From positions 186,001 to 250,000 of the forward strand of contig UYFQ01000023.1 of NCBI GenBank assembly GCA_900617105.1: a stretch of DNA of 64,000 nucleotides, given 5' to 3'. The notes beneath the pieces were generated by a model, which saw nothing but the letters and a program-made list of their open reading frames with translations, did not search any database and was not told the DNA's origin. Numbering within the stretch: the first letter of the stretch is position 1; every line of letters starts with the position of its first letter. This DNA comes from Hydrurus foetidus. Lineage: Eukaryota. This document shows positions 1-64,000 of this stretch, in pieces. A program made the position numbers and the translations under genes.

Positions 1-2
1 GT

Positions 3-1604
3 GTGCAGCTGACGCTGTGCGTGGGCGAGCTCAAAGCGAGCTTGCGCGAACTGGCTTTCACCGCCGACAGTGTGGTGCTGGCTGGCAGCAGCGAGCGCTG
101 GGACATTCACACTGTAAAAGCCATCGCCCGTTGCTGCCACCGGGGCACGCACACCACGGCCACACACCTGACGCAGCCGATGCAGCAGGCGTTGGCGCAA
201 TGTGGCTTTGTGCAGGACATGCTGAAAGGGTTGGATGGCACAGCCAACGCAGCCAACGGCACAACAAACCAAGCGACTTACAGCGCCACCTACAACCCAC
301 GTTGGGAACCCAAAAACCGCCAAGCAGCCCCGCAGCGCTCAACGCCCGGCACCTGCACCGTCATCGGTGCGGGTTTGGCGGGGGCCGCCGTGGCCAACAG
401 TTTGGCGCGGCGCGGCTGGCGTGTCACCGTGCTGGATGCCGCAGCCGAACCAGCCCAGGGTGCGTCCGGCATTCCCGCAGGCTTGGTGGTGCCGCATGTG
501 TCTCCGGACGACAGCTTGCTCTCACGCCTGAGCCGCAGCGGGGTGCGCATCACGGTGCAGCAAGCACAGGCCTTGCTGCTGGTAGAAGGCAAAGATTGGG
601 CGCTCAGCGGGGTGCTGGAGCACCGGGTAGATGGCAGCCCCGGCTTGCCATCCCGCATTTGCGTTGACCTTAGCGCTGACGTTCGCGCTGGTGTTGACAT
701 TGACGCAGCCCCTGACACGGCCTGGAGCTGCCCCGCCACCCCAGCACAGTTGTCTGCAGCCCAGCTTGCGCCCGACACCCTGGCCGTCTGGCACAGCCAT
801 GCGGCGTGGATCAAACCCGCCGCGCTGGTTGCAGGGCTGCTCAGGCACCCGAACATCACTTGGCGGGGCAACAGCCGGGTGCATGCGTTGCAACGCCTCC
901 CCGCAGACAGCCCCGGCGGTGCCGCATGGCTGGCTTTGGACGAGACGGGGGCCGCGTTGGCGCAAGCCCAACTCACGGTGGTGGCTGCGGCTTACGCGAG
1001 CGAGCATGTGCTGAACGCAGTCACAACGCTGCCCCTGCAAGCGATTCGAGGGCAAATCTCTTGGGGTCTGCACCCACAGCAAGCCACACCCAACGCAGCC
1101 CCTGCCGCATCCCTGCCGCCCTTCCCCGTCAACGGCCAGGGCAGCGTGATTCCGCAGATTCCGACAGCGCAAGGCATGGCGTGGGCGGTGGGGGCGACGT
1201 TTGAGCGCGACCCATCGGATACCCACACCGAGACGCAAGCCACCGCACGGCGCCATGCCGAGAACCAAGTGCGCCTGCACCAGCTGCTGCCCCGCCCATC
1301 GCATCATCAGGCGGCACAGCTGACGGTAGACCAACCCAGCACCCAAGCCTTTATCGGCATCCGCTGTGCATCCCCTGATCGCCTGCCTTTGGTGGGCCCC
1401 CTGCCCGATACCGAAGACCTTTGGCTCGCCACCGCTATGGGCTCGCGGGGCTTAAGTTTGGCGCTGCTGTGCGCCGAACTGCTCGCCGCACGGCTGCACA
1501 ACGAGCCTTGGCCGGTGGAAAAACGTCTGGCCCAGGCGCTGGACGCTCAGCGCTTCACGATAAACCCGCCCACCCACAAACTGCGAGTCAACCCGCTACG
1601 ATAG
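3..1604 (+). CDS. mnmC: tRNA mnm5s2U34 biosynthesis protein MnmC, 5'-truncated by the window (FAD-dependent oxidoreductase domain plus end of the methyltransferase domain)
   Basis: VIGAGLAGAAVA FAD motif, GASG..AG, RGQ, RCASPDRLPLVG and GSRGL motifs typical of the MnmC C-terminal domain. Confidence 0.85.
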   Translation: MQLTLCVGELKASLRELAFTADSVVLAGSSERWDIHTVKAIARCCHRGTHTTATHLTQPMQQALAQCGFVQDMLKGLDGTANAANGTTNQATYSATYNPRWEPKNRQAAPQRSTPGTCTVIGAGLAGAAVANSLARRGWRVTVLDAAAEPAQGASGIPAGLVVPHVSPDDSLLSRLSRSGVRITVQQAQALLLVEGKDWALSGVLEHRVDGSPGLPSRICVDLSADVRAGVDIDAAPDTAWSCPATPAQLSAAQLAPDTLAVWHSHAAWIKPAALVAGLLRHPNITWRGNSRVHALQRLPADSPGGAAWLALDETGAALAQAQLTVVAAAYASEHVLNAVTTLPLQAIRGQISWGLHPQQATPNAAPAASLPPFPVNGQGSVIPQIPTAQGMAWAVGATFERDPSDTHTETQATARRHAENQVRLHQLLPRPSHHQAAQLTVDQPSTQAFIGIRCASPDRLPLVGPLPDTEDLWLATAMGSRGLSLALLCAELLAARLHNEPWPVEKRLAQALDAQRFTINPPTHKLRVNPLR

Positions 1605-1638
1605 GGGCTTGACCACCATTTTTTGGGGAGTTGCTCAC

Positions 1639-2973
1639 ATGTCTTCAACACCACATTCAATACCTGGACCTCGCCCCGTGAAAACAAAATTTCCCACCCA
1701 ATTCGGCATTGCCGTCAACTCGCTCACTTTTGTGCTGCTGATGGGCTGTGGCGGCGGGTCTACATCGACCGCCACCGTTGCGTCCACGACAGCCACAGCG
1801 CCAACAACATCCACAACCGTCACCACACCCGTGGTAGACCTCTGCCCCACAACGTCCAAAGGCCCAGCCACAGGCGTTTACACCGCCCCGGCCACCCCCA
1901 TCGCACAACTGCCGCTGGCCAAACGCGGTGCGGCCTTGGCGGCAGCGCTCGGCACCCCGCCGCGCTTGCTGGTGGGTTTGGGCACAGTGGACATCAGCGT
2001 GGTGCAAGCACAAGCCGTCAAAGTTGACATTTACGACCAGTATTTGAGCGGTGTGGGCAGTAATACCTGGCCCAGTTACGCCAGCCCCAGCGGTGCTTAC
2101 GTGCAGACCATCGCCAAAAATGCCGACTGCATCGGCGCTGTGCCCATGTTCACGCTGTACCAAATGGCCAGCAATGGCGACGGCAACGTCACCCACCTGC
2201 AAGAGTTTGCCTTCATGAAGCAGTATTGGGACCAGGTGCGGCTGCTGTTCACCCAGCTCAAAACCTACGGCAAACCGGCGCTGGTGAACTTCGAGCCCGA
2301 TTTTTGGGGCTACACCCAGCGCATCAGCCGTGACCCGACACAGCAATTTGCCCAAGTCTCAGCCACCAGCGGCGGGGACTGCACCACGCTCACCGACGAC
2401 ATCGTGGGCATTGCCGGTTGTTTGGTGCAAATGGCCCGCAAGTACGCACCCAACGCCTATGTGGGCTTTCCGCCCTCGAACTTCCCCGATTTAGCAGCTG
2501 CAGAGCCGGGGTACATGAAGCGGATCGGTGCCGATAAAGCCGACTTTGCCGTCATGCAAACGCTGGACCGCGACGTGGGCTGCATTGAAGCGGGCTACGC
2601 CGCTGCCAATTGCAACCGCAGCACAAGCAATGACAATGCACTCAAACTCTGGGACGAAACCAACACCACCTCGCCCACCTTCACCGAGCATTTCGCCAGT
2701 GCCCGCAGCTACGCGAACACCTTGAACCTGCCCCTGCTGTGGTGGCAAACCCCGATGGGCGCGGCCTCAACCACCCCAGGCGGCAAAGTGAATGCGTTCC
2801 GGGACAACCGGGTACGTTATTTTTTAAGCCATGCCGCTGAGATGACGGCAGCGGGTGGATTTGGCGTGGTGTTCAGCCCAGGGCACACGTCACAAACCAC
2901 GTTGGCAACCGACGGCGGGCAGTTCAAAACCTTATCGACAGGCTATCTGGCAAAGCCAACAGCACTGCCTTGA
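1639..2973 (+). CDS. Putative lipoprotein, possibly with a glycoside-hydrolase-like domain
   Basis: GGAG SD before ATG 1639; lipobox LLMGC; Thr-rich linker; NFEPDFWGY motif. Confidence 0.6.
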   Translation: MSSTPHSIPGPRPVKTKFPTQFGIAVNSLTFVLLMGCGGGSTSTATVASTTATAPTTSTTVTTPVVDLCPTTSKGPATGVYTAPATPIAQLPLAKRGAALAAALGTPPRLLVGLGTVDISVVQAQAVKVDIYDQYLSGVGSNTWPSYASPSGAYVQTIAKNADCIGAVPMFTLYQMASNGDGNVTHLQEFAFMKQYWDQVRLLFTQLKTYGKPALVNFEPDFWGYTQRISRDPTQQFAQVSATSGGDCTTLTDDIVGIAGCLVQMARKYAPNAYVGFPPSNFPDLAAAEPGYMKRIGADKADFAVMQTLDRDVGCIEAGYAAANCNRSTSNDNALKLWDETNTTSPTFTEHFASARSYANTLNLPLLWWQTPMGAASTTPGGKVNAFRDNRVRYFLSHAAEMTAAGGFGVVFSPGHTSQTTLATDGGQFKTLSTGYLAKPTALP

Positions 2974-2974
2974 T

Positions 2975-3123
2975 GGCACAAATACCCAACAACAATCACC
3001 CCAAAATCCCCGCGTAGCGATCGGTCGGGTGAAGCAGCATGGCGGTGGGGTGGTTCAGCAGCTTGTCCACCACACCAAGACAAACATCAGCCGACAGTGG
3101 TACCTCCACAAAACCCGGGGCGA
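2975..3123 (-). pseudogene. Fragment of a VapC/PIN-domain toxin gene
   Basis: Minus strand reads RPG(frameshift)EVPLSADVCLGVVDKLLNHPTAMLLHPTDRYAGILG*LLLG, resembling the central region of VapC proteins. Confidence 0.5.
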
Positions 3124-3124
3124 T

Positions 3125-5146
3125 TCACCCCACAGCGATCAACGCATCAGGCTTATGCAGACGCACCCCGTTGCGTCCAGCGTGCTTGGCTGCATAGCAA
3201 GAGGCATCTGCTGCGGCCAATACGGCAACAGCCGTAGGCACAGACTCATCAATTTCCACCACACCAATGCTGGCTCCGATGCGCAAAATTTGCCCTTGCC
3301 ATGCCAACTCAAAAGAGGCAATCGAAACTCTGATTTTCTCTGCCGCGTTGACAGCCGTAGCGCCATTGCATGAGAACAGCAGCACAGCAAATTCATCGCC
3401 CCCCAGACGAGCCACGATGTCTTTGGTGCGCACCTGAGCCAAGATGCGTTTGGAGACGTCTTTCAGCACTTCATCACCTGCGGCATGACCAGCGGTGTCG
3501 TTCACCTGCTTGAAGTAGTCCAGGTCAATGAACAACGCAGACACCGGTTCTTTGAGGCGACGGTCTTTCACACTGTCGCCCAACATCGACTCGAAAGTAC
3601 GGCGGTTGTACAGCTCGGTCAACGGATCGCGGGTGGATTTCCAGATCAAATCTTGCCGTTGAATGCGTTTTTGGGCAATGTCTTCCACCACCCAAATCGT
3701 GCCCATACCAGGGTCGCCAGCCTTGACCGGGGCACCTTGCAAGCGCCCCCAAAATCGCCCACCATCGCATTGAGCAAACTCAATCTCTTCATCGAACGGC
3801 TTGCCTTGTAAAAATGCATCGCGAACACGCAAACCTAACGCTTCGTACACCTCGTCAGTGGTGTACAGCACCCGTGCAGACTGCCCGATCAAAGCATCAA
3901 AGGTGTAACCAAACAGCTTGAGCCACGAGGCACTGGCCAGTTCGATTTTTCGGTCCCGGGTGAACAATATGCCAACAGGGGAATGTCCCAGGATGGCATC
4001 CATGCGGGCCAGCAGGCCCTGGCTGGTGGCTTCCATTTGTTGGCGTTGTTTCAAGGCACTGCGCAGGACATGGCTCAGTTGGCCCACCTCACCGCTGCCG
4101 TTGGGCCAGCCTTCATCCGCTGGGAGTGCGCTGTCTTGCAGCTTCAGAGCCCGCTTTTCCAGCAATTTGAGCGGGCGCGTGATGGCCGTGGTCGCCAGCA
4201 GCAGCAAAGTTCCCCCCACCAGCGATACAACCAAACCCAGCCACATCAACTGGGAGCGGATCATTTGCAGTCCGCCCAAAAGCGTGGAAGCCTGCGCCAC
4301 TTGCACCACCACCCAATCGGCATCAGGCACACCTGCCATCGACACAATTTGATCCCCGATCAACGCCGAAAGCCCCGAGGGCTCTATGGGGCGACCCTGC
4401 GTCACCCAGCGGTCCACCGTAGGTGCCAGCAGCTCATCGTCACGCGCATCGCGCAAAATTTGCTCTGCATCGGGGTGTGCTACCAGCACACCCGTCGCAT
4501 CCATGACCACAGTGAGCGCGTTGTCCTCATCTGAAACCCCTCCCAAATCAGTAAGTTGCATCAACAAACGGCTATGGCGTAACGAAACACCTCCTGTTAA
4601 CACGCCAACCACCTGCCCTGCGGCATCCATGAGGGGCATGGTCAGCACCACGATGGCCTGACCCGACACATTGGAGCGGTGTGGCTCCGACACAAAAGGC
4701 CGCTGCTGCTGCACCGTTTTAGTGAAGTAGGGCCAGTCTGACAAAGAAGCTGTGGGGTAGCGCGCACCGCTGGCATCCACATAGGCCGTGATGGTGCCGT
4801 CTCGCGTGGCAACCAACAGATGGTGATCGAACATGGTGAACAAAGCGGGACGGCCGGAGAGGTAATGCAGCATGACCGCGTTATCGGTCAACTTGTCCAA
4901 AGGCAGTTGCTCAGCAGCTTGGCGCAATTGCAGCTGCAAACTCACCACCCTTGACGACACAATTGCCGCCAGCCGCTGGGTTTGCCCGTGGCTGACTTTC
5001 ATCACCGCACGGCGGGTCTGCACATCCACACCATCCAGGGCAAGGTACACCGTCAGCCACACACTGCCCATGATGAGTGCGGCCCCCATGAATGCAAACC
5101 TGACTTTGAGGGAAGCCAACCACGGCGTGGGTCGTGTCGTGTTCAA
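3125..5146 (-). CDS. Membrane diguanylate cyclase (Cache-HAMP-PAS-GGDEF)
   Basis: Two TM segments around a Cache-like domain, PAS, DPLT, intact GGDEF with RTKD I-site. Confidence 0.9.
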   Translation of the reverse strand: MNTTRPTPWLASLKVRFAFMGAALIMGSVWLTVYLALDGVDVQTRRAVMKVSHGQTQRLAAIVSSRVVSLQLQLRQAAEQLPLDKLTDNAVMLHYLSGRPALFTMFDHHLLVATRDGTITAYVDASGARYPTASLSDWPYFTKTVQQQRPFVSEPHRSNVSGQAIVVLTMPLMDAAGQVVGVLTGGVSLRHSRLLMQLTDLGGVSDEDNALTVVMDATGVLVAHPDAEQILRDARDDELLAPTVDRWVTQGRPIEPSGLSALIGDQIVSMAGVPDADWVVVQVAQASTLLGGLQMIRSQLMWLGLVVSLVGGTLLLLATTAITRPLKLLEKRALKLQDSALPADEGWPNGSGEVGQLSHVLRSALKQRQQMEATSQGLLARMDAILGHSPVGILFTRDRKIELASASWLKLFGYTFDALIGQSARVLYTTDEVYEALGLRVRDAFLQGKPFDEEIEFAQCDGGRFWGRLQGAPVKAGDPGMGTIWVVEDIAQKRIQRQDLIWKSTRDPLTELYNRRTFESMLGDSVKDRRLKEPVSALFIDLDYFKQVNDTAGHAAGDEVLKDVSKRILAQVRTKDIVARLGGDEFAVLLFSCNGATAVNAAEKIRVSIASFELAWQGQILRIGASIGVVEIDESVPTAVAVLAAADASCYAAKHAGRNGVRLHKPDALIAVG

Positions 5147-5285
5147 GGATGTGTCTCTTATAAAGTGCGCTTTGAATTTATTTTCAACTTATTTTTAGCG
5201 CGATAGCCGTTTCTGTCTTTTGTCATTTTCTCTATTCGCGGCAAGTTGATGGCCTTCTCAAACCACGCGATAGGGGCATTCACGC

Positions 5286-5313
5286 AAAAAAGCCCGGCGT
5301 TCTCACGTCGGGC
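5286..5313 (-). terminator. Rho-independent terminator downstream of aceA
   Basis: GCCCGGCGT/ACGTCGGGC stem followed by T6 on the minus strand. Confidence 0.65.
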
Positions 5314-5381
5314 CTAAAGTCTCCTCAGACTCTGGTCAGGCTTTGTACTTGCCTGACACGGTTGCGTTGGGGGTCAGCAGA

Positions 5382-6701
5382 TCAGTGGAACTGCTCTTCT
5401 TCGGTAGAGCCAGTCAGCGCGGTCACGCTGGACTTGCCACCTTGAATGGTGGTGGTCACTTCGTCGAAGTAACCGGTGCCCACTTCTTGCTGGTGCGACA
5501 CGAAGGTGTAGCCACGGTCACGGGCGGCGAATTCAGGCTCTTGCACCTTCTCAACATAAGCCGTCATGCCGCGTGCCACGTAGTCTTGCGCCAAGTCGAA
5601 CATGTTGAACCACATCGAGTGGATGCCGGCCAAGGTGATGAACTGGTACTTGTAACCCATCGCGCCGAGTTCGCGCTGGAACTTGGCAATGGTCGCGTCG
5701 TCCAGGTTCTTTTTCCAGTTGAACGAAGGCGAGCAGTTGTACGCCAGCATCTTGCCGGGGTGAACTTTATGCACAGCATCAGCAAACTGCTTGGCGAATT
5801 CCAAATCAGGCGTGCCGGTTTCGCACCACACCAAATCGGCGTAATGGGCGTAAGCAATGGCGCGTGAAATAGCTTGGTCCATGCCCTTGCGGGTTTTGTA
5901 GAAGCCTTCGGAAGTGCGCTCGCCGGTGATGAAAGGCTTGTCGTTTTCGTCGTAGTCGCTGGTCAACAGGTCAGCAGCTTCTGCGTCGGTACGGGCAATC
6001 ACCAAGGTGGGCACGCCCATCACGTCAGCAGCCATGCGGGCAGCAATCAGTTTTTGGCAGGCTTCAACGGTAGGCACCAAGACCTTGCCGCCCATGTGGC
6101 CGCATTTTTTAACCGAAGCCAATTGGTCTTCAAAGTGAACGCCAGCCGCACCAGCGGTGATCATGGCCTTCATCAGCTCGAAAGCGTTCAACACGCCACC
6201 GAAACCGGCTTCAGCGTCGGCCACGATGGGCGCGAAGTTGTCAATGTAGCCTTTATCGCCAGCGTCAATGCCCTTGCTGTGCTGGATTTCATCCGCACGA
6301 CGGAAGGTGTTGTTGATGCGCTCAACCACGGTTGGCACCGAATCCACAGGGTACAGCGACTGGTCGGGGTACATCGAAGCGTAAGAGTTGTTGTCCGCAG
6401 CGACTTGCCAGCCCGACAGGTAGATGGCTTTCACGCCAGCTTTGACCTGCTGCATGGCTTGACCACCGGTCAACGCACCCAGGCAGTTCACATAGGCTTC
6501 GGTGTTGACCAAATTCCACAGCTTTTCAGCACCACGGCGAGCCAAGGTGTGCTCGATAGGGAAAGAGCCACGCAGGCGAACCACTTCAGCAGCGGTGTAG
6601 CCGCGCTTGATGCCCTTCCAACGGGGGTTGGTGTCCCAGTCTTTTTGCAGGGCGGCGGTTTGCTGTTCGCGGCTGAGTTGTTCAGTGAGGGTTTGAGGCA
6701 T
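5382..6701 (-). CDS. aceA: Isocitrate lyase
   Basis: KKCGHMGGK signature, [11 protein letters not shown]-terminal STEEEQFH. Confidence 0.98.
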
Positions 6702-6834
6702 GGTGAACTCCTAAAGGGTTAACAAAAACTAAAAACATCGACGTTGCACACGTCATATTCAGGTTGGCTGGCACTTGCATGCAAGACCTTTGCCAGTGCC
6801 ACAAGTTTACGCCTACTGGATGCCAAATCTAAGC

Positions 6835-6853
6835 TCTTATGTCTTATATAAGA
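6835..6853. promoter_or_regulatory. Candidate GntR-family (SdhR-type) operator upstream of aceA
   Basis: TCTTATGTCTTATATAAGA containing the perfect palindrome TCTTATATAAGA in the AT-rich aceA upstream region; resembles the betaproteobacterial SdhR motif as recalled. Confidence 0.6.
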
Positions 6854-6997
6854 GATATTTTTTTACATTACAAATCAATAAGTTACAAATCAATTTTTGC
6901 AATACAAAATTCAATTTTTTATTATGGAATTCATTTACTGCACTGCACCATTTTATTTTTCACAATATGAAACAGAAAAACCAACATATGGAAAATC

Positions 6998-7411
6998 TCA
7001 CCCCAGCAAATGCCGCCCCAAATGCCGCTCTTTTACCCAATCCCCACCCACCAGCACCGGTTTGCCCTGTATGTAGTCCGGGTTGATCTCATAAACGATG
7101 CATTCCAGCACCTTATCCGCCACCTGCACTGGCAAGGTGCGCTTGAGGTATTCCCCCGTGGGCACCGGGTAAATCATCTCAATGCCGTCCAGCACCTGCT
7201 CCAGTGTGGGGCTGATGGCATAAACCTCACCGACCACCAGAGCGCTGCCCGCCAGCACCAGCCCCGGATACGCCCCCAAGTGGTACATCGTGCCGTGGAT
7301 GTGGGCGTGCCCAATGAACACAGGTGCAGGGGTCTGGCGGGTGATGTCGTTGTCATCGCCTGCACGCAGGGTGCCGTAGACAAAAACGTAGCGAAGGGTG
7401 GAATGCGGCAT
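6998..7411 (-). CDS. Gamma-glutamylcyclotransferase (AIG2-like) family protein
   Basis: VFVYGTLR and YPGL...GEVY motifs. Confidence 0.85.
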   Translation of the reverse strand: MPHSTLRYVFVYGTLRAGDDNDITRQTPAPVFIGHAHIHGTMYHLGAYPGLVLAGSALVVGEVYAISPTLEQVLDGIEMIYPVPTGEYLKRTLPVQVADKVLECIVYEINPDYIQGKPVLVGGDWVKERHLGRHLLG

Positions 7412-7457
7412 GATGGGGGCTTCAAAAGTGTGTCCAAAGTGATGCAATAACTATAGC

Positions 7458-8399
7458 GTGACACGCCCTATGCAAAACCCTCATCAACGTTTTACCGCCT
7501 ACGCTTGCCTCGCCCTGAGCATGACCCTGGTGGGCAGCTATGTGGCCCTGTCCAAACCCCTGGCGGCCGCCCTGCCCGTCTTCTTGCTGGCGTGGCTGCG
7601 CTTTGGCATCGGTGCCGTTGCCATGCTGAGTTGGCTCAAAAAACCAGCGCTTGAGGCCCCTATGACGGCGCAAACCAAGCGACTGGTGTTTTTGGAATCC
7701 TTCTTGGGCAACTTTTTGTTCTCCATATGCATGTTGTTTGGCGTCAGCCTGACCAGCGCAGTGTCCGCAGGCGTCATCATGGCCGCCATACCCGCAGTCG
7801 TGGCGCTGATGAGCTGGGCTTTTCTGCGCGAACGCATCGGGCGGCGCACCGTGGCCTCCATTGCCTGCGCCATCATCGGCATTGGCTTGTTGACGCTATC
7901 AAAATCAGAGCTACCCGTACATGCAGGGCAAGCTGAAATGGTTGATCCAAACCAAAACCATGCATGGCTGGGCAATCTGCTGCTGATGGGTGCCGTGCTG
8001 TGCGAGGCCGCCTATGCCGTGATCGGCAAAAAGCTCACCGGTGTGCTGACCCCCAAACGCATCAGCGCCCTCATCAACCTCTGGGGGTTTGCGCTGGTCA
8101 CGCCCATGGGGCTGTGGATGGCGCTGCGGTTTGACTTTGCCAGCGTGGCGGGCAGCACCTGGCTGCTGCTGCTCTTCTACGCCCTGGCCGCCAGCGTGGG
8201 GACGGTGTGGCTGTGGATGACCGGCCTGAAAACAGTGGCCGCCGCCCAAGCCGGTGTGTTCACCGTGATGCTCCCCCTGTCAGCGGCGCTGGTCGGCGTG
8301 CTGGTGCTGGGCGAGCGGCTGAACACCACGCAGATGCTGGCCTTTGGCGTGGCCCTGCTAGGCATTGTGCTGGCGACGTTGCCAGAGCGCACGCCTTGA
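7458..8399 (+). CDS. DMT/EamA family transporter
   Basis: About 10 hydrophobic helices in two EamA repeats. Confidence 0.88.
   Translation: MTRPMQNPHQRFTAYACLALSMTLVGSYVALSKPLAAALPVFLLAWLRFGIGAVAMLSWLKKPALEAPMTAQTKRLVFLESFLGNFLFSICMLFGVSLTSAVSAGVIMAAIPAVVALMSWAFLRERIGRRTVASIACAIIGIGLLTLSKSELPVHAGQAEMVDPNQNHAWLGNLLLMGAVLCEAAYAVIGKKLTGVLTPKRISALINLWGFALVTPMGLWMALRFDFASVAGSTWLLLLFYALAASVGTVWLWMTGLKTVAAAQAGVFTVMLPLSAALVGVLVLGERLNTTQMLAFGVALLGIVLATLPERTP
7895..7956 (+). repeat. Dispersed 62-bp motif, copy within the EamA gene
   Basis: GCTATCAAAATCAGAGC-TACCCGT-AC-ATGCAGGGCA-AGC. Confidence 0.7.
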
Positions 8400-8408
8400 G
8401 CATCATCG

Positions 8409-8933
8409 TCATACCAACGGCACGCTGCTGACAACTATCCCATCACCATCGGCGTACAGCCAGTCACCAGGCACCACCCGCACCCCCTGGATATGCACCT
8501 CCACATCACGCTGGCCTTGGTTTTTGCGGTCAGTTGGCAGGGGGATAAGACCCAATGCACGGATGCCCACCTGGTGTGCGGCCAGTTCAGCCACATCGCG
8601 CACGCAACCATCCACCACCACACCGGCCCAGCCATTGCGGGCGGCACTGGCCCCAATCAAGCCGCCAACCAACGCCCGGCGTAACGAGCCCCCGCCATCC
8701 ACCACCAGCACCGCCGACTGCGGCCCCCTGGGGGTATCGACCAAGCCAGAAGATTCCAGCAAGGCTTTCACAAGGCTGTTGTCTTCATAACACTTCACCG
8801 TGACCACGGGGCCGCAAAAGCGGCTTAAAGCACCGTACTCGTGGAACACTGGCGGCAGCACGCGAAAGTGGCCGCTGGTATCGCTTTTATGGGCATCGCA
8901 GAAATCGCAAGTCGAGAATGTGATGGTGGTCAT
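8409..8933 (-). CDS. rraA: RraA family protein (RNase E regulator / HMG aldolase-like)
   Basis: TCDFCD, VKCYEDNS, VLVVDGGGS, GCVRD, YADGDG motifs. Confidence 0.9.
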   Translation of the reverse strand: MTTITFSTCDFCDAHKSDTSGHFRVLPPVFHEYGALSRFCGPVVTVKCYEDNSLVKALLESSGLVDTPRGPQSAVLVVDGGGSLRRALVGGLIGASAARNGWAGVVVDGCVRDVAELAAHQVGIRALGLIPLPTDRKNQGQRDVEVHIQGVRVVPGDWLYADGDGIVVSSVPLV

Positions 8934-9172
8934 GATGGGTTCTCTCTCAGGTGTTGAATTCAGGTTTAAAGAAGGCTTTCAAGGCGCTAGAGCATACAAA
9001 AACCGTGCTGCGCGCAGCAAGGGTGCCAAAAACCACATTCAAACCCTGTTTAAGAGCGAAAAAGTGCCTCCCCCGCTTGGAAAGCCCTGTCTTTCCCAGT
9101 AGCATCGCATGTGCCACCGATTTAGCAGTTTTTTGCTGGTGGCCAATCAACTTCTACAAGGAAAAAGCAACC

Positions 9173-9643
9173 ATGGCAACTGCGAAAACACCAGCTAAAA
9201 AAGCGGCACCTGCAACCAAAGCAGCACCAACGAAGGCCGCTGCGGCACCCGCAAAAAAAGCGGCTCCCGTAGCAAAAGTAGCGGCTCCTGCAAAAGCCGC
9301 CGCACCGGCTGCCAAAGTCGCTGCAAAAGCTGCTGCACCCGCCAAGAAAGCCCCCGCTAAAAAAGCTGCTGTTGAAAAAGCACCTGCTGCCAAGCGCGCT
9401 GTGAACGCGGCTTTCCTCAAGCCCCTGACCCCCAGCGCCGCATTGGCCGCTGTGATTGGTGCCACCCCCATCCCTCGCACCGAAATCGTCAAACAACTGT
9501 GGGTTTACATCAAAAAGCACGGTCTGCAAGACGCTGTGAACAAGCGCATGATCAACGCTGACACCAAGCTCAAAGCCTTCTTTGGCAAAGCCCAAGTGTC
9601 TATGTTCGAGATGGCTGGCATCATTGGCAAGCACGTCAAGTAA
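9173..9643 (+). CDS. SWIB/MDM2-domain protein with a histone H1-like Ala/Lys/Pro-rich N-terminus
   Basis: PAKKAAP repeats then RTEIVKQLWVYIKKHGLQD SWIB motif; AAGGA SD. Confidence 0.9.
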   Translation: MATAKTPAKKAAPATKAAPTKAAAAPAKKAAPVAKVAAPAKAAAPAAKVAAKAAAPAKKAPAKKAAVEKAPAAKRAVNAAFLKPLTPSAALAAVIGATPIPRTEIVKQLWVYIKKHGLQDAVNKRMINADTKLKAFFGKAQVSMFEMAGIIGKHVK

Positions 9644-9678
9644 TCTGATTTTTCCCGCTTTGGGAATTTGAGGAACAC

Positions 9679-9706
9679 AAAAAGCCGCAGCAATGCGGCT
9701 TTTTTT
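9679..9706 (+). terminator. Rho-independent terminator
   Basis: AAAAAGCCGCA-GCAA-TGCGGCTTTTTTT. Confidence 0.8.
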
Positions 9707-9727
9707 ATGGTGAGTGAAAATTACCGC

Positions 9728-10582
9728 ATGCCCGTTGACCACTACGAAAACTTCCCCGTCGCTTCCGCACTGTGCCCACCAGCGCTGCGCCCCCCCATCG
9801 CCGCGATCTACCACTTCGCCCGCACCGCTGACGATATCGCTGACGAAGGGGACGCCACACCGACCCAGCGCTTGGCTGATTTGGCGCAGTTCCGAGCTGA
9901 CTTGCACAGCGCAGTGCAGTCGGCCACCCTCTCCCCCCCTTGCTCACCGCCGCATTCAGGCCGCTGGCCCGGTGTGTTTGACGCCCTGCCTGCTGTAGTG
10001 ACGGAATTCACGCTGCCTGTGCCGTTGTTGGAAGACCTGCTCAGCGCGTTCGAGCAAGACGTGCGTTACAACGCCGAGGGTCGCCACTACGCCACCCGCG
10101 ATGAACTGCTGGACTACTGCCGCCGTTCCGCCAACCCCATCGGGCGGCTGCTGCTGCACCTGTACGGCATCGACGATGCGGCCTCACTGGCGCAAAGCGA
10201 CTGCATTTGCACCGCGCTGCAACTCATTAACTTTTGGCAAGACCTGAGCGTGGACATCCCGCGTGGCCGGTTTTATCTGCCTGCCGATGCTTGCAGCGCC
10301 ATGAACGTCAGCACCGACGACTTGAGTGCGCTCAGTCAAACACCAGACATTACAAAATTAATAGCTGCGCAAGCCCACCTGGCAAGCGCATTGATGCACA
10401 AAGGCTCAGCGCTTGCCAAAACCATCCCAGGGCGAGCTGGTTGGGAGTTGCGCTTGGTGGTGCAAGGCGGCCTGCGTATTTTGGACAAAATGGCAGCGAT
10501 GAACCACGCTACCCTGCAAACGCGCCCCAAGCTGCGCTGGCCCGATGTGCTGGTGATGCTGTGGCGAGCGGTGTGGATGTAG
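9728..10582 (+). CDS. hpnC: Squalene synthase HpnC
   Basis: HYENFPVAS, ADDIADEG, YCRRSANPIGRL, NFWQD. Confidence 0.93.
   Translation: MPVDHYENFPVASALCPPALRPPIAAIYHFARTADDIADEGDATPTQRLADLAQFRADLHSAVQSATLSPPCSPPHSGRWPGVFDALPAVVTEFTLPVPLLEDLLSAFEQDVRYNAEGRHYATRDELLDYCRRSANPIGRLLLHLYGIDDAASLAQSDCICTALQLINFWQDLSVDIPRGRFYLPADACSAMNVSTDDLSALSQTPDITKLIAAQAHLASALMHKGSALAKTIPGRAGWELRLVVQGGLRILDKMAAMNHATLQTRPKLRWPDVLVMLWRAVWM
10349..10410 (+). repeat. Dispersed 62-bp motif, copy within hpnC
   Basis: ATTACAAAATTAATAGC-TGCGCAA-GC-CCACCTGGCA-AGC. Confidence 0.65.
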
Positions 10583-10626
10583 CGCAATGCCACAATCCAC
10601 CCCTCCTTTTCCCCCACGCCACCCTT

Positions 10627-10663
10627 CCCCACCAGCCCCCACCAGCCCCCACCAGCCCCCACC
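10627..10663 (+). repeat. Tandem repeat (CCCCACCAGC)x3.7 immediately before the hpnD start codon
   Basis: Read directly from the sequence. Confidence 0.8.
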
Positions 10664-11503
10664 ATGTCCCCGCAAGACTACGTTCAGCAAAAAGCCGCCG
10701 CCTCGGGCAGCAGTTTTTATTACGCCTTTTTGTTCCTGCCCAAAGCACGCCGTGCCGCCATCACCGCGTTCTATGCGTTTTGCCGCGAAGTGGACGATGT
10801 GGTGGACGAAGTCACCGATGCCGGTGTCGCCCACACCAAGCTCGCATGGTGGACGAGCGAAGTCGCGCAAGCCTATGCGGGCAAGCCCAGTCACCCCGTC
10901 ACCCAAGCCCTGATGCCACTGGCTGCTGACTACGGCATTGAGGCCCGCCATTTGCTCGCCGTGATCGAAGGCTGTCAGATGGATTTGCAGCAAACCCGCT
11001 ACCTCGATTTCCCCGGCTTGCAACGCTATTGCCATTTGGTGGCCGGCGTTGTAGGCGAAGTGGCGGCCAATATTTTTGGCCAAACCCAACCCCAAACCAC
11101 GGAATACGCCCATACGCTGGGCTTGGCCTTTCAGCTCACCAACATCATCCGCGACGTGGGTGAAGACGCGCTGCGCGACCGCATTTATCTGCCCGTGAAC
11201 GAGCTGCAACAGTTCGAAGTGAAAGCCCACGAGCTGCTCAAGCGCACCCACAGCGAGCGCTTCGTCGCACTGATGCGCTTCCAGGCACAACGCGCCCACG
11301 CCCTGTACGACCAAGCCTTCGCCCTGCTGCCCGATGCCGACCGCCACGCCCAAAAACCCGGCCTGATGATGGCCAGCATCTACCGCACCCTGCTGCGCGA
11401 GATCGAAGCCGAAAACTTCCAGGTACTCAACCAGCGCATCAGCTTGACACCGATTCGCAAGATGTGGCTGGCCTGGAAGATGCAGGCGCTGGGGCGGATG
11501 TGA
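10664..11503 (+). CDS. hpnD: Presqualene diphosphate synthase HpnD
   Basis: SGSSFYYAF, REVDDVVD, QLTNIIRDVGED. Confidence 0.94.
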   Translation: MSPQDYVQQKAAASGSSFYYAFLFLPKARRAAITAFYAFCREVDDVVDEVTDAGVAHTKLAWWTSEVAQAYAGKPSHPVTQALMPLAADYGIEARHLLAVIEGCQMDLQQTRYLDFPGLQRYCHLVAGVVGEVAANIFGQTQPQTTEYAHTLGLAFQLTNIIRDVGEDALRDRIYLPVNELQQFEVKAHELLKRTHSERFVALMRFQAQRAHALYDQAFALLPDADRHAQKPGLMMASIYRTLLREIEAENFQVLNQRISLTPIRKMWLAWKMQALGRM

Positions 11504-11597
11504 GGAACAGGGCTGAAGTGCAACAAACTTGAAGCTTAAAATCTAGGCTTTGAGTTGCCCTACCTCATCACGCCTGAACTCTTCTTGGAGATGCGAC

Positions 11598-11813
11598 ATG
11601 GCTAAAACAGAACGTCCACATTCAGTGCCTACAGGCTTAGGTGCGGCTGCCTCCGTGGATCATGAAACTCCTTCGATAGACCCTATCGTGGCCGATGTGC
11701 ATGCCATCCGCGCTCAACAATGGGCGCAGTATGGCGACAACACGCAAGCATGGTTCAACGATTTGCTCCAGCATCAGGCACAGCGGATGCACTCACCGAG
11801 TTTGGCAATTTGA
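11598..11813 (+). CDS. Small hypothetical protein (71 aa), antitoxin-like
   Basis: GGAG SD, ATG 11598; DPIVADVHAIR motif; lies between hpnD and hpnE. Confidence 0.45.
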   Translation: MAKTERPHSVPTGLGAAASVDHETPSIDPIVADVHAIRAQQWAQYGDNTQAWFNDLLQHQAQRMHSPSLAI

Positions 11814-11870
11814 AGTCGCAATTTGCGACTTCAAATTGGGGTGGACTTAGAAATCCGTCCATTGGCTTTG
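11792..11870 (+). pseudogene. ORF6N-domain gene fragment containing a 33-bp palindrome
   Basis: Reads LTEFGNLKSQFATSNWGGLR; CAATTTGAAGTCGCAATTTGCGACTTCAAATTG at 11806-11838. Confidence 0.55.
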
Positions 11871-11886
11871 TGCACCCACCCACACC

Positions 11887-13236
11887 GTGAACATCGCCAT
11901 CATCGGTGCCGGTTGGGCAGGTCTTACAGCCGCTGTGCGTGCGGTGCAGAGCGGCCACCGCGTCACCCTGTTTGAAGCCACCCGCAGCCCTGGGGGGCGC
12001 GCCAGAGCCGTCGTGTTGCCCGCGTCAGAGAGCCAGCCAGACGGCGCAGCGCTCACCCTCGACAACGGCCAGCATATTTTGATAGCAGCCTACACAGACA
12101 CTCTGAGGCTGATGCGCTTGGTGGGTGTCAACCCTGACACCGTGCTGATGGCGCAAGCCCTGTCGCTCACCTTCCCCGATGGCACGGGTCTGCAACTCCC
12201 CGATTGGCCCAGCCGCTTTGATGCGCTGGCCGTGCTGGCTGGTATCGCTACCGCCAAAGGCTGGACATGGCGCGACAAGTTCAGCCTGCTGCGCACCGCT
12301 GTGGCGTGGCAGCGCGGGGACTTTCAGTGCAGCCCGAACCAGACCGTGGCCCAACTGTGCGCCACCGTCACGCCCGCCGTGCGCGACGGCTTTATCGAGC
12401 CATTGTGTGTCTCCGCCCTCAATACCCCTGCCTCCAGAGCCAGTGGACAGGTTTTTTTGCGGGTGCTGCAAGATTCGATGTTCGGCGTGCCCGGTGGCTC
12501 CAAGCTGCTGCTGCCCCGCGTCGATTTGGGCCAGCTTTTCCCGGAGCCTGCGCTGAAGTGGTTGATCGCACAAGGCTGCGACGTGCGGATGGGCGAGCGC
12601 ATCAGCGGCCTGCACCACACCACTTCGGGCTGGTGCGTGGGGACACAGCCTTTTGACCATGTGATTTTGGCAACTTCAAGCACAGAATCGGCCCGTCTGC
12701 TTGCCGCATCAGCGCAGACAGCTACAGAAACCATAGCAAACCAATTGCACGACTGGGCGGCTACCGCCACGGCACTGCGGTTTGAAGCCATCACCACGGT
12801 GTACGCCCACAGCCCGCAAGGTCTGCCCAAACCGCTGTTGGCGCTGCGGGCCACAGCACAGCCCCCCGAATACCCGGCGCAGTTTGTGTTTGACAAAACC
12901 CAGTTGACCGGCACAGCAGGCTTGCTGGCTTTCGTGGTGAGCGCCAGTGTGGGCGACAAAGCCACGGTGCAAGCCCAGGTGGTGGCGCAGGTCAAAGCCC
13001 AACTGGGTTTGGCCATCACGCCCCTGCAAACCATCGTCGAAAAACGCGCCACTTTCGCCTGCACGCCGGGCTTGCAACGCCCCGCACAGCACATTGCAGC
13101 GGGCTTGAGTGTCTGTGGCGATTACGTGGAAGGGCCGTACCCCGCAACGCTGGAAGGCGCTGTGCGCAGCGGGTGGGCGGCGGGTGGGCTTGTCACCCCA
13201 AGTGCGCGCACAAGGCCGTCAAATCCGCCACAGTGA
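11887..13236 (+). CDS. hpnE: Hydroxysqualene dehydroxylase HpnE
   Basis: IIGAGWAG FAD motif, DNGQHIL, YPATLEGAVRSG; follows hpnCD. Confidence 0.92.
   Translation: MNIAIIGAGWAGLTAAVRAVQSGHRVTLFEATRSPGGRARAVVLPASESQPDGAALTLDNGQHILIAAYTDTLRLMRLVGVNPDTVLMAQALSLTFPDGTGLQLPDWPSRFDALAVLAGIATAKGWTWRDKFSLLRTAVAWQRGDFQCSPNQTVAQLCATVTPAVRDGFIEPLCVSALNTPASRASGQVFLRVLQDSMFGVPGGSKLLLPRVDLGQLFPEPALKWLIAQGCDVRMGERISGLHHTTSGWCVGTQPFDHVILATSSTESARLLAASAQTATETIANQLHDWAATATALRFEAITTVYAHSPQGLPKPLLALRATAQPPEYPAQFVFDKTQLTGTAGLLAFVVSASVGDKATVQAQVVAQVKAQLGLAITPLQTIVEKRATFACTPGLQRPAQHIAAGLSVCGDYVEGPYPATLEGAVRSGWAAGGLVTPSARTRPSNPPQ
12070..12131 (+). repeat. Dispersed 62-bp motif, degenerate copy within hpnE
   Basis: CAGCATATTTTGATAGC-AGCCTAC-AC-AGACACTCTG-AGG. 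Confidence 0.4.
12676..12737 (-). repeat. Dispersed 62-bp motif, copy within hpnE
   Basis: Minus strand GCTATGGTTTCTGTAGC-TGTCTGC-GC-TGATGCGGCA-AGC. Confidence 0.7.
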
Positions 13237-13912
13237 TGTGCGGCTCGCGTGGCCCATGCGACCAATCCAGCCCATCCCGGTTCAGCCAAGCGACTTGCAT
13301 CCCGGCGTTCATCCCGCCCACAGCATCTAAGTGCGCGTCGTCGCCAATGTGGAGCACCTGTTCGGCAGATACGCCCACAGCCTGCGCGGCTGCGTGGAAG
13401 ATGCGCGGGTGCGGCTTGCCCTCACCGAACAGATGAGCGCTGAAAGCCGCTTTGAAGTACGGCCCCAAGCCCACTTGGCTAATGTCTGCATTGCCGTTGG
13501 ACACCGCAACCAAGGGATAACGGGCGCTCAAAAAGGCCAGTGCAGACAGGGCATCGTCGTAAAACTCAACCCGCTGGCGTTCGGCAAAAAAGGCATCAAA
13601 CGCGGGCTCCGCCAGTGCAGGGTCTTCCCCTGAGCGTTGCAACAGCAAGCGGATGGACTCTCGCCGCAGCGCACTCATGTCGTTCGCCAAATCAGGGCGT
13701 TGCCGGAACATGTCTTCGCGCAAATGGCGCAGCACCTCGGGTGTTGCGGCCAGCGCTGCGGCTTGGGGTGCATGGGTATGCAGCCACGCCAACAGCACTT
13801 TTTCAGCACGCGCGATGATGGGCCAGATGGGCCACAGCGTATCGTCTAAGTCGAGCGAAATGGCTTTGATTTGGGACACATCGAGCACAGAGGGGTTCAG
13901 CAGAGCATTCAT
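13193..13912 (-). CDS. HAD-superfamily hydrolase (YigB-like)
   Basis: DLDDTLW motif [17 protein letters not shown]. Confidence 0.9.
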
Positions 13913-13931
13913 AGGTAGGGGAGAATACCGC

Positions 13932-15077
13932 ATGAATTTACTGTCCCTCTTTCGTTCCCCCTTCCGCCCTGAGCCACCCTTTACCCACGGCCAGCCGCTC
14001 CCCAACGCCCCGCGCACAGCGGTGCTGTGGTGCAACCTGGGCACGCCCGATGCCCCAGAGTCTTCAGCTGTCCGCCGTTATTTGGCCGAATTTTTAAGCG
14101 ACCACCGCGTGATCGAAATCCCCAAAGCGGTTTGGTGGTTCATTTTGAACGGCATCATCTTGCGCACCCGCCCGGCCAAATCAGCCGCCAAGTACGCCAG
14201 CATTTGGACAAAAGAAGGCTCGCCCCTGCGTATTTGGACTGAAAAACAAGCCAAACTGCTGCAAGGCTGGCTGGGTGAGCGCGGCCACAACGTTACCGTG
14301 CGCTACGCCATGCGCTACGGCCAACCCAGCATCGGCACACAGCTCGACGCGCTCAAAGCCGCCGGTGTGCAGCGCATCTTGATCTTGCCCGCCTACCCCC
14401 AGTACAGCGCCACCAGCACCGCCAGCGTGCTGGATGCCGTCTTCGCCTGGGGCCAAACCGTGCGCACCCTGCCCGAGTTGCGCTTTGTGAACCACTACCA
14501 CGATGACGCGGGCTACATCAACGCCGTGGCCCTTCGCGTTGAAGCCCACTGGAAGATTCACGGCAAGCCTGACGCGCAAGGCCAGACAACGAAGCTGCTC
14601 ATGAGCTTCCACGGCGTGCCCGAACGCACCCTGCATTTGGGTGACCCCTACCACTGCGAATGCCACAAAACCGCACGCCTGCTGGCCCAACGCCTGGGTT
14701 TGCAGCCCGCGCAATGGCAATTGAGTTTCCAGTCCCGCCTAGGCCGCGCCAAGTGGCTGGAACCCTACACCGAGCCAAGCCTGATCGCCCTGGGCAAAGC
14801 CGGTCTGAACCGCGTGGATGTGGTGTGCCCCGGCTTCACCAGCGACTGCCTGGAAACCTTGGAAGAAATCGCCATGGAAGGCCGCGAGACCTATCTGCAC
14901 GCAGGCGGCAAAGTCTTCCACTACATCCCCTGCGTGAACGATGACCCGGCGTGGATCACCGCTCTGAGCGAGATCGCAGAGCGCAATCTGGCAGGCTGGC
15001 CGACACAGGGGGCTGTGGATGCGCAGGCGTTGGAGGGGCAAAAGCAGGCGGCTTTGGGGATGGGGGCGAAGCAGTAA
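13932..15077 (+). CDS. hemH: Ferrochelatase
   Basis: [35 protein letters not shown]. Confidence 0.96.
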
Positions 15078-15172
15078 GTAACGGCTACTTGCAAGTTTAA
15101 GGCTGGTGGAGCCCTTCATAATCAAGATCTGCCTCCCCCCCCCCCGCTTTTTCGAGATACCTACCTTTCATC

Positions 15173-15655
15173 ATGGATAAATTCTTGCTGCAGCAGCAAG
15201 TGCTGGAACGGCTCGCCGAAGACCTGCTGCAAGCCGAACAGGCACTGCGGGCGGCCCATGAAACGGCGACTCACGAAGAAAACATCGCCGAAAACAAATA
15301 CGACACATTGGGACTCGAAGCCGCATACCTGGCCACCGGCCAAGCTCGGCGTGCCGAAGGCATCCGCCAAGCGATGGCCAATTGGCGCCAATTCCGCCCG
15401 CGCCCCTACGACTCCAGCAAAGGTATACAGCTCGGCGCGCTGGTCTGCCTAGTCGATTCCAACGACAAGCAGCAACAGCTCTTTCTAGGGCCGGATGGGG
15501 GCAGCATGAAGTTGGTCAGCGGCGCTCAGCTCGTTCAGGTTATCAGCAGCGCAGCCCCTTTGGGCAGGGCCATGCTGGGTAAATGCGAGGGTGATGAGGT
15601 GTGGATACAGGTCGCTCCAATCCGACAGCAGTTTGAGGTGCTGCGGGTTCATTAA
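15173..15655 (+). CDS. GreA/GreB-domain protein
   Basis: ENKYDT motif, coiled coil, C-terminal ISSAAPLGRAMLGKCEGD. Confidence 0.8.
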   Translation: MDKFLLQQQVLERLAEDLLQAEQALRAAHETATHEENIAENKYDTLGLEAAYLATGQARRAEGIRQAMANWRQFRPRPYDSSKGIQLGALVCLVDSNDKQQQLFLGPDGGSMKLVSGAQLVQVISSAAPLGRAMLGKCEGDEVWIQVAPIRQQFEVLRVH

Positions 15656-15941
15656 GCGGCAAGCAAGCCCACGCCGAATTGGCCGAGGTCAGCAGACGTG
15701 CCCGGAGGCTAAACTTCTGCTGCGGGCCATCTGCTGACATTCTTCAATGCAGCTCCATACCGGGCATTCAAATCCCCTCGTTCTACATAGCAGTCGCTGG
15801 TACCCACGCATGCTTGGATGGCTCTTGCGCAGCAACAGCGATCAACGGCTGTTCTCCGCTGAAGGGCAGATGCAGGACCAACGCTGACCCTTGGCGCGCG
15901 GTAACACGCCACCAAATTGTGATTGGTCTGAATTGTTTGGA

Positions 15942-16814
15942 TCATCTGCGTTGCGTGCGGATGATCCGAGTTCGCTCCCTGGCGTAGAACTCACGAAAGT
16001 AGTCGAGCGCATACGGGCCTGCCCGCATCAGCCAACGCACAAACTTCCCTTGGGGGTCTCCAGCCATGAGCCATTGAACGAAGCTGATATCACCTGCGCT
16101 CACATGTTTAATCCATTGGATGGCTTTGCCAGCTTCTGCATCCCAGTGATGCGGGTCAATCGGCACATTCATAAGGCGCCGGAACTCGTCGTGGCGACCC
16201 AATTTCTCACCTTTGTCCACGCGCCGTCGTTCACGCAACCATGACCAGGAAAGCAAATCCGCCGCCTCTAGCTGTGTCGCGTCCCCTTTGCCCGCGGATT
16301 CGAAAGTCCCCAGCCTTAGCCGCTGCTCTAGTTTTGGATCTGCTTTTAATTTATTGAATACCCTGAGTGCCTCGTCCCAGCCCTCAGCTCCCGCCTCGTA
16401 GACGAAATTCACCAACCCCAGCTCACGCCCCCGGAGCAATTGCTCGACACCATAGAAGGCTTGATGCGCAAGAAACGCGTATCCGTTTGTCCAGAGGCTG
16501 TCTTTGATGATCTCTGTAAGGCTGGCCTTCTCGATTGAGAACGCAAACCCGCATGTGGCGTAACGCTGGATGATGGCAATGGCCTCCTGCAGAGAACTTT
16601 CGCGTTCCTCCCTTGACAGGTGCTGATAGACGCCCTTACCCAGCGATTTGAACTCTCTCATATGGTGATAGGCCAAACCATACTTCGCCAGCATCTTCCG
16701 CCACTCAGAATCGAATCGCTCATCGGCCCCGCCCTCGAACACGTAGCCGGCAACGCAAAGGTTCTTCTCGTCGTTCGTACCGCTCTCATCAAAGAACGCC
16801 CGAGCAATTGCCAT
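15942..16814 (-). CDS. DUF3800-like protein (RNase H-like acidic motifs)
   Basis: AFFDESG at the N-terminus, HM, LEAADLL; GAGGTAAGGGAGG SD; atypical composition. Confidence 0.7.
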   Translation of the reverse strand: MAIARAFFDESGTNDEKNLCVAGYVFEGGADERFDSEWRKMLAKYGLAYHHMREFKSLGKGVYQHLSREERESSLQEAIAIIQRYATCGFAFSIEKASLTEIIKDSLWTNGYAFLAHQAFYGVEQLLRGRELGLVNFVYEAGAEGWDEALRVFNKLKADPKLEQRLRLGTFESAGKGDATQLEAADLLSWSWLRERRRVDKGEKLGRHDEFRRLMNVPIDPHHWDAEAGKAIQWIKHVSAGDISFVQWLMAGDPQGKFVRWLMRAGPYALDYFREFYARERTRIIRTQRR

Positions 16815-17255
16815 GTGTGTTCCTCCCTTACCTCACTCGTCCGGCGCTGTGCTGAAACACGTGAAAGCATGATCCAAAATCTTGCGATTATGATCCTGCC
16901 GGTCCGTGGGCTTATATAAGTGCAAGCCGGTTCGGAGACAGCGGCATCGAGTGTTCTGACAGCATCGCGAAGGTCAGCTTTCCATTTCGAAATGGTTTGC
17001 GCAACGTCTACTTTCTACAACCCCATAGAACCGCTTTGGGTCGATTGTTGCCACTCGTGAGTGACGGCTTTGGATCAGTGAAATCCTTCACCCACACCCA
17101 GGAAAGTATCTGACAATAGTCGCGGGCCTCAAGGTAAATTGCCAGGCTCCTGCTTCAGTGAGGCTCAAGCCTGCAATACTGAATAAGGCACGACGGCTTG
17201 GCTTATTCAGGCAAAGGCGTTCCGACGTATTCAACCCCTTTTTTGGTGACACAGC

Positions 17256-18527
17256 ATGGAAACAAAGATGGTGCCCGAATCAGCTCTGCCAGACGCAGCG
17301 CATTCTGACCCCACCCTTATGGGCTGGATGGTGGGGTCGCCACCGCCTCAAGAGAAGCTGGTTCGTTTTGCCGATGGAAGCATGCTCAAGTTTCCGCAAA
17401 ACCGATGGGCCAACAGCAACTATCGATCGCTGGTTCCCACTAAAGGTATATCGCGTGGTTCAGGCTTGGTAGCACCCCTTCCTCGCGCCGACCGACCAGA
17501 TTTGGATGCTGTTGCGTTTGTGCCCATGGACAGTAGCGAAAACATGACCTGGGCCGAATCCCTTTCAGCAAACTACACCGACGGCATAGTGGTGCTGCAC
17601 AAAGGACATATCGTTTACGAACGCTATACGGGTGTGCTCGACGCAGACAGGCCGCATATTGCCTTCTCCGTCACCAAGTCTTTCATTGGCACGATCGCCG
17701 CTTGTCTGGTTCACGATGGCCGTCTTGATGACACCGCAAGTGTTGCGCACTATGTTCCAGAACTTGAAAAGAGTGCCTTCGGCGATGCCACGGTTCGCCA
17801 GGTGATGGACATGACAACTGCTTTGCGGTACAGCGAGGTCTACACCGACCCTAACGCTGAAATTTGGGCACATGCACGCGCTGGTGGATTGCTGCCTAGA
17901 CCCCCCGAATACCAGGGGGCGCAGAGTTTTTATGAGTTTCTTCAGAGTGTGAAGAAGCTGGGCAACCATGGCGAAAGTTTCTCTTACAAAACCGTTAACA
18001 CCGATGTTCTGGGTTGGATTATTCGGCGCATCACGGGCCAGTCATTGGCACAACTTTTGTCGCAAAGAATATGGAGTCAGCTGGGTGCTGAACACGATGC
18101 CTATATAACGGTTGATACGGAAGGCACGGAGTTTGCCGGTGGTGGCTTGAACACCGTCCTTCGTGACCTCGCTCGTTTTGGCGAAATGATGCGCAATGAT
18201 GGAATGGCCATGGGACAGCAAGTGATCCCCAAAGCCGTCATTGATGACATACGCAAGGGTGCGGATCCTCTCAAGTTTGCCCCGGCTGGGTATCACACCC
18301 TGCCTGGCTGGAGCTACCGCAACATGTGGTGGGTATCGCATAACAGCCATGGGGCCTACATGGCCCGTGGTATCCATGGGCAGGCCATTTACGTTGATCC
18401 GATGGCGCAAATGGTCATTGCACGCTATGCCTCCCACCATATGGCTGGCAACCTGGGCATCGACCCGCAGTCGTTACCTGCCTATCACGCCATGGCACTG
18501 CATTTAATGAAAGACAGTGGGCACTGA
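17256..18527 (+). CDS. Serine hydrolase, beta-lactamase fold (6-aminohexanoate-dimer hydrolase NylB-like)
   Basis: FSVTKS (SxxK), YKTVNT, RDLARFG, ARGIHGQ. Confidence 0.85.
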   Translation: METKMVPESALPDAAHSDPTLMGWMVGSPPPQEKLVRFADGSMLKFPQNRWANSNYRSLVPTKGISRGSGLVAPLPRADRPDLDAVAFVPMDSSENMTWAESLSANYTDGIVVLHKGHIVYERYTGVLDADRPHIAFSVTKSFIGTIAACLVHDGRLDDTASVAHYVPELEKSAFGDATVRQVMDMTTALRYSEVYTDPNAEIWAHARAGGLLPRPPEYQGAQSFYEFLQSVKKLGNHGESFSYKTVNTDVLGWIIRRITGQSLAQLLSQRIWSQLGAEHDAYITVDTEGTEFAGGGLNTVLRDLARFGEMMRNDGMAMGQQVIPKAVIDDIRKGADPLKFAPAGYHTLPGWSYRNMWWVSHNSHGAYMARGIHGQAIYVDPMAQMVIARYASHHMAGNLGIDPQSLPAYHAMALHLMKDSGH

Positions 18528-18563
18528 CCGATGACCCGCATCAGGCGCTGATTTTGGCGAACG

Positions 18564-19136
18564 CTACAAAAACAACTGCGCCAATTCAGCCCCCACCACC
18601 AGCCGTATGCCCTGCACTTTGGCGAAGGTGCTGGCGGTGTCGGTGACTTGGCTCAGGCCATTCAAGCAGAGGTAGGTGCAGCTGTCGGCACCGCGCTTGT
18701 CTCGCTCAGCCACCAAATCGCGCAGCGCGTCGATGCCGTGGTTGGCGGCTTTCCAGCGTTTGGCGCTGACGATGGTGGTGCTGCCGTTTTTCAGCAAGCT
18801 GAAGTCGGCGGCGGGGCTGTTGATGCGTGTCACTGTGGAGCCTCGGCGCAGGTAGGCTTGCTCTAAGGCTTCAGAGAACTCACGCCACGGCATGGCGCTG
18901 ATTTTGGCCTGCATATCAAGCAGCAGCGCGGGGCTGGGGGCGTGCCATTGCCGCCATGCGGTGATGCAGCCAATCGCCAAAAACGGAAACGAACCCATCA
19001 TCCCGAAAGCCACGTACTCCCGGGGCAGCAGCGCCAACGAGGCGGCGGCGAACACGGCGACCACCGCAAAGCTGATCCACGAGGGGGATCGCAGCAGTAT
19101 GGCGAACACCGAGTTGTCGGACATTTTGAATTTCAT
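18564..19136 (-). CDS. Membrane-anchored Mrr-type restriction endonuclease domain protein
   Basis: Two N-terminal TM helices, WREFS, ADF...SAKRWK. Confidence 0.75.
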   Translation of the reverse strand: MKFKMSDNSVFAILLRSPSWISFAVVAVFAAASLALLPREYVAFGMMGSFPFLAIGCITAWRQWHAPSPALLLDMQAKISAMPWREFSEALEQAYLRRGSTVTRINSPAADFSLLKNGSTTIVSAKRWKAANHGIDALRDLVAERDKRGADSCTYLCLNGLSQVTDTASTFAKVQGIRLVVGAELAQLFL

Positions 19137-19189
19137 GGGCTTCCTGTTGTTGTCTTTTGTTTTTTGAACGACGGGTTAAGTCGGCATAT

Positions 19190-20038
19190 TTAACCCGCCT
19201 GCATCCGCAAACGGCGAGCGGCTTCTTCGTCGCGGGCATCGCCAATCTCGCGCAACACGCCGCCCATGTCCACCGGGCCGGCTTTGCGTTTGAACTGGCC
19301 GGTCAGCACGGTGTCCACACTCAAAATGCCACGTTGGTACAAATCCCAAATTTCGGGGCCGTAGTGGGTGGGCAGCAGTACGGGGGCAAAGTTGCCGAAG
19401 AAATTGCGCAGGTTTTCCACGTCGCGCAGCAGCATCCGCTGGGCGTGGTTGTTGCCCGCAGCGTCCACGGCTTGGGGCAGGTCGATGATGACGGGGCCGT
19501 CGGCGGCCAGCAGGATGTTGAATTCGGACAAATCGCCGTGGACGATGCCTGCCCCCACCAGCATCCGCACCACTTCTTTGAGCAAGGTGGCGTGGTGGGC
19601 GATGGCCTGTTCGGGGGTCAGCACCACGTCGTTCAGGCGCGGGGCTGCGTCGCCGTGTTCGTCGGTGACGAGTTCCATCAGCAGCACGCCATCGCAAAAG
19701 TTATACGGTTTGGGCACCCGCACACCGGCACCCGCGAGGCGGTAGAGGGCATCTACCTCGGCGCTTTGCCATGCGGCCTCTTGGGATTCGCGGCCAAACT
19801 TGCTGCCTTTGGCCATCGCGCGGGCTTGGCGGGTGTTTTTGACCTTGCGGTTTTCGGTGTAGTCCACGGCTTGTCGAAAGCTGCGGTGGGTGGCTTCTTT
19901 GTAGATTTTGGCGCAACGGGTGTCATCGCCGCAGCGCACCACGTAGACCATGGCTTCTTTGCCGCTCATAAGCTGGCGCACCACGGTGTCGATCAGCCCT
20001 TCTTCGATCAGGGATTGCAGTCTTGGAGGTGGTTTCAT
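19190..20038 (-). CDS. RIO1-family protein kinase
   Basis: SGKEA, AKIYK, HGDLSEFNIL, IIDLPQ. Confidence 0.92.
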   Translation of the reverse strand: MKPPPRLQSLIEEGLIDTVVRQLMSGKEAMVYVVRCGDDTRCAKIYKEATHRSFRQAVDYTENRKVKNTRQARAMAKGSKFGRESQEAAWQSAEVDALYRLAGAGVRVPKPYNFCDGVLLMELVTDEHGDAAPRLNDVVLTPEQAIAHHATLLKEVVRMLVGAGIVHGDLSEFNILLAADGPVIIDLPQAVDAAGNNHAQRMLLRDVENLRNFFGNFAPVLLPTHYGPEIWDLYQRGILSVDTVLTGQFKRKAGPVDMGGVLREIGDARDEEAARRLRMQAG

Positions 20039-20071
20039 AGGGGATATTTTGCACTGTAGCCAAGGTGGTGT

Positions 20072-21007
20072 TCAAAGGGGTACCGATGCGCGATGGGAAG
20101 CCTGCTCGGTAATCATCGCCATCAAGCGTTGCGCCGCTGGCGATGGGGTGCGCCCGGCAAGTTGCACGATGGCGCAGCTCAGCCGCATCGCTTCTGGCGG
20201 GGGCATGGGCAGCAGGTACCCCCCCAGATCCACCACGGTGCCAGCAAGCAGATCCGCCTGCAACCACGCCCCCCAGGTGAACAGCAAGGTGTCGCTGCTC
20301 AGGGTGGCTTCGCGCAACAAATCCAGGTTGTCACAGCTCAGCGCCAAGGGCAAAGCACCACCAGGGGCCACGCCGCACAGGGTGCGCAAGCCATCGGCGA
20401 TGAAATCGGCCATTTGCACGATGGCCCAAGGGAATTGGAGCAAATCGTGCGGATGCGGAGACCTGTCCAGTAGCACCAAAGGATGGCTGGCGCGGCAGTA
20501 AACGGATGCAGGCTCTGGGGGCAACGGGGTCACGGCAAAGCGTGGGTCGTGCGCCAAAGCACCAGGGTAGGCGACAAAGAACTCAATGCTTTCTTGCGTC
20601 AAATGCGTCAGCAGCACCTGCCATTGGCTGACCTCCACCTGCACTTGCAAGCCGGGGCTGCGCTGGCGCAAAGCAGGCAGTACACCGCGCAGCACCCCAC
20701 CCACAGCCATCAGGCTGGCACCGAAGTGCAATTCACCGCCTTGCGCGTTGGCCCAAAACTGGGCATCGCGGGTTAAATCTTGGGCACGGGCCAGCAGCTC
20801 GCGGGCACGCGCCACCATGAGCCGCCCCGTGGCCGTCACCTGCACAGAGCGGGTATCGCGGTCGAATAAGCGCATTCCAAAATCTTGCTCCAGCGCTTGA
20901 ATGCTGCGGCTGAAGGCGGTTTGCGAGAGATGGGCACGCTCAGAGGCCCGCGAAAAGCTCAGCTCATCGGCCAGCAGCACCAAGTGTTGAAGGTGTTTCA
21001 GGTTCAT
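20072..21007 (-). CDS. LysR-family regulator
   Basis: N-terminal LysR HTH (SFSRASERAHLSQTAFSRSIQALE); divergent from the amidohydrolase. Confidence 0.92.
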   Translation of the reverse strand: MNLKHLQHLVLLADELSFSRASERAHLSQTAFSRSIQALEQDFGMRLFDRDTRSVQVTATGRLMVARARELLARAQDLTRDAQFWANAQGGELHFGASLMAVGGVLRGVLPALRQRSPGLQVQVEVSQWQVLLTHLTQESIEFFVAYPGALAHDPRFAVTPLPPEPASVYCRASHPLVLLDRSPHPHDLLQFPWAIVQMADFIADGLRTLCGVAPGGALPLALSCDNLDLLREATLSSDTLLFTWGAWLQADLLAGTVVDLGGYLLPMPPPEAMRLSCAIVQLAGRTPSPAAQRLMAMITEQASHRASVPL

Positions 21008-21113
21008 TAACGCACTTTATGCATAAATATGAATCCAATTATGCATTGGACGACTAACTTGGAACGGTAAATACTGCACTTTCCCGCGAGTTCATCACCT
21101 GGAGACAATCCCC

Positions 21114-22913
21114 ATGCACGTTAAAACCCACAAAACCAAAATCTCAGTCAGCGCCGTAAGTGCCGTAAGTGTCGTATTGGCCTTGACCAGCGCACTGGCC
21201 CTGGCCCACAACGACGCAGCACCCCAAGCCAAATGCGCTCAACTGACGGTGTTCACTGCCAAAAAGTTTTACACCATGAACCCTGGACACCCCGAGGCAC
21301 GTGCGGTGGCGGTGTGCAACGAGCGCATCGTCGCCCTGGGCGACTCGCTGGACGATTTGAAGGACTGGACGAGCCGCATCCCCACCAACGTAGACACCCG
21401 TTTTGCCGACAAAACCGTGTTCCCCGGCTTCATCGAAGCCCACTCGCACCCGCTGCTGGGGGCGATCACCGCCAACTTACCCGCCATCGCCTCGCTGGAC
21501 ACGGTGCAGGCCTACGGCCCTGACATTCAAGGCGTCAAAAGCGAAGCCGAAGCCTTCGCACGAATGCGCAAGTACGAAGCGGAAGCTAAAGACCCCAGCA
21601 CACCGCTGCTGATTTGGGGCTGGGACGTGCCCGCCATGGGCCGCCACCTGACGCGCCATGATTTGGACAAAATTTCCACCACCCGCCCGCTGCTGGTGTG
21701 GGACGCATCCCAGCACCACGGCTACGCGAACAGCGCCACCCTGGCGATGCGCAAAATCCCCAACGACACCAAAATCCCTGGCGTGGGGCGTGACGACAAA
21801 GGTGAATTGAACGGTCAGTTTCTGGGCATTCCCGCCGCCGGCTACGTGATCTTGCCTTTGCTGGGCAGCAAACTCGCCCCCGCTGAGGCCTCGCGCCTGA
21901 TGCGTTGGTTGATCGACCTGAACCGCAAAAATGGAATCACCACCACCACCGACCACTCAATGGGTATCTTCAACATTGATCTGGAAGCCGGGCTGCTCAA
22001 CGCCACGTTCAACAACCCAAATACCCCTCAGCGGCTGATGGCCATCCCTGCGGTGCACTCGTTCATGGCGAAATACGGCGCAGCTGACAAAGCCATCGCC
22101 GCCGTGCACGCTCTGCAAGACAAAAACACCGACAAACTGATGTACCGGGGTGCCAAGTTTTTCACCGATGACAGCTTTAACGGCCTGACCTTCAAGCCCG
22201 GCAGCCCTGGCTACATTGATGGCACCGAAGGCATCTGGGTCACGCCACCCGACAAGCTGCAAGCCTTGCTGGAACCTTGGTGGAAAGACGGCCAGCAGCT
22301 CTTTGTTCACTCGATTGGCGTGGAAGCGCAAGACGCTACGCTGGGTGCGTTACGCGGCTTGCAATCCACATCACCGCGCTCTGACCACCGCTTCACCTTT
22401 GAGCATTTGGGCTTGGCCCGCTATGACCAGATTCGCGCCATGAAAGCACTGGGTGCGAATGCCAACGTCAACGTCTATTACATCTGGTTACGCGGTGAGA
22501 TGTACCCCGGCGTACTCGGCAAAGACCGCGCTGAAGACCTGTCCCCCCTGGGCACCTTGGTGCGTGAAGGCGTGCCCACCACCTTCCATTCAGACTACCC
22601 AGTGGCCCCACCCAAACCGCTGCTGGGCATCACCCTGGCGATGACCCGTGTCGGTCAAAGCGGCAGCAAGACACTGGGCGCACCGCTGGCGATCAACCTG
22701 GAACAAGCGCTGCGCATGGTGACGATTGACGCCGCCTACGTGCTAGGCCTGGACAACAAAATAGGCAGCATCGAGCCGGGTAAGCTGGCCGACTTCACCG
22801 TGCTGGACAAAGACCCGCACAGTGTGAAACCCGCAGCGATCAAAGACATTCCGGTGTGGGGCACCGTGCTGGGCGGGCGAGTGTTCCCGGCGTCGGAGAT
22901 TGCGCCGAAGTAA
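21114..22913 (+). CDS. Secreted metal-dependent amidohydrolase (YtcJ-like)
   Basis: Signal peptide; PGFIEAHSH, HSIG, FEH, HSDYP, GSIEPGKLADF. Confidence 0.88.
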   Translation: MHVKTHKTKISVSAVSAVSVVLALTSALALAHNDAAPQAKCAQLTVFTAKKFYTMNPGHPEARAVAVCNERIVALGDSLDDLKDWTSRIPTNVDTRFADKTVFPGFIEAHSHPLLGAITANLPAIASLDTVQAYGPDIQGVKSEAEAFARMRKYEAEAKDPSTPLLIWGWDVPAMGRHLTRHDLDKISTTRPLLVWDASQHHGYANSATLAMRKIPNDTKIPGVGRDDKGELNGQFLGIPAAGYVILPLLGSKLAPAEASRLMRWLIDLNRKNGITTTTDHSMGIFNIDLEAGLLNATFNNPNTPQRLMAIPAVHSFMAKYGAADKAIAAVHALQDKNTDKLMYRGAKFFTDDSFNGLTFKPGSPGYIDGTEGIWVTPPDKLQALLEPWWKDGQQLFVHSIGVEAQDATLGALRGLQSTSPRSDHRFTFEHLGLARYDQIRAMKALGANANVNVYYIWLRGEMYPGVLGKDRAEDLSPLGTLVREGVPTTFHSDYPVAPPKPLLGITLAMTRVGQSGSKTLGAPLAINLEQALRMVTIDAAYVLGLDNKIGSIEPGKLADFTVLDKDPHSVKPAAIKDIPVWGTVLGGRVFPASEIAPK

Positions 22914-22921
22914 ATGGCGTG

Positions 22922-23833
22922 TCAGGTGGCTGAGGTGGCAGCATCCAAAAATGCAGCAACCAGCTCAAGCTGATCGGGCACATTCAACGCGGGGGCGTGG
23001 CCGCACCCGGCAATCTCGACCACCTGCGTCAAGCCTTTGGCCCCTGGGCCGCGCCGCAGCATGTCATCGGTGGTCTCGCGCAGCACCAGATCCGACGCTG
23101 CCCCGCGCAGGCACAGCACGGGCACGGTGATCGCATCGTAGTGCGACCAAATCAGGTAATCGTCCGGGTGGCTGATGAACTGCTGCACCATCGCCGGGTC
23201 GTAATGCGGGGTCACGCGGCCATCGGGCAGGCGGCGGGTTGAGGTCTCAGCCAAGCGCCGCCATTGGGCATCGGTTAACACGCCGAAAGGTTGGTAAACC
23301 TGCCGGTAGAAGGCCTCTAACTCGGTCACTGTGGCAAACGCTGGCGGGTTGCCCGCGTAAGCGCGTATGCGGGCAATGGCCGCATCGGCCAACTGAGGTG
23401 CGTTGTCGTTGAGCGTGAGGCTTTGGATGCGGGGCTTCAGGCTGGGCTGGAACAACCCAGAAGCGCACACCGTGCCTATCGCCCCGCCCATCGAAGTGCC
23501 CACCCAGTGGGCTTGGCTGATGTTCAATTGATCGAACAACTCAGCGGCGATGCGGGCGTAAAACGACAACTGGTATTCGTTGACCGGATCGCTGCTCCAA
23601 TGGCTCAAACCCCGGCCAATCATGTCGGGGCAGATGACACGGTAGCGGGTGCTGAGGTGGGCGGCGAGTTCGTCGAAATCTCGCCCGGTGCGGGCAAGAC
23701 CATGCCAGGCGACAACCGTTGGCAAGTGCCCAGAACCCCACTCGGTGAAATGAATTTCATGGTCTGCACAGGTCACGTAATGTGAAGTCATAGGTGAAGT
23801 CACAGGGAAAGTCATGTGGGAGGCCATGCTCAT
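22922..23833 (-). CDS. Alpha/beta hydrolase (possibly 3-hydroxybutyrate-oligomer hydrolase-like)
   Basis: HGLARTGRD, GTSMG nucleophile elbow, GHAP; ATGA overlap with the upstream permease (a later Met start is possible). Confidence 0.85.
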   Translation of the reverse strand: MSMASHMTFPVTSPMTSHYVTCADHEIHFTEWGSGHLPTVVAWHGLARTGRDFDELAAHLSTRYRVICPDMIGRGLSHWSSDPVNEYQLSFYARIAAELFDQLNISQAHWVGTSMGGAIGTVCASGLFQPSLKPRIQSLTLNDNAPQLADAAIARIRAYAGNPPAFATVTELEAFYRQVYQPFGVLTDAQWRRLAETSTRRLPDGRVTPHYDPAMVQQFISHPDDYLIWSHYDAITVPVLCLRGAASDLVLRETTDDMLRRGPGAKGLTQVVEIAGCGHAPALNVPDQLELVAAFLDAATSAT

Positions 23834-24900
23834 CGTTGACCTTTCAAAGCACTGGAGCGCAACCGTCCTACGACCCCCGTCGGGAAGTAGTACACCGACA
23901 GCACAAAGAGCACGCCCAGCCACAGCAGCCAGCGGTCTGGTGACAGCAGTGCGGCCAGCCAGGGCAAGGCGCTGGCGGCATCGCTGGCGAGCTTGAGCAC
24001 ATCTTGCAAATAGCTTTGCGCCACCACAAACAGCGCGGCCCCAATGGCTGAGCCGTAAATCGTGCCCATGCCACCAATCACCACAATCAGCAGCACGTCC
24101 ATCATCACCTCGAAGGAAAGCGAGGTGTCCGGCCCGTTGTAACGCAGCCAAAGCGCCAGCATGGCCCCGGCGACGCAGGCGAACAAGGCGGACAGGATGC
24201 TGGACAGCGTGCGGTACACCACCACGCGGTAGCCAATGGCTTCGGCACGGAATTCGTTTTCGCGGATGGCTTGCAGCACGCGGCCAAAGGGGGAATTGAC
24301 GATACGCAGCAGCACCAAAAGCGCCACCAAAGCGACGGAAAACAGCAGGTAGTAGCAAATCAAGCGGCCATCCAGCGCCACGCCCATGAAGCTGCCGCCC
24401 CACTCGAACGCGGGGGTCAGCACCTCGGGTGTTTTGAAATTCAGGCCGTCTTCACCGCCCGTCAAATCAGACAATTGGGCCGCCAGCGATTGAAAGGCAG
24501 AAGCCACTGCCAGCGTGATCATGGCAAAAAAGATAGCACGAACCCTCAGCGAGAAAAGCCCAATCGCCAAAGAAAGCACCAAAGACAATGCCAATGCACC
24601 TGCCAGCCCAGCCGCCACAGCGCCCCAGGTTGGCCCCATGTGGGTACAGGCGATGGCGATGCCGTAAGCACCTATGCCAAAGAACATAGTGTGGGCAAAG
24701 CTGACGATGCCGGTGTAACCCAGCAGCAAATCAAAACTGGCTACCAACACCACAAACACCAGCACCTTGGCGGCCACGCTGAGCGCTTTGACACCGGGGA
24801 ACAGGAAGGGTGCGAAGGCCAGCACCAGCAGCAGCGCCACCAGCACCACGGCCAGCACCTTGCTGCGGGGGAAATCGTTAGAGAGAAGTCTGTTGAGCAT
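23830..24900 (-). CDS. Liv-type ABC transporter permease (LivM-like)
   Basis: GYTGIVSFAH, TGGEDG, SPFGRVLQAIRENE. Confidence 0.9.
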   Translation of the reverse strand: MLNRLLSNDFPRSKVLAVVLVALLLVLAFAPFLFPGVKALSVAAKVLVFVVLVASFDLLLGYTGIVSFAHTMFFGIGAYGIAIACTHMGPTWGAVAAGLAGALALSLVLSLAIGLFSLRVRAIFFAMITLAVASAFQSLAAQLSDLTGGEDGLNFKTPEVLTPAFEWGGSFMGVALDGRLICYYLLFSVALVALLVLLRIVNSPFGRVLQAIRENEFRAEAIGYRVVVYRTLSSILSALFACVAGAMLALWLRYNGPDTSLSFEVMMDVLLIVVIGGMGTIYGSAIGAALFVVAQSYLQDVLKLASDAASALPWLAALLSPDRWLLWLGVLFVLSVYYFPTGVVGRLRSSALKGQR

Positions 24901-24911
24901 AGATTTCCCCT

Positions 24912-25916
24912 TTAACGGTTCGCCACGGGGTACACCCCCTGTGGCCGCCACAGCAGCACGGCCACCATCAGGCCGATGCTGGAAAACATAGCTGCCTTGG
25001 GCACCAGAAACCCGGTGTAGTTGGACATCAACCCCACCAGCAGCGCCCCAATCAATGCTCCACCCGTAGAACCCAGCCCCCCAATGATGATGACGATGAA
25101 AATCAGCACGTTCACCTGCGCGCCGAGTTGCGGAATCACGTTTTGCTGGAACAGCCCCCACATCACGCCGCCCAAACCGGCCAAGGCGCTGCCCACGACG
25201 AACACCCCGATGAACAAGCGGCGGATGCGGTAGCCCAGGGATTCGACCATCTCACGGTCTTGCACACCAGCGCGTATCAGCAGGCCGATTTTGGTGCGCG
25301 ACAGCACCCAGGCCAGCACGGCAAACACCACCAAACCCACAGCCACCGCGAGCAAGCGGTATTTGCCGATGGCGGCATCGCCGAGCAGGATGGAACCCCG
25401 CAGCGCGGTAGGCAATTCCAGCGGGATCTGCTGCGGCCCCCAGACCACTTTAATCAGCTCTTCCCCAATGATCATGCCGCCCATCGTGATGAGAATTTGC
25501 TTCAAATGCTGGCCGTACACCGGGCGCACGATGAAGCGCTCGAACGCCAACCCGATAGCGCCAGTCACGGCCATCGCCACCAGCATCGCGGGCAGCACGG
25601 CCAGCAGGTTGCGCCAGAGTTGGTCAGAGGCCGTCCAGTCGCTCATCGCGCCCAGCACGCTGGTGGCCACAAAAGCACCGACGGCGATGAACACACCGTG
25701 GCCAAAATTCAGCACGTCCATCAGGCCAAACACCAGCGTGAGGCCCGAGGCGATGACGAAAATAATCATGCCCATCGCCAAGCCTGCGACGGTCAATGTC
25801 AACCAGGTGGAACCTGAGCCAATCAGCGGCAAAGCGATCAACGCCAACACCGGCACCAAGGCCAGCGGCTTCCAATCGAAGTCTTTTTTCAAGTTTTTGT
25901 CCATCAATGTGCTCAC
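24912..25916 (-). CDS. Liv-type ABC transporter permease (LivH-like)
   Basis: GLTLVFGLMDVLNFGHG, IIGGLGS, WRPQG. Confidence 0.9.
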   Translation of the reverse strand: MSTLMDKNLKKDFDWKPLALVPVLALIALPLIGSGSTWLTLTVAGLAMGMIIFVIASGLTLVFGLMDVLNFGHGVFIAVGAFVATSVLGAMSDWTASDQLWRNLLAVLPAMLVAMAVTGAIGLAFERFIVRPVYGQHLKQILITMGGMIIGEELIKVVWGPQQIPLELPTALRGSILLGDAAIGKYRLLAVAVGLVVFAVLAWVLSRTKIGLLIRAGVQDREMVESLGYRIRRLFIGVFVVGSALAGLGGVMWGLFQQNVIPQLGAQVNVLIFIVIIIGGLGSTGGALIGALLVGLMSNYTGFLVPKAAMFSSIGLMVAVLLWRPQGVYPVANR

Positions 25917-26656
25917 AGTGCCAGCCCCAGCAGCGATTGCTGCAAGGCCGTGTCTTCGGCCAGCGCCTGCATGGAACCCGCATGCACCACGCGCCCGTTG
26001 TCCATCACCGCCACGCTGTCGCCCAGGCGTTTGGCGAAGTTCAGGTTTTGCTCGACCAGCAAAATGGTGGTGCCGGTGGCTTTGAGTTGGGCGAAAGCGT
26101 CGATCATGTTGTTGATGATGGCGGGCGCAAGCCCCTTACTGGGTTCGTCCACGATGAGCAAAGCGCGGGGTTCGACGATGGCACGCGCCACGGCGACCAT
26201 CTGCTTTTGCCCGCCGGACAGCTTACCTGCGGGATGGTTCCAAAACTTCTCAACGGGGGGGAACAGCGAGAAGATCCACTTCAGGCGCTGCTCGTCCATG
26301 TCCGCTGCACGCTTGGCGCTGCGGGCCGCGAGCAGCATGTTCTCTTTGACGGTGAGGTCAGCAAAGATGCCCATCGTTTCAGGCACATACGCAATGCCCA
26401 GCTCGGCGATCTCGGGTGTGGTGCGGTGGGTGATGTCCAGCGGGGTGCTGCCGCCCTGCCCTGCAAACTGCACACGGCCTTGAGACGCTTGCCACAAGCC
26501 CATGATGGTGCGCAGCGTGGTGGTTTTACCGGCACCGTTGCGGCCCAGCAGCATGGTCAATTGGCCCTTGGGAATGACCAAATCCACGCCGTGGAGGATG
26601 TGGTACGCGCCAATGTGGGTGTGAACGCCGCTGAGCGTCAACAGGTTCTCGCTCAT
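25913..26656 (-). CDS. ABC transporter ATP-binding protein (LivF-like)
   Basis: GRNGAGKT, LSGGQ, DEPS, VEQN. Confidence 0.92.
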   Translation of the reverse strand: MSENLLTLSGVHTHIGAYHILHGVDLVIPKGQLTMLLGRNGAGKTTTLRTIMGLWQASQGRVQFAGQGGSTPLDITHRTTPEIAELGIAYVPETMGIFADLTVKENMLLAARSAKRAADMDEQRLKWIFSLFPPVEKFWNHPAGKLSGGQKQMVAVARAIVEPRALLIVDEPSKGLAPAIINNMIDAFAQLKATGTTILLVEQNLNFAKRLGDSVAVMDNGRVVHAGSMQALAEDTALQQSLLGLAL

Positions 26657-27444
26657 GCGGCCTCCTTCGCGGTGTCTTTGTTGCCTTCTTTGTCTGCGGG
26701 GGTGATGCCCAAATACGCCTCTTGCACCACCGGAGAAGCGATCACCGCTGCGGGTTCGCCATCGGCCACCAGCGTGCCGTTGGTCAGCACGATGATGCGG
26801 TCAGCGAGTTCGCGCACCACGTCCATCTTGTGTTCGACCAGCAAAATGATTTTGCTTTTATCCGCTTTGAGTTTGCGAATCAGGTTGAGGATGACGGGGG
26901 CTTCGTCGGCGCTCATGCCCGCCGTGGGTTCGTCGAACATGAACACCTGCGGCTCCAACGCCATCAGCAAGGCGACTTCGAGCTTGCGCTGGTCGCCGTG
27001 CGGCAGGCTGGCCACCGGCGATTCGGCTTTGTCCAGCATAGCCACCTCGTCCAGGATGGCGCGGGCACGCTCTAGCACGCCGGTGTGATCGCTCCAAATG
27101 CTGCTCAACCGCAGGCCCAACTTGTGGCTGCCCGTGGCCTGTACGGCGAGGCGCACGTTTTCCAGCACGCTGAGATTGGGAAACAGGTTGGTCAACTGGA
27201 ACGCCCGCCCCAGCCCCGCATGGGTGCGCTCAGAGGCCGACAGCCCCGTCAGCACACGGCCATTCAAGGTGACGGTGCCTGCACTGGCTTTGATTTGGCC
27301 TGAAATTAGGTTGAAATAAGTCGTCTTGCCTGCGCCGTTGGGGCCGACGATGGCGGTGAGCGTGCCCGGCGCAAACGCGCAAGAGACAGCATTCACCGCC
27401 ACGTGTCCGCCGAAGCGAACTGTTAAATCTTGGGTTTGGAGCAT
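26653..27444 (-). CDS. ABC transporter ATP-binding protein (LivG-like)
   Basis: GPNGAGKT, LPHGDQR, DEPT, VEH. Confidence 0.92.
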   Translation of the reverse strand: MLQTQDLTVRFGGHVAVNAVSCAFAPGTLTAIVGPNGAGKTTYFNLISGQIKASAGTVTLNGRVLTGLSASERTHAGLGRAFQLTNLFPNLSVLENVRLAVQATGSHKLGLRLSSIWSDHTGVLERARAILDEVAMLDKAESPVASLPHGDQRKLEVALLMALEPQVFMFDEPTAGMSADEAPVILNLIRKLKADKSKIILLVEHKMDVVRELADRIIVLTNGTLVADGEPAAVIASPVVQEAYLGITPADKEGNKDTAKEAA

Positions 27445-27511
27445 GGTTTATGGGCGTAGCGTCAAGCCAGGGGCGATTCAAAGTGAGGGGGTTGAAGCCA
27501 CGCAGGTGGTA

Positions 27512-27751
27512 GCAGTTTTGGGGGTCGGATCCCAATATGACCGCGAAGCGCCCGCAGGGATGCCCAAAGGGCAGGTCATTTTGGGCTCTGACCCCCAAAA
27601 CTGCGGGTTTGCTGTGGTGTGCTCAAGACCTGCGCGGAGTGGCACCGGTTTATTGGGGTCAGAGTCCAAAATCCACCACCTTCGGTGTCCCTACGGGTGC
27701 TTCGCATGGATATTGGAATCCGACCCCAAAAAACCTGCACCTTGCCCGAAT
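27512..27751. repeat. REP/REPIN-like element: two inverted ~93-bp hairpin units
   Basis: Unit 1 27512-27604 and unit 2 27646-27738, each with GGGGTC(G/A)GA...TC(T/C)GACCCC arms; near-identical inverted copy at 41292-41468. Confidence 0.85.
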
Positions 27752-28941
27752 TACCGCTTATTGCGAATCGGCACGTCCATCTCTTCCGCCTTGATCTCCC
27801 GCACCAGCTCAGGCACGCCCCAGGCAAACGCGGGGTCTACCTTGATCTTGAAGTGGTACATGCTCTGCATGGCCTGATGGTCTTCTTTGCGGAAAGTCAT
27901 CTTGCCCTTGGGCGTGTCAAAACTCATGCCTTCCATCGTTTTGATGAGGGTGTCGGTGTTGGTGTCACCCTTGGTGTTTTTCAGCGCCGTCACCACAGCC
28001 ATGGCCGCTGAGAAGCCACCGGCGGTGAAGAAATCTGGCGGGGTTTTGAACTGCTGGTAATGCCGGGCCACCAGGGCTTCGTTCACGGGATTTTTAGGAA
28101 TACCGAAGTAGTAGTACGTCGCGCCTTCCATGCCGGGGAAGTTTTTGTACGCTGCCATCGCGGGCAAGATGTTGCCGCCGGTGACGATCTCAATGCCGTA
28201 GCGCTTCAAGTCCATGTCCGCGATCTTGAACGGATTGCCCGCACCGGCCCAAATGATCCAGATGACTTTCTTGCCGGGCAGGTCTTTGAGCTTGTCGATC
28301 AGGCGCTGGGCACCGGCGGTGAAATCGGTGGTGGCCGCTGGCAGGTACTCTTCATGGACGATTTTGGCTTTCTTCACCGCGTCTTTGAAGGCTTTCACGC
28401 CATCACGGCCAAAGGCGGTGTCTTGGCCCAAAGTGGCGATGCTGACACCGGCTTTGTCTTGCGCCACGGCATTGGAGATGGCGTCTTGCGAGCTGTTACG
28501 GCCCGTGCGGAAGATGTACTTGTTCCACTTGTCGCCCGTGATGGCATCGGCCACGGCAGGCTCTACCAGCAAAATCTTTTTGTATTCCTCAGCCACAGGC
28601 AACATCGCCAACGCCACGCCAGAGGAGGTAGGGCCAACGGCAATATCGGCCTTGTCATCCGAATACGCCGCCGCGAGCTGGGCTTTGCCCACATCAGGCT
28701 TGCCTTGGCTGTCCCGCTCAATCACCTTGATCTTTTTGCCAGCCACCTCCATCGTCCCACCCGTTGCGTAGTCCAGACCCAGCATGAACCCGGTTTGGGT
28801 CTGCTTGGCATAGGCTTCCAGCGCACCGGTCTTGTCATAGACGTGGGCAATGCGGATTTCTTTGGCTTGCCCGAAGGCGGCGAAGGACGAGAACGTGGCG
28901 ACAGCGGTGGTGGCGAGGGCGACCCAGGTACGACGATGCAT
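27751..28941 (-). CDS. ABC transporter substrate-binding protein (Liv family)
   Basis: Signal peptide MHRRTW..., periplasmic binding protein features, GGAG SD. Confidence 0.9.
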   Translation of the reverse strand: MHRRTWVALATTAVATFSSFAAFGQAKEIRIAHVYDKTGALEAYAKQTQTGFMLGLDYATGGTMEVAGKKIKVIERDSQGKPDVGKAQLAAAYSDDKADIAVGPTSSGVALAMLPVAEEYKKILLVEPAVADAITGDKWNKYIFRTGRNSSQDAISNAVAQDKAGVSIATLGQDTAFGRDGVKAFKDAVKKAKIVHEEYLPAATTDFTAGAQRLIDKLKDLPGKKVIWIIWAGAGNPFKIADMDLKRYGIEIVTGGNILPAMAAYKNFPGMEGATYYYFGIPKNPVNEALVARHYQQFKTPPDFFTAGGFSAAMAVVTALKNTKGDTNTDTLIKTMEGMSFDTPKGKMTFRKEDHQAMQSMYHFKIKVDPAFAWGVPELVREIKAEEMDVPIRNKR

Positions 28942-28980
28942 GGTTTTGTCTCCAAATGGTTTTACGGGATGCCATCGTAT

Positions 28981-28996
28981 TGCATGGGACGTGCCA
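28981..28996 (-). promoter_or_regulatory. Sigma-54 promoter (-24/-12)
   Basis: Minus strand TGGCACGTCCCATGCA (GG-N10-GC) 40 bp upstream of the SBP gene; adjacent sigma-54 activator gene. Confidence 0.8.
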
Positions 28997-29011
28997 GCGT
29001 GGGGAATCTTG

Positions 29012-29024
29012 TAAGTGCTTGATT
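29012..29024 (-). promoter_or_regulatory. IHF binding site
   Basis: AATCAAGCACTTA matches WATCAANNNNTTR, between the promoter and the candidate UAS. Confidence 0.65.
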
Positions 29025-29080
29025 TGATTGAGGGTGATTGCAATCATCAAAACACAGATGCCCAATAATCGAACAATATA

Positions 29081-29097
29081 TGTCTAATAATTAAACA
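29081..29097. promoter_or_regulatory. Candidate enhancer (UAS) for the sigma-54 activator
   Basis: TGTCTAATAATTAAACA, a TGT-N11-ACA palindrome about 100 bp upstream of the promoter. Confidence 0.55.
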
Positions 29098-29103
29098 TAT
29101 TGC

Positions 29104-30621
29104 CTAATATTCAGGCAGCCCAAGCCGGGCGTACAGCGTTGCCCGCGAGATACCTAATCGCTTGGCCGTCGCCCATTTGTTCCCGTTGCTGGCCTGCATC
29201 GCCGCCTGGATGGCTTGGCGCTCAAGCTCGGCGACCTGGACGGCCAAAGGGCGCAGCAGTGCGGTGTTGGGGGATGCGTTGTCCGTGGGCGTTGGTGCAA
29301 GCGCGGCCACTTGCACGGGGATTTGCGCCACCCCTGCGTCTTTCAGCACCTGGGCCACCACGTCGGCATCAATGGAGGCGCTGTCGCTGCGCATGGCGGC
29401 TTGCTCCAGGACGTTGCGCAGCTCGCGGATGTTGCCGCGCCATGCCTGAGCGCACAGCACGTCCAGGGCGGCGCGGCTGAGTTCGGGGGCTGGGGCATCG
29501 GAATGCAGGGCCACGTCTTCGGCCAGCACTTCGAGCAAGGCGGGGATGTCGAGGCGGCGTTCGCGCAGGGGCGGGACGCGGATGGGCAGCACGTTGAGGC
29601 GGTAGAACAAGTCCTCACGGAAGGCGCCGGTGCGCACCAGTGCAGCCAAATCCCGCGAGGTAGCGGCGATGATGCGGACATCGAATGAGATGATTTTGTT
29701 CGACCCCAGCGGCTCGATTTCGCTCTCTTGCAGCGCCCGCAAGAGCTTGGACTGGAGGGCCAGGGGCATGTCACCGATTTCATCTAAAAACAGCGTGCCA
29801 CCGTCGGCGATCACGAACTTGCCGTCGCGGGCTTTGCGGTCTGCGCCGGTGTAGGCACCGGGTGCTACGCCGAAGAATTCCGCTTCCAGCAGGGTATCGG
29901 GCACGGCGGCGATGTTGACGCTGACAAAAGGCTTGTCCACCCGCGCTGATGCGGCATGGATGGCGTGGGCCAGCAGCTCTTTGCCCGTGCCCGTCTCGCC
30001 CAGCAGCAGCACCGGGCTGTTGGATTGCGAGGCCCGGCGTGCCTGGCGCTTGACCTCCACAGCGGCCTCGCTGGCCCCGACAAAGCTGGCAAAGGTGTAT
30101 TTGCTGCGCCGTGCGCCGCTGTGCTTTTGCCCGGCCAGCTCGCGCACCAATTCGCGCTTGAGGGCTTGCTGGCTTTGCCGGGCTTCGTCCAGATCGCGTT
30201 GCAGATGGGCAAACTTGCTGATGAGAGGCTGCAAGGTGGTTTCGGGGTGGTCAAACAGAACGATGCCCAAGACACCGATCACGCCGCCTTTGTCGTCCCG
30301 CAAAGGGATACGGCTGACCACAAAGGTGCCGGCACGGTTGGAGAGCAGGTCAATCAGAATGGGTTTGCCCGTCAGCAGCACTTGGTGCATTTGGGTGTTT
30401 TGAACGACTTCATCGACTTGGTGGCCCACGAAGTCACTCTCTTGCTCGAAGCCCAAGGCCGGGAGGAAGCGGCGGTACTGGTCGTTGATCCACACCACCC
30501 GCCCACTGCGGTCTACCAGCATCATGCCTTCGCTGGCACTGGCGAACAGATCAAACATGGAACGGGCGGCCAGCTCCAAAATGCTTTGGGCATCGCGAGG
30601 AAGTTCAGGGGAGGAATTCAT
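29104..30621 (-). CDS. PAS-domain sigma-54-dependent transcriptional activator
   Basis: GETGTGKE, GAYTGA, LFLDEIG, FREDLFYRLNV, Fis-type HTH. Confidence 0.93.
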   Translation of the reverse strand: MNSSPELPRDAQSILELAARSMFDLFASASEGMMLVDRSGRVVWINDQYRRFLPALGFEQESDFVGHQVDEVVQNTQMHQVLLTGKPILIDLLSNRAGTFVVSRIPLRDDKGGVIGVLGIVLFDHPETTLQPLISKFAHLQRDLDEARQSQQALKRELVRELAGQKHSGARRSKYTFASFVGASEAAVEVKRQARRASQSNSPVLLLGETGTGKELLAHAIHAASARVDKPFVSVNIAAVPDTLLEAEFFGVAPGAYTGADRKARDGKFVIADGGTLFLDEIGDMPLALQSKLLRALQESEIEPLGSNKIISFDVRIIAATSRDLAALVRTGAFREDLFYRLNVLPIRVPPLRERRLDIPALLEVLAEDVALHSDAPAPELSRAALDVLCAQAWRGNIRELRNVLEQAAMRSDSASIDADVVAQVLKDAGVAQIPVQVAALAPTPTDNASPNTALLRPLAVQVAELERQAIQAAMQASNGNKWATAKRLGISRATLYARLGLPEY

Positions 30622-30715
30622 CGGTGGATGGTACTTTGCCGCCGCGACATGCCCCAAGTTTGGGCATACTGAGCCACCTTGAAACCCCATTGAAATACAA
30701 CGGACAGACACTCGA

Positions 30716-31147
30716 ATGACGCTTGAAAAAATACGCATCGACAAATGGCTTTGGGCTGCCCGGTTTTACAAAACCCGCAGCTTGGCGACGGATGAGGTCA
30801 ACAAAGGCCGCGTTCACCTCAACGGGCAAGACGCCAAGCCCTCGCGGGAAGTGAAGGTGGGCGATGTGATTGCGCTGCGTGGCCGTGAGCTGGGTAAAAC
30901 AGTCACCGTGCTGGGTGTCAGCGGTGCGCGTGGCCCGGCGCCTGTGGCGCAACTGCTTTACGAAGAAACCGCAGAAAGCATTCAAGCCCGTCTGGCCGCC
31001 ATCGAGCAACGCCGTATCGCACCCGAACCCGCCCACGCCATCACCCAGGGCCGCCCCAGCAAGCGCGACCGTCGGCAGCTGGAGGACAACCAAAACAACG
31101 CCAGCCACGACTGGAACGACCGCTGGAGCGCGTCAGTTGACGACTGA
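30716..31147 (+). CDS. hslR: Ribosome-associated heat shock protein Hsp15 (S4 domain)
   Basis: RIDKWLWAARFYKTRSLA, GRPSKRDRR. Confidence 0.92.
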   Translation: MTLEKIRIDKWLWAARFYKTRSLATDEVNKGRVHLNGQDAKPSREVKVGDVIALRGRELGKTVTVLGVSGARGPAPVAQLLYEETAESIQARLAAIEQRRIAPEPAHAITQGRPSKRDRRQLEDNQNNASHDWNDRWSASVDD

Positions 31148-31211
31148 GCGGGTGAAAACTTTGGCGATCAAGCCAAAACACGCCCGAGTTCATGCCATAA
31201 TCCGTCTCGTT

Positions 31212-31304
31212 GGAGCGATGACCGAGTGGCCGAAGGTGCTCCCCTGCTAAGGGAGTATGGGGTGTAGAGCCTCATCGAGGGTTCGAATCCCTCTTGCTCC
31301 GCCA
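31212..31304 (+). tRNA. tRNA-Ser(GCT)
   Basis: GGAGCGA acceptor arm, CTCCC-CT-GCT-AA-GGGAG anticodon arm, long variable arm, GGTTCGAATCC, 3' GCCA. Confidence 0.96.
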
Positions 31305-31312
31305 AGAAATTG

Positions 31313-31345
31313 AAACCCCCAAGATGAAAGTCTTGGGGGTTTTTC
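31313..31345 (+). terminator. Rho-independent terminator after the tRNA
   Basis: AAACCCCCAAGAT-GAAA-GTCTTGGGGGTTTTT. Confidence 0.85.
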
Positions 31346-31548
31346 TTTTTGTCAACTGAATTGGCTTTAGATTTTTTCACGGTACCCAGGGTTTTCCTGA
31401 GCATATTTCAAGCATGCAGCAATTCAATATTTGCTTGTGCTTGTTACGATCAGAGGCTGTAACTTTTCATACGATTTCAACACACAGGCACTGCAAAAAG
31501 CGGCTGCCAGTGGCTTATTCAATCAACCTTACCAAGGTGGAGACTATT

Positions 31549-32088
31549 TTGACTGGACTTCTAAAATTTGCGCTTGGCGTGGACTGGGTTAACGAGCGTT
31601 TCAGTAAGCTCGCGAGCTGGGCTGTTTTGTTGGCTGCCATGATTTGCGCTGGCAATGCCTTTATTCGCTACGGCGTGGACTGGAGTTCCAACGGTCTGCT
31701 TGAAATCCAGTGGTACATGTTCGCCATCACGGTGATGCTGGGCGCACCTTATGTGCTGAAAGTCAATGAGCATGTGCGGGTTGATTTGATCTACGGAAAA
31801 CTCAAAGGCAATGGTGCCGTTTATGTGGACATCTTTGGCATCCTTGTTTTCTTGCTGCCAGTCATTGGCTTGCTGGCTTGGCTTTCATGGCCTTATTTTC
31901 TGAAAGTTTTCCTCACTGGAGAAATGAGCCAAAACGCAGGTGGTCTGATCCGTTGGCCCGCAGTGCTAACACTTCCCTTAGGCTTTGCCATGATGTGGAT
32001 GCAAGGTTGGTCGGAATTGATAAAGCGTGTGGCCTATTTACGAGGCAGCTATCAGATGGACACCCATTATGAAAAGCCTTTGCAGTGA
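31549..32088 (+). CDS. TRAP transporter small permease (DctQ)
   Basis: TTG start after GGAG; EIQWY, EHVRVD; four TM segments. Confidence 0.85.
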   Translation: MTGLLKFALGVDWVNERFSKLASWAVLLAAMICAGNAFIRYGVDWSSNGLLEIQWYMFAITVMLGAPYVLKVNEHVRVDLIYGKLKGNGAVYVDIFGILVFLLPVIGLLAWLSWPYFLKVFLTGEMSQNAGGLIRWPAVLTLPLGFAMMWMQGWSELIKRVAYLRGSYQMDTHYEKPLQ

Positions 32089-32137
32089 ACGCGCTGCAAG
32101 CAACAAAAACAACAACAAGACTTTTTAGGAATTCAAA

Positions 32138-33646
32138 ATGCTGATGGAAAATTTTGCACCCGTCATGTTCGCGGGGCTGGTGGTGGTCATGTTGATCGGC
32201 TTCCCTGTGGCCTTCTCTTTGGCGGCACTGGGCTTAGGTAGCGGGCTTTACGCCATTCAAATGGGCTGGTTCCCTGCTGCGTTCATGGGTAATTTACCCA
32301 TCTCGCTGTTCTCTATTTTGAGCAACGATTTGCTGCTGGCCATTCCGTTCTTTACCTTCATGGGAACGATTTTGGAAAAATGCGGTTTGGCAGAGGAAAT
32401 GCTGGACTCTATGGGTCAACTGTTTGGCCCCCTCCGCGGTGGCTTAGGCTATTCGGTCATCATCGTTGGTTTCATTTTGGGTGCAATCACCGGTACGGTC
32501 GCAGGCCAAGTGATTGCCATGGCGTTGATCTCGCTGCCTGTGATGATGCGCTATGGGTACAACATGCGCTACGCCACAGGCGTGTTGGCGGCATCAGGCA
32601 CGATCACGCAGTTGGTGCCGCCTTCTTTGGTGCTGGTGGTGCTGGCCGATCAATTGGGCAGACCCGTGGGCGATATGTACAAAGGCGCTTGGGGCCCGTC
32701 GCTGATTCAAATTGCCTTGTTCGCGCTCTATACCTTTGCCTTGAGCCGCATCAAACCCGATTATTTGCCCGGTGTTCCCAAAGAAGCACGCACGCTGAAC
32801 GGCTGGGCGCTGTGGGCTAAATGCTTGAAAGGCATCATCCCCTCGATGGCACTGATTTTCACCGTGCTCGGCTCTATGGGTGGCCTGCCCTTCCAAAGCC
32901 ATGCCATTGCCACACCGACCGAAGCAGGCGCTATGGGCGTGGTAGGTGCGATGATTTTGGCGGCCATGAACCGCCGCCTGACTTGGGCTTTGATGTGGGA
33001 AGCCATGCAAGGCACCATGCGCCTGACAGCCATGGTGGTGTTCATCTTGATCGGTTCCCGCGTGTTCAGCCAAGTGTTCCAGGGTGTGGACGGTGCGAAA
33101 TGGGTTGAGCATTTGCTGACCGGCCTGCCCGGCGGGCAAACGGGCTTCTTGATCGTGGTGAACGTGTTTGTGTTCTTCTTGGCTTTCTTTTTGGACTTCT
33201 TTGAGATCGCCTTCATCATCGTGCCCATGCTGGCCCCTGCTGCCGACAAACTCGGCATCAACCTGATTTGGTTTGGCGTGCTGCTGTGCGTGAACCTGCA
33301 AACCAGCTTCATGCATCCGCCGTTTGGTTTCGCGCTGTTCTATTTGCGCGGTATTGCAGATACGCTGTTCAAGGACAAACGCATCCCCGTGCCCGTGAAG
33401 TCGAACGACATCTACCTAGGCTCCATCCCCTGGGTCATCATGCAGATCATGCTGGTGGTGATTGTGATTTTTGTGCCGCAAACGGTGACGGCGTTTTTGG
33501 ACAAAGAAGTGGTGGTTGATCTGGACAAAGTCGTCATTGAACGCCCTGTAGAAGATGCCTCTGCAACACCTAGTAGCGCAGAGGACGAGCGCAAAAAAAT
33601 GGACGATCTGTTCAACGATGCGGCAAAAAAAGACGCGGTGAAGTGA
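32138..33646 (+). CDS. TRAP transporter large permease (DctM)
   Basis: GFPVAF, LLAIPFF, ATPTEA, SFMHPPFG. Confidence 0.92.
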   Translation: MLMENFAPVMFAGLVVVMLIGFPVAFSLAALGLGSGLYAIQMGWFPAAFMGNLPISLFSILSNDLLLAIPFFTFMGTILEKCGLAEEMLDSMGQLFGPLRGGLGYSVIIVGFILGAITGTVAGQVIAMALISLPVMMRYGYNMRYATGVLAASGTITQLVPPSLVLVVLADQLGRPVGDMYKGAWGPSLIQIALFALYTFALSRIKPDYLPGVPKEARTLNGWALWAKCLKGIIPSMALIFTVLGSMGGLPFQSHAIATPTEAGAMGVVGAMILAAMNRRLTWALMWEAMQGTMRLTAMVVFILIGSRVFSQVFQGVDGAKWVEHLLTGLPGGQTGFLIVVNVFVFFLAFFLDFFEIAFIIVPMLAPAADKLGINLIWFGVLLCVNLQTSFMHPPFGFALFYLRGIADTLFKDKRIPVPVKSNDIYLGSIPWVIMQIMLVVIVIFVPQTVTAFLDKEVVVDLDKVVIERPVEDASATPSSAEDERKKMDDLFNDAAKKDAVK

Positions 33647-34191
33647 ACGAGCCCTTACCCCCGCTGCCCTCATTGGCACCCGCATCAACACCTGTAACGG
33701 CAATACCAGCAGCACCCTTTGATTTCCCGGGCTTGCGCTTTGAACCCCAACCCGGAAACTTAACCGGCGCAGCCTTTGGCCCGGTTTTCAAAAGCATAGC
33801 TTTGTTCACCGTCGCAGGTTGCTGCGGCTGGTTAACGCTGCTGTCTGCTCGCGATCAAATCGTGATTGGTGGTTCCACCACCAGCTGGATTTTTTTAGCG
33901 GGGGGCTTGGGCATCATGCTCTACACCCTGTGGCATATCTGGTTCAGCCAAACCCGCCTTTCAACCGATTTTCTGTCGCAAACATGGATGTGGCACCGGC
34001 AGGTGAAGGTACGTGAACTGGCTTATGCCAAATTGATTCGTATTCGGGGCCTGGAATGGTTGATTGCACCTCGCCTGTACACCCGTAGCATCACGGGTAA
34101 GTTGACAGTCTTCTACATGGCAGACCCCACGCTGTGGCGAGAGAGCGAACGGCTTGCAACGGCACTGACAGACCTGCGCAAGCCCACATAA
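33643..34191 (+). CDS. Hypothetical membrane protein
   Basis: GTGA overlap with dctM; two TM segments. Confidence 0.7.
   Translation: MNEPLPPLPSLAPASTPVTAIPAAPFDFPGLRFEPQPGNLTGAAFGPVFKSIALFTVAGCCGWLTLLSARDQIVIGGSTTSWIFLAGGLGIMLYTLWHIWFSQTRLSTDFLSQTWMWHRQVKVRELAYAKLIRIRGLEWLIAPRLYTRSITGKLTVFYMADPTLWRESERLATALTDLRKPT
33784..33845 (+). repeat. Dispersed 62-bp motif, degenerate copy within a CDS
   Basis: GTTTTCAAAAGCATAGC-TTTGTTC-AC-CGTCGCAGGT-TGC. Confidence 0.5.
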
Positions 34192-34196
34192 ATCGA

Positions 34197-34232
34197 CGTA
34201 AAAATGCCCGGACAAGCCGGGCATTTTTACGT
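34197..34232. terminator. Bidirectional terminator between convergent genes
   Basis: CGTAAAAATGCCCGG-ACAAG-CCGGGCATTTTTACG. Confidence 0.85.
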
Positions 34233-34261
34233 TGCAGCTTACGCTGACCTAAACCATGAGT

Positions 34262-35341
34262 TTACAGCTTCTGGGCTTGCATGAAGTCGTCAAATCCAGC
34301 TTCGGCAAAGCGGAACCAAAGATTTTGATCCGCACGGAATTTCGAATAATCAGCGTAAATTTTCTTCCAGCTTGGATTTTTACCGTTGAGTTCTTCGTAA
34401 AGCGCCATCGATTCTTTAAATGCCAACTCCATGACATCCTTAGGGAAGCGGTGGAGTTTGGTGCCAGAACCGACCAACTGCTTCAGTGCAGCAGGATTAC
34501 GCCCGTCATATTTAGCTTGCATGTCCACGTGCGCCAAAGCAGCAGCAGCTTCGATGATGGCTTTGTACTCAGGTGTCAGTGCATTAAACGCTTTGTCATT
34601 GATAAAGAAATCCAACTGAGGGCCACCCTCCCACCAGCCTGGGTAGTAGTAATTAGGTGCCACTTTGTTAAAGCCCAACTTTTGATCGTCGTAAGGGCCA
34701 ACCCATTCCGCAGCATCAATCGTGCCTTTTTCCAAAGCAGAATAAATTTCACCGCCAGGAATATTTTGAGGCACGCCACCCATGCGCTCAAACACTCTGC
34801 CAGCAAAACCACCAATGCGCATCTTCAAGCCTTTGATATCGGCTGCGCCTTTGATTTCCTTGCGGTACCAGCCACCCATTTGGGCACCTGTGTTACCACC
34901 AGGGAAATTGATGATGTTGTACTTGGCATAAAACTCGCGCATCAGCTTGAGGCCGTTGCCTTCGTACATCCAAGCTGTCATCTGACGGCTGTTCAGACCA
35001 AACGGAATAGCGCAACCTAGCGCGAAACATTCATCTTTACCAAAGAAATAGTACGGTGCGGTATGGGCCATTTCAACTGAGCCCTGTTGCACGGCATCCA
35101 CCACGCCAAACGGAGGGGTGATCTCACCGCCAGCATGAATTGAGATTTCAAATTTGCCGCCAGACATTTTTTTGACGGCATTAGAAAATTCGTCAGCCGC
35201 GCCAAAAATAGTATCCAGCGCTTTAGGGAAGCTGGAAGACAGACGCCAGCGCACGGTAGCCTGGGCATGCACTGCAGGGGCAATACCCGCAGCTAAAACG
35301 CCAGCAATACCTGCGTTCTTAATGATTGATCGACGATCCAT
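34262..35341 (-). CDS. TRAP substrate-binding protein (DctP, TakP-like)
   Basis: Tat-like MDRRS leader, NTGAQMGGW, KMRIGG, EWVGPYDD, YYPGWWE. Confidence 0.92.
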   Translation of the reverse strand: MDRRSIIKNAGIAGVLAAGIAPAVHAQATVRWRLSSSFPKALDTIFGAADEFSNAVKKMSGGKFEISIHAGGEITPPFGVVDAVQQGSVEMAHTAPYYFFGKDECFALGCAIPFGLNSRQMTAWMYEGNGLKLMREFYAKYNIINFPGGNTGAQMGGWYRKEIKGAADIKGLKMRIGGFAGRVFERMGGVPQNIPGGEIYSALEKGTIDAAEWVGPYDDQKLGFNKVAPNYYYPGWWEGGPQLDFFINDKAFNALTPEYKAIIEAAAALAHVDMQAKYDGRNPAALKQLVGSGTKLHRFPKDVMELAFKESMALYEELNGKNPSWKKIYADYSKFRADQNLWFRFAEAGFDDFMQAQKL

Positions 35342-35556
35342 TGGGGTTCACTCCGGGTGGTTTAACAAAAGCCCTGCAGTGCGGTTGTGCCGCTAGCAAG
35401 ACCAGCGATTCTAGGCAGTCAGTGGGCTGCTTTTCGCCGGGGTTTACCCTTTTCAGCAGCGATTGCCGTGCATCCATGCGGTGAAAGGGACTTGACTGAC
35501 ACCAAGCTGACACAACAGTGCAGCGAGCCAGGCGCGGGTGCATTCAAATTGATCGC

Positions 35557-37464
35557 CTACGCTACAAATTTAAGAGCAGGTACAGCATCACTGATGTGCG
35601 CTGAGAAGCATTTTCGAATTGATTTAGCAATACCTACAGCGTCCAGCCCTTGCAAAACCATCAGCCGGGCAGGATCGCCATGCTCAATGAATTCATCCGC
35701 CAAGCCGAGCACCAACAAAGGTTTCTGCACACCTGCAGCAGCCAAGGATTCTGCAACGGCGCTGCCAGCACCACCCATCACAGTACCCTCCTCCAGCGTG
35801 ACCAAGGCACTGTGGTCGGATGCGACTTGAAGCAACAAGGCCAAGTCCAGCGGCTTGGCCCAGCGCATGTTCACCACGGTGGCATTCAACTGCTCAGCCG
35901 CGTCCAAGGCGGGGTAGAGCAGCGTGCCAAAAGCCAAAATCGCCACCCCGCTTCCACGACGGCATATTTCACCCTTACCGAAAGGCAAAGCCTCCAAGCT
36001 GGAGGTGGTTGCCACGCCCGCACCAGCCCCACGCGGATAGCGTACCGCCACCGGGTGGTTTTGGGCATAAGCACTGCTCAGCAACTGGCGGCATTCCTGC
36101 TCGTCAGCGGGGCAGGCGATGCTCATATTGGGAATGCAGCGCAAAAATGCAATGTCATAAGCACCTGCATGTGTGGCCCCATCCGCGCCCACCAAACCCG
36201 CACGGTCAAGGGCAAACACCACGGGCAGATTTTGGATCGCCACGTCGTGGATCAACTGGTCATACGCCCGCTGCAAGAACGTGGAGTAAATCGCCACCAC
36301 CGGCTTCAAACCTTCACAGGCCAAGCCCGCCGCAAAGGTCACGGCGTGCTGCTCGGCGATGCCCACGTCAAAGTAACGACTGGGGAAGCGTTTTTCGAAC
36401 TCAACCATGCCAGAGCCTTCGCGCATCGCCGGGGTGATGCCCACCAAGCGCGAATCGTGCGCTGCCATGTCGCACAGCCATTGGCCGAACACCTGCGTGA
36501 ACGTGGCTTTGGCAGGTGCGGCGGCCTTCAGCAACCCGACCGCCGGGTCGAACTTGCCAGGGCCGTGGTAGGCCACGGGGTCAGCCTCGGCCAACTTGTA
36601 GCCTTGGCCTTTCTTGGTGACAACATGCAAAAACTGCGGGCCGCTGCTGGTGGCCAGCAGGTGCTTGATGTTCTCTAGCGTGGGGATCAGCGATTCCAAA
36701 TCATGGCCGTCAATGGGGCCAATGTAGTTGAAGCCGAATTTTTCGAACAAAGTGGCAGGCACCACCATGCCTTTGGCGTGCTCTTCAAAGCGCTTGGCCA
36801 GCTCGAACAAGGGCGGCGCCACTTGCAGCACATGCTTGCCTACGTTTTTGGCGGCGGCGTAAAACTGCCCGCTCATCAGTTGGGCTAAATAGCGGTTCAA
36901 TGCGCCCACGGGCGGGCTGATGGACATGTCGTTGTCGTTCAAGACGACCAGCAGTTTGCCGCCTTCGTGCAACTGCACACCAGCGTTGTTCATCGCCTCA
37001 AAAGCCATGCCAGCGGTCATCGCACCGTCACCAATCACGGCGATGGCGTGGCGGTTTTCGCCTTTGAGCTTGGCGGCCAACGCCATGCCCAAGGCGGCTG
37101 AAATGCTGGTGGACGAGTGCGCGGTGCCAAAGGTGTCGTACTCGCTTTCTTTGCGCTGGGGGAAGCCGCTCAGGCCGCCCAGTTGGCGCAAGGTGGGCAG
37201 GCGGTCACGGCGACCCGTCAAAATTTTGTGGGGGTAGGTTTGGTGGCCTACATCCCAGACGATGCGGTCGTTGGGCGTGTCAAACACGTAGTGCAAGGCG
37301 ACTGTCAGCTCGACGGTGCCCAGGTTGGAGCTGAGGTGCCCCCCGGTGGCGGCGACGTTGCTTAGCACGCAGGCACGCAGCTCGTCAGCCAATGTGCCCA
37401 ACTGGGCGCGGGGCAGGCGGCGCAGGTCAGCCGGGTCGTTCACGGTGTCAAGCAAGGTTGGCAT
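35557..37464 (-). CDS. dxs: 1-deoxy-D-xylulose-5-phosphate synthase
   Basis: [37 protein letters not shown]. Confidence 0.97.
35561..35622 (+). repeat. Dispersed 62-bp motif forming the dxs C-terminus
   Basis: GCTACAAATTTAAGAGC-AGGTACA-GC-ATCACTGATG-TGC...CATTTT. Confidence 0.7.
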
Positions 37465-37484
37465 TTTTTTGATCGTCCTCAATC

Positions 37485-38393
37485 TCAATTGTTCCGGCTC
37501 ACCACCATGTGCGCCAAAGCCCGCAGCGCCTGGGTGGCACGGGTGGGCAAACCGCTGCGCTCCAGGGCATTCAGCGCGTCACCGAGCAAGTCTTGGGCGT
37601 GCGCTTGCGCTGCCGCTAAACCCATCAGCGAGACGTAGGTGGGCTTGTCGTTGGCGGCGTCTTTACCGGCGGTTTTGCCCAAGGTAGCGGCATCGGCGGT
37701 CACGTCCAAAATGTCGTCTACCACTTGAAAAGCCAAGCCGATGGCAGCACCAAAATCGTTCAACGCTGTCATGGTCTGTGCATTGGCGGTGCCGCAAGCG
37801 GCCCCCATCATCACGCTGCCTTGCAGCAACGCGCCGGTTTTCAGGCAGTGCATGTGGCGCAGCTGGTCTTGCGTCAACTGCTGGCCGACGCTTGCCAAAT
37901 CAATGGCTTGCCCACCGGCCATGCCACGTTGGCCCGCAGCAACCGCTAACAAACGGCAGAGTTTGGCTTGAATACCAGCGGGCACGCTCGCATCGTCGGG
38001 TGTCAACAGCTCAAACGCCAGGGCTTGCAAAGCATCACCTGCCAACAGCGCTTGCGCTTCACCAAACGCGACATGAACCGTGGGCTTGCCCCGGCGCAAA
38101 ATGTCGTTGTCCATGCAAGGCATGTCGTCGTGAACCAAGGAATAAGCGTGGATCAACTCGGTGGCGCAGGCGGCACGCAGGGCGGCTTGGGTGTTGCCGT
38201 TCACGGCCTCGCTGGCTGCGGCGACCAAAAGAGGGCGTAAACGCTTGCCACCGTCCAGCACGGCGTAGCGCATGGCAGCACCCAAACCGGCGGGGGCATC
38301 GGCATGAACCCAGTCGCACAAGGCGTTTTCAACCGCTGACAAATGGGCGGCGCTCCAAGACCCGAGGTCAAAATTCGCAAGATCAGGCTTCAT
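37485..38393 (-). CDS. ispA: Farnesyl diphosphate synthase
   Basis: [29 protein letters not shown]; xseB-ispA-dxs synteny. Confidence 0.94.
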
Positions 38394-38614
38394 TCGGGCT
38401 TCCAGGGCTTGAGGGTGCCGTTATCGAGCACTTCGATTTGTTGCTCCACAGCAGTGAGTTGGTCGCGGCAATAGGCCAGCAGCACGGCACCACGCTGGTA
38501 GCCGCTGAGCACCTGGTCAAGCGGCATTTGGCCAGATTCCAAGGCGCTGACAAGGCGCTCCAGCTCTTGCAAAGCCTGTTCGTAGCTGGCGGGGGACGGT
38601 AGGGCCTGGGACAT
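38390..38614 (-). CDS. xseB: Exodeoxyribonuclease VII small subunit
   Basis: [18 protein letters not shown]; synteny. Confidence 0.93.
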
Positions 38615-38874
38615 GAACGAAGGGGTCATTTCAAAAGCGGGATAAAAACAACGGCGCTGACATCACAGTGTCAAAGCAGGCGTTGCGGTGAGTAGGTCAT
38701 TTTAGGGGTATAGGCCAAGCCTGCCTATTGAAGGCCTCAGGGTACAATCAAAGGCTAATTTGCCCCGATTCGTTCGGTTTCTTTGTCGCCTCTTTGGCGT
38801 CACCCTCCCCCTCAATGCGTCTACTTCAGCGTCTATTTCATTGTTCAATTCGGGGAGCCAGGGTCAGGTAGCCC

Positions 38875-40035
38875 ATGTCTGATTTAAGTCTTCAATTGCA
38901 ACAGGCTCACTGCCAACTGCCCGTTTCCAGTTATTTTGATGAGGCGCTCTACTCGCGTGAGCTGGCGACCCTCTTCAAATCCGGCCCTCGCTATGTGGGC
39001 CATGAACTGGCTGTGCCCGAGATAGGCGACTACTGCACGCTCTCGCACGAGGGCGATGGCCGTGCTTTGGTGCGCACGCCGCAGGGCGTGGAGCTGATCT
39101 CCAACGTCTGCCGCCACCGCCAAGCCGTGATTTTGAAAGGGCGCGGCAAGCTACCGGCCTCCACAGAACAGATGAGCGGCAACATCGTCTGTCCGCTGCA
39201 CCGCTGGACTTACGACAGCCACGGCCAGTTGATTGGTGCGCCGCACTTCCCTAAAGACCCCTGCCTGAACCTCAACAACTACCCGCTGCAAGCGTGGAAC
39301 GGTCTGTTGTTTGAAGCAGGACTGCCAGGCCCCTCCGGTAGCCACCGCAACATCGCTGCCGAATTGGCCAACATCGGCCCCCGTGCTGACCTCGATTTCA
39401 CCGGCTACGCCCTCGACCGCGTGGAGCTGCACGAGTGCAACTACAACTGGAAGACCTTCATCGAGGTCTATTTAGAGGATTACCACGTCGGCCCCTTCCA
39501 CCCCGGCCTGGGCCAGTTTGTCAGCTGCGAAGAGCTGCAATGGCAGTTTGATGACCACTTCTCGGTGCAAACCGTGGGCATCAAAAAAGGCGAAGCCAAC
39601 CGTTTGGGCCGCGCCGGTAGCCCGGTGTACCAGCGTTGGCACGAAGCGCTCGCCAAATACAGCAACAACGTGGCCCCCAAGCACGGCGCGATTTGGCTCA
39701 CCTACTACCCGCACATCATGGTGGAGTGGTATCCGCATGTGCTGACCGTTTCTACCCTGCACCCCATCAGCCCGCAAAAGACGCTGAACAAAGTGGAGTT
39801 CTACTACCCTGAAGAGATCGTCGCCTTTGAGCGCGAATTCGTCGAGGCCCAGCAAGCCGCCTACATGGAAACCTGCATCGAAGACGACGAAATCGCCGAA
39901 CGCATGGATGCAGGCCGCAAAGCACTGCTCCAACGCGGCGACAACGAAGTCGGCCCCTACCAAAGCCCGATGGAAGACGGTATGCAGCATTTCCATGAGT
40001 GGTACCGCCAAGCGATGGGGTCTATCGAGTCCTGA
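38875..40035 (+). CDS. Rieske non-heme iron oxygenase alpha subunit
   Basis: CRHR...CPLH Rieske motif, NWK, EDYH...H iron site. Confidence 0.9.
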   Translation: MSDLSLQLQQAHCQLPVSSYFDEALYSRELATLFKSGPRYVGHELAVPEIGDYCTLSHEGDGRALVRTPQGVELISNVCRHRQAVILKGRGKLPASTEQMSGNIVCPLHRWTYDSHGQLIGAPHFPKDPCLNLNNYPLQAWNGLLFEAGLPGPSGSHRNIAAELANIGPRADLDFTGYALDRVELHECNYNWKTFIEVYLEDYHVGPFHPGLGQFVSCEELQWQFDDHFSVQTVGIKKGEANRLGRAGSPVYQRWHEALAKYSNNVAPKHGAIWLTYYPHIMVEWYPHVLTVSTLHPISPQKTLNKVEFYYPEEIVAFEREFVEAQQAAYMETCIEDDEIAERMDAGRKALLQRGDNEVGPYQSPMEDGMQHFHEWYRQAMGSIES

Positions 40036-40058
40036 TGCACGCCAGGAAGCTCCCAAAA

Positions 40059-40120
40059 GCTCCTGATTTGATAGCTTATCCAGCCCATCCAATAAGCTCA
40101 TAAGCCCATTTTTATCCTGT
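40059..40120 (+). repeat. Dispersed 62-bp motif, intergenic copy
   Basis: GCTCCTGATTTGATAGC-TTATCCA-GC-CCATCCAATA-AGC...CATTTTT. Confidence 0.75.
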
Positions 40121-40130
40121 AAATTACCCT

Positions 40131-41009
40131 ATGCAAGCCCTTTGGATGTTGCTCGCCGCCTTTTTGTTTGCCACCATGGGCGTGTGCATCAAGTACGCGG
40201 CCAGCAGCTTCAACAGCATGGAGCTGGTGTTCTACCGGGGTGTGATCGGTGTTTTCTTCATGTTCGGCTTGGCCCGCCTGCGCGGCGTGAAGCTCTCTAC
40301 CCAGTACCCATGGATGCACATCTGGCGCAGCCTGATTGGTGTGCTATCGCTCAGCGCCTGGTTCTACGCCCTCGCCCACCTGCCCCTGGCAACCGCCATG
40401 ACGCTGAACTACATGAGCAGCGTCTGGATTGCCGCCTTCCTCGTCGGTGGCGCCTTGCTGCTCGGGCGCGGTCAAGCCCAAGGCCCCTTGGTGATGACGG
40501 TGCTGGCTGGCTTCGCTGGGGTGGTGCTGCTGTTGCACCCCACCGTAGACCAAAACCAAGCTTTCGCAGGCTTGCTGGGCCTGCTGTCAGGCATCGGTGC
40601 TGCCTTCGCCTACATGCAGGTGATGGCGCTGGGCAAAATCGGTGAACCCGACGAGCGCACCGTGTTTTACTTTGCCGTGGGCACCGTGATCGCTGGCTTG
40701 ATCGGCATGGCCGGCGTGGGAGTATCTGGCTGGAGCTGGCAAGGTGCCGTATGGCTGCTGCCGATTGGCTTGCTGGCATCTGCTGGGCAACTGTGCATGA
40801 CACGCGCCTACAGCCGAGGCTCCACGCTGGTGGTGGCCAGCTTGCAGTACTCTGGCATCGTGTTTTCGGCCATCTACAGCCTGCTGCTGTTCGGCGACCA
40901 GATACCCGCCATGGGTTGGGCGGGCATGGGCTTGATCGTCACCAGCGGTGTCGCCGCCACCATTCTGCGCGCCCGCGCTGTGCCGGATGCCCCGGCGGAA
41001 GAGCATTGA
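40131..41009 (+). CDS. DMT/EamA family transporter
   Basis: Ten TM helices, EamA repeats. Confidence 0.88.
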   Translation: MQALWMLLAAFLFATMGVCIKYAASSFNSMELVFYRGVIGVFFMFGLARLRGVKLSTQYPWMHIWRSLIGVLSLSAWFYALAHLPLATAMTLNYMSSVWIAAFLVGGALLLGRGQAQGPLVMTVLAGFAGVVLLLHPTVDQNQAFAGLLGLLSGIGAAFAYMQVMALGKIGEPDERTVFYFAVGTVIAGLIGMAGVGVSGWSWQGAVWLLPIGLLASAGQLCMTRAYSRGSTLVVASLQYSGIVFSAIYSLLLFGDQIPAMGWAGMGLIVTSGVAATILRARAVPDAPAEEH

Positions 41010-41072
41010 TTCAAGGCTGGCAGCAGCAAGCCATGCTTGGTGGTTTTCGCCTCTTTATGCTAGGCTTCAGCC

Positions 41073-41255
41073 ATGAACACCGCTTTATCCCCCCTTGTAT
41101 CGGAGTTTGATACACAAGAGCAAGCCACCAGCTACGACCGCTGGTTTTGTGCCAAGGTTCAAGCCAGTCTGGACGATCCACGCCCCAATGTCCCCCATGA
41201 CGTGGTGATGGATGAGATGCGTGCCTTGCTGGCAGCCAAATGCACCGTGCTATGA
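41073..41255 (+). CDS. Orphan type II antitoxin (PaaA2/stability-determinant-like)
   Basis: SPLVSEF..EQA.SYDRWF.AKVQASLDDPRP.VPHD motif; no toxin ORF follows. Confidence 0.75.
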   Translation: MNTALSPLVSEFDTQEQATSYDRWFCAKVQASLDDPRPNVPHDVVMDEMRALLAAKCTVL

Positions 41256-41291
41256 CCGGGTGCGATTCACAATGATGTGCAGACGGCGTTG

Positions 41292-41468
41292 ATTCGGGCG
41301 AGGTGCAGGTTTTTTGGGGTCGGATTCCAATATCCATGCGAAGCACCCGATAGGGACACCCGCAGGGTGGTGGATTTTGGACTCTGACCCCAATAAACCG
41401 GGGCCACTCAGCACAAGTCTTGAGCACCTCACCCTGAACCCGCAGTTATTGGGGGTCAGATTCCAAAA
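41292..41468. repeat. REP/REPIN-like element, inverted and truncated copy of 27580-27751
   Basis: Reverse complement aligns with the 27.6-27.75 kb element (GGGGTCGGATTCCAATATCCA...TGGATTTTGGACTCTGACCCC). Confidence 0.85.
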
Positions 41469-41520
41469 ACGACTGACCACCACACGGTTTCAATCCCCAT
41501 TACTTTGAACCACACCTGCC

Positions 41521-42384
41521 ATGACCTACACCACCCTGATCTCGATTCCCCAGATCCAAGCCCTGCAAGCCGCTGGCACCCCGTTGATGGTGTTTGACTG
41601 CACCTGTGACCTGATGAAGCCTGAGCTGGGGCCACAGCAGTACACCGAGTCACACATCCCCGGTGCCATCTACGCCAATTTAGACACCGCCTTGAGCGAC
41701 AAATCGGGTGCGGCAGATACCGCCTCAGGTGGCCGCCATCCCCTGCCCTCGCGCGAAAAATTCGCAGCGTGGCTCAGCAGCGTCGGTTTCACCAACACCA
41801 TGCAGGCCGTGGTTTACGACCGCAACGGCGTGAACTACGCCGGTCGCCTGTGGTGGATGCTGAAATGGGCCGGACACGATGCGGTGGCGGTATTGGACGG
41901 AGGGCTGCAAGCCTGGACGGCCAGCGGCGGCGAGGAAGCGCGGGGCGTTGAAACCCCATTAGCACCCTCAAAATACGCCTTATCGCAGCCTTTGCGTGTG
42001 TTAGCAGCTATTAAAACCGTAGCATCCGGTATCGGAAAAGCCCACCAAACCATCATCGACGCCCGTGCCACACCGCGCTTCAAAGGCGAAGTAGAGCCGC
42101 TAGACCCCATCGCCGGTCACATCCCTGGCGCGTTGAACCGGCCCTTCAACCTGAACATCGGTGCCGACGGCAAATTCAAACCCGCTGCACTTCTCAAAGC
42201 CGAGTTCGAAGCGCTTTTGGGAGGCCGCGACCCGTCCAGCGTCGTCCACCACTGCGGCAGCGGCGTGAGTGCCGTGCCGAATGTGCTGGCGATGGAAATT
42301 GCGGGCTTGGGGCAAGCTGCGCTGTTTGCAGGCAGCTGGAGCGAGTGGAGCAACACGGCAGGGATGCCAGTGGCGCAGGGCTGA
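41521..42384 (+). CDS. sseA: Sulfurtransferase (two-domain rhodanese)
   Basis: HIPGA twice, GRHPLP, CGSGVSA, GSWSEW. Confidence 0.88.
   Translation: MTYTTLISIPQIQALQAAGTPLMVFDCTCDLMKPELGPQQYTESHIPGAIYANLDTALSDKSGAADTASGGRHPLPSREKFAAWLSSVGFTNTMQAVVYDRNGVNYAGRLWWMLKWAGHDAVAVLDGGLQAWTASGGEEARGVETPLAPSKYALSQPLRVLAAIKTVASGIGKAHQTIIDARATPRFKGEVEPLDPIAGHIPGALNRPFNLNIGADGKFKPAALLKAEFEALLGGRDPSSVVHHCGSGVSAVPNVLAMEIAGLGQAALFAGSWSEWSNTAGMPVAQG
41962..42023 (-). repeat. Dispersed 62-bp motif in the sseA interdomain linker
   Basis: Minus strand GCTACGGTTTTAATAGC-TGCTAAC-AC-ACGCAAAGGC-TGC...TATTTT. Confidence 0.7.
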
Positions 42385-42509
42385 AGGCCTCACTCACCCC
42401 TGCTTGCTCTACGCCTTTTCTATTACGGTGTCGTCACTCAATCTGAGAGAGTGTTTACGGCCCCTGAAGAAGCAAAGCAAGGAATGTTAAATATGGCAAG
42501 GCAAGACCT

Positions 42510-43788
42510 CGTATATTCAATCCGCCGAGCAGTTAAGCTTGAATTGTTTGATTGAACAGGCTGGGTCGGGAGAGGCTGGCAAGACTTTGAGCATTGAAGC
42601 TCGTGGGTCAGATAAGTCCCCCGATCCATTATTCGTTCCATCAAAGATCGAACGGTAACTTGGGCCGCTGCCTTGTGCTGATGAGCCCGCATACGAGGTG
42701 GATCATGAATGGTAACGAAGCTTCTGCATCAAGCATTTTGGCAACGACTGACGTGCATGTGGGTATCGATGTATCCAAGCTCAAACTTGATGTCGCACGC
42801 CTGCGGCATGGAAAGTTTCGAAGCAAGGTGTTCAGTAACAATGTTGCAGGGTTCAAAGCACTTGTAGCGTGGCTACTTGAAGATGGCGTGACGCTCAGCC
42901 AAGCGCACCTGTGTTTAGAAGCCACAGGCCCCTACAGCGAAGCATTGGCCGTTTGGCTGTGTGATGCTGGATGGCGAATCAGTGTGGTCAATCCAGCCCG
43001 TGTGAAGGGATTTGCTCAAAGCGAGCTGGCACGAAACAAGACTGACAAAGCAGACGCCGCCTTGATTGCACGGTTTTGCGCCGCGCTTGCGCCCGAACCA
43101 TGGTGCCCACCCAGCATGGCCATTCGCCAACTGCGCAGCTTGGTAGAGCGGCTGCAAGCGCTCAAAGACATGCACCAGCAAGAAGTCAACCGCATGGAAG
43201 CAGCTCATGCAACGGGCGACAAGTTAACGCAGACCTACATTCGCGAGCATGTGGTCTATCTGGAGGCCGCGATCAAGACACTGCAAAAGGCCATTGACGA
43301 CCACATTGCGGGCGAGCCTCAATTGCACAGTGATGCCCAGTTGCTCGCCAGTATCCCAGGCATAGGGGCAGTGACGCTTGCCAAAGTCATGGCTTATGCG
43401 GGCAATGTAGAGCGATTTACCAGTGCAAAGGCCCTCAGTGCTTTTGCCGGTGTATGCCCTCAGCAACGGCTGTCAGGCACCAGCGTAAAGGGGCGCAGCA
43501 TGATCAGCAGGCGTGGGCATGAGGATTTGCGCCGTTCGCTGTACATGCCTGGCATGGTGGCACTTCGTTACAACCCGCTGGTTCAGGAAATGGCGCTGCG
43601 CTTGAGAGCAAAAGGCATGGCCCCCAAGGCCATCATTGCTGCGGCGATGCATAAATTGCTGCATTTGATCTACGGCGTTTTGAAAACGCGTAAACCGTTT
43701 GATGCGAACTGGGCTAAAAATACCGCCACCTTGATGGCAGATTCCGTCATTTTTTCAGTCAGAACTGTTGACTTTCAAGACGGTATCT
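42510..43788 (+). mobile_element. IS110-family (IS621-like) insertion sequence, apparently complete
   Basis: DEDD recombinase; CT core at 42508-42509 and 43787-43788; ends ACGGTAT-CT / CT-CGTAT resemble the IS621 donor; no terminal inverted repeats. Confidence 0.9.
42518..42702 (+). ncRNA. Bridge RNA of the IS110 element (predicted; 5' end approximate)
   Basis: Target loop guides GCAAGACTT (42579-42587) and GGGTCAG (42605-42611); donor loop guides ACGGTAACT (42652-42660) and ATACGAG (42691-42697); flanking stems present. Confidence 0.85.
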
Positions 43789-43790
43789 GA
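42705..43790 (+). CDS. IS110-family recombinase (transposase)
   Basis: VGIDVSK, LEATG, KTDKADA (DEDD), SIPGIG, RLSGTS catalytic Ser; GAGGTGG SD. Confidence 0.95.
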   Translation: MNGNEASASSILATTDVHVGIDVSKLKLDVARLRHGKFRSKVFSNNVAGFKALVAWLLEDGVTLSQAHLCLEATGPYSEALAVWLCDAGWRISVVNPARVKGFAQSELARNKTDKADAALIARFCAALAPEPWCPPSMAIRQLRSLVERLQALKDMHQQEVNRMEAAHATGDKLTQTYIREHVVYLEAAIKTLQKAIDDHIAGEPQLHSDAQLLASIPGIGAVTLAKVMAYAGNVERFTSAKALSAFAGVCPQQRLSGTSVKGRSMISRRGHEDLRRSLYMPGMVALRYNPLVQEMALRLRAKGMAPKAIIAAAMHKLLHLIYGVLKTRKPFDANWAKNTATLMADSVIFSVRTVDFQDGI

Positions 43791-43841
43791 CCCTGGCTTT
43801 TCTGCACAAAAGCATTCCACAAAACTACAACTTTAAAACTA

Positions 43842-43862
43842 CCGCTTAACGCGGCGTTATCC
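43842..43862 (+). other. Right half of a relic attC-like site preceding the GNAT gene
   Basis: CCGCTTAACGCGGC-GTTATCC immediately before CTC-ATG; complementary GGGATAA at 44287-44293. Confidence 0.5.
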
Positions 43863-43865
43863 CTC

Positions 43866-44330
43866 ATGGAAGTGACCGTCTATCCCGCCACAGAAGAAGA
43901 GGTTCGCAGCGGCTACGTTGGCCGTCAACTACGCGGATTCAACTATGGCTTTGTGGGTGAATATCCAGAAGTGCAGTACATCCGCTTGAACGCTCGGGAC
44001 ATAGACGGTCAGGTGGTCGGAGGTCTTCGAGCAGTCGTGGCAATGTATTGGCTGCGCGTTGAGGTGCTCTGGGTCAGCGAAGGTTTTCGAGGAAATGGTA
44101 TCGGCTCTCGTCTTCTTTCTGAATGCGAGCACTTGGCAGTGACCATCGGTGCTAAGAACGCTGCGCTAGAAACTTTCGAATGGCAGGCGCCTAGCTTTTA
44201 TGAAAAACATGGGTATGAGGAAGCTGGTCGAATGGAGAATTACATTGGAGGCTTCTATCTCAGTATTCTGCGTAAACCGCTCGTCCGGGATAAAGCAGTG
44301 GTTCAATTCCGGCCAACTTCTCTCAACTGA
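43866..44330 (+). CDS. GNAT family N-acetyltransferase
   Basis: LWVSEGFRGNGIGSRLL acetyl-CoA motif, QAPSFYEKHGY. Confidence 0.9.
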   Translation: MEVTVYPATEEEVRSGYVGRQLRGFNYGFVGEYPEVQYIRLNARDIDGQVVGGLRAVVAMYWLRVEVLWVSEGFRGNGIGSRLLSECEHLAVTIGAKNAALETFEWQAPSFYEKHGYEEAGRMENYIGGFYLSILRKPLVRDKAVVQFRPTSLN

Positions 44331-44414
44331 TGTCGCTGGCGTATTTCTTTCTCATACCCGTCATTGCGAGGGGCAATTCAGGGTATGAGGATCGCCAACA
44401 CGTTCTGAGGGGGT

Positions 44415-45674
44415 TTACTGCTTGCCAATCTCGGTCAACAAGCGAGTCATCAGGTACAGGCGAGGCACGATGGAATCGACCTCGATGTACTCGTCTTTGG
44501 CGTGGTAGCCAAAGCCTGCTAAACCAAAGCTTTCCACCACGGCCGCTTTACCGGAACGGCCTGCGTAGCCCGCATCCGTGCCGCCGCCCGTCATGGGCAC
44601 CAGCTGCAAGGGGCGACCATCGAGTTCTGCGTAAATGGCTTGGGCTTGGGCTGCCAGTGCGCGGCCTTTGTCGTTGGCTACAAAAGAGGGGCGACCCACC
44701 ACCAATTTCACACTGGTTTGCGTATCGGGCACCAAGCGGGATTCGGCGATCTTGGCCTGCAACGCCGTCAGCAGTTTGGCTTCCGCACCGGGGATGGTGA
44801 TGCGCACATCGCCCGTGGCTTCGGCGGATTCAGGAATTTGGTTAACGACGCGTCCAGCCTTGGACAGCGTCCAGCTCAGTTGCACACCGGGAATGTCTTT
44901 GGCCACATCGCGCGTTTGCGTGATTTGGTGTGACAACTCGACCAAGGCATTGCGGCCCAACTCAGGTGCGGCACCTGCGTGTGACGTGCGGCCTTTGACC
45001 TCCAGCGTGGCACTGGCAATGCCCGCAGCCCCCAGCAGCAAAGCCTCGGTTTTGGCAACGGCCTTGGCTGCGGTGGGTTCGCACGAGAACACCACATCAT
45101 GCTGCTCTGCCAAGGTGGCAATCAGCTCACCAGAGTCGCGCGAGCCAACCTCTTCATCGGCATTGAACACCACCGTCAGCGTGGCAAAGTCGCGCCAACC
45201 GGTATCACGCAAAATTTTGAGCGAGTGCAAGATCACAGCGATACCGCCTTTGTCGTCCGCGATGCCAGGGCCGTAAATGCGGTTGCCTTCCACGCGGTAG
45301 GGCTGGCTGGTCAAAATACCGATTTGGTACACCGTGTCCATGTGCGCCATCATCATCACGCGCTTTTTGCCCGTGCCCTCAAAGCGACCGATCACGATGT
45401 CACCACCGCCTTCACGGGGGGATTTGACGCGCTCTGTCTTGGCTCCCATGGCTTGCAAACGCGCTTCGGTGAAAGCGGCCATTTTGGCCAAACCGGCGGG
45501 ATCACTGCTGCCCGACTCGATCATCACCATGTCACGCAGGCTGTCGATCACGGCGGGCTGGGCTTGCTCAGCGGCAGCCTTCAGGCGGGTATCGAGGGCG
45601 GCGTTGGCACTGGTAGCAAGCCCGGCAAGGGTCAGTGCGGCGATCAGGGTGGATGCGGTTTGACGCAGGTTCAT
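44415..45674 (-). CDS. Glutamate carboxypeptidase (M20, carboxypeptidase G2-like)
   Basis: Signal peptide, AHMDTV, GPGIADDKGG, DEE, GGGTDA. Confidence 0.88.
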   Translation of the reverse strand: MNLRQTASTLIAALTLAGLATSANAALDTRLKAAAEQAQPAVIDSLRDMVMIESGSSDPAGLAKMAAFTEARLQAMGAKTERVKSPREGGGDIVIGRFEGTGKKRVMMMAHMDTVYQIGILTSQPYRVEGNRIYGPGIADDKGGIAVILHSLKILRDTGWRDFATLTVVFNADEEVGSRDSGELIATLAEQHDVVFSCEPTAAKAVAKTEALLLGAAGIASATLEVKGRTSHAGAAPELGRNALVELSHQITQTRDVAKDIPGVQLSWTLSKAGRVVNQIPESAEATGDVRITIPGAEAKLLTALQAKIAESRLVPDTQTSVKLVVGRPSFVANDKGRALAAQAQAIYAELDGRPLQLVPMTGGGTDAGYAGRSGKAAVVESFGLAGFGYHAKDEYIEVDSIVPRLYLMTRLLTEIGKQ

Positions 45675-45773
45675 AGAAGTCTCCAGGGTTTAAAGGTACG
45701 AAAAAATGACGAACACATGACACCGACAGCTTAACCACACAGGGGCACAGCGGGTGTCCTGCGCGGTACAGAC

Positions 45774-46517
45774 TCAGGGCGTTAAATACAAGTCGGCCAA
45801 TAAACCACGCTCGGCAGCGCCCAGACCCAAGTCGTGCGTCAGGTACGCCTCCACCCCGCCGTGGTCACGCTCCACCACCTCGAACGCCGCCATCAAAAAG
45901 TCTGTCTGCACGCGGTACAGCACATCGCGCACCTCGGGGGTCAGCGGGCCACCGGCGTGGGGGGGCATCTTCAGCAGCGCATTGGTCAGCAAATAGTCTT
46001 GCATCACCACCTCATGCGACACGCCCAGGCTCAGCAAAATCAGCGCGGCTGCAAAGCCGGTGCGGTCTTTGCCAGCGGTGCAGTGGAACACCAGCGGTGC
46101 ATCCGACGCGAGCAATTGGGCAAACAGCGCTTTAAAGCGCGGGGTGTTGTGGTGGACGAAATCGCGGTAGGTTTGCTGCATCAGGCTGACCATGTCGGCG
46201 CTGGTGAGCACGTCGCCTGCCTCTAAACGCTCGGTCAGCCGCTGAACCACAGTCGGCTCAATCGACAGCGCCTGCACCTGCGCGCCGGGCAAGATGCAAG
46301 GGGCGGTGAGGCGCTCTTGCGCACCCCGAAAATCGCAGACACGGTGAATACCCAAACCGGCCACCACAGCCACATCCGCCTGCGTCAAGCTGCCCAGATG
46401 GTCGGAGCGGAACAGTTTGCGCCACTGCACAGACCGCCCGTTCAGTCCGGTGTACCCGCCCAGATCACGGAAATTGGTGGCACCTTGGAGCGAGAGGGAA
46501 CGGGTAGGCGTGGGCAT
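45774..46517 (-). CDS. Protein tyrosine/serine phosphatase
   Basis: NFRDLGGY, HCTAGKDRTG. Confidence 0.9.
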   Translation of the reverse strand: MPTPTRSLSLQGATNFRDLGGYTGLNGRSVQWRKLFRSDHLGSLTQADVAVVAGLGIHRVCDFRGAQERLTAPCILPGAQVQALSIEPTVVQRLTERLEAGDVLTSADMVSLMQQTYRDFVHHNTPRFKALFAQLLASDAPLVFHCTAGKDRTGFAAALILLSLGVSHEVVMQDYLLTNALLKMPPHAGGPLTPEVRDVLYRVQTDFLMAAFEVVERDHGGVEAYLTHDLGLGAAERGLLADLYLTP

Positions 46518-46580
46518 GGTGGCTAGTTGATTAGGACGGTTGATTCAGCGCGCAAGTGTCGTTGAAAAGAAAGCTACAGG

Positions 46581-47372
46581 CTAATGCCCATGCACCCAGC
46601 CACTGACCACAGTGACCAAAGCAATCCCCACCAGCAGCCACGCAATCTGTGCCCCCGTCTCGCGGGCGGTCAAACGCTTTTGCAGCTGGGGTATCAAATC
46701 GGCCAGCGCCACGTACACAAAACTGCTGGACGCAGCCACCAAAAAATACGGCAGACCGCTTTGCAATTGCGCCACCAAAAAGAACCCCGCCAACCCACCC
46801 ACCGCTGTCACAGCCCCAGCCAGCGACACCTTCAGCAAGGCTATTTTGGGGTTGGATGAGCTTTGGCGCAGCACGATCAAATCGCCCATGTGGTGCGGCA
46901 CCTCATGCGCCAGCACGGCCAATGCAGCCACCAGCCCCAAATGCATGTCTGCGACAAAGGCCGAGGCAATCAGAATGCCATCGCCAAAGCAATGCACGCT
47001 GTCGCCCGTCAACACCGCCCAGCCACCGGGTTTGGGGGGGCTGTGGTGGTGGCCGTGGTGATCATGGCTGTGGCCATGGTCAGCAGCCTCATGGTGGTGC
47101 TCATGCCCGTGGTGCCACAGCTCCGCTTTGTCGAGCAAAAAGAAAAACACCAAACCCACCAGCAGCGTGGCAAACAGCGCTTTGGGCTCAATGCCGCTCT
47201 CGAAGGCTTCGGGCAGCAGGTGCATGAAGGCCGTGGCGAGCAACGCACCGGCGGCGAGACTGAGCAAATGCTGGGTAAAGCGGCCCATCAAAGCCATGCT
47301 GAGCAGGGCGGCAAGCCAAACACTGCCAATACCGGTTGCCAAAGTGGCGAAAAAAATGGCTACTAAAGTCAT
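46581..47372 (-). CDS. ZIP family metal transporter
   Basis: HLLPEA, His-rich loop, HEVPH. Confidence 0.9.
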   Translation of the reverse strand: MTLVAIFFATLATGIGSVWLAALLSMALMGRFTQHLLSLAAGALLATAFMHLLPEAFESGIEPKALFATLLVGLVFFFLLDKAELWHHGHEHHHEAADHGHSHDHHGHHHSPPKPGGWAVLTGDSVHCFGDGILIASAFVADMHLGLVAALAVLAHEVPHHMGDLIVLRQSSSNPKIALLKVSLAGAVTAVGGLAGFFLVAQLQSGLPYFLVAASSSFVYVALADLIPQLQKRLTARETGAQIAWLLVGIALVTVVSGWVHGH

Positions 47373-47420
47373 AGCTGAATACGCATACGAGGTATACGGT
47401 AAAACCTTATTTCTGAATCA
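47359..47420 (+). repeat. Dispersed 62-bp motif overlapping the ZIP start codon
   Basis: GCTACTAAAGTCATAGC-TGAATAC-GC-ATACGAGGTA-TAC...TTATTT. Confidence 0.65.
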
Positions 47421-47427
47421 AAAATAT

Positions 47428-47450
47428 AAAAAGCCGCCCACAGGCGGCTT
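47428..47450 (-). terminator. Rho-independent terminator
   Basis: AAGCCGCC-CACA-GGCGGCTT with an A-run on the left. Confidence 0.65.
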
Positions 47451-47473
47451 GAGTGAAAGCTGGCAAGCTCTGA

Positions 47474-48364
47474 TTAAGCCACACCGTGCGCCTTGAACCA
47501 TGCCAGGGTCTGTGTCCACCCCTCAGCAGCGGCATCTTGACGGTAGCTCGGGCGGTAATCGGCATGGAAAGCGTGCGGCGCATCAGGAAACAACACAAAC
47601 CGCGAGGCTTGGGCGGCTTTGCTGCCTTGGGCCAGTGCATTTTGCATTTTCGCGACCGTGTCCACAGGAATACCGCCATCCTTGCCACCATACAAACCCA
47701 ACACCGGAGCCTTCAGTTGACCCACCAGATCCAGCGGATGCTGGGGTGTAAGCGGGCTGCTTTGCCCCACCAAACGGCCATACCACGCCGCCGCCGCCCG
47801 TACTTTAGCGTTGTGCGCAGCGTAGAGCCAAGTGATGCGTCCCCCCCAACAAAACCCCGTGATCGCCAATTTTTGTGTATTCCCGCCATGCGCCCCAGCC
47901 CATGTGACCGCACCGTCCAAATCGGCCATCACCTGGGCATCGGGCACTTTGGAAACCACCTCGGCCATCAGTTTGGCGATTTCACCGTACTTGGTCGGGT
48001 CGCCTTGGCGGGCGTACAGCTCAGGTGCAATCGCCAAGTAACCGGCTTTGGCAAAGCGACGTGCGGTATCTGCGATGTACTCGTGGACACCAAAGATCTC
48101 TTGCACCACCAACACCACCGGCAAATTGGTTTTCCCCTCGGGAGCAGCAAAAAAAGCAGGCACTTTGAAGCCATTCACTTCAAAACTGATTTCACCCGTT
48201 TTCAGGCCGTCAGACGAGGTTTTGATGGCCGTTTGCGCCATGATGGGCAAGGCCGTGGCGGCATACCCGACACCTAAAGCGACTTTAAGTGCGCTGCGGC
48301 GGCTAGGCGTGCTCTGGCCGGGCAGCAAAGCGTTGAATTCTGTTTTGAGGTCTTCATTGAACAT
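47474..48364 (-). CDS. Dienelactone hydrolase family protein (Tat-type leader)
   Basis: QEIFG, GFCWGG, HAFHADYR; SRR leader. Confidence 0.9.
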   Translation of the reverse strand: MFNEDLKTEFNALLPGQSTPSRRSALKVALGVGYAATALPIMAQTAIKTSSDGLKTGEISFEVNGFKVPAFFAAPEGKTNLPVVLVVQEIFGVHEYIADTARRFAKAGYLAIAPELYARQGDPTKYGEIAKLMAEVVSKVPDAQVMADLDGAVTWAGAHGGNTQKLAITGFCWGGRITWLYAAHNAKVRAAAAWYGRLVGQSSPLTPQHPLDLVGQLKAPVLGLYGGKDGGIPVDTVAKMQNALAQGSKAAQASRFVLFPDAPHAFHADYRPSYRQDAAAEGWTQTLAWFKAHGVA

Positions 48365-48431
48365 GGAGGCTCCGTTAAGCGAATTAAGCGAACAGGTGTG
48401 CAGAATGGCACGGCGAAGTTTAGCCAACAAA

Positions 48432-49322
48432 TCAGGTCGCAGGTTTGTCGCTCAAGGCTTTCAGGTTGTCGCGCAGCTCTTTGCTCATGGGCAAATTCAG
48501 GTTCTGGTTCTTGGGCGGGATGGGCGACATGAACCACTTGGTGTACAGCTTTTCAAACTGACCGGATTTCATCATCCCGCCAATCACACCGTTCACCAGC
48601 TGCGCGAACTGCGGATCGTCTTTGCGGAACATGCAGGCGTAAGGCTCGACTTGCAGCGAATCGCCCACGACTTCCCACTCGGCGGGCGCTTTGGCGTTGC
48701 CCATCAGACCGAACAGCAAAATATCGTCCATCGCAAACGCCACGGCGCGGCCACTGTCCACCAGCAGCATCGCATCGTCATGGTCTTTGCCCAGCACGAA
48801 CTCCATGCCCAAATTGTTGTCGGTGTTGTACTTGCGGATCACCTGCACATTGGTGGTGCCCGTGGTGCTGGTGACGTTCTTCTTGGCTAAGTCCGCGTAG
48901 TTTTTGATGCCCGCCGTTTTCTTCACCAGCAAGCGCGTGCCCGTGTAGAAATGGTTGACCGCAAACTGCACATCCCGCCCCCGTGCCATGTTGTTGGTAG
49001 TCGATCCGCATTCCAAATCAATCGTGCCGTTTTGCAGCAGGGGAATGCGGTTTTGCGAGGTCACAGGCTGCACCGCCACCTTCAAATCAGGCTTGCCTAA
49101 TTTGACTTTCACCGCGTCCACGATGGCGTTGGTGATGTCCACCGAAAACCCCACAGGAGCCCCTGAGCCGACCAAGAAGCTGAATGGCACCGAGGCTTCA
49201 CGCGATGAGACCGTCATCTGGCCCGCATCAGCGATTTTTTTGAGCGTATCGGCACTGGTGATGCCCGTGGCGGCGAGGCCAGCGCTAAAGAGAACGGTGG
49301 AAATCAGACGGAAATGTGTCAT
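48432..49322 (-). CDS. Glutamate/aspartate-type ABC substrate-binding protein
   Basis: NRIPLLQNGTIDLECGSTT, MDDILL. Confidence 0.88.
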   Translation of the reverse strand: MTHFRLISTVLFSAGLAATGITSADTLKKIADAGQMTVSSREASVPFSFLVGSGAPVGFSVDITNAIVDAVKVKLGKPDLKVAVQPVTSQNRIPLLQNGTIDLECGSTTNNMARGRDVQFAVNHFYTGTRLLVKKTAGIKNYADLAKKNVTSTTGTTNVQVIRKYNTDNNLGMEFVLGKDHDDAMLLVDSGRAVAFAMDDILLFGLMGNAKAPAEWEVVGDSLQVEPYACMFRKDDPQFAQLVNGVIGGMMKSGQFEKLYTKWFMSPIPPKNQNLNLPMSKELRDNLKALSDKPAT

Positions 49323-49505
49323 GGAAAGCCTTGCAGTTACGGTTGTAAAACATCAGGAGCAACGGACAGTGTAGAGGTATTTAATTCGCTCAATTTGCAG
49401 AAGGCATCTTTGTATATTGAAAGGCTACCGATCAAAATACAAGGATGCCAAACACCCGAAACCTGTCCCTACCGCTGCGGGTATGCCCCCAAAATGCCGC
49501 CCCGC

Positions 49506-51062
49506 TCATGACGTGAACAAGCCCTTGTACTGCTCACGCAGCAAGTTCTTCTGCACCTTCCCCATTGTGTTGCGCGGCAGCTCGGCCACCACGAAGCAGC
49601 GCTTAGGAATTTTGAAATTTGCCAATTGGCTTTTCAGCACAGCCACGATCTGCTCGGGGTTCAGCGTTACGCCCGGTTTGGCGATCACCACGGCTACGCC
49701 CACCTCCCCGAAATCAGGGTGTTGCACGCCCACCAACGCGCTCTCTGCCACGCCCGGCATGTCGTTGATGTAGCCCTCGATTTCTGCGGGGTAGACGTTG
49801 TAGCCGCCGCTGATGATGAGGTCTTTACTGCGGCCCACGATGGAGACGTAGCCGCGCTCGTCCACCCGACCCACATCGCCGGTTTTGAAAAAACCATCGG
49901 CGGTGAACTCTTCAGCGGTCTTCTCGGGCATGCGCCAGTAGCCTTTGAAGATGTTCGGGCCTTTGACCTGAATGCCACCAATCTCGCCTGTCGCCAACAA
50001 TTGGCCAGCATCATCGTGTACGCGCAACGTCACACCGGGCAGCGGAAAGCCGACTGTGCCACCGCGCCGCTCGGTTTCGCCACCGTAACGGGCGTCGGCG
50101 GCGTAGGGGTTGCTGGTGAGCATGGCGGTTTCGCTCATGCCGTAGCGCTCCAGGATGGTGTGGCCGGTGCGGGTTTGCCATTCGGTGAAGGTTTCCAGCA
50201 GCAAGGGCGCAGAACCAGCGATGAAGAGGCGCATGTGGCGGACGGCCTCTTGCGTCAAGCCCGGCTCAGCCAACATCCGCACGTAAAGCGTGGGTACACC
50301 CATGAAAACGGTAGCTTCCGCCATTTTGGCGATGGCAAATTTCGGGTCAAACTTGGCCATCCAGATGATTTTGCTGCCGTTGATCAATGCACCGTGCAGC
50401 GCCACGAACAGGCCGTGGACGTGGAAGATGGGCAGCGCGTGGATCAGCACATCGCCGCCCTGCGCTGGCGTTCTCCAGCCCCAGTAGTCTTTGAGCACCA
50501 GCGCGTTAGAGAGCATGTTGCTGTGCGACAGCATCGCGCCCTTGCTGCGCCCCGTGGTGCCACTGGTGTAGAGGATGGCGGCGAGGTCGTCCGCGCTGCT
50601 GGCAGCGCAAGTGTGCTGGTCGCTGTGGTGGGCGGCGCGGTCGAGCAGGCTACCTGTGCGGTCGTCACCCAGGGTGAAGACGCTGCCCACGCCTGCCTTA
50701 AAGGCAATTTTGCTGACCCAGCCAAAGTTAGCCGGGCTGCACACCACCACGGCAGGTTCGGCGTTGCCGATGAAATAGTCGATCTCGGCGCTTTGGTAGG
50801 CGGTGTTCAGCGGCAAAAAAACATAACCCGCCCGCAGCGTGGCGAGGTACAGCACCATCGCTTCAACGGATTTTTCGACCTGCACGGCGACACGGGAACC
50901 GGGCGCTAAATCCAGCGATTGCAGCAGATTGGCCACCATCGCAGTAGAGTGCTCCAGGTCGTGCCAGGTGTAGGTCAGGCCGTTGTCGGTTTCGACGGCT
51001 ACTGCGCTCAGGTCAGCGGGAAAGGCGGCACGCAGGGCGGCAAAGAGGTTGTGGTTGTTCAT
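49506..51062 (-). CDS. matB: Malonyl-CoA synthetase
   Basis: YTSGTTGRSKG, LPIFHVHGLF, ERYGMSET; malonate gene context. Confidence 0.9.
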   Translation of the reverse strand: MNNHNLFAALRAAFPADLSAVAVETDNGLTYTWHDLEHSTAMVANLLQSLDLAPGSRVAVQVEKSVEAMVLYLATLRAGYVFLPLNTAYQSAEIDYFIGNAEPAVVVCSPANFGWVSKIAFKAGVGSVFTLGDDRTGSLLDRAAHHSDQHTCAASSADDLAAILYTSGTTGRSKGAMLSHSNMLSNALVLKDYWGWRTPAQGGDVLIHALPIFHVHGLFVALHGALINGSKIIWMAKFDPKFAIAKMAEATVFMGVPTLYVRMLAEPGLTQEAVRHMRLFIAGSAPLLLETFTEWQTRTGHTILERYGMSETAMLTSNPYAADARYGGETERRGGTVGFPLPGVTLRVHDDAGQLLATGEIGGIQVKGPNIFKGYWRMPEKTAEEFTADGFFKTGDVGRVDERGYVSIVGRSKDLIISGGYNVYPAEIEGYINDMPGVAESALVGVQHPDFGEVGVAVVIAKPGVTLNPEQIVAVLKSQLANFKIPKRCFVVAELPRNTMGKVQKNLLREQYKGLFTS

Positions 51063-51066
51063 GGTT

Positions 51067-51882
51067 TTAAAACTGAGGTTTGCGTTTTTCGAGAAAGGCC
51101 GTGATGCCTTCACGGTGTTCAGCGGAATCGGCGTACTGGTAGGCGGCACGGGGTTCACGCAAGAGCAAAGACATATTTGCTACATTTTCAATAGCTTCAT
51201 TCGCATAGGGGCTGTGCAGTGAAGCGCTTATTTTACGAAAAACCTGCTTGTTCATCCGCGCCGCAAGAGGCGCCAAACCCGCGATGCGCTGGGCGCTGGC
51301 CTCGGCGCTGGCAGCCACAGCATCGTCCGCCTGCACACGGTTCAAAAAGCCACGGGCTTTCATCTCTGCGGCGCTGAGCACGGCGGCTTCCAGCAGCATT
51401 TCGCGGGCGGTCAACTCGCCAGCGGCGCGGGCCACCAGCGCGGCTTCGCGGGGGGCCATCGGAAAGCCGAGTTTGGCGATGGGCGCGCCGAACTGGGCAG
51501 AAGCACCGGCGATGCGCAGGTCGCAGCAACTGGCGATCTCCATGCCCGCGCCCATGCATGCGCCTTCGATCAACGCGACGATGGGCACATCGCAGGCCAG
51601 CATGGCTGAGAGGCCGCCCCAGACATCGCTCTCGTGGAATTCGCGCAGCGCGGCAGCGTCAAAACGGAACGCCGGGTATTCGGAGATGTCGCCCCCTGCA
51701 CAAAAGCTGTTTTCATCACCTTGAATCAGCACGCAGCGCACGGCTGGCGTGCTGTGCAAGCTCTCAAAAACAGAGCGCAGCTCACGCCACATAGCGCGTG
51801 ACATGGCGTTGAGTTTGCCGGGGTGCGACAGCATGACGTGCGCCACCGCACCGTCAAGCTTGACTTGGATGTGTCCGCTCAT
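51067..51882 (-). CDS. Enoyl-CoA hydratase/isomerase family protein
   Basis: FCAGGDI, CDLRI, EGITAFLEKRKP. Confidence 0.88.
   Translation of the reverse strand: MSGHIQVKLDGAVAHVMLSHPGKLNAMSRAMWRELRSVFESLHSTPAVRCVLIQGDENSFCAGGDISEYPAFRFDAAALREFHESDVWGGLSAMLACDVPIVALIEGACMGAGMEIASCCDLRIAGASAQFGAPIAKLGFPMAPREAALVARAAGELTAREMLLEAAVLSAAEMKARGFLNRVQADDAVAASAEASAQRIAGLAPLAARMNKQVFRKISASLHSPYANEAIENVANMSLLLREPRAAYQYADSAEHREGITAFLEKRKPQF
51179..51240 (+). repeat. Dispersed 62-bp motif within the enoyl-CoA hydratase gene
   Basis: GCTACATTTTCAATAGC-TTCATTC-GC-ATAGGGGCTG-TGC...TTATTTT. Confidence 0.72.
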
Positions 51883-51892
51883 ACGGCCTCGC

Positions 51893-52879
51893 TCAGTCCA
51901 GCTTGGCACCCGAGGCCTTGACCACGGCAGCCCAGCGCTTGATCTCTGCGCTCACGAAACTGCCAAACTGGGCAGGCGACATGCCGGAGAACTCGGCACC
52001 GTTGCCAGCCCAAGCGGTTTTGAACTCGTCCGACGTGCTGGCTTTTTTCAGCTCTTCCAGCATGCGGGTTTGGGCTTCTTCGGGCGTACCTTTAGGGGCG
52101 AACAGGCCGTACCAGGTGGTGACGGTGTAGTCGGGCAAACCCACTTCGGCGGCGCAGGGCACATCCGGAAAAGCCGGGTTGCGCTTGTTGCCCGAGACCA
52201 TCAGCGCCTTGATGCGCCCACCTTTGATGTGCTGGGCACTGGAACCCAAACCGTCAAACATCATGTCAATATTGCCCGCCATCAGGTCTTGCAGCGCCGG
52301 GCCAGCGCCCCGGTAGGGGATGTGGGTGATGAAGGTTTTGCTTTGCAGCTTGAACAACTCACCCGCCAAATGGTGCGAGGTGCCGCCCCCGGCTGAGCCG
52401 TAGTTGTAGCGGCCTGGGCTGGCCCGCATCAGCGCAATGAAGGCTTTGAAGTCTTCGTTGGCGAATTTTTTGGGGTTGACCACCAGCACCTGCGGCACGT
52501 TGGCGATCAGCGCCAGGGGGATGAAGTCGCGCTCGATGCTGTAGTCCAGCTTGGGGTACATGCTGGGTGCAATGGCGTGGTGAACCGCGCCGATAAAGAA
52601 GTTGTACCCGTCCGGCGCAGCCTTGGCGGCGATGCTGGCCCCCAAGGTGCCGCCCGCCCCGCCCCGGTTGTCGATCACCATCTGCTTGCCCGTGTTTTTG
52701 GAAAACACGGCGGACAAAGGCCGCGCAAAGGCATCGGTGCCGCCGCCTGCGGGGAACGGCACGATCACGTTCACGGGCTTGGTGGGCCAGCTGCTTTGGG
52801 CGAACAGCAGGGGTGAGGTGGTCAGGGCGGCGCTGGTAGCGGCAAAGCGAAGGAACGTGCGACGAGGAAAGGTATTCAT
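51893..52879 (-). CDS. Tripartite tricarboxylate transporter substrate-binding protein (Bug/TctC)
   Basis: VPFPAGGGTD, NRGGAGG, IPYRG, W.GLFAPKGTP. Confidence 0.92.
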   Translation of the reverse strand: MNTFPRRTFLRFAATSAALTTSPLLFAQSSWPTKPVNVIVPFPAGGGTDAFARPLSAVFSKNTGKQMVIDNRGGAGGTLGASIAAKAAPDGYNFFIGAVHHAIAPSMYPKLDYSIERDFIPLALIANVPQVLVVNPKKFANEDFKAFIALMRASPGRYNYGSAGGGTSHHLAGELFKLQSKTFITHIPYRGAGPALQDLMAGNIDMMFDGLGSSAQHIKGGRIKALMVSGNKRNPAFPDVPCAAEVGLPDYTVTTWYGLFAPKGTPEEAQTRMLEELKKASTSDEFKTAWAGNGAEFSGMSPAQFGSFVSAEIKRWAAVVKASGAKLD

Positions 52880-52933
52880 AGGTATTGTCTCCGGTCAGTT
52901 TTAGAAAAAAAAGCTCAATGCGCATGGGTCTCA

Positions 52934-52971
52934 GCAGGTCGGGTTAGCGCAAAGCGCGTAACCCGACCTAC
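52934..52971 (-). repeat. GTAG-type REP palindrome
   Basis: Minus strand GTAGGTCGGGTTACGCGCTTTGCGCTAACCCGACCTGC. Confidence 0.75.
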
Positions 52972-52974
52972 AAA

Positions 52975-54510
52975 TCAACCCAGCAGGCTGTCCACGGTGC
53001 TGGAAACGGGTATTTTTCCCTGAAACAGCAGGGCGCGGTGTTTGTCCAGCCGTTTCAGGTCGTAGAGGTAATTCACCATCAACCCATGCGATTGTTTGAG
53101 GCCTTTGGTGGACGGGTCGCCCGCCCAGTTCAGCTGCTCGACGCGGGCACCGTTGCCCAGGTGAAAGCGGGCCACGGGGTCAGCGGGTTTGCCGCCCACC
53201 ATCTCACGGCCCAGGTACTGCGCGGCGGCGCGTTTCATGAAACGGCGCACCGGCGAAGTTTCGGGCAGGGCAAGGGGCTTGTCCATCGCCGACTGCACAT
53301 GCTCGGCCAGCGGTGGCTCAAAGCCCACGGCGCGGCCTAATTCGGCCAGCTCCTTCTCGTTCAAGCGGGCCAGCATGGCGGTGGTGTTTTTGCCCAACCA
53401 CGCTCTGAAACCGGGGATGGGCGACAGGGTGGCGAAGGTTTTGAGGCGGGGGAACTCCACCTTCAGCGTTTCCACCACCGTTTTAATCAGCGAATCGCCA
53501 AAACTCACGCCGCGCAGGCCGGTCTGGGTGTTGCTGATAGAGTAAAAAATGGCCGTGGTGGCTTTGCTCAAGTCTTCGGCATCAGCAGACTCGTCCAGCA
53601 ATGGCGTGATGCAGCGGGCGATGCCATCGAGCATGGCCACCTCGACAAAAATCAGCGGCTCATCGGGCAGCCGGGGGTGGAAGAAGCCGTAGCAGCGGCG
53701 GTCTGAATCCAGCCGGTTTTTGACATCGGCCCAGCTTTTGATGTCGTGAACGGCTTCATATTTGATGAGTTTTTCGATCAGCGACGCGGGCGAATCCCAG
53801 CTGATGCGGCGCAGGTTGAGAAAGCCCACGTCAAACCAAGTGGAGAACATGTACTCCATCTCCACGTCCAGCGCCTGCAAGCGCTTGTCGGTTTTGAGGT
53901 ACGGCAGCATGTCGGCCCGCATGTCCACCAAGAAGCGAATGCCCTCGGGGAACACGCTGAAACGCTGCAACAAACGGCGGCGCGGCGACACGGTGGCGCG
54001 GCGGTAATGCACCTCGGCCACGGCTTCGTCGGGCGTACCCACCGCTGCGGCGAACTGGGCTTGTGCAAGCTTGAGCGTGGCTTGGTCAGCGACGAATTGC
54101 TCGCTCATCAGCAGCCACATGTCACGCCGCCGCTCGACGGTCGCACTGGCGTACCAACCCGCCACGCCTTTGGCCCGCACACCACCTTCGACTTCGCTGA
54201 CCTGGGGGTCAACGATGGCACGCAACTCTTCCAGGGTGCGGCGCAGCACGCGGGGCGAGAGGGCTTCTTCCTTTTGCCGCAGCGTGGCTTTGAGGCGCTC
54301 GCGGGTGGAGCGTGAGGCAGACTCTGGGGCATTCGGGGTGGTGGAGGCGTTTGAGGCATTCGCCGCACTGACAGCCTCTTTCGCTACACTTTTCGCAGCT
54401 GCTGTCGCATTACTGGCCAGCTGAGAAGGCGTATTTTTCTCATTTTTGGCGGCTGGTGCCGGGGTGCGCAGCTTGGAAACGCTGCGAGAAATCCAATTGG
54501 GGGTACTCAT
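52975..54510 (-). CDS. Malonyl-CoA decarboxylase
   Basis: YEAVH, DRRCYGFFHP, FYSISN, TLSPIPGF, DPVARFHLGNGA. Confidence 0.93.
   Translation of the reverse strand: MSTPNWISRSVSKLRTPAPAAKNEKNTPSQLASNATAAAKSVAKEAVSAANASNASTTPNAPESASRSTRERLKATLRQKEEALSPRVLRRTLEELRAIVDPQVSEVEGGVRAKGVAGWYASATVERRRDMWLLMSEQFVADQATLKLAQAQFAAAVGTPDEAVAEVHYRRATVSPRRRLLQRFSVFPEGIRFLVDMRADMLPYLKTDKRLQALDVEMEYMFSTWFDVGFLNLRRISWDSPASLIEKLIKYEAVHDIKSWADVKNRLDSDRRCYGFFHPRLPDEPLIFVEVAMLDGIARCITPLLDESADAEDLSKATTAIFYSISNTQTGLRGVSFGDSLIKTVVETLKVEFPRLKTFATLSPIPGFRAWLGKNTTAMLARLNEKELAELGRAVGFEPPLAEHVQSAMDKPLALPETSPVRRFMKRAAAQYLGREMVGGKPADPVARFHLGNGARVEQLNWAGDPSTKGLKQSHGLMVNYLYDLKRLDKHRALLFQGKIPVSSTVDSLLG
54383..54444 (+). repeat. 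Dispersed 62-bp motif within the malonyl-CoA decarboxylase N-terminus
   Basis: GCTACACTTTTCGCAGC-TGCTGTC-GC-ATTACTGGCC-AGC...TATTTTT. Confidence 0.68.
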
Positions 54511-55187
54511 GGGGATACAAGCCTTGATGTCAATGAAGTCACGTTACGCGCGAGCTCGCGCAAAGCCACGCGTTGCCGCGTCAAATGGGTGCGCATGGCG
54601 GCTTCGGCCCCGTCGCTGTCACGGGCCTTGATGGCAGCAAACACGGCCATGTGCTCAGACAAACTCTGCGCCAACCGGCCCGGCGCGTGCAACTGTTGCA
54701 GGCGAGCGAGCTTCACGATTTTGCGCAAATCAGCAATGCTTTGTGCCAACCAGCGGTTATTGGCCAGCAAGATGATGGCCTCATGGATAGCGAAATTCAC
54801 TTCGTAATACTCAGGGATGCGCCCTGCTGCGGCCAAGGTGTTCAAGCGGTCATGCAAGGTTTGCAGCGCCTGCACATCGGCATCGCTGGCGCGGTGGGCG
54901 GCTTCAAAGGCACAGCGCCCTTCCAACAAGGCCAGCACGGGGAAAATGTCGTCCAGGTCTTGCTCGGTGACTTGGTTCACAAAGCACCCCCGGCGCGGCT
55001 CGTGGCGCACCAGCCCCTCTGCAGTCAGCACCTTGAGCGCCTCACGCAAAGGGGTGCGCGAGATTTTCAAATCCTCCACCAACGCCAACTCGTCAAGAAA
55101 AGCACCAGGGGCCAACTCGCCCGCAAAGATGCGGGCACGCAAGGTGGCGGCGACTTCGTGGTGAAGGGAATTGTGGACAAGGCGCAT
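54507..55187 (-). CDS. GntR (FadR subfamily) regulator of the malonate cluster
   Basis: ISRTPLREAL HTH plus FCD domain; first gene of the operon. Confidence 0.92.
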   Translation of the reverse strand: MRLVHNSLHHEVAATLRARIFAGELAPGAFLDELALVEDLKISRTPLREALKVLTAEGLVRHEPRRGCFVNQVTEQDLDDIFPVLALLEGRCAFEAAHRASDADVQALQTLHDRLNTLAAAGRIPEYYEVNFAIHEAIILLANNRWLAQSIADLRKIVKLARLQQLHAPGRLAQSLSEHMAVFAAIKARDSDGAEAAMRTHLTRQRVALRELARNVTSLTSRLVSP

Positions 55188-55250
55188 AGGGGAAGGCAGG
55201 CAAGAATTCAGGTGACAGAGAAAATGGTGCTGATGCGTAATTTCAAATAA

Positions 55251-55270
55251 TTACTCATAATTATGACAAT
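55251..55270. promoter_or_regulatory. Candidate GntR operator for the malonate operon
   Basis: TTACTCATAATTATGACAAT with the perfect core palindrome TCATAATTATGA. Confidence 0.6.
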
Positions 55271-55273
55271 ACG

Positions 55274-55305
55274 AAAAAAATGCGCAAGACCAGCTGCGCA
55301 TTTTT
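55274..55305 (-). terminator. Terminator (possibly bidirectional)
   Basis: AAAAAAATGCGCA...TGCGCATTTTT. Confidence 0.6.
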
Positions 55306-55344
55306 CAGTCCTTGTAAACCCTTAGCGGCAGAGCCACCCTGAGC

Positions 55345-55554
55345 TCAGTCGTCAAGGGATGATGCATTGCGCCACTGGGGATACCGTGCATCCATCCAAG
55401 CCTCACGCTGCCCAGGCGGCAACGCCATCACTTCTTCGCCCAAGCGCTGCACGTTTTTGCTCCAAACGCGCAACTCGTCCTCCTCCGAGTCATCAAAGGT
55501 GACGGTGATGTGTCTGGGAGTAGTAGCTGTAGCGGGGCGTGTTTCGGTGATCAT
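55345..55554 (-). CDS. Small acidic hypothetical protein (69 aa)
   Basis: ATGA overlap with the upstream ORF; FDDSEEDE acidic patch. Confidence 0.6.
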   Translation of the reverse strand: MITETRPATATTPRHITVTFDDSEEDELRVWSKNVQRLGEEVMALPPGQREAWMDARYPQWRNASSLDD

Positions 55555-56117
55555 GATTTTTCCCGAGTGTAAATTAAGGCCAGTTTTTGAGCACTCATCG
55601 CCCATGTGAGGTGCTCGGCTTCAGCCCGAATGTAGGCCGAATCAATCTCTCCAGCAACTGCGCGTTGCAACGCCATCCATTCCGCACGCCCTTTGCTCGC
55701 GTTGATGGCGGACAAAACGGCTTCTCGGGTTGGCCAGCCATAGGGCTTCATGGGCGTGAGCGAATACCGCATCGTTCCCGTGACGACACGCACTTGCGCC
55801 AATTGCAACTCAGAAGCACTCACCACATCGTCTTTTGAAAATGAAGCCCCGCCAGGATGGTTGTGGGTAAACGTCCGTCCAGAAAGCAACAGTGCCGGAA
55901 CATCCGAGAAACTCACTTGATTGGGAACGCCTTGACGCTGCGCCACCACATGGCCCACCTCATCAAAGAAAGCACCGGTCTCCAGTTTGTCTCCACGGAT
56001 TTGATTCTCAAACGTCACCACAGCCAGCTTGAGCGGGGTAGAGACATCCGCCGTCACAGCAAGCTGGGTACTGTCGTAAATGGTGAATTGACCACTTGGC
56101 TGTTTAAACCGGGGCAT
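55551..56117 (-). CDS. JAB/MPN-like domain protein (188 aa)
   Basis: E...THNHPGGASFSKDD JAMM-like motif; starts 3 nt after the lgt stop. Confidence 0.65.
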   Translation of the reverse strand: MPRFKQPSGQFTIYDSTQLAVTADVSTPLKLAVVTFENQIRGDKLETGAFFDEVGHVVAQRQGVPNQVSFSDVPALLLSGRTFTHNHPGGASFSKDDVVSASELQLAQVRVVTGTMRYSLTPMKPYGWPTREAVLSAINASKGRAEWMALQRAVAGEIDSAYIRAEAEHLTWAMSAQKLALIYTREKS

Positions 56118-56119
56118 GC

Positions 56120-56950
56120 TTAACCACGGGTAAGCGTCATGTTCGACTCGCCCCGTCCGAACCACCACCACAGACCCAGACCCACAGCCATCATCGGCAC
56201 GCACAGCCACTGCCCCATGCTCATGCCCAAGCTGAGCAGGCCCAAGTGGGCATCGGGTTCGCGAAAGAATTCGGTGATGAACCGCAACACGCCGTAGCCC
56301 AGCAAGAACATCGCGGCGACCTGCCCCTCGCGTCGCTCGCTTCTGGCGTACAGCCACAGCACCACGAACAGCACCGGCCCTTCGGCCAGAATTTGGTACA
56401 CCGACGACGGGTGGCGCGGCAGCATGGAGCCGCTGTTGGGGAAAATCATCGCCCAAGGCAAGGTGGCATCGGCAAAGCGTCCGGGCAATTCACCGTTGAT
56501 GAAGTTACCCACCCGGCCACAGGCCAAACCGGTGGGCACGCAGGGGGCGATGAAATCCATCACTTGCCAAAACGGGCGAGCGCGTGAATAGGCAAACCAG
56601 ATTTGCGAGACAATCACGCCCAACATCCCGCCATGAAACGACATGCCACCCTGCCAAACGGCAAAAATTTCTAAAGGATGGCTGGCGTAATACCCCGGCT
56701 TGTAAAACAAGCAATAACCGATGCGCCCGCCCAGCACCACACCCAGCACACCGAGGAACAAAATATCTTCAACATCCTTACGCAGCCACGCACCCGCTCC
56801 GGTGATGCGGGCAAACGGCTGGTGGCGCAAACGCAGCGTGCCCAGCCAGACAAAGAAGCCGAAGGCGGCGAGGTAGGTCAGCCCATACCAATGGATGGCC
56901 ACAGGGCCGAGTTGCAGGGCGACGGGGTTGAGTTGGGGGTATGTCAGCAT
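56120..56950 (-). CDS. lgt: Prolipoprotein diacylglyceryl transferase
   Basis: HWYG, GGMSFHGG, GRVGNFINGEL, EFFREPD. Confidence 0.97.
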   Translation of the reverse strand: MLTYPQLNPVALQLGPVAIHWYGLTYLAAFGFFVWLGTLRLRHQPFARITGAGAWLRKDVEDILFLGVLGVVLGGRIGYCLFYKPGYYASHPLEIFAVWQGGMSFHGGMLGVIVSQIWFAYSRARPFWQVMDFIAPCVPTGLACGRVGNFINGELPGRFADATLPWAMIFPNSGSMLPRHPSSVYQILAEGPVLFVVLWLYARSERREGQVAAMFLLGYGVLRFITEFFREPDAHLGLLSLGMSMGQWLCVPMMAVGLGLWWWFGRGESNMTLTRG

Positions 56951-57004
56951 GGGCTGGATTGTGCCTTGGTGTTGCGCCCTCTCGCGTGGCGAGCACTGAA
57001 ACAG

Positions 57005-57066
57005 ACTCCTTTATTGATAGCTGTCACCGCAATAATCCTGAGGGATAAAGGCATTTTTTATTCCCA
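57005..57066 (+). repeat. Dispersed 62-bp motif, intergenic copy
   Basis: ACTCCTTTATTGATAGC-TGTCACC-GC-AATAATCCTG-AGG...CATTTTTT. Confidence 0.68.
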
Positions 57067-57133
57067 AAAAAACCGTTTTGAGTGCATTTTGATGCGTTAG
57101 GATGCTGGTTGCTTCTATGCCCCTTGCATACCA

Positions 57134-57649
57134 ATGCTGGAACAGCCTATCTGTATGAATGCCATCACACTTGCCGCACTCGAAACCTTTCCTCAACATC
57201 TGGAGGCTCACTACGCCGCCATTCCTACGGCCTTCAAACACTGGGCACCGTCGTCTTGGGAAGGGGTGCCCAGTGAGGCGTTCACGGCCATCGAGCAGGT
57301 TTGCCACATCCGCGATATTGAAATTGAGGGGTATCACGTGCGCTTCCAACGGACTTTGGACGAGCTCAATCCCACACTGGTGTCCATCGACAGCGAACCA
57401 CTTGCGCTCGCCCGCTCTTACGCGACCGAGAATGCCGAAAAAGCTTTCGTAACCTTTCGAGAAGCACGCGCCCAAACGGTCGCCCTCATCAAAGGGCTGA
57501 CTGCTGCGCAATTCAGCCGAACAGCGGTGTTTGAAGGTTACGGGTCGCTGTCACTGCGAAGCCTCGTGCATTACCTGTGCAGCCACGATCAGCAACATTT
57601 GGCCGGGTTGCAGTGGCTGCTTGGAAAGATCGAGGCATCGCGTGCGTGA
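57134..57649 (+). CDS. DinB family protein
   Basis: EQVCHIRD and HDQQHL metal-binding His pattern. Confidence 0.85.
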   Translation: MLEQPICMNAITLAALETFPQHLEAHYAAIPTAFKHWAPSSWEGVPSEAFTAIEQVCHIRDIEIEGYHVRFQRTLDELNPTLVSIDSEPLALARSYATENAEKAFVTFREARAQTVALIKGLTAAQFSRTAVFEGYGSLSLRSLVHYLCSHDQQHLAGLQWLLGKIEASRA

Positions 57650-57697
57650 GCAGCGGTAGGATGCTGGCACCATTCCTTCAACACCTGAAAGACCACC

Positions 57698-58090
57698 ATG
57701 AAAATCACCGGAACCTTTGAAGTCAGCTTGAAACCCTTGGACTTGAGCGTGCAAGGCAGCCATGGCATCCAACTCGGGCGGATGTCGATCAACAAGACCT
57801 TCAGCGGTGAGCTGAGCGCAACGAGCCAAGGCGAAATGCTGAGCGCCATGACGGCGACCAAAGGCTCTGCTGGGTATGTGGCGATAGAGCAAGTCACAGG
57901 AACGCTGGCCGGAAAAACCGGCAGCTTTGTGCTGCAACACTTCGGCACCATGAACCGAGGAAGCGACCGCCTCGTCCTCGAAGTGGTGCCCGATTCAGGC
58001 TCGGGTGAGTTGTCGGGCTTGGTCGGAACCATGCAGATCAAGCGCGAGGGTGGCCTGCACAGTTATGAATTTGAGTACATGCTGGCCTGA
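57698..58090 (+). CDS. DUF3224 family protein
   Basis: GSAGYVAIE, GSFVLQH, VVPDSGSGEL. Confidence 0.85.
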   Translation: MKITGTFEVSLKPLDLSVQGSHGIQLGRMSINKTFSGELSATSQGEMLSAMTATKGSAGYVAIEQVTGTLAGKTGSFVLQHFGTMNRGSDRLVLEVVPDSGSGELSGLVGTMQIKREGGLHSYEFEYMLA

Positions 58091-58166
58091 TACGGTCATC
58101 CCCTCGCGCTCTTTAGAATTCAGCTTTTCAAACCGACAAGCGCACAGGCGCAACAAGAAACGTACC

Positions 58167-58814
58167 GTGAGCTTTTTAAACCAACTCAAATCGCAAGCCA
58201 CCGCCTTGCAGCAGACGCAAAACGCGCAGCAATTCAATCTGGTTGAAAGCACCGCATCCACTGAAGCGGCGTTTCAGCGTGCTTGGTTTTACCTGGATGA
58301 TTTAGCCAAGCAACTCAACGTCCTCACGCCCCCAGGCCCAGCTTTGAGCCTGGACGGCAAAACACACTGGCCGCCGATGCGCTTGACAGGGTTTCGTGTG
58401 GATGCGCGCAAAAAGATGGTACGCAACCAAGAGGTGTACGACTACATCGGCCTTTGGTGGCGCATCTTGCCGCAGAGTGGGCAGGCGGAGTCGGGCGAAG
58501 TCAGCGTGAATTTCCCGCCCGATTTGCAGCGTGTGGAGTCTCGCCTCGCGCTCGGGCATGTCAAGCATGAACGCAAAGATGTACGCCACCCCGAGAAAAA
58601 CAGCCTGCTGGCCGTCCGTTTTCTGCATACCAACGAAAGTCGGGGCACGGTGACGTTGACCGCTGACCACGACAAAGGCGAGATGGCCTGCCGCATCGCC
58701 AATGCGCGGGGGTTTGAGGTGCAGAACACGACCAAACTGTCGTCCACCGTGGACACACCGATGCTGGACGAACTGGCCAAACTGATTGTGGGACAAACCA
58801 GCCGGTTTATCTGA
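58167..58814 (+). CDS. Conserved hypothetical protein
   Basis: GTG start (SFLNQLKSQA), host-like codon usage. Confidence 0.7.
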   Translation: MSFLNQLKSQATALQQTQNAQQFNLVESTASTEAAFQRAWFYLDDLAKQLNVLTPPGPALSLDGKTHWPPMRLTGFRVDARKKMVRNQEVYDYIGLWWRILPQSGQAESGEVSVNFPPDLQRVESRLALGHVKHERKDVRHPEKNSLLAVRFLHTNESRGTVTLTADHDKGEMACRIANARGFEVQNTTKLSSTVDTPMLDELAKLIVGQTSRFI

Positions 58815-58818
58815 AAGC

Positions 58819-59472
58819 TCAAGGGCATAGAGCAGCTTGCTGGGTGCGGTAGCCCATCTGCTGCGCCACAAAACCATCAAACGCAGCCAGCAAAGGCGCA
58901 AAAGCCTCGGGGCTCTGCGCCAGTTGTCCCAGCGCTGCGCAAGTCGCCTCCAACGTGGAAAGCTGATCGGGGCGGTGCGCTTTGCGAATCAGGTAGTGGG
59001 ATGCGGGCATATCGCGCAAGGGCATACGCGGCAACTGCTGCAACAGCGGGTTGAGGAACAGCATCTTGCGGCTTTTACGCCATGTGCCGTCCAGCACGAT
59101 CAGGCGCAACTGCGTGGGGTCGCTCAAGGCAGCGAGGCTTAACTGAGGCGGCGGTGCAGTTTGCTGACCGGGCAGGGTTTCGGGATACAGCAAAACCGAA
59201 TTCTTGGTGCCCTTTGACAAGGGCTGACCGGGCAGTGGCTGGGTCAGCAGGGCTTGGAGCGCCGTTTCGTCAAACACCTCGCCCGTCACCAAATGGCTGC
59301 GGGACAAGCTGAGGCACAGCAGGCGCGCGCTGCCTTTGGGGTTGTCCACTTCCAGCAGATGCTGCAAAACCACGACTTCGACAGTGTGCGCGGTAGGGGT
59401 GATCCATTGGCAGATGCAGGCCGTTTGCGGGCGTGTGCAGGTGGTGCAGCTGAGGCGTTGGACTGTACTCAT
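58819..59472 (-). CDS. DTW-domain tRNA-uridine aminocarboxypropyltransferase
   Basis: CxxC...CxC, LDGTWRK, LSTLEA. Confidence 0.9.
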   Translation of the reverse strand: MSTVQRLSCTTCTRPQTACICQWITPTAHTVEVVVLQHLLEVDNPKGSARLLCLSLSRSHLVTGEVFDETALQALLTQPLPGQPLSKGTKNSVLLYPETLPGQQTAPPPQLSLAALSDPTQLRLIVLDGTWRKSRKMLFLNPLLQQLPRMPLRDMPASHYLIRKAHRPDQLSTLEATCAALGQLAQSPEAFAPLLAAFDGFVAQQMGYRTQQAALCP

Positions 59473-60455
59473 GTCGCCCTCGACCGTTCAGAAAAACCAG
59501 ACGAATCCGGCAAACACCCCAACCGATCCTCCACAAACGCCAAAAACCGCCTCAGCGCTGGGCTGCTGCCTTGGCTTGCCCATACCAAGCTCGTCTCGCA
59601 CCCCGGCATGGGCACGCCTCGCTGGCCCACCACCTTGCGGTACACAACGCCTGGGCGCTGGAACTGCATCACGCTTTCGGGCACCCAGGCCACGCCCAAT
59701 CCGGCGGACACCAGGTTGACGATGGTTTGCATTTGAATGGCTTCTTGCGCGACTACGGGCGCGGTGCTGGCGGCGTGGTAAAGCGCAAAGAGGGCATCGT
59801 AGAGGGAAGGCACGATACGGCGCGGGAAGATCACCACGGGTTCAGGCAGCACGTCAGACAAAGGCAACACGGCTACGTGGGCTAAGCGGTGCTGCGAGGG
59901 CATGGCCAACACCAGGGGTTCTTGCGTGATGCTGCGGCGGGCCAAACCGGCAGGCTCGAAGCCGGGGGAATGCAGCATGAAACCAGCGTCCATGTCGCCT
60001 CGGGCCAGCATCTGCAACTGCACGTCGCCGGTGGCTTCCAGCAAATCCAGCTCCACTTTGGGGTACTGCTCGCGGAACGCCCGCACCCACTGGGGCAACA
60101 GGTCGTAGCCCACGGTGGAGACGAACGCCAAGCGCAAATGCCCGACCTCCCCCGCCGCCGCCGAACGGGCGTGGGCTGGAAGTGCTGCGGCGCGGGCCAG
60201 CAAATCACGCACCTCGGGCAGCAGCGCCACCCCGGCAGCACTGAGCTGCACACTGCGCTTGGTGCGGTCGAACAGGCGCAGACCCAGCGTGGATTCGAGC
60301 TGCGCAATCGCTTGGGTGAGCGGCGGCTGGGTCATGTGCAGGCGCACTGCGGCACGGCCAAAGTGCAGCTCTTCGGCCAACACGAGAAACTGCTGCCAGA
60401 CGCGCAGCTCCACGGTACGCACGGCAGGGTCATGCACAGGGGGGGTCAGCATCAT
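59469..60455 (-). CDS. LysR-family regulator
   Basis: EELHFGRAAVRLHMTQPPLT HTH; divergent from ilvD. Confidence 0.92.
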   Translation of the reverse strand: MMLTPPVHDPAVRTVELRVWQQFLVLAEELHFGRAAVRLHMTQPPLTQAIAQLESTLGLRLFDRTKRSVQLSAAGVALLPEVRDLLARAAALPAHARSAAAGEVGHLRLAFVSTVGYDLLPQWVRAFREQYPKVELDLLEATGDVQLQMLARGDMDAGFMLHSPGFEPAGLARRSITQEPLVLAMPSQHRLAHVAVLPLSDVLPEPVVIFPRRIVPSLYDALFALYHAASTAPVVAQEAIQMQTIVNLVSAGLGVAWVPESVMQFQRPGVVYRKVVGQRGVPMPGCETSLVWASQGSSPALRRFLAFVEDRLGCLPDSSGFSERSRAT

Positions 60456-60598
60456 CTTGTTCTCGCCTTATTCATATGCCATACATATTAATAGAGACTG
60501 ACAAATAGATTGGACGAGATAAAACAAGTCCGCGCATACTCAGCCCCGCGACAATCTTTTCAAAACACCCCACGACACTTTCCACAGGAGCCACCGAC

Positions 60599-62296
60599 AT
60601 GAGCGAACACAAAGTCATCATGATGAACCCGCGCAGCCAAAACATCACCCAAGGCAAATCCCGTGCGCCTAACCGCAGCATGTACTACGCGATGGGCTAC
60701 GAGGCGGGTGACTTCACCAAGCCGATGATTGGTGTCGCCAACGGCCACAGCACCATCACGCCGTGCAACAGCGGCTTGCAAAAGCTGGCCGATGCCGCGA
60801 TTGCTGCGATTGAAGAAGCAGGCGGTAACGCCCAAGTGTTCGGGACGCCCACCATCTCGGACGGCATGGCGATGGGCACCGAGGGCATGAAGTACTCGCT
60901 GGTGTCACGCGAAGTGATTTCAGATTGCATCGAAACCTGCGTGCAAGGCCAGTGGATGGACGGCGTGCTGGTGGTCGGGGGCTGCGACAAAAACATGCCC
61001 GGCGGCCTGATGGGCATGTTGCGCGCCAATGTGCCTGCGATTTACGTCTACGGCGGCACCATTTTGCCGGGCCGCTACAAGGGCCAAGACCTGAACATCG
61101 TGAGCGTGTTTGAAGCCGTTGGCCAGAACGCCGCAGGCAACCTGAGTGACGAAGACCTGCTGGAAATCGAAAAACGCGCCATCCCCGGCACCGGCTCGTG
61201 CGGCGGCATGTACACGGCCAACACCATGTCCAGCGCGTTCGAGGCATTGGGCATAAGCCTGCCCTACTCGTCCACGATGGCGAACCCGCACGACGAAAAG
61301 CTCAACTCGGCCAAAGAATCGGCCAAGGTACTGATCAACGCGGTGAAAAACGACATCAAACCGCGTGACATCGTGACCAAAAAGTCGATTGAAAACGCCG
61401 TTGCCGTCATCATGGCAACGGGCGGCTCGACCAATGCCGTGCTGCACTTCTTGGCCATCGCCCACGCCGCTGAAGTGGAATGGACGATTGACGATTTCGA
61501 GCGCGTTCGCGTCAAAACCCCCGTGCTGTGCGATTTGAAGCCCTCTGGCAAGTACCTCGCCGTTGATTTGCACCAAGCTGGTGGCATCCCGCAAGTGATG
61601 AAAACGCTGCTGGCCGCAGGCCTGCTGCACGGCGACTGCCTGACCATCAGCGGCCAAACCATTGCGCAAGTGCTGGCCGATGTGCCCGATGTGCCACGTG
61701 CCGACCAGGACGTGATTCGCCCTATCGACAAACCCATGTACGCCCAAGGCCACTTGGCGATTTTGAAAGGCAACCTCAGCCCCGAAGGCGCAGTGGCCAA
61801 AATCACCGGCTTGAAGAACCCCGTCATCACCGGCCCAGCACGGGTGTTTGAAGACGAACAAACCGCTCTGGCCGCGATTTTGGCAGGCAAGATTGTGGCG
61901 GGCGACGTGATGGTGCTGCGCTACTTAGGCCCCAAAGGCGGCCCAGGAATGCCTGAAATGCTGGCCCCCACCGGCGCGCTGATTGGCGCTGGTTTGGGCG
62001 AAAGCGTGGGCTTGATTACCGATGGCCGCTTCTCCGGCGGCACCTGGGGCATGGTGGTAGGCCACGTCGCCCCCGAAGCCGCTGCGGGCGGGTTGATTGC
62101 GCTCATCCACGAGAACGACAGCATCACCATTGACGCCCGCCAGTTGTTGCTGGAATTGAACGTGCCCGAGGCTGAAATCGCCATCCGCCGTGCAGGCTGG
62201 ACAGCGCCTAAGCCACGCTACACCCGTGGTGTGCAGGCCAAGTTCGCGTTCAATGCATCGAGTGCCAGCAAAGGCGCGGTGCTTGACGACTATTGA
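60599..62296 (+). CDS. ilvD: Dihydroxy-acid dehydratase
   Basis: [36 protein letters not shown]. Confidence 0.97.
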
Positions 62297-62332
62297 ACGG
62301 GGAAGCAAGGATGACGGCTGCCCCCGCTGACT

Positions 62333-62572
62333 TTATTTGCGGGGGCGCTTGATTCCCAAAGCTTCACGGCTTCTGTCAACGCGGGCTTTTTTGATCTTGT
62401 CCAAGCGCTCCATGGCGCGGCGCTTGGTGTAGCCCGACCAATCGGCCCAGCTCCACCACAGCACGGCCAAACCGAAAGGCACGAGCACCTGCCACCATTC
62501 CCAGATGGCAACAGGGCCGATTTCCAGGTATTTGAGTACCAGCAGCACGATGCCAAGACCTAAAAAGTACAT
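62333..62572 (-). CDS. Small Trp-rich membrane protein (TIGR04438-like)
   Basis: WEWW...WWSWADWSGYTKRR pattern. Confidence 0.75.
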   Translation of the reverse strand: MYFLGLGIVLLVLKYLEIGPVAIWEWWQVLVPFGLAVLWWSWADWSGYTKRRAMERLDKIKKARVDRSREALGIKRPRK

Positions 62573-62722
62573 ATCCAACTCCAAATTCACGTTGTTTTGT
62601 TTTTAACAGCTCGCAGAGAATAACCGCGTCAGCAACAGGTCAACCGCACTGCCTACAATCACGTTGAACCCTTAAGCAGCACAGACCACTGTGCCCCAGC
62701 ACAACAACCTCACGAGAAAATT

Positions 62723-63037
62723 ATGAAGCGTACCTTGTTAGCTTTGCTTGCTCTTTCCGCTGCCGTCGCAGCCACCACCCCTGCTTTTGCAGACCAAGCC
62801 TTGGCGACAGCCAAAAACTGCATGGCCTGCCACGCTGTTGATAAAAAGCTGGTTGGCCCCGGCTACAAAGACGTTGCCGCTAAATACGCGGGCGACAAAG
62901 GCGCAGTGGACAAACTCGCCGCCAAAATCATCGCCGGTGGTTCGGGCGTCTGGGGGCCAGTGCCCATGCCTGCCAATGCGCAAGTGAACCCCGCAGAAGC
63001 CAAAAAGCTCGCGGCTTGGGTGCTGAGCCTGAAGTAA
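62723..63037 (+). CDS. Cytochrome c551/c552
   Basis: Signal peptide, CMACH, GVWGPVPMP. Confidence 0.93.
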   Translation: MKRTLLALLALSAAVAATTPAFADQALATAKNCMACHAVDKKLVGPGYKDVAAKYAGDKGAVDKLAAKIIAGGSGVWGPVPMPANAQVNPAEAKKLAAWVLSLK

Positions 63038-63100
63038 TTCAATACCTCAATACCTTCTGCGCTGTCGATTGGGCCATGCTGAACAGGCAGGCCTCGCCTG

Positions 63101-64000
63101 TCACAAGGTGTCCAATTGACTGCGCAGGGCATTGGCTTGGTTCTTGAACGCAGCGACGGCTTGAGGAGTCATCCGCTCTAGCTGACGGTACACCATGCCA
63201 ATGCGCGGATTTTTGGCGAGTTTTTCGCTGTGGCAGGCATGAAAATCCCAGTACAGCGCGTTAAATGGGCAAGCGCGTTCGCCTTCCCTTAATTTTTTGT
63301 CATAGTGGCAACCCTTGCAGTAGTCACTCATGCGGTCGATGTAGGCAGCGCTGGACACATAGGGCTTGGTAGCCAGCAAGCCACCGTCAGCAAACTGGCT
63401 CATACCTACTGTATTCGGCAATTCGACCCACTCAAAAGCGTCGATGTAAACCCCTAAATACCAGCGGTGCAACGCAAAAGGATCCAAACCTGCCAGGAGC
63501 GCAAAGTTGCCAATGACCATCAGGCGTTGAATATGGTGTGCATGGGCTTGTTCTAGAGACTGGCCAATCGCATGGGCCATACAGCGCATCTGGGTTTCAC
63601 CGGTCCAAAACCAACGGGGCAGCGGTTGGGTATGACCAAACACATTGCTGTGCTCATACGCAGGCATGTGAGCCCAGTAGAAGCCGCGCACATACTCACG
63701 CCATCCCAGAATCTGACGAATAAAACCTTCGGCGGCGGCCAACGGTGCCAACCCTGCCCGCCCAGCAGCCTCAACCCTGGCAACCACCTCTTGCGGGTTG
63801 ATCATCTTGGTGTTGAGCGAAAAAGACAGCAGGGAATGAAACAAGCGCCACCCCTTGCTGCTCATCGCGTCCTGAAAATCCCCAAAATGCGGCAATGCAT
63901 GCCGTACGAACGCATCCAGATGAAGCAGTGCCTCAGCACGGTTCAACGGCCATGCCAAGTTATCCGCATGGGGCGCACCAAAGCTCTTGACACCAGCGGC
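63101..64000 (-). CDS. FeS cryptochrome/(6-4) photolyase (PhrB-like), 5'-truncated by the window
   Basis: RQILGWRE, HHIQRLM, YIDAFEWVE, YCKGC...ACPF Cys cluster; frame open to the window edge. Confidence 0.92.
   Translation of the reverse strand, partial: AAGVKSFGAPHADNLAWPLNRAEALLHLDAFVRHALPHFGDFQDAMSSKGWRLFHSLLSFSLNTKMINPQEVVARVEAAGRAGLAPLAAAEGFIRQILGWREYVRGFYWAHMPAYEHSNVFGHTQPLPRWFWTGETQMRCMAHAIGQSLEQAHAHHIQRLMVIGNFALLAGLDPFALHRWYLGVYIDAFEWVELPNTVGMSQFADGGLLATKPYVSSAAYIDRMSDYCKGCHYDKKLREGERACPFNALYWDFHACHSEKLAKNPRIGMVYRQLERMTPQAVAAFKNQANALRSQLDTL

What the first reader, a model, noticed from the sequence alone, without database searches (positions are those of the whole stretch)
7895..57066. 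A ~62-bp phased motif repeated about 12 times, mostly inside protein-coding genes
Seen: copies start at 7895, 10349, 12070, 33784, 35561, 40059, 47359, 51179, 54383 and 57005 (+), and at 12737 and 42023 (-). Ungapped alignment gives an AT-filled palindrome GCTAY-N7-RTAGC (positions 1-17), RC at 25-26 in 12/12, WGC at 37-39 in 9/12 (AGG, AGG, TAC otherwise), and usually a T-tract near 50-55. Copies were picked by the first palindrome, so the fixed-distance downstream positions are independent support. Nine lie wholly in CDSs (EamA, hpnC, hpnE twice, 33643 ORF, dxs, sseA, enoyl-CoA hydratase, malonyl-CoA decarboxylase), in either orientation and without breaking frames. That is about one per 5 kb. 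Spacing is conserved while the intervening sequence is not, which fits a protein-binding site better than a recent MITE. Inference: a genome-wide chromosome-organisation or DNA-uptake-like signal, or an ancient coding-invasive element akin to Rickettsia palindromic elements. I know of no characterised function.
Basis: seen in the sequence. Interest (0 to 1): 0.85.

Follow-up and report, generated by a model that had tools for sequence, protein, structure and literature searches.

The report
Seventy-base DNA signal overwriting genes
A roughly 70-base DNA motif recurs about every 5-6 kb in this bacterium and many relatives, often spelled inside working genes and kept at the same spots across species, so it is likely a protein-read genomic signal (possibly a self-DNA uptake tag) rather than a jumping repeat.

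Summary
Real. The element is about 70 bp: a dyad GCTMY-W7-RKAGC with a one-sided phased tail. It occurs about once per 5 kb in many Comamonadaceae, is patchy within the family and nearly absent outside it. It shows no strand or ori/ter bias and was absent from integrated conjugative elements. The dyad shows no pairing covariation and RAYT genes are not specifically flanked. Orthologous copies persist across species with only the motif-defining bases conserved, and one base switched together at 10 of 11 old sites. Of 17 coding sites, 8 show no length change and none adds the full unit. It behaves like a recognition signal kept up in place. Best guess: a long DNA-uptake-type tag (0.4). Rivals: a chromosome-organising site (0.3) or a domesticated mobile repeat (0.2). 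No receptor was found. Fragments were listed as unexplained motif pairs in 2017. This scan reported the same family before in other genomes (9 notes seen).

The parts
7895..7959 (+). Motif copy in EamA gene 7458-8399 (sense, residues 146-168); dyad intact, tail decayed
   Evidence: Score 16.5; same site in 5 of 5 relatives, 20-46 bits, no indel among them; +9 aa against motif-poor G508
10349..10413 (+). Motif copy in hpnC (sense, residues 228-249); dyad intact, tail decayed
   Evidence: Score 14.6; 40 bits at this site in G003 and G359; absent in G490 with no length change
12673..12737 (-). Motif copy in hpnE (antisense)
   Evidence: Score 25.7; +8 aa against G490 and G003, which lack it
35561..35625 (+). 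Motif copy in the last 22 codons of dxs (antisense)
   Evidence: Score 29.4; shared with G001, G002, G490; not scored in G003, G359
40059..40123 (+). Intergenic copy between the Rieske oxygenase stop (40035) and EamA start (40131)
   Evidence: Score 38.5; diverged copies visible in the same gap in G001, G490, G003
41959..42023 (-). Motif copy in sseA (antisense), written over the inter-domain region without length change
   Evidence: Score 34.5; same register in G001, G002, G359, G490; orthologs without it (e.g. G004, G003, G387) have the same length
47359..47423 (+). Copy overlapping the start codon of the minus-strand ZIP transporter gene and the gap upstream of it
   Evidence: Score 34.7; dyad shared in 5 of 5 relatives
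51179..51243 (+). Motif copy in a length-variable C-terminal loop of the enoyl-CoA hydratase (antisense)
   Evidence: Score 25.9; missing with the loop in G001; +7 to +16 aa against motif-poor orthologs
51712..51776 (-).
   Evidence: Score 22.5; among 61 gap-free orthologs only 3 score above 0, median -39.7; no indel against G508 or G504
54383..54447 (+). Motif copy in the variable N-terminal extension of malonyl-CoA decarboxylase (antisense)
   Evidence: Score 26.7; the same peptide pattern in many of the 60 alignment rows shown of 81
57005..57069 (+). Strongest copy; upstream of lgt, overlapping an unverified ORF 57011-57511
   Evidence: Score 43.7; the ORF has no Pfam or NCBIfam match

Best explanation
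The motif is a roughly 70-bp, lineage-restricted DNA signal that recurs about once per 5-6 kb, is conserved base by base at orthologous sites and is written into genes largely without adding length, and it is likely read as double-stranded DNA by a sequence-specific protein complex, most likely as a long DNA-uptake tag that spreads by biased uptake and recombination. Shown: anatomy (symmetric 17-bp dyad with an A/T spacer; tail with GC blocks at 23-26, 38-41, 46-48 and A/T blocks at 51-54, 61-65); no pairing covariation in the dyad; retention and position-specific conservation at old sites; concerted change of one base across old sites; in-place formation in conserved proteins; absence from integrated conjugative elements; near-zero counts in lineages nested among motif-rich ones. 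Confidence that it is a protein-read signal kept up in place is about 0.8; the figure below is for uptake specifically.
For: (1) DNA-level: dyad arms vary independently (4:14 paired 0.63 against 0.64 expected; 5:13 0.53 against 0.51; n=238); downstream of genes it lies in either orientation, 71 against 76. (2) Maintained: orthologous copies present in 15 of 15 (G499/G005), 14 of 15 (G005/G520), 22 of 22 (G501/G500) alignable sites; high-information positions differ 6-8% where four-fold codon sites differ 41%. (3) Dialects: position 39 is G in 19 of 20 G520 copies and C in 26 of 33 G005 copies, and 10 of 11 orthologous C sites in G005 are G in G520. (4) In-place formation: zero net length change at 8 of 17 distinct coding sites (MutB, biotin carboxylase, HpnC, HscA, HscB, RsxB, PheT, ECH), plus SseA and a DnaX site built largely from synonymous changes; zero-indel sites score 19-40, most length-gaining sites 43-60. 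(5) Core-genome pattern: 0 copies in six 20-kb stretches of G004 that are conjugative-element or IS-rich DNA, against 17 in four core stretches; no strand or ori/ter bias; copies in temperate phages. Points 3-5 parallel DUS/USS: dialects (PMC3630211, abstract), core enrichment, permissive sites and absence from acquired genes (PMC2397512, passages). ComEC is present in 45 of 45 genomes searched, and two family members show selective transformation with no signal identified in the passages read (PMC4212676).
Against: No uptake was tested. Known uptake tags have 9-12-bp cores; this one is about 70 bp with a dimer-type dyad. ComEC and PilE/ComP-family pilins are as common in motif-poor genomes, and no pilin shared by motif-rich genomes turned up among the 20 stand-alone loci fetched (91 of 241 pilin matches were unlisted). 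The one species with demonstrated selective uptake, V. eiseniae, has a single unrelated motif pair in the PMC5217627 table, so that experiment cannot be credited to this motif. Site scores are bimodal with few near-matches, unlike gradual build-up. Two intergenic copies come with 82-101 extra bases, which looks like whole-unit gain or loss. Copies fold slightly more stably than column-shuffled controls (-8.5 against -6.9 to -7.5 kcal/mol) and two tail pairs are slightly over-paired. The ICE stretches were chosen because they were gaps in a stricter list. G508, used as the motif-poor comparison, keeps remnants and probably lost the motif, so it is not a clean never-had outgroup.
Confidence: 0.4

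Rival explanations
1. The motif is a binding site for an unidentified cytoplasmic chromosome-organising or topology protein (nucleoid protein, topoisomerase loader), a dimer on the dyad with DNA wrapped along the phased tail; each site is kept by selection for chromosome function.
For: Symmetric dyad with independently varying half-sites; A/T-G/C phasing peaking near 11 bp (no null computed), resembling the 10.75-bp arms of the gyrase motif (PMC6379681, passages); non-genic copies favour convergent gene ends, 42 convergent against 14 divergent of 119, where gaps run 40 to 61; fewer gaps under 1 kb than random, 10 against 22 (regions partly orthologous).
Against: Avoiding promoters explains the convergent bias equally well.
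Confidence: 0.3
2. The motif is an old non-autonomous mobile repeat (REP/MITE-like) spread by an unknown enzyme, whose copies partly overwrite their targets and are later homogenised by gene conversion.
For: Whole-unit presence/absence with +82 to +101 bp at two intergenic sites; +7 to +16 aa at 4 of 17 coding sites; bimodal scores; sharp left end; genome-specific variants and one tandem triplet; uneven divergence among copies, 0-17 of 38 positions; proximity to gene 3' ends as for REPs; an earlier scan note read it this way (e1-5196137).
Against: No hairpin covariation in the dyad; Y1 transposases are missing from motif-rich G004 and G466, present in 10 of 13 motif-free genomes, and flanked at only the genome-average density (16 copies in 21 loci); old copies stay put while only contact-like positions are conserved or switch together; sites in DnaX and ECH keep the host protein's conserved residues and length.
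Confidence: 0.2
3. The motif acts as RNA (3'-end stabiliser, terminator or translation element).
For: Many intergenic copies start within 40 bases of a stop codon, and coding copies favour the antisense strand, 56 against 33; slight folding excess.
Against: Both orientations are equally common downstream of genes; no dyad covariation; no Rfam family over the window's copies or over 19 strong copies in two loci.
Confidence: 0.05

Closest known systems
DNA uptake sequences: USS of Pasteurellaceae, DUS of Neisseriaceae (PMC2397512, PMC2817400, PMC7811141 passages; PMC3630211 abstract)
   Same: Hundreds of strand-neutral copies in the core genome, absent from acquired DNA, overprinted on coding sequence at permissive sites with reading-frame bias, lineage dialects, A/T tracts beside a conserved core (USS).
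   Different: About 70 bp with a symmetric dyad against a 9-12-bp core; one per 5 kb against roughly one per 1-1.5 kb; bimodal quality; some length-gaining copies; no uptake shown and no receptor found.
Unexplained spaced motif pairs of Tong et al. 2017 (PMC5217627: section 13 and supplementary file 2 rows)
   Same: GCTAT(N7)ATAGC in Acidovorax ebreus and Rhodoferax ferrireducens, ATAGCT(N22)CAAAAG in Polaromonas naphthalenivorans and GCTTAT(N5)AAGCG in A. ebreus fit this element's positions (my mapping); they also noted convergent-gene placement.
   Different: Listed as separate pairs with no function; the parts I read do not join them into one element or describe in-gene overprinting, dialects, conservation or distribution.
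GTAG-tagged REPs and RAYT/REPIN systems (PMC3733652: part 1 of 8 and a term search)
   Same: High-copy palindromic repeat near gene 3' ends, an RTAG within the motif, some intragenic copies.
   Different: No stem covariation, few clusters, twice the length, no specific RAYT flanking; the paper's main text names none of five Comamonadaceae genera searched (figures and supplements not seen).
Rickettsia palindromic elements (as described in PMC3733652, background)
   Same: Repeat found in frame inside working genes.
   Different: RPEs insert in frame; this motif adds 0-16 residues, never the whole unit.
matS, parS, KOPS, Chi, SlmA and Noc sites (recalled); gyrase motif (PMC6379681, passages)
   Same: Protein-read chromosomal DNA signals, often inside genes; phased G/C arms (gyrase).
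   Different: No ori/ter confinement or strand polarity; far longer than matS, KOPS or Chi; far more sequence-specific than the gyrase motif.

Membership tests
DNA uptake sequences (DUS/USS) | Raises uptake of DNA that carries it | not testable with these tools
   Needs a bench assay
DNA uptake sequences (DUS/USS) | Short (9-12 bp) core as the main determinant | tested here: not met
   Information spread over about 70 bp with a 17-bp dyad
DNA uptake sequences (DUS/USS) | Over-represented in core genome, absent from acquired DNA, no strand bias | tested here: met
   ICE test in one genome, stretches chosen from gaps
DNA uptake sequences (DUS/USS) | Forms in place inside genes; lineage dialects | tested here: met
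DNA uptake sequences (DUS/USS) | Dedicated pilin receptor co-occurring with the signal | tested here: inconclusive
   PF16732 in 36 of 40 genomes regardless of motif; no candidate among 20 fetched pilin loci; list incomplete
REP/REPIN-RAYT | Tagged hairpin with compensatory stem changes | tested here: not met
   Paired fraction equals expectation in the dyad; only 0.06-0.07 excess at a few tail pairs
REP/REPIN-RAYT | Cognate Y1 transposase flanked by the repeat and co-distributed with it | tested here: not met
   inverted pairs around the gene in 3 of 21 loci, at genome-average density
Rickettsia palindromic elements | Full-length in-frame insertion | tested here: not met
   Net change -6 to +16 aa at 17 sites, none near +21
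MITE | Terminal inverted repeats at both ends and target duplication | tested here: not met
   Dyad is internal and the tail one-sided in 78 of 78; no duplication visible at the one insertion aligned in full
Replichore/macrodomain signals (KOPS, Chi, matS, parS) | Strand polarity or ori/ter confinement | tested here: not met
   39 leading against 32 lagging of 71 in G499, hand count with terminus assumed opposite dnaA; copies at ori and ter
Structured RNA (Rfam) | Match to a family or conserved pairing | tested here: not met

The most novel reading that the evidence does not exclude
Probability: 0.6. Interest if true: 0.9.

Novelty: new variant of a known kind. Interest (0 to 1): 0.72.

Why it matters
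Sequence-specific DNA uptake signals are established in only two bacterial families, and selective uptake reported in Comamonadaceae has no known signal. This motif gives a defined sequence to test. If it is an uptake tag it would also make these bacteria easier to manipulate genetically. It also explains odd alanine-rich peptides and rare codons in their proteins.

Tried and rejected
The window's own genome is not held, so genome-wide counts come from relatives. Rejected copies: 12070 and 33784. An apparent ori/ter gap in G004 proved to be conjugative elements, with dnaA elsewhere. RAYT as mobiliser: not supported. ComEC, PilE/ComP-family and stand-alone pilins as discriminators: none. GyrA C-terminal domain as reader: no separating residue. 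Two-tailed copies suggested by the sparse pattern in phages were not confirmed by the matrix and are not claimed. Hypermutation at the motif: low-information positions exceed four-fold sites in close pairs (17-25% against 13-20%) but not in the distant pair (25-32% against 41%), so it is not claimed. Close pairs alone cannot show selection, because copies were chosen in one genome. Single-copy blastn gave 2 long plasmid matches, both in Comamonadaceae hosts, and no meaningful match among cultured phages; this test is insensitive. No RNA holder was listed; the one RNA run laid gave no reads, which is no test. Contigs of two runs match the window across the listed pieces with no joints at the copies. 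VeiPR1 of V. eiseniae (PMC3975124, one passage; the thesis was not seen) could not be compared. OxyR, IHF, Fis, Lrp, LysR-box, DnaA-box and integrase-core resemblances were considered from recall only and not tested. One script stopped before its last five alignments. No description of the full element was found in paper searches; subscription journals and theses are not covered.


Full report
Observation. The dyad with at most one mismatch occurs 11 times against 2.93 expected. Leave-one-out scoring was negative for 12070 and 33784 and revealed a further copy at 51776(-). A matrix trained on 226 copies from relatives, with no window copy, gives 14.6-43.7 bits for the other ten and 22.5 for 51776; the next unrelated site scores 4.6, and 12070 and 33784 score -10.4 and -16.7. 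Within 44 annotated CDS, 8 hits were seen against a mean of 0.03 in 200 codon-resampled controls. Genes were named by Pfam and NCBIfam. The host is a Comamonadaceae-like bacterium, judged from the titles of the nearest loci and a single-gene tree; its genome is not held.

Anatomy. An iterated matrix over relatives' loci shows information from about position -4 to +65: a dyad GCTMY-W7-RKAGC, then T-rich 18-22, GC blocks at 23-26, 38-41 and 46-48, and A/T blocks at 51-54 and 61-65. Selecting by the strict dyad alone, 78 of 126 sites carried the window-trained tail on one side and none on both (loci partly orthologous). In 238 de-duplicated copies the dyad arms vary independently; observed pairing equals expectation, and both half-sites share the same variant spectrum. 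A few tail pairs are over-paired by 0.06-0.07 and folding energy is about 1.2 kcal/mol below a column-shuffled null that also destroys neighbour correlations. A/T content oscillates with a peak near 11 bp (no null). Rfam has no match over copies.

Distribution. A strict 41-base pattern gave 35-272 matches in 5 of 5 related genomes, both strands alike, controls 0-1. In an order-wide sample only 8 of 301 genomes matched, and all but the centre genome had 1-5 matches. In a family sample 69 of 201 matched, 34 of them with 20-577, and 132 had none. Among 30 close relatives, 12 had 103-356 matches, 4 had 22-66 and 14 had 0-7. On the MCD tree, motif-poor genomes sit as supported sisters of motif-rich ones at least three times (one gene, many assembled bins). 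A remnant in motif-poor G508 points to loss there. Density is 209 copies in 1.02 Mb: 89 wholly in predicted CDS (56 antisense, 33 sense), 42 between convergent, 14 between divergent and 63 between co-oriented genes, by a crude ORF caller. In complete genome G004, six 20-kb stretches with no copy hold conjugative-element, integrase or IS genes, against 17 copies in four core stretches; these stretches were picked as gaps, which biases the contrast. In G499, 71 strict matches split 39 leading to 32 lagging by hand count, and copies lie at ori and ter. Of 144 nearby ORFs, 89 were scanned and many are typical phage genes. The 48 records searched carry 1-6 matches each, and 16 are classed as proviruses (selected for having one match).

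Evolution at fixed sites. Orthologous copies are retained in 15 of 15, 14 of 15, 13 of 14 and 11 of 13 alignable sites among four Rhodoferax-like genomes, and 12 of 17 in the reverse comparison from G524; among three Polaromonas genomes at 91-94% identity, 22 of 22, 21 of 23, 14 of 14 and 14 of 15. High-information positions differ by 9-19% and low-information positions by 33-51%; in G499/G005, 6-8% against 41% at four-fold sites. Position 39 is G in 19 of 20 G520 copies and C in 26 of 33 G005 copies, and 10 of 11 orthologous C sites are G in G520. G350 has its own variant at position 24. A new master copy spreading to new places cannot change old copies; site-by-site selection or conversion can.

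How copies arise. The SseA copy occupies a stretch of the same length as in motif-less orthologs, and a second lineage has a copy there in another register. HpnC lacks the motif in G490 with no indel; HpnE gains 8 residues. Against two motif-poor genomes, 42 comparisons reduce to 17 distinct sites after dropping orthologous repeats and one opposite-strand ORF artefact: 8 have no net length change, the rest range from -6 to +16 residues, and none adds the full unit. Local amino-acid identity is 0.34 against 0.77 in 2,966 control windows. A DnaX site keeps the host residues and differs largely at third positions (gene named from its sequence by recall). The 51776 dyad needs only a few changes from the codons of motif-less orthologs. 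Against a purely gradual origin: scores are bimodal, and two intergenic copies come with 82-101 extra bases. Both modes appear to exist.

Y1 transposases are missing from two motif-rich genomes and present in 10 of 13 motif-free ones; 16 copies lie in 21 flanking loci, about the genome average. ComEC is in 45 of 45 and PF16732 pilins in 36 of 40 genomes regardless of motif. Twenty stand-alone pilin loci gave no shared candidate. The GyrA C-terminal domain does not separate 10 rich from 10 poor genomes.

Literature. PMC5217627 (passages, section 13, supplementary rows) lists the dyad and two other fragments as unexplained pairs in three Comamonadaceae, 10-37% genic, and gives V. eiseniae only an unrelated pair. 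PMC4212676 (passages) reports sequence-selective, pilus-dependent uptake in V. eiseniae and same-species transformation in A. temperans, naming no signal in the passages read. PMC2397512, PMC2817400, PMC7811141 (passages) and PMC3630211 (abstract) supply the DUS/USS comparison; PMC3733652 (part 1 of 8 and term search) the REP and RPE comparison; PMC6379681 (passages) the gyrase motif; PMC3975124 (one passage) mentions VeiPR1. Searches found no description of the whole element; subscription papers, theses and unseen supplements may hold one. Earlier scan notes report the same family in other genomes: one gave the lead to the 2017 paper and read it as REP-like, eight reach an uptake-like reading. 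They are not independent evidence.

Verdict. A real, old, family-restricted DNA signal of about 70 bp, kept up in place and overprinted on genes. It works like an uptake sequence in its evolution but fails the short-core test, and uptake is untested, so it is not filed as a DUS or USS; it also fails the REP, MITE and RPE tests. Uptake tag 0.4, chromosome-organising site 0.3, domesticated mobile repeat 0.2, RNA element 0.05. Interest 0.72.

Noticed in passing
window 42594-43790: IS110-family transposase; its contig depth is about five times the flanks in two runs, and relatives' contigs join across it, so it is a multi-copy insertion downstream of sseA.
   Followed up: partly
window 31212-31301: tRNA gene by Rfam.
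   Followed up: no
window 8951-9643: SWIB/MDM2-domain protein beside the hpnCDE cluster.
   Followed up: no
window 18564-20038: Mrr-type restriction endonuclease gene next to a RIO-domain kinase gene.
   Followed up: no
L094-L096 and L098-L100 (G004): Two PFGI-1-class integrating conjugative elements, one starting after trpE, both free of the motif.
   Followed up: partly
L475 3154-3510 (G381): Three tandem copies at a 146-bp period just after a stop codon; this genome's copies are unusually uniform.
   Followed up: partly
L085 175-237 and 3524-3627 (G150): Overlapping inverted pairs at gene ends forming terminator-like palindromes, in a genome with few strict matches.
   Followed up: no
G499 97409 versus G520 76785 (concatenated coordinates): The same intergenic site holds the motif in opposite orientations in two genomes.
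   Followed up: partly
L520, L521 (G001, G350): GyrA C-terminal domain carries 19- and 8-residue insertions at one loop, unrelated to the motif.
   Followed up: no
L152, L155, L161: Other short repeats around Y1 transposase genes, candidate true REPs distinct from this motif.
   Followed up: no
L050 ECH gene: A motif-poor, distantly placed genome shares the 51776 dyad at the same site (score 17.5): remnant, transfer or convergence.
   Followed up: no

What the first reader, a model, noticed from the sequence alone, without database searches (positions are those of the whole stretch)
42500..43795. IS110 element with a fully decodable bridge RNA (RNA-guided recombinase with its own target specificity)
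Seen: the CT core is duplicated at 42508-42509 and 43787-43788. The reconstructed empty target is GCAAGAC-CT-GACCC and the circular donor junction is ACGGTAT-CT-CGTAT. The 195-bp non-coding left end holds all four guides in the expected order. Target loop: stem GGGTCGGG (42563-70) pairing CCCGATCC (42621-28, approx.), left guide GCAAGACTT (42579-87; one U:G wobble against the target), hairpin GAGC-ATTGAA-GCTC, right guide GGGTCAG (42605-11, exact reverse complement of CTGACCC). Donor loop: stem TCCATC/GGTGGA, left guide ACGGTAACT (42652-60; 8/9 match to the donor), GGGC/GCCC hairpin, right guide ATACGAG (42691-97, exact reverse complement of CTCGTAT). Known: this is the IS621 bridge-RNA architecture. 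Inference: an intact programmable recombinase ortholog with a different target and donor. The donor-loop stem also overlaps the recombinase SD (GAGGTGG), which could couple RNA folding to translation.
Basis: partly seen in the sequence, partly recalled or inferred. Interest (0 to 1): 0.9.

Follow-up and report, generated by a model that had tools for sequence, protein, structure and literature searches.

The report
RNA-guided transposon borrows target's stop codon
This is a jumping gene of a known RNA-guided type whose predicted guide RNA spells out its own landing site, and whose enzyme gene has no stop signal of its own but takes one from that landing site, so the free circular form would likely make a longer enzyme than the inserted form.

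Summary
Observation confirmed: a 1,279-bp IS621-type IS110 element with intact catalytic residues and a left-end bridge RNA whose four guides match its own target and donor. About five copies share these ends in one organism, an empty allele was seen, stems covary, and a retargeted relative changed guides and flanks together. That much is a new member of a known kind. The recombinase frame runs through the donor site, and its stop codon is core T plus the target's GA. All 120 listed homologues end there; 16 of 16 decoded right ends make a stop. In the circle the frame would continue into the bridge RNA, where it is open and in phase up to the left target guide in 16 of 17 elements (P 0.03 to 0.0008, by test). 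Host genes hit at their stop codon gain the same tail. Its function is untested; no RNA data were available.

The parts
42501..42507 (+). Left target GCAAGAC (host DNA; part of a TIR-type repeat arm)
   Evidence: other copies diverge just before 42501/42502
42508..42509 (+). Left CT core
42510..42514 (+). Right donor CGTAT (first bases of the element)
   Evidence: GTAT invariant in 18 of 18 aligned left ends
42512..42517 (+). -10 box TATATT of the promoter formed only in the circle
   Evidence: 17-nt spacer to the -35 box across the joined ends; function inferred from IS621
42509..42658 (+). Open frame T|CG TAT... (49 codons + TAA) that would extend the recombinase in the circle; overlaps 5' stem-loop, target loop and part of the left donor guide
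   Evidence: P0136 reads FQDGI-SY in frame
42530..42554 (+). 5' stem-loop of the bridge RNA
   Evidence: folds
42562..42629 (+). Target-binding loop; outer stem 42563-70/42620-27
   Evidence: 12 of 14 outer-stem pairs with compensatory change
42579..42587 (+). Left target guide GCAAGACTT (U at core position 8; first G may be the linker base)
   Evidence: A42573/G42578 motif places the guide start at 42580 by IS621 homology
42605..42613 (+). Right target guide GGGTCAG plus handshake guide AT
   Evidence: AT invariant in 18 of 18; complementary to donor positions 6-7
42632..42719 (+). Donor-binding loop; proximal stem 42646-49/42701-04, outer stem pairs with recombinase codons 2-5
42652..42660 (+). 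Left donor guide ACGGTAACT (mismatch at position 7)
42691..42699 (+). Right donor guide ATACGAG plus handshake guide GT
   Evidence: GT complementary to target positions 6-7 (AC)
42695..42701 (+). Shine-Dalgarno-like GAGGTGG overlapping guide, handshake and stem
   Evidence: sequence; function inferred
42705..43790 (+). IS110 recombinase, 361 aa; D22 E72 D114 D117 S257, wedge Y280 M281 M284; ends QDGI-stop
   Evidence: PF01548 + PF02371, NF033542 above cut-off, IS621 E 5e-77, residues
43768..43773 (+). -35 box TTGACT, inside the coding sequence
43780..43786 (+). Left donor ACGGTAT, inside the coding sequence (codons D-G-I)
43787..43788 (+). Right CT core
43788..43790 (+). Stop codon TGA = core T + first two target bases
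43789..43793 (+). Right target GACCC (host DNA)

Best explanation
This is an intact IS621-type IS110 element whose left-end guides match its target and donor and whose recombinase gene ends in a stop codon made by the target, and it likely moves by bridge-RNA-guided recombination of a circular form into AAGAC-CT-GACCC repeats. Shown here: ends, copies, empty allele, catalytic residues, covarying RNA stems, target-made stop. Inferred from IS621: joining the ends creates TTGACT-17-TATATT, which would transcribe a bridge RNA of about 195 nt (about 42524-42719); the tetramer would cut the top strands after CT, i.e. inside the TGA; the 7-nt right guides and both matched handshake guides would bias it strongly toward insertion. 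The clade aims at terminal inverted repeats of TIRYT elements, a multicopy and mostly intergenic target. Because the donor site lies inside the recombinase frame, recombination would swap C-termini: inserted copies end QDGI-stop, circles would add 26-78 residues read from the bridge-RNA gene (49 here), and a host gene hit at its stop codon gains the same tail. I take the open, in-phase tail to be under weak selection for ribosome passage up to the left target guide (about 55% likely), not for its amino acids.
For: Guides and shuffles. Domains and residues. Element depth 219/243 against 45-47 in flanks, contigs branching at both ends, one contig joining 42507 to 43787 in another study. 12 of 14 coding differences from the collapsed copy in X1 are synonymous. 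19 of 27 stem pairs with compensatory change. L003/L004: same left end at two sites. L157: guides GTGAGGC/GGGTTAG with flanks GTGAGGC-CT-AACCC, stop TAA. 120 of 120 listed homologues end xDGI, QGGI or QDGN; 16 of 16 right ends found without a target-containing pattern give a stop, 15 TGA and 1 TAA; 5 decodable outgroups have their own stop. Target repeat: 40 sites against 0 control in G207; Y1_Tnp gene between inverted copies, ending KYKT-TGA in the repeat. Frame tests. Host proteins with the tail, 13 of 13 hits.
Against: No expression or activity data; no circle junction among the contigs of the four runs laid, although contigs drop rare forms. The empty allele rests on one contig of depth 2 laid at 88% likeness. 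No Rfam family matches (2 chance-level hits). L165 breaks the frame (stop at codon 19) yet keeps an open recombinase. The inheritance-aware frame test gives only P 0.03. Tail codon positions vary about equally (0.36, 0.42, 0.42). The repeat's TGA is not enriched as a gene stop (frame open for 100 codons or more at 8 of 51 sites, against 13 and 8 in the other frames), and this copy has only 6 open codons upstream. L017, L020, L165 and L166 match their left guide at 5 of 7 or fewer positions. No second repeat arm or free target lies in the window.
Confidence: 0.85

Rival explanations
1. Ordinary IS621-like element made compact by loss of its own stop codon; the open left-end frame is an inherited accident and has no function.
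For: L165 has lost the frame; the conservative test is P 0.03; tail lengths range 18-78 codons; L230 already has its stop only 6 nt before the core, so further shortening is easy.
Against: 1 of 25 distinct stop positions lies in frame 0 against 6 of 23 in the downstream control region; core-to-guide distance is 70, 73, 82 or 85 nt in 16 of 17; 11 of 17 stop within or right after the left target guide.
Confidence: 0.4
2. The open frame serves host read-through, not the recombinase: elements landing on a host stop codon let the host ribosome run on to the left target guide, which would keep read-through transcription going or melt the target loop and favour donor-loop-only excision.
For: 13 of 13 longer hits are host proteins ending in the tail; L166 sits at the end of an EAL gene; a TIRYT gene ends in the target TGA; IS621 excision needs read-through transcription and can use the donor loop alone (PMC13626964).
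Against: The tail search can only find read-through cases; most repeat sites are not gene stops; this copy and 6 other left ends have 11 or fewer open codons upstream, not counting L167 at its contig edge.
Confidence: 0.3
3. The tail is a functional peptide (a stability or directionality tag) on the circle-made recombinase, as with attP inside the repressor gene of integration-dependent phages.
For: Read-through is obligatory in every circle; synonymous share highest in frame 0 (0.162 against 0.056 and 0.116); P0136 shows the in-frame junction; precedent in PMC3694055.
Against: Little amino-acid conservation beyond what the RNA stem imposes; no third-position excess; variable C-terminal ends; no ssrA-like ending seen (by eye, motif recalled).
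Confidence: 0.2
4. Dead or chance look-alike: the guides are coincidental or the copy is inactive.
For: No activity shown; one mismatch and one wobble next to the cores.
Against: both imperfections are clade-wide and TT left cores occur in L005, L019, L023 as the U predicts.
Confidence: 0.03

Closest known systems
IS621 (E. coli) and ISCro4/IS622 bridge recombinases; PMC11208160, PMC11208158, PMC13626964, 10.1101/2025.05.14.653916; PDB 8wt6, 9t56
   Same: 46% identical recombinase, DEDD + Ser, wedge YM..M, CT cores, left-end RNA with 5' stem-loop, two loops, four A-N4-G motifs, handshake guides, junction promoter, repeat target.
   Different: No non-coding right end and no stop codon of its own (IS621 has about 105 nt); contiguous 7-nt right guides; left target guide probably 1 nt shorter; LTG U8 and LDG A7 imperfections; donor stem runs over the start codon; target is a TIRYT repeat, not a GTAG-type REP.
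Sister IS110 rows in Durrant 2024 Supplementary Data 1-2
   Same: Donor ACGGTATCTCGTAT (12 + 2 occurrences) and one RNA with GGGTCAGATAGG and the same right donor guide.
   Different: Those rows have a perfect left donor guide and other left targets; GCAAGACCTGAC and QDGI were not found in the held text (files 3, 4, 6 cut, file 2 unreadable).
TIRYT/TIRtron terminal inverted repeats, GGGGWSAS consensus (PMC3733652; 10.1101/279083)
   Same: Target read on the other strand is (G)GGGTCAG; found flanking a Y1_Tnp + HTH gene.
   Different: These are the landing sites, not the element; a search for IS110 with TIRYT gave only the classification paper.
Integration-dependent immunity phages (attP inside repressor gene; PMC3694055)
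   Same: Recombination site inside a reading frame, so free and integrated states encode different C-termini.
   Different: There a tyrosine integrase removes a known degradation tag from a repressor; here the recombinase itself is affected, the tail is read from a guide-RNA gene, and no tag function is shown.
ISEc21 / IS1111 seekRNA elements (PMC11187229)
   Same: RNA-guided, circle junction promoter, natural retargeting, some target other mobile elements or attC.
   Different: Different subgroup; IS1111 RNA lies downstream with subterminal repeats.

Membership tests
IS110 family | PF01548 + PF02371 recombinase of 300-460 aa | tested here: met
   361 aa, both domains above cut-off; NF033542 225 bits, cut-off 140
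IS110 family | DEDD motif and catalytic serine | tested here: met
   D22 E72 D114 D117 S257 align with IS621 D11 E60 D102 D105 S241
IS110 family | Core dinucleotide at both ends and a scarless empty site | tested here: met
   joint 42507-43787 in one contig of run X5
IS110 family | Circular intermediate | tested here: inconclusive
   no backward joint in 4 runs of contigs; one relative's protein spans a donor-type junction (P0136)
IS621-type bridge RNA system | RNA in left end with 5' stem-loop, target loop, donor loop | tested here: met
   folds; 94.8% cells paired, 19 of 27 pairs compensatory, slid controls 25-42% (structure taken from this alignment's own consensus)
IS621-type bridge RNA system | Four guides matching target and donor, covarying with flanks | tested here: met
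IS621-type bridge RNA system | Flipped A and syn G motifs; handshake guides | tested here: met
   A/G at 42573/78, 42598/603, 42645/50, 42684/89; AT and GT handshakes
IS621-type bridge RNA system | Sigma-70 promoter formed across joined ends | tested here: met
   TTGACT-17-TATATT; sequence only
IS621-type bridge RNA system | Non-coding right end between stop codon and core | tested here: not met
   frame runs through the donor; stop is made with the target. This is a described layout of IS621, not a mechanistic requirement, and is the reason for filing it as a variant
IS621-type bridge RNA system | RNA expressed, bound by recombinase, programmable recombination | not testable with these tools
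   no RNA holder listed
IS1111 group (seekRNA) | Non-coding RNA region downstream of the recombinase | tested here: not met
   no downstream non-coding region at all
TIRYT terminal inverted repeat (the target) | GGGGWSAS motif in inverted repeats flanking a Y1 + HTH gene | tested here: met
   in relatives' genomes: L161 (NF047646 73 bits, under its cut-off of 80). The window's own site reads GGGTCAG with one G fewer and has no partner arm in the window

The most novel reading that the evidence does not exclude
A clade of bridge recombinases in which the guide-RNA gene is also coding: recombination inside the stop codon switches the enzyme between a short inserted form and a tailed circle form, and ribosomes running through the 5' stem-loop to the left target guide switch the target loop off, so translation sets the direction (excision or insertion). 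The need for a stop would also confine natural retargeting to T-GA, T-AA or T-AG sites, steering the clade to TIRYT repeats and cassette stop codons.
Probability: 0.25. Interest if true: 0.8.

Novelty: new variant of a known kind. Interest (0 to 1): 0.5.

Why it matters
A decodable bridge RNA alone is routine since 2024. This clade adds three things. First, a built-in link between recombination state and translation, which gives a direct test of how IS110 elements set excision against insertion: change one codon in the tail or put a stop before the core. Second, a possible constraint on natural reprogramming, since the target must complete a stop codon. Third, a practical point for ortholog mining: the annotated protein is the inserted form only, the RNA's donor stem extends into the coding sequence, and the wild-type RNA already has the extended right guides and matched handshakes that were engineered into IS621. 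It also links IS110 to TIRYT repeats as landing sites, a mobile element parasitising another.

Tried and rejected
No whole genome is held for the window, so copies were counted from run contigs only. Rfam: nothing real. blastn of the left end against plasmids: no match. No RNA holder listed; this is no evidence on expression. Flanks of the other copies in X1/X2 were seen only as merged loose ends and stay unresolved. Pattern scans gave few elements: 1 known element in 60 viral stretches, 2 in 66 (L147 and L157), none new in 67 or 22, none new in 151, 6 and 401 genomes. Protein scans: 8 of 401 and 3 of 401 genomes, none new in 2. No DNA was obtained for the 70-82% identical subclade. Idea that the tail frame is in phase with the TAA in the left donor guide: rejected, frames there are mixed. 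Idea that repeat sites are usually host stop codons: rejected. L233 and L234 ends could not be decoded and were dropped from the outgroup count. No structure or complex was predicted.

Full report
1. Observation. All coordinates hold: cores at 42508-09 and 43787-88, target GCAAGAC-CT-GACCC, donor ACGGTAT-CT-CGTAT, guides at 42579-87, 42605-11, 42652-60 and 42691-97. None of 20,000 shuffles held all four words. The frame 42705-43790 encodes a 361-aa protein with PF01548 and PF02371, above the NF033542 cut-off, whose only 2 PDB matches are IS621 and ISCro4; it is 46% identical to IS621 with D22, E72, D114, D117, S257 and the wedge Y280, M281, M284. Joining the ends gives TTGACT-17-TATATT.

2. 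Copies and empty site. Four runs of contigs were laid at 88% likeness. In X1 and X2 (one study, flanks identical to the window, possibly its source) the element has depth 219 and 243 against 45-47, about five copies; contigs branch before 42501/42502 and a few bases behind the right core, so other copies share the ends and most of the left target. The collapsed copy differs at 15 of 1,264 bases, none in a guide, and 12 of the 14 coding changes are synonymous. X3 holds a copy with another right flank beginning GACCC. X5 has one contig (depth 2, 70 bases on the short side) joining 42507 to 43787, the predicted empty allele. No circle joint was listed.

3. RNA structure. An alignment of 18 left ends (window, 16 relatives, IS621; L004 and L167 left out) gives 94.8% paired cells and 19 of 27 pairs with compensatory change, against 25-42% for slid controls (the structure came from this alignment's consensus). 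The four flipped-A/syn-G motifs of IS621 (PMC11208158) are present. They place the donor stem at GATC/GATC, paired 4/4 in 15 of 18 rows and 3/4 in 3, and extended by pairing with codons 2-5. Handshake guides AT and GT complement donor and target positions 6-7, the arrangement that favours insertion in IS621.

4. Target. The right target guide is GGGTCAG in 17 of 19 left ends. In 15 relatives the left guide matches the flank at 11, 8, 14, 14, 13, 14, 14 of 15 per position (L166 is one base out of register). L157 changed both guides and both flanks together. The motif AAGACYTGACCC occurs 40 times in G207 with 0 control matches, and 7, 4, 2 and 0 times in four other carriers. In L161 two inverted copies flank a Y1_Tnp + HTH gene, the TIRtron layout with GGGGWSAS consensus (PMC3733652; 10.1101/279083). 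So the specificity is clade-wide, and repeat targeting is typical of IS110. The donor 14-mer is already in Durrant 2024's supplement.

5. The recombinase frame passes through the -35 box and left donor and stops at TGA 43788-90, one base from the element and two from the target. IS621 cuts the top strand exactly there. All 120 listed homologues (of 655 at E 1e-100 among 7,998 scored) end xDGI (117), QGGI (1) or QDGN (2). Of 16 right ends found without a target-containing pattern, 15 give TGA and the retargeted L157 gives TAA (L012, L013, L015 excluded as found by such a pattern; duplicates L016, L031, L032, L075, L147, L159, L164, L221, L288 dropped). Five of 7 outgroup elements could be decoded and all have their own stop, 6 to about 105 nt before the core.

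6. The tail. In the circle the frame continues into the left end: 49 codons here, 18-78 in relatives. The core-to-guide distance is 70, 73, 82 or 85 nt in 16 of 17 and 71 in L165; distinct stop positions number 1, 11 and 12 in the three frames, P 0.0008 if positions are independent. With 13 representatives they number 1, 11, 13 against 6, 9, 8 downstream, and a test that keeps inherited bases gives 4.35 expected, 1 seen, P 0.03. Eleven of 17 stop in or right after the left target guide. Protein-level selection is weak. A profile of 12 tails found 13 longer proteins, all unrelated host proteins ending in the tail, 12 after an Ala codon and 1 after Lys-Thr. A full scan gave 37 hits; of 36 new ones 3 long proteins were skipped and 33 short ones carry the tail, one directly after FQDGI. 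These searches see only read-through cases. Against a host-driven reading, the repeat's TGA closes a frame of 100 codons or more at 8 of 51 sites, no more than the control frames (13 and 8; 2 of 53 sites dropped for short flank), and this copy has 6 open codons upstream.

7. Mechanism. Shown: ends, copies, empty allele, residues, covariation, target-made stop, open tail frame. Inferred from IS621: circle, junction promoter, RNA, cleavage and handshake bias. Speculative: a role of the tail. IS621 excision needs read-through transcription and works with the donor loop alone (PMC13626964; 10.64898/2026.08.31.748434), so a ribosome ending at the left target guide could plausibly gate the target loop. 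The nearest logic is attP inside a phage repressor gene (PMC3694055).

8. Literature seen. PMC11208160: parts 1-2 of 14, passages, supplement searches (files 3, 4, 6 cut, file 2 unreadable). PMC11208158: parts 1-2 of 9, passages. PMC13626964: parts 1-2 of 8, passages. 10.1101/2025.05.14.653916: part 1 of 8, passages, no supplement. 10.64898/2026.08.31.748434: part 1 of 6. Passages only: PMC11187229, 10.1101/2024.04.26.591405, 10.1101/279083, PMC3733652, PMC3694055, 10.64898/2026.08.14.744561, 10.64898/2026.03.19.712850. Searches for a target-supplied IS110 stop codon or a TIRYT target (listings, plus term look-ups) found no description. ISfinder and subscription papers were not searchable. From recall, not from a call: stop codons completed by target DNA are known in some other IS families, and RYYYAAC is the attC inverse core.

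9. Verdict. Real; an IS110 element that works like IS621 but lacks a right end. New variant of a known kind, interest 0.5. The most novel reading (translation-gated direction switch) has probability 0.25 and interest 0.8.

Noticed in passing
L157 (viral contig) and proteins P0121, P0123-P0133: A sister subclade lands on GCC-TAA-C at the end of small cassette-like genes (GNAT, MAPEG, HD); this fits the attC inverse core RYYYAAC (motif recalled). It may be an IS110-group attC-targeting lineage that borrows TAA.
   Followed up: partly
window 42658 (LDG position 7) and 42586 (LTG position 8): Both imperfections are clade-wide. U8 with G in the right guide would accept CT and TT cores with one wobble each; TT left cores occur in L005, L019, L023. 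P0112 and P0120 end QDGN, i.e. their donor matches the A in the guide.
   Followed up: partly
window 42419-44403: Relatives in run X5 join 42380 or 42418 to 44404-44415, lacking the target site, the element and the GNAT gene 43866-44330: a small accessory island between rhodanese and M20 peptidase genes.
   Followed up: no
window 44294-44350: A repeat of about 57 bp at about 3.5 times flank depth in X1/X2, also present with other flanks in X3.
   Followed up: no
window 42465-42509: A single-copy contig elsewhere in X1/X2 matches these 45 bases (4 differences) and stops matching at the core: probably an unoccupied target of the same repeat family.
   Followed up: no
window 43732-43757: Terminator-like hairpin with U tract inside the 14-20 codon C-terminal insertion that marks the 361-367 aa subclade, just before the -35 box.
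   Followed up: no
L166 1-1245: Insertion at the end of an EAL-domain gene with a one-base register shift against the guide.
   Followed up: partly
P0136: Reads a right-end junction in one frame, then FQDGI-SY: a donor-type junction next to another copy's right end, perhaps a tandem or half-match insertion.
   Followed up: no
L008, L015, L157, L233: Remnants: internal deletions (L008, L157), lost left junction (L015), 71-bp duplication of the left-end start (L233).
   Followed up: no
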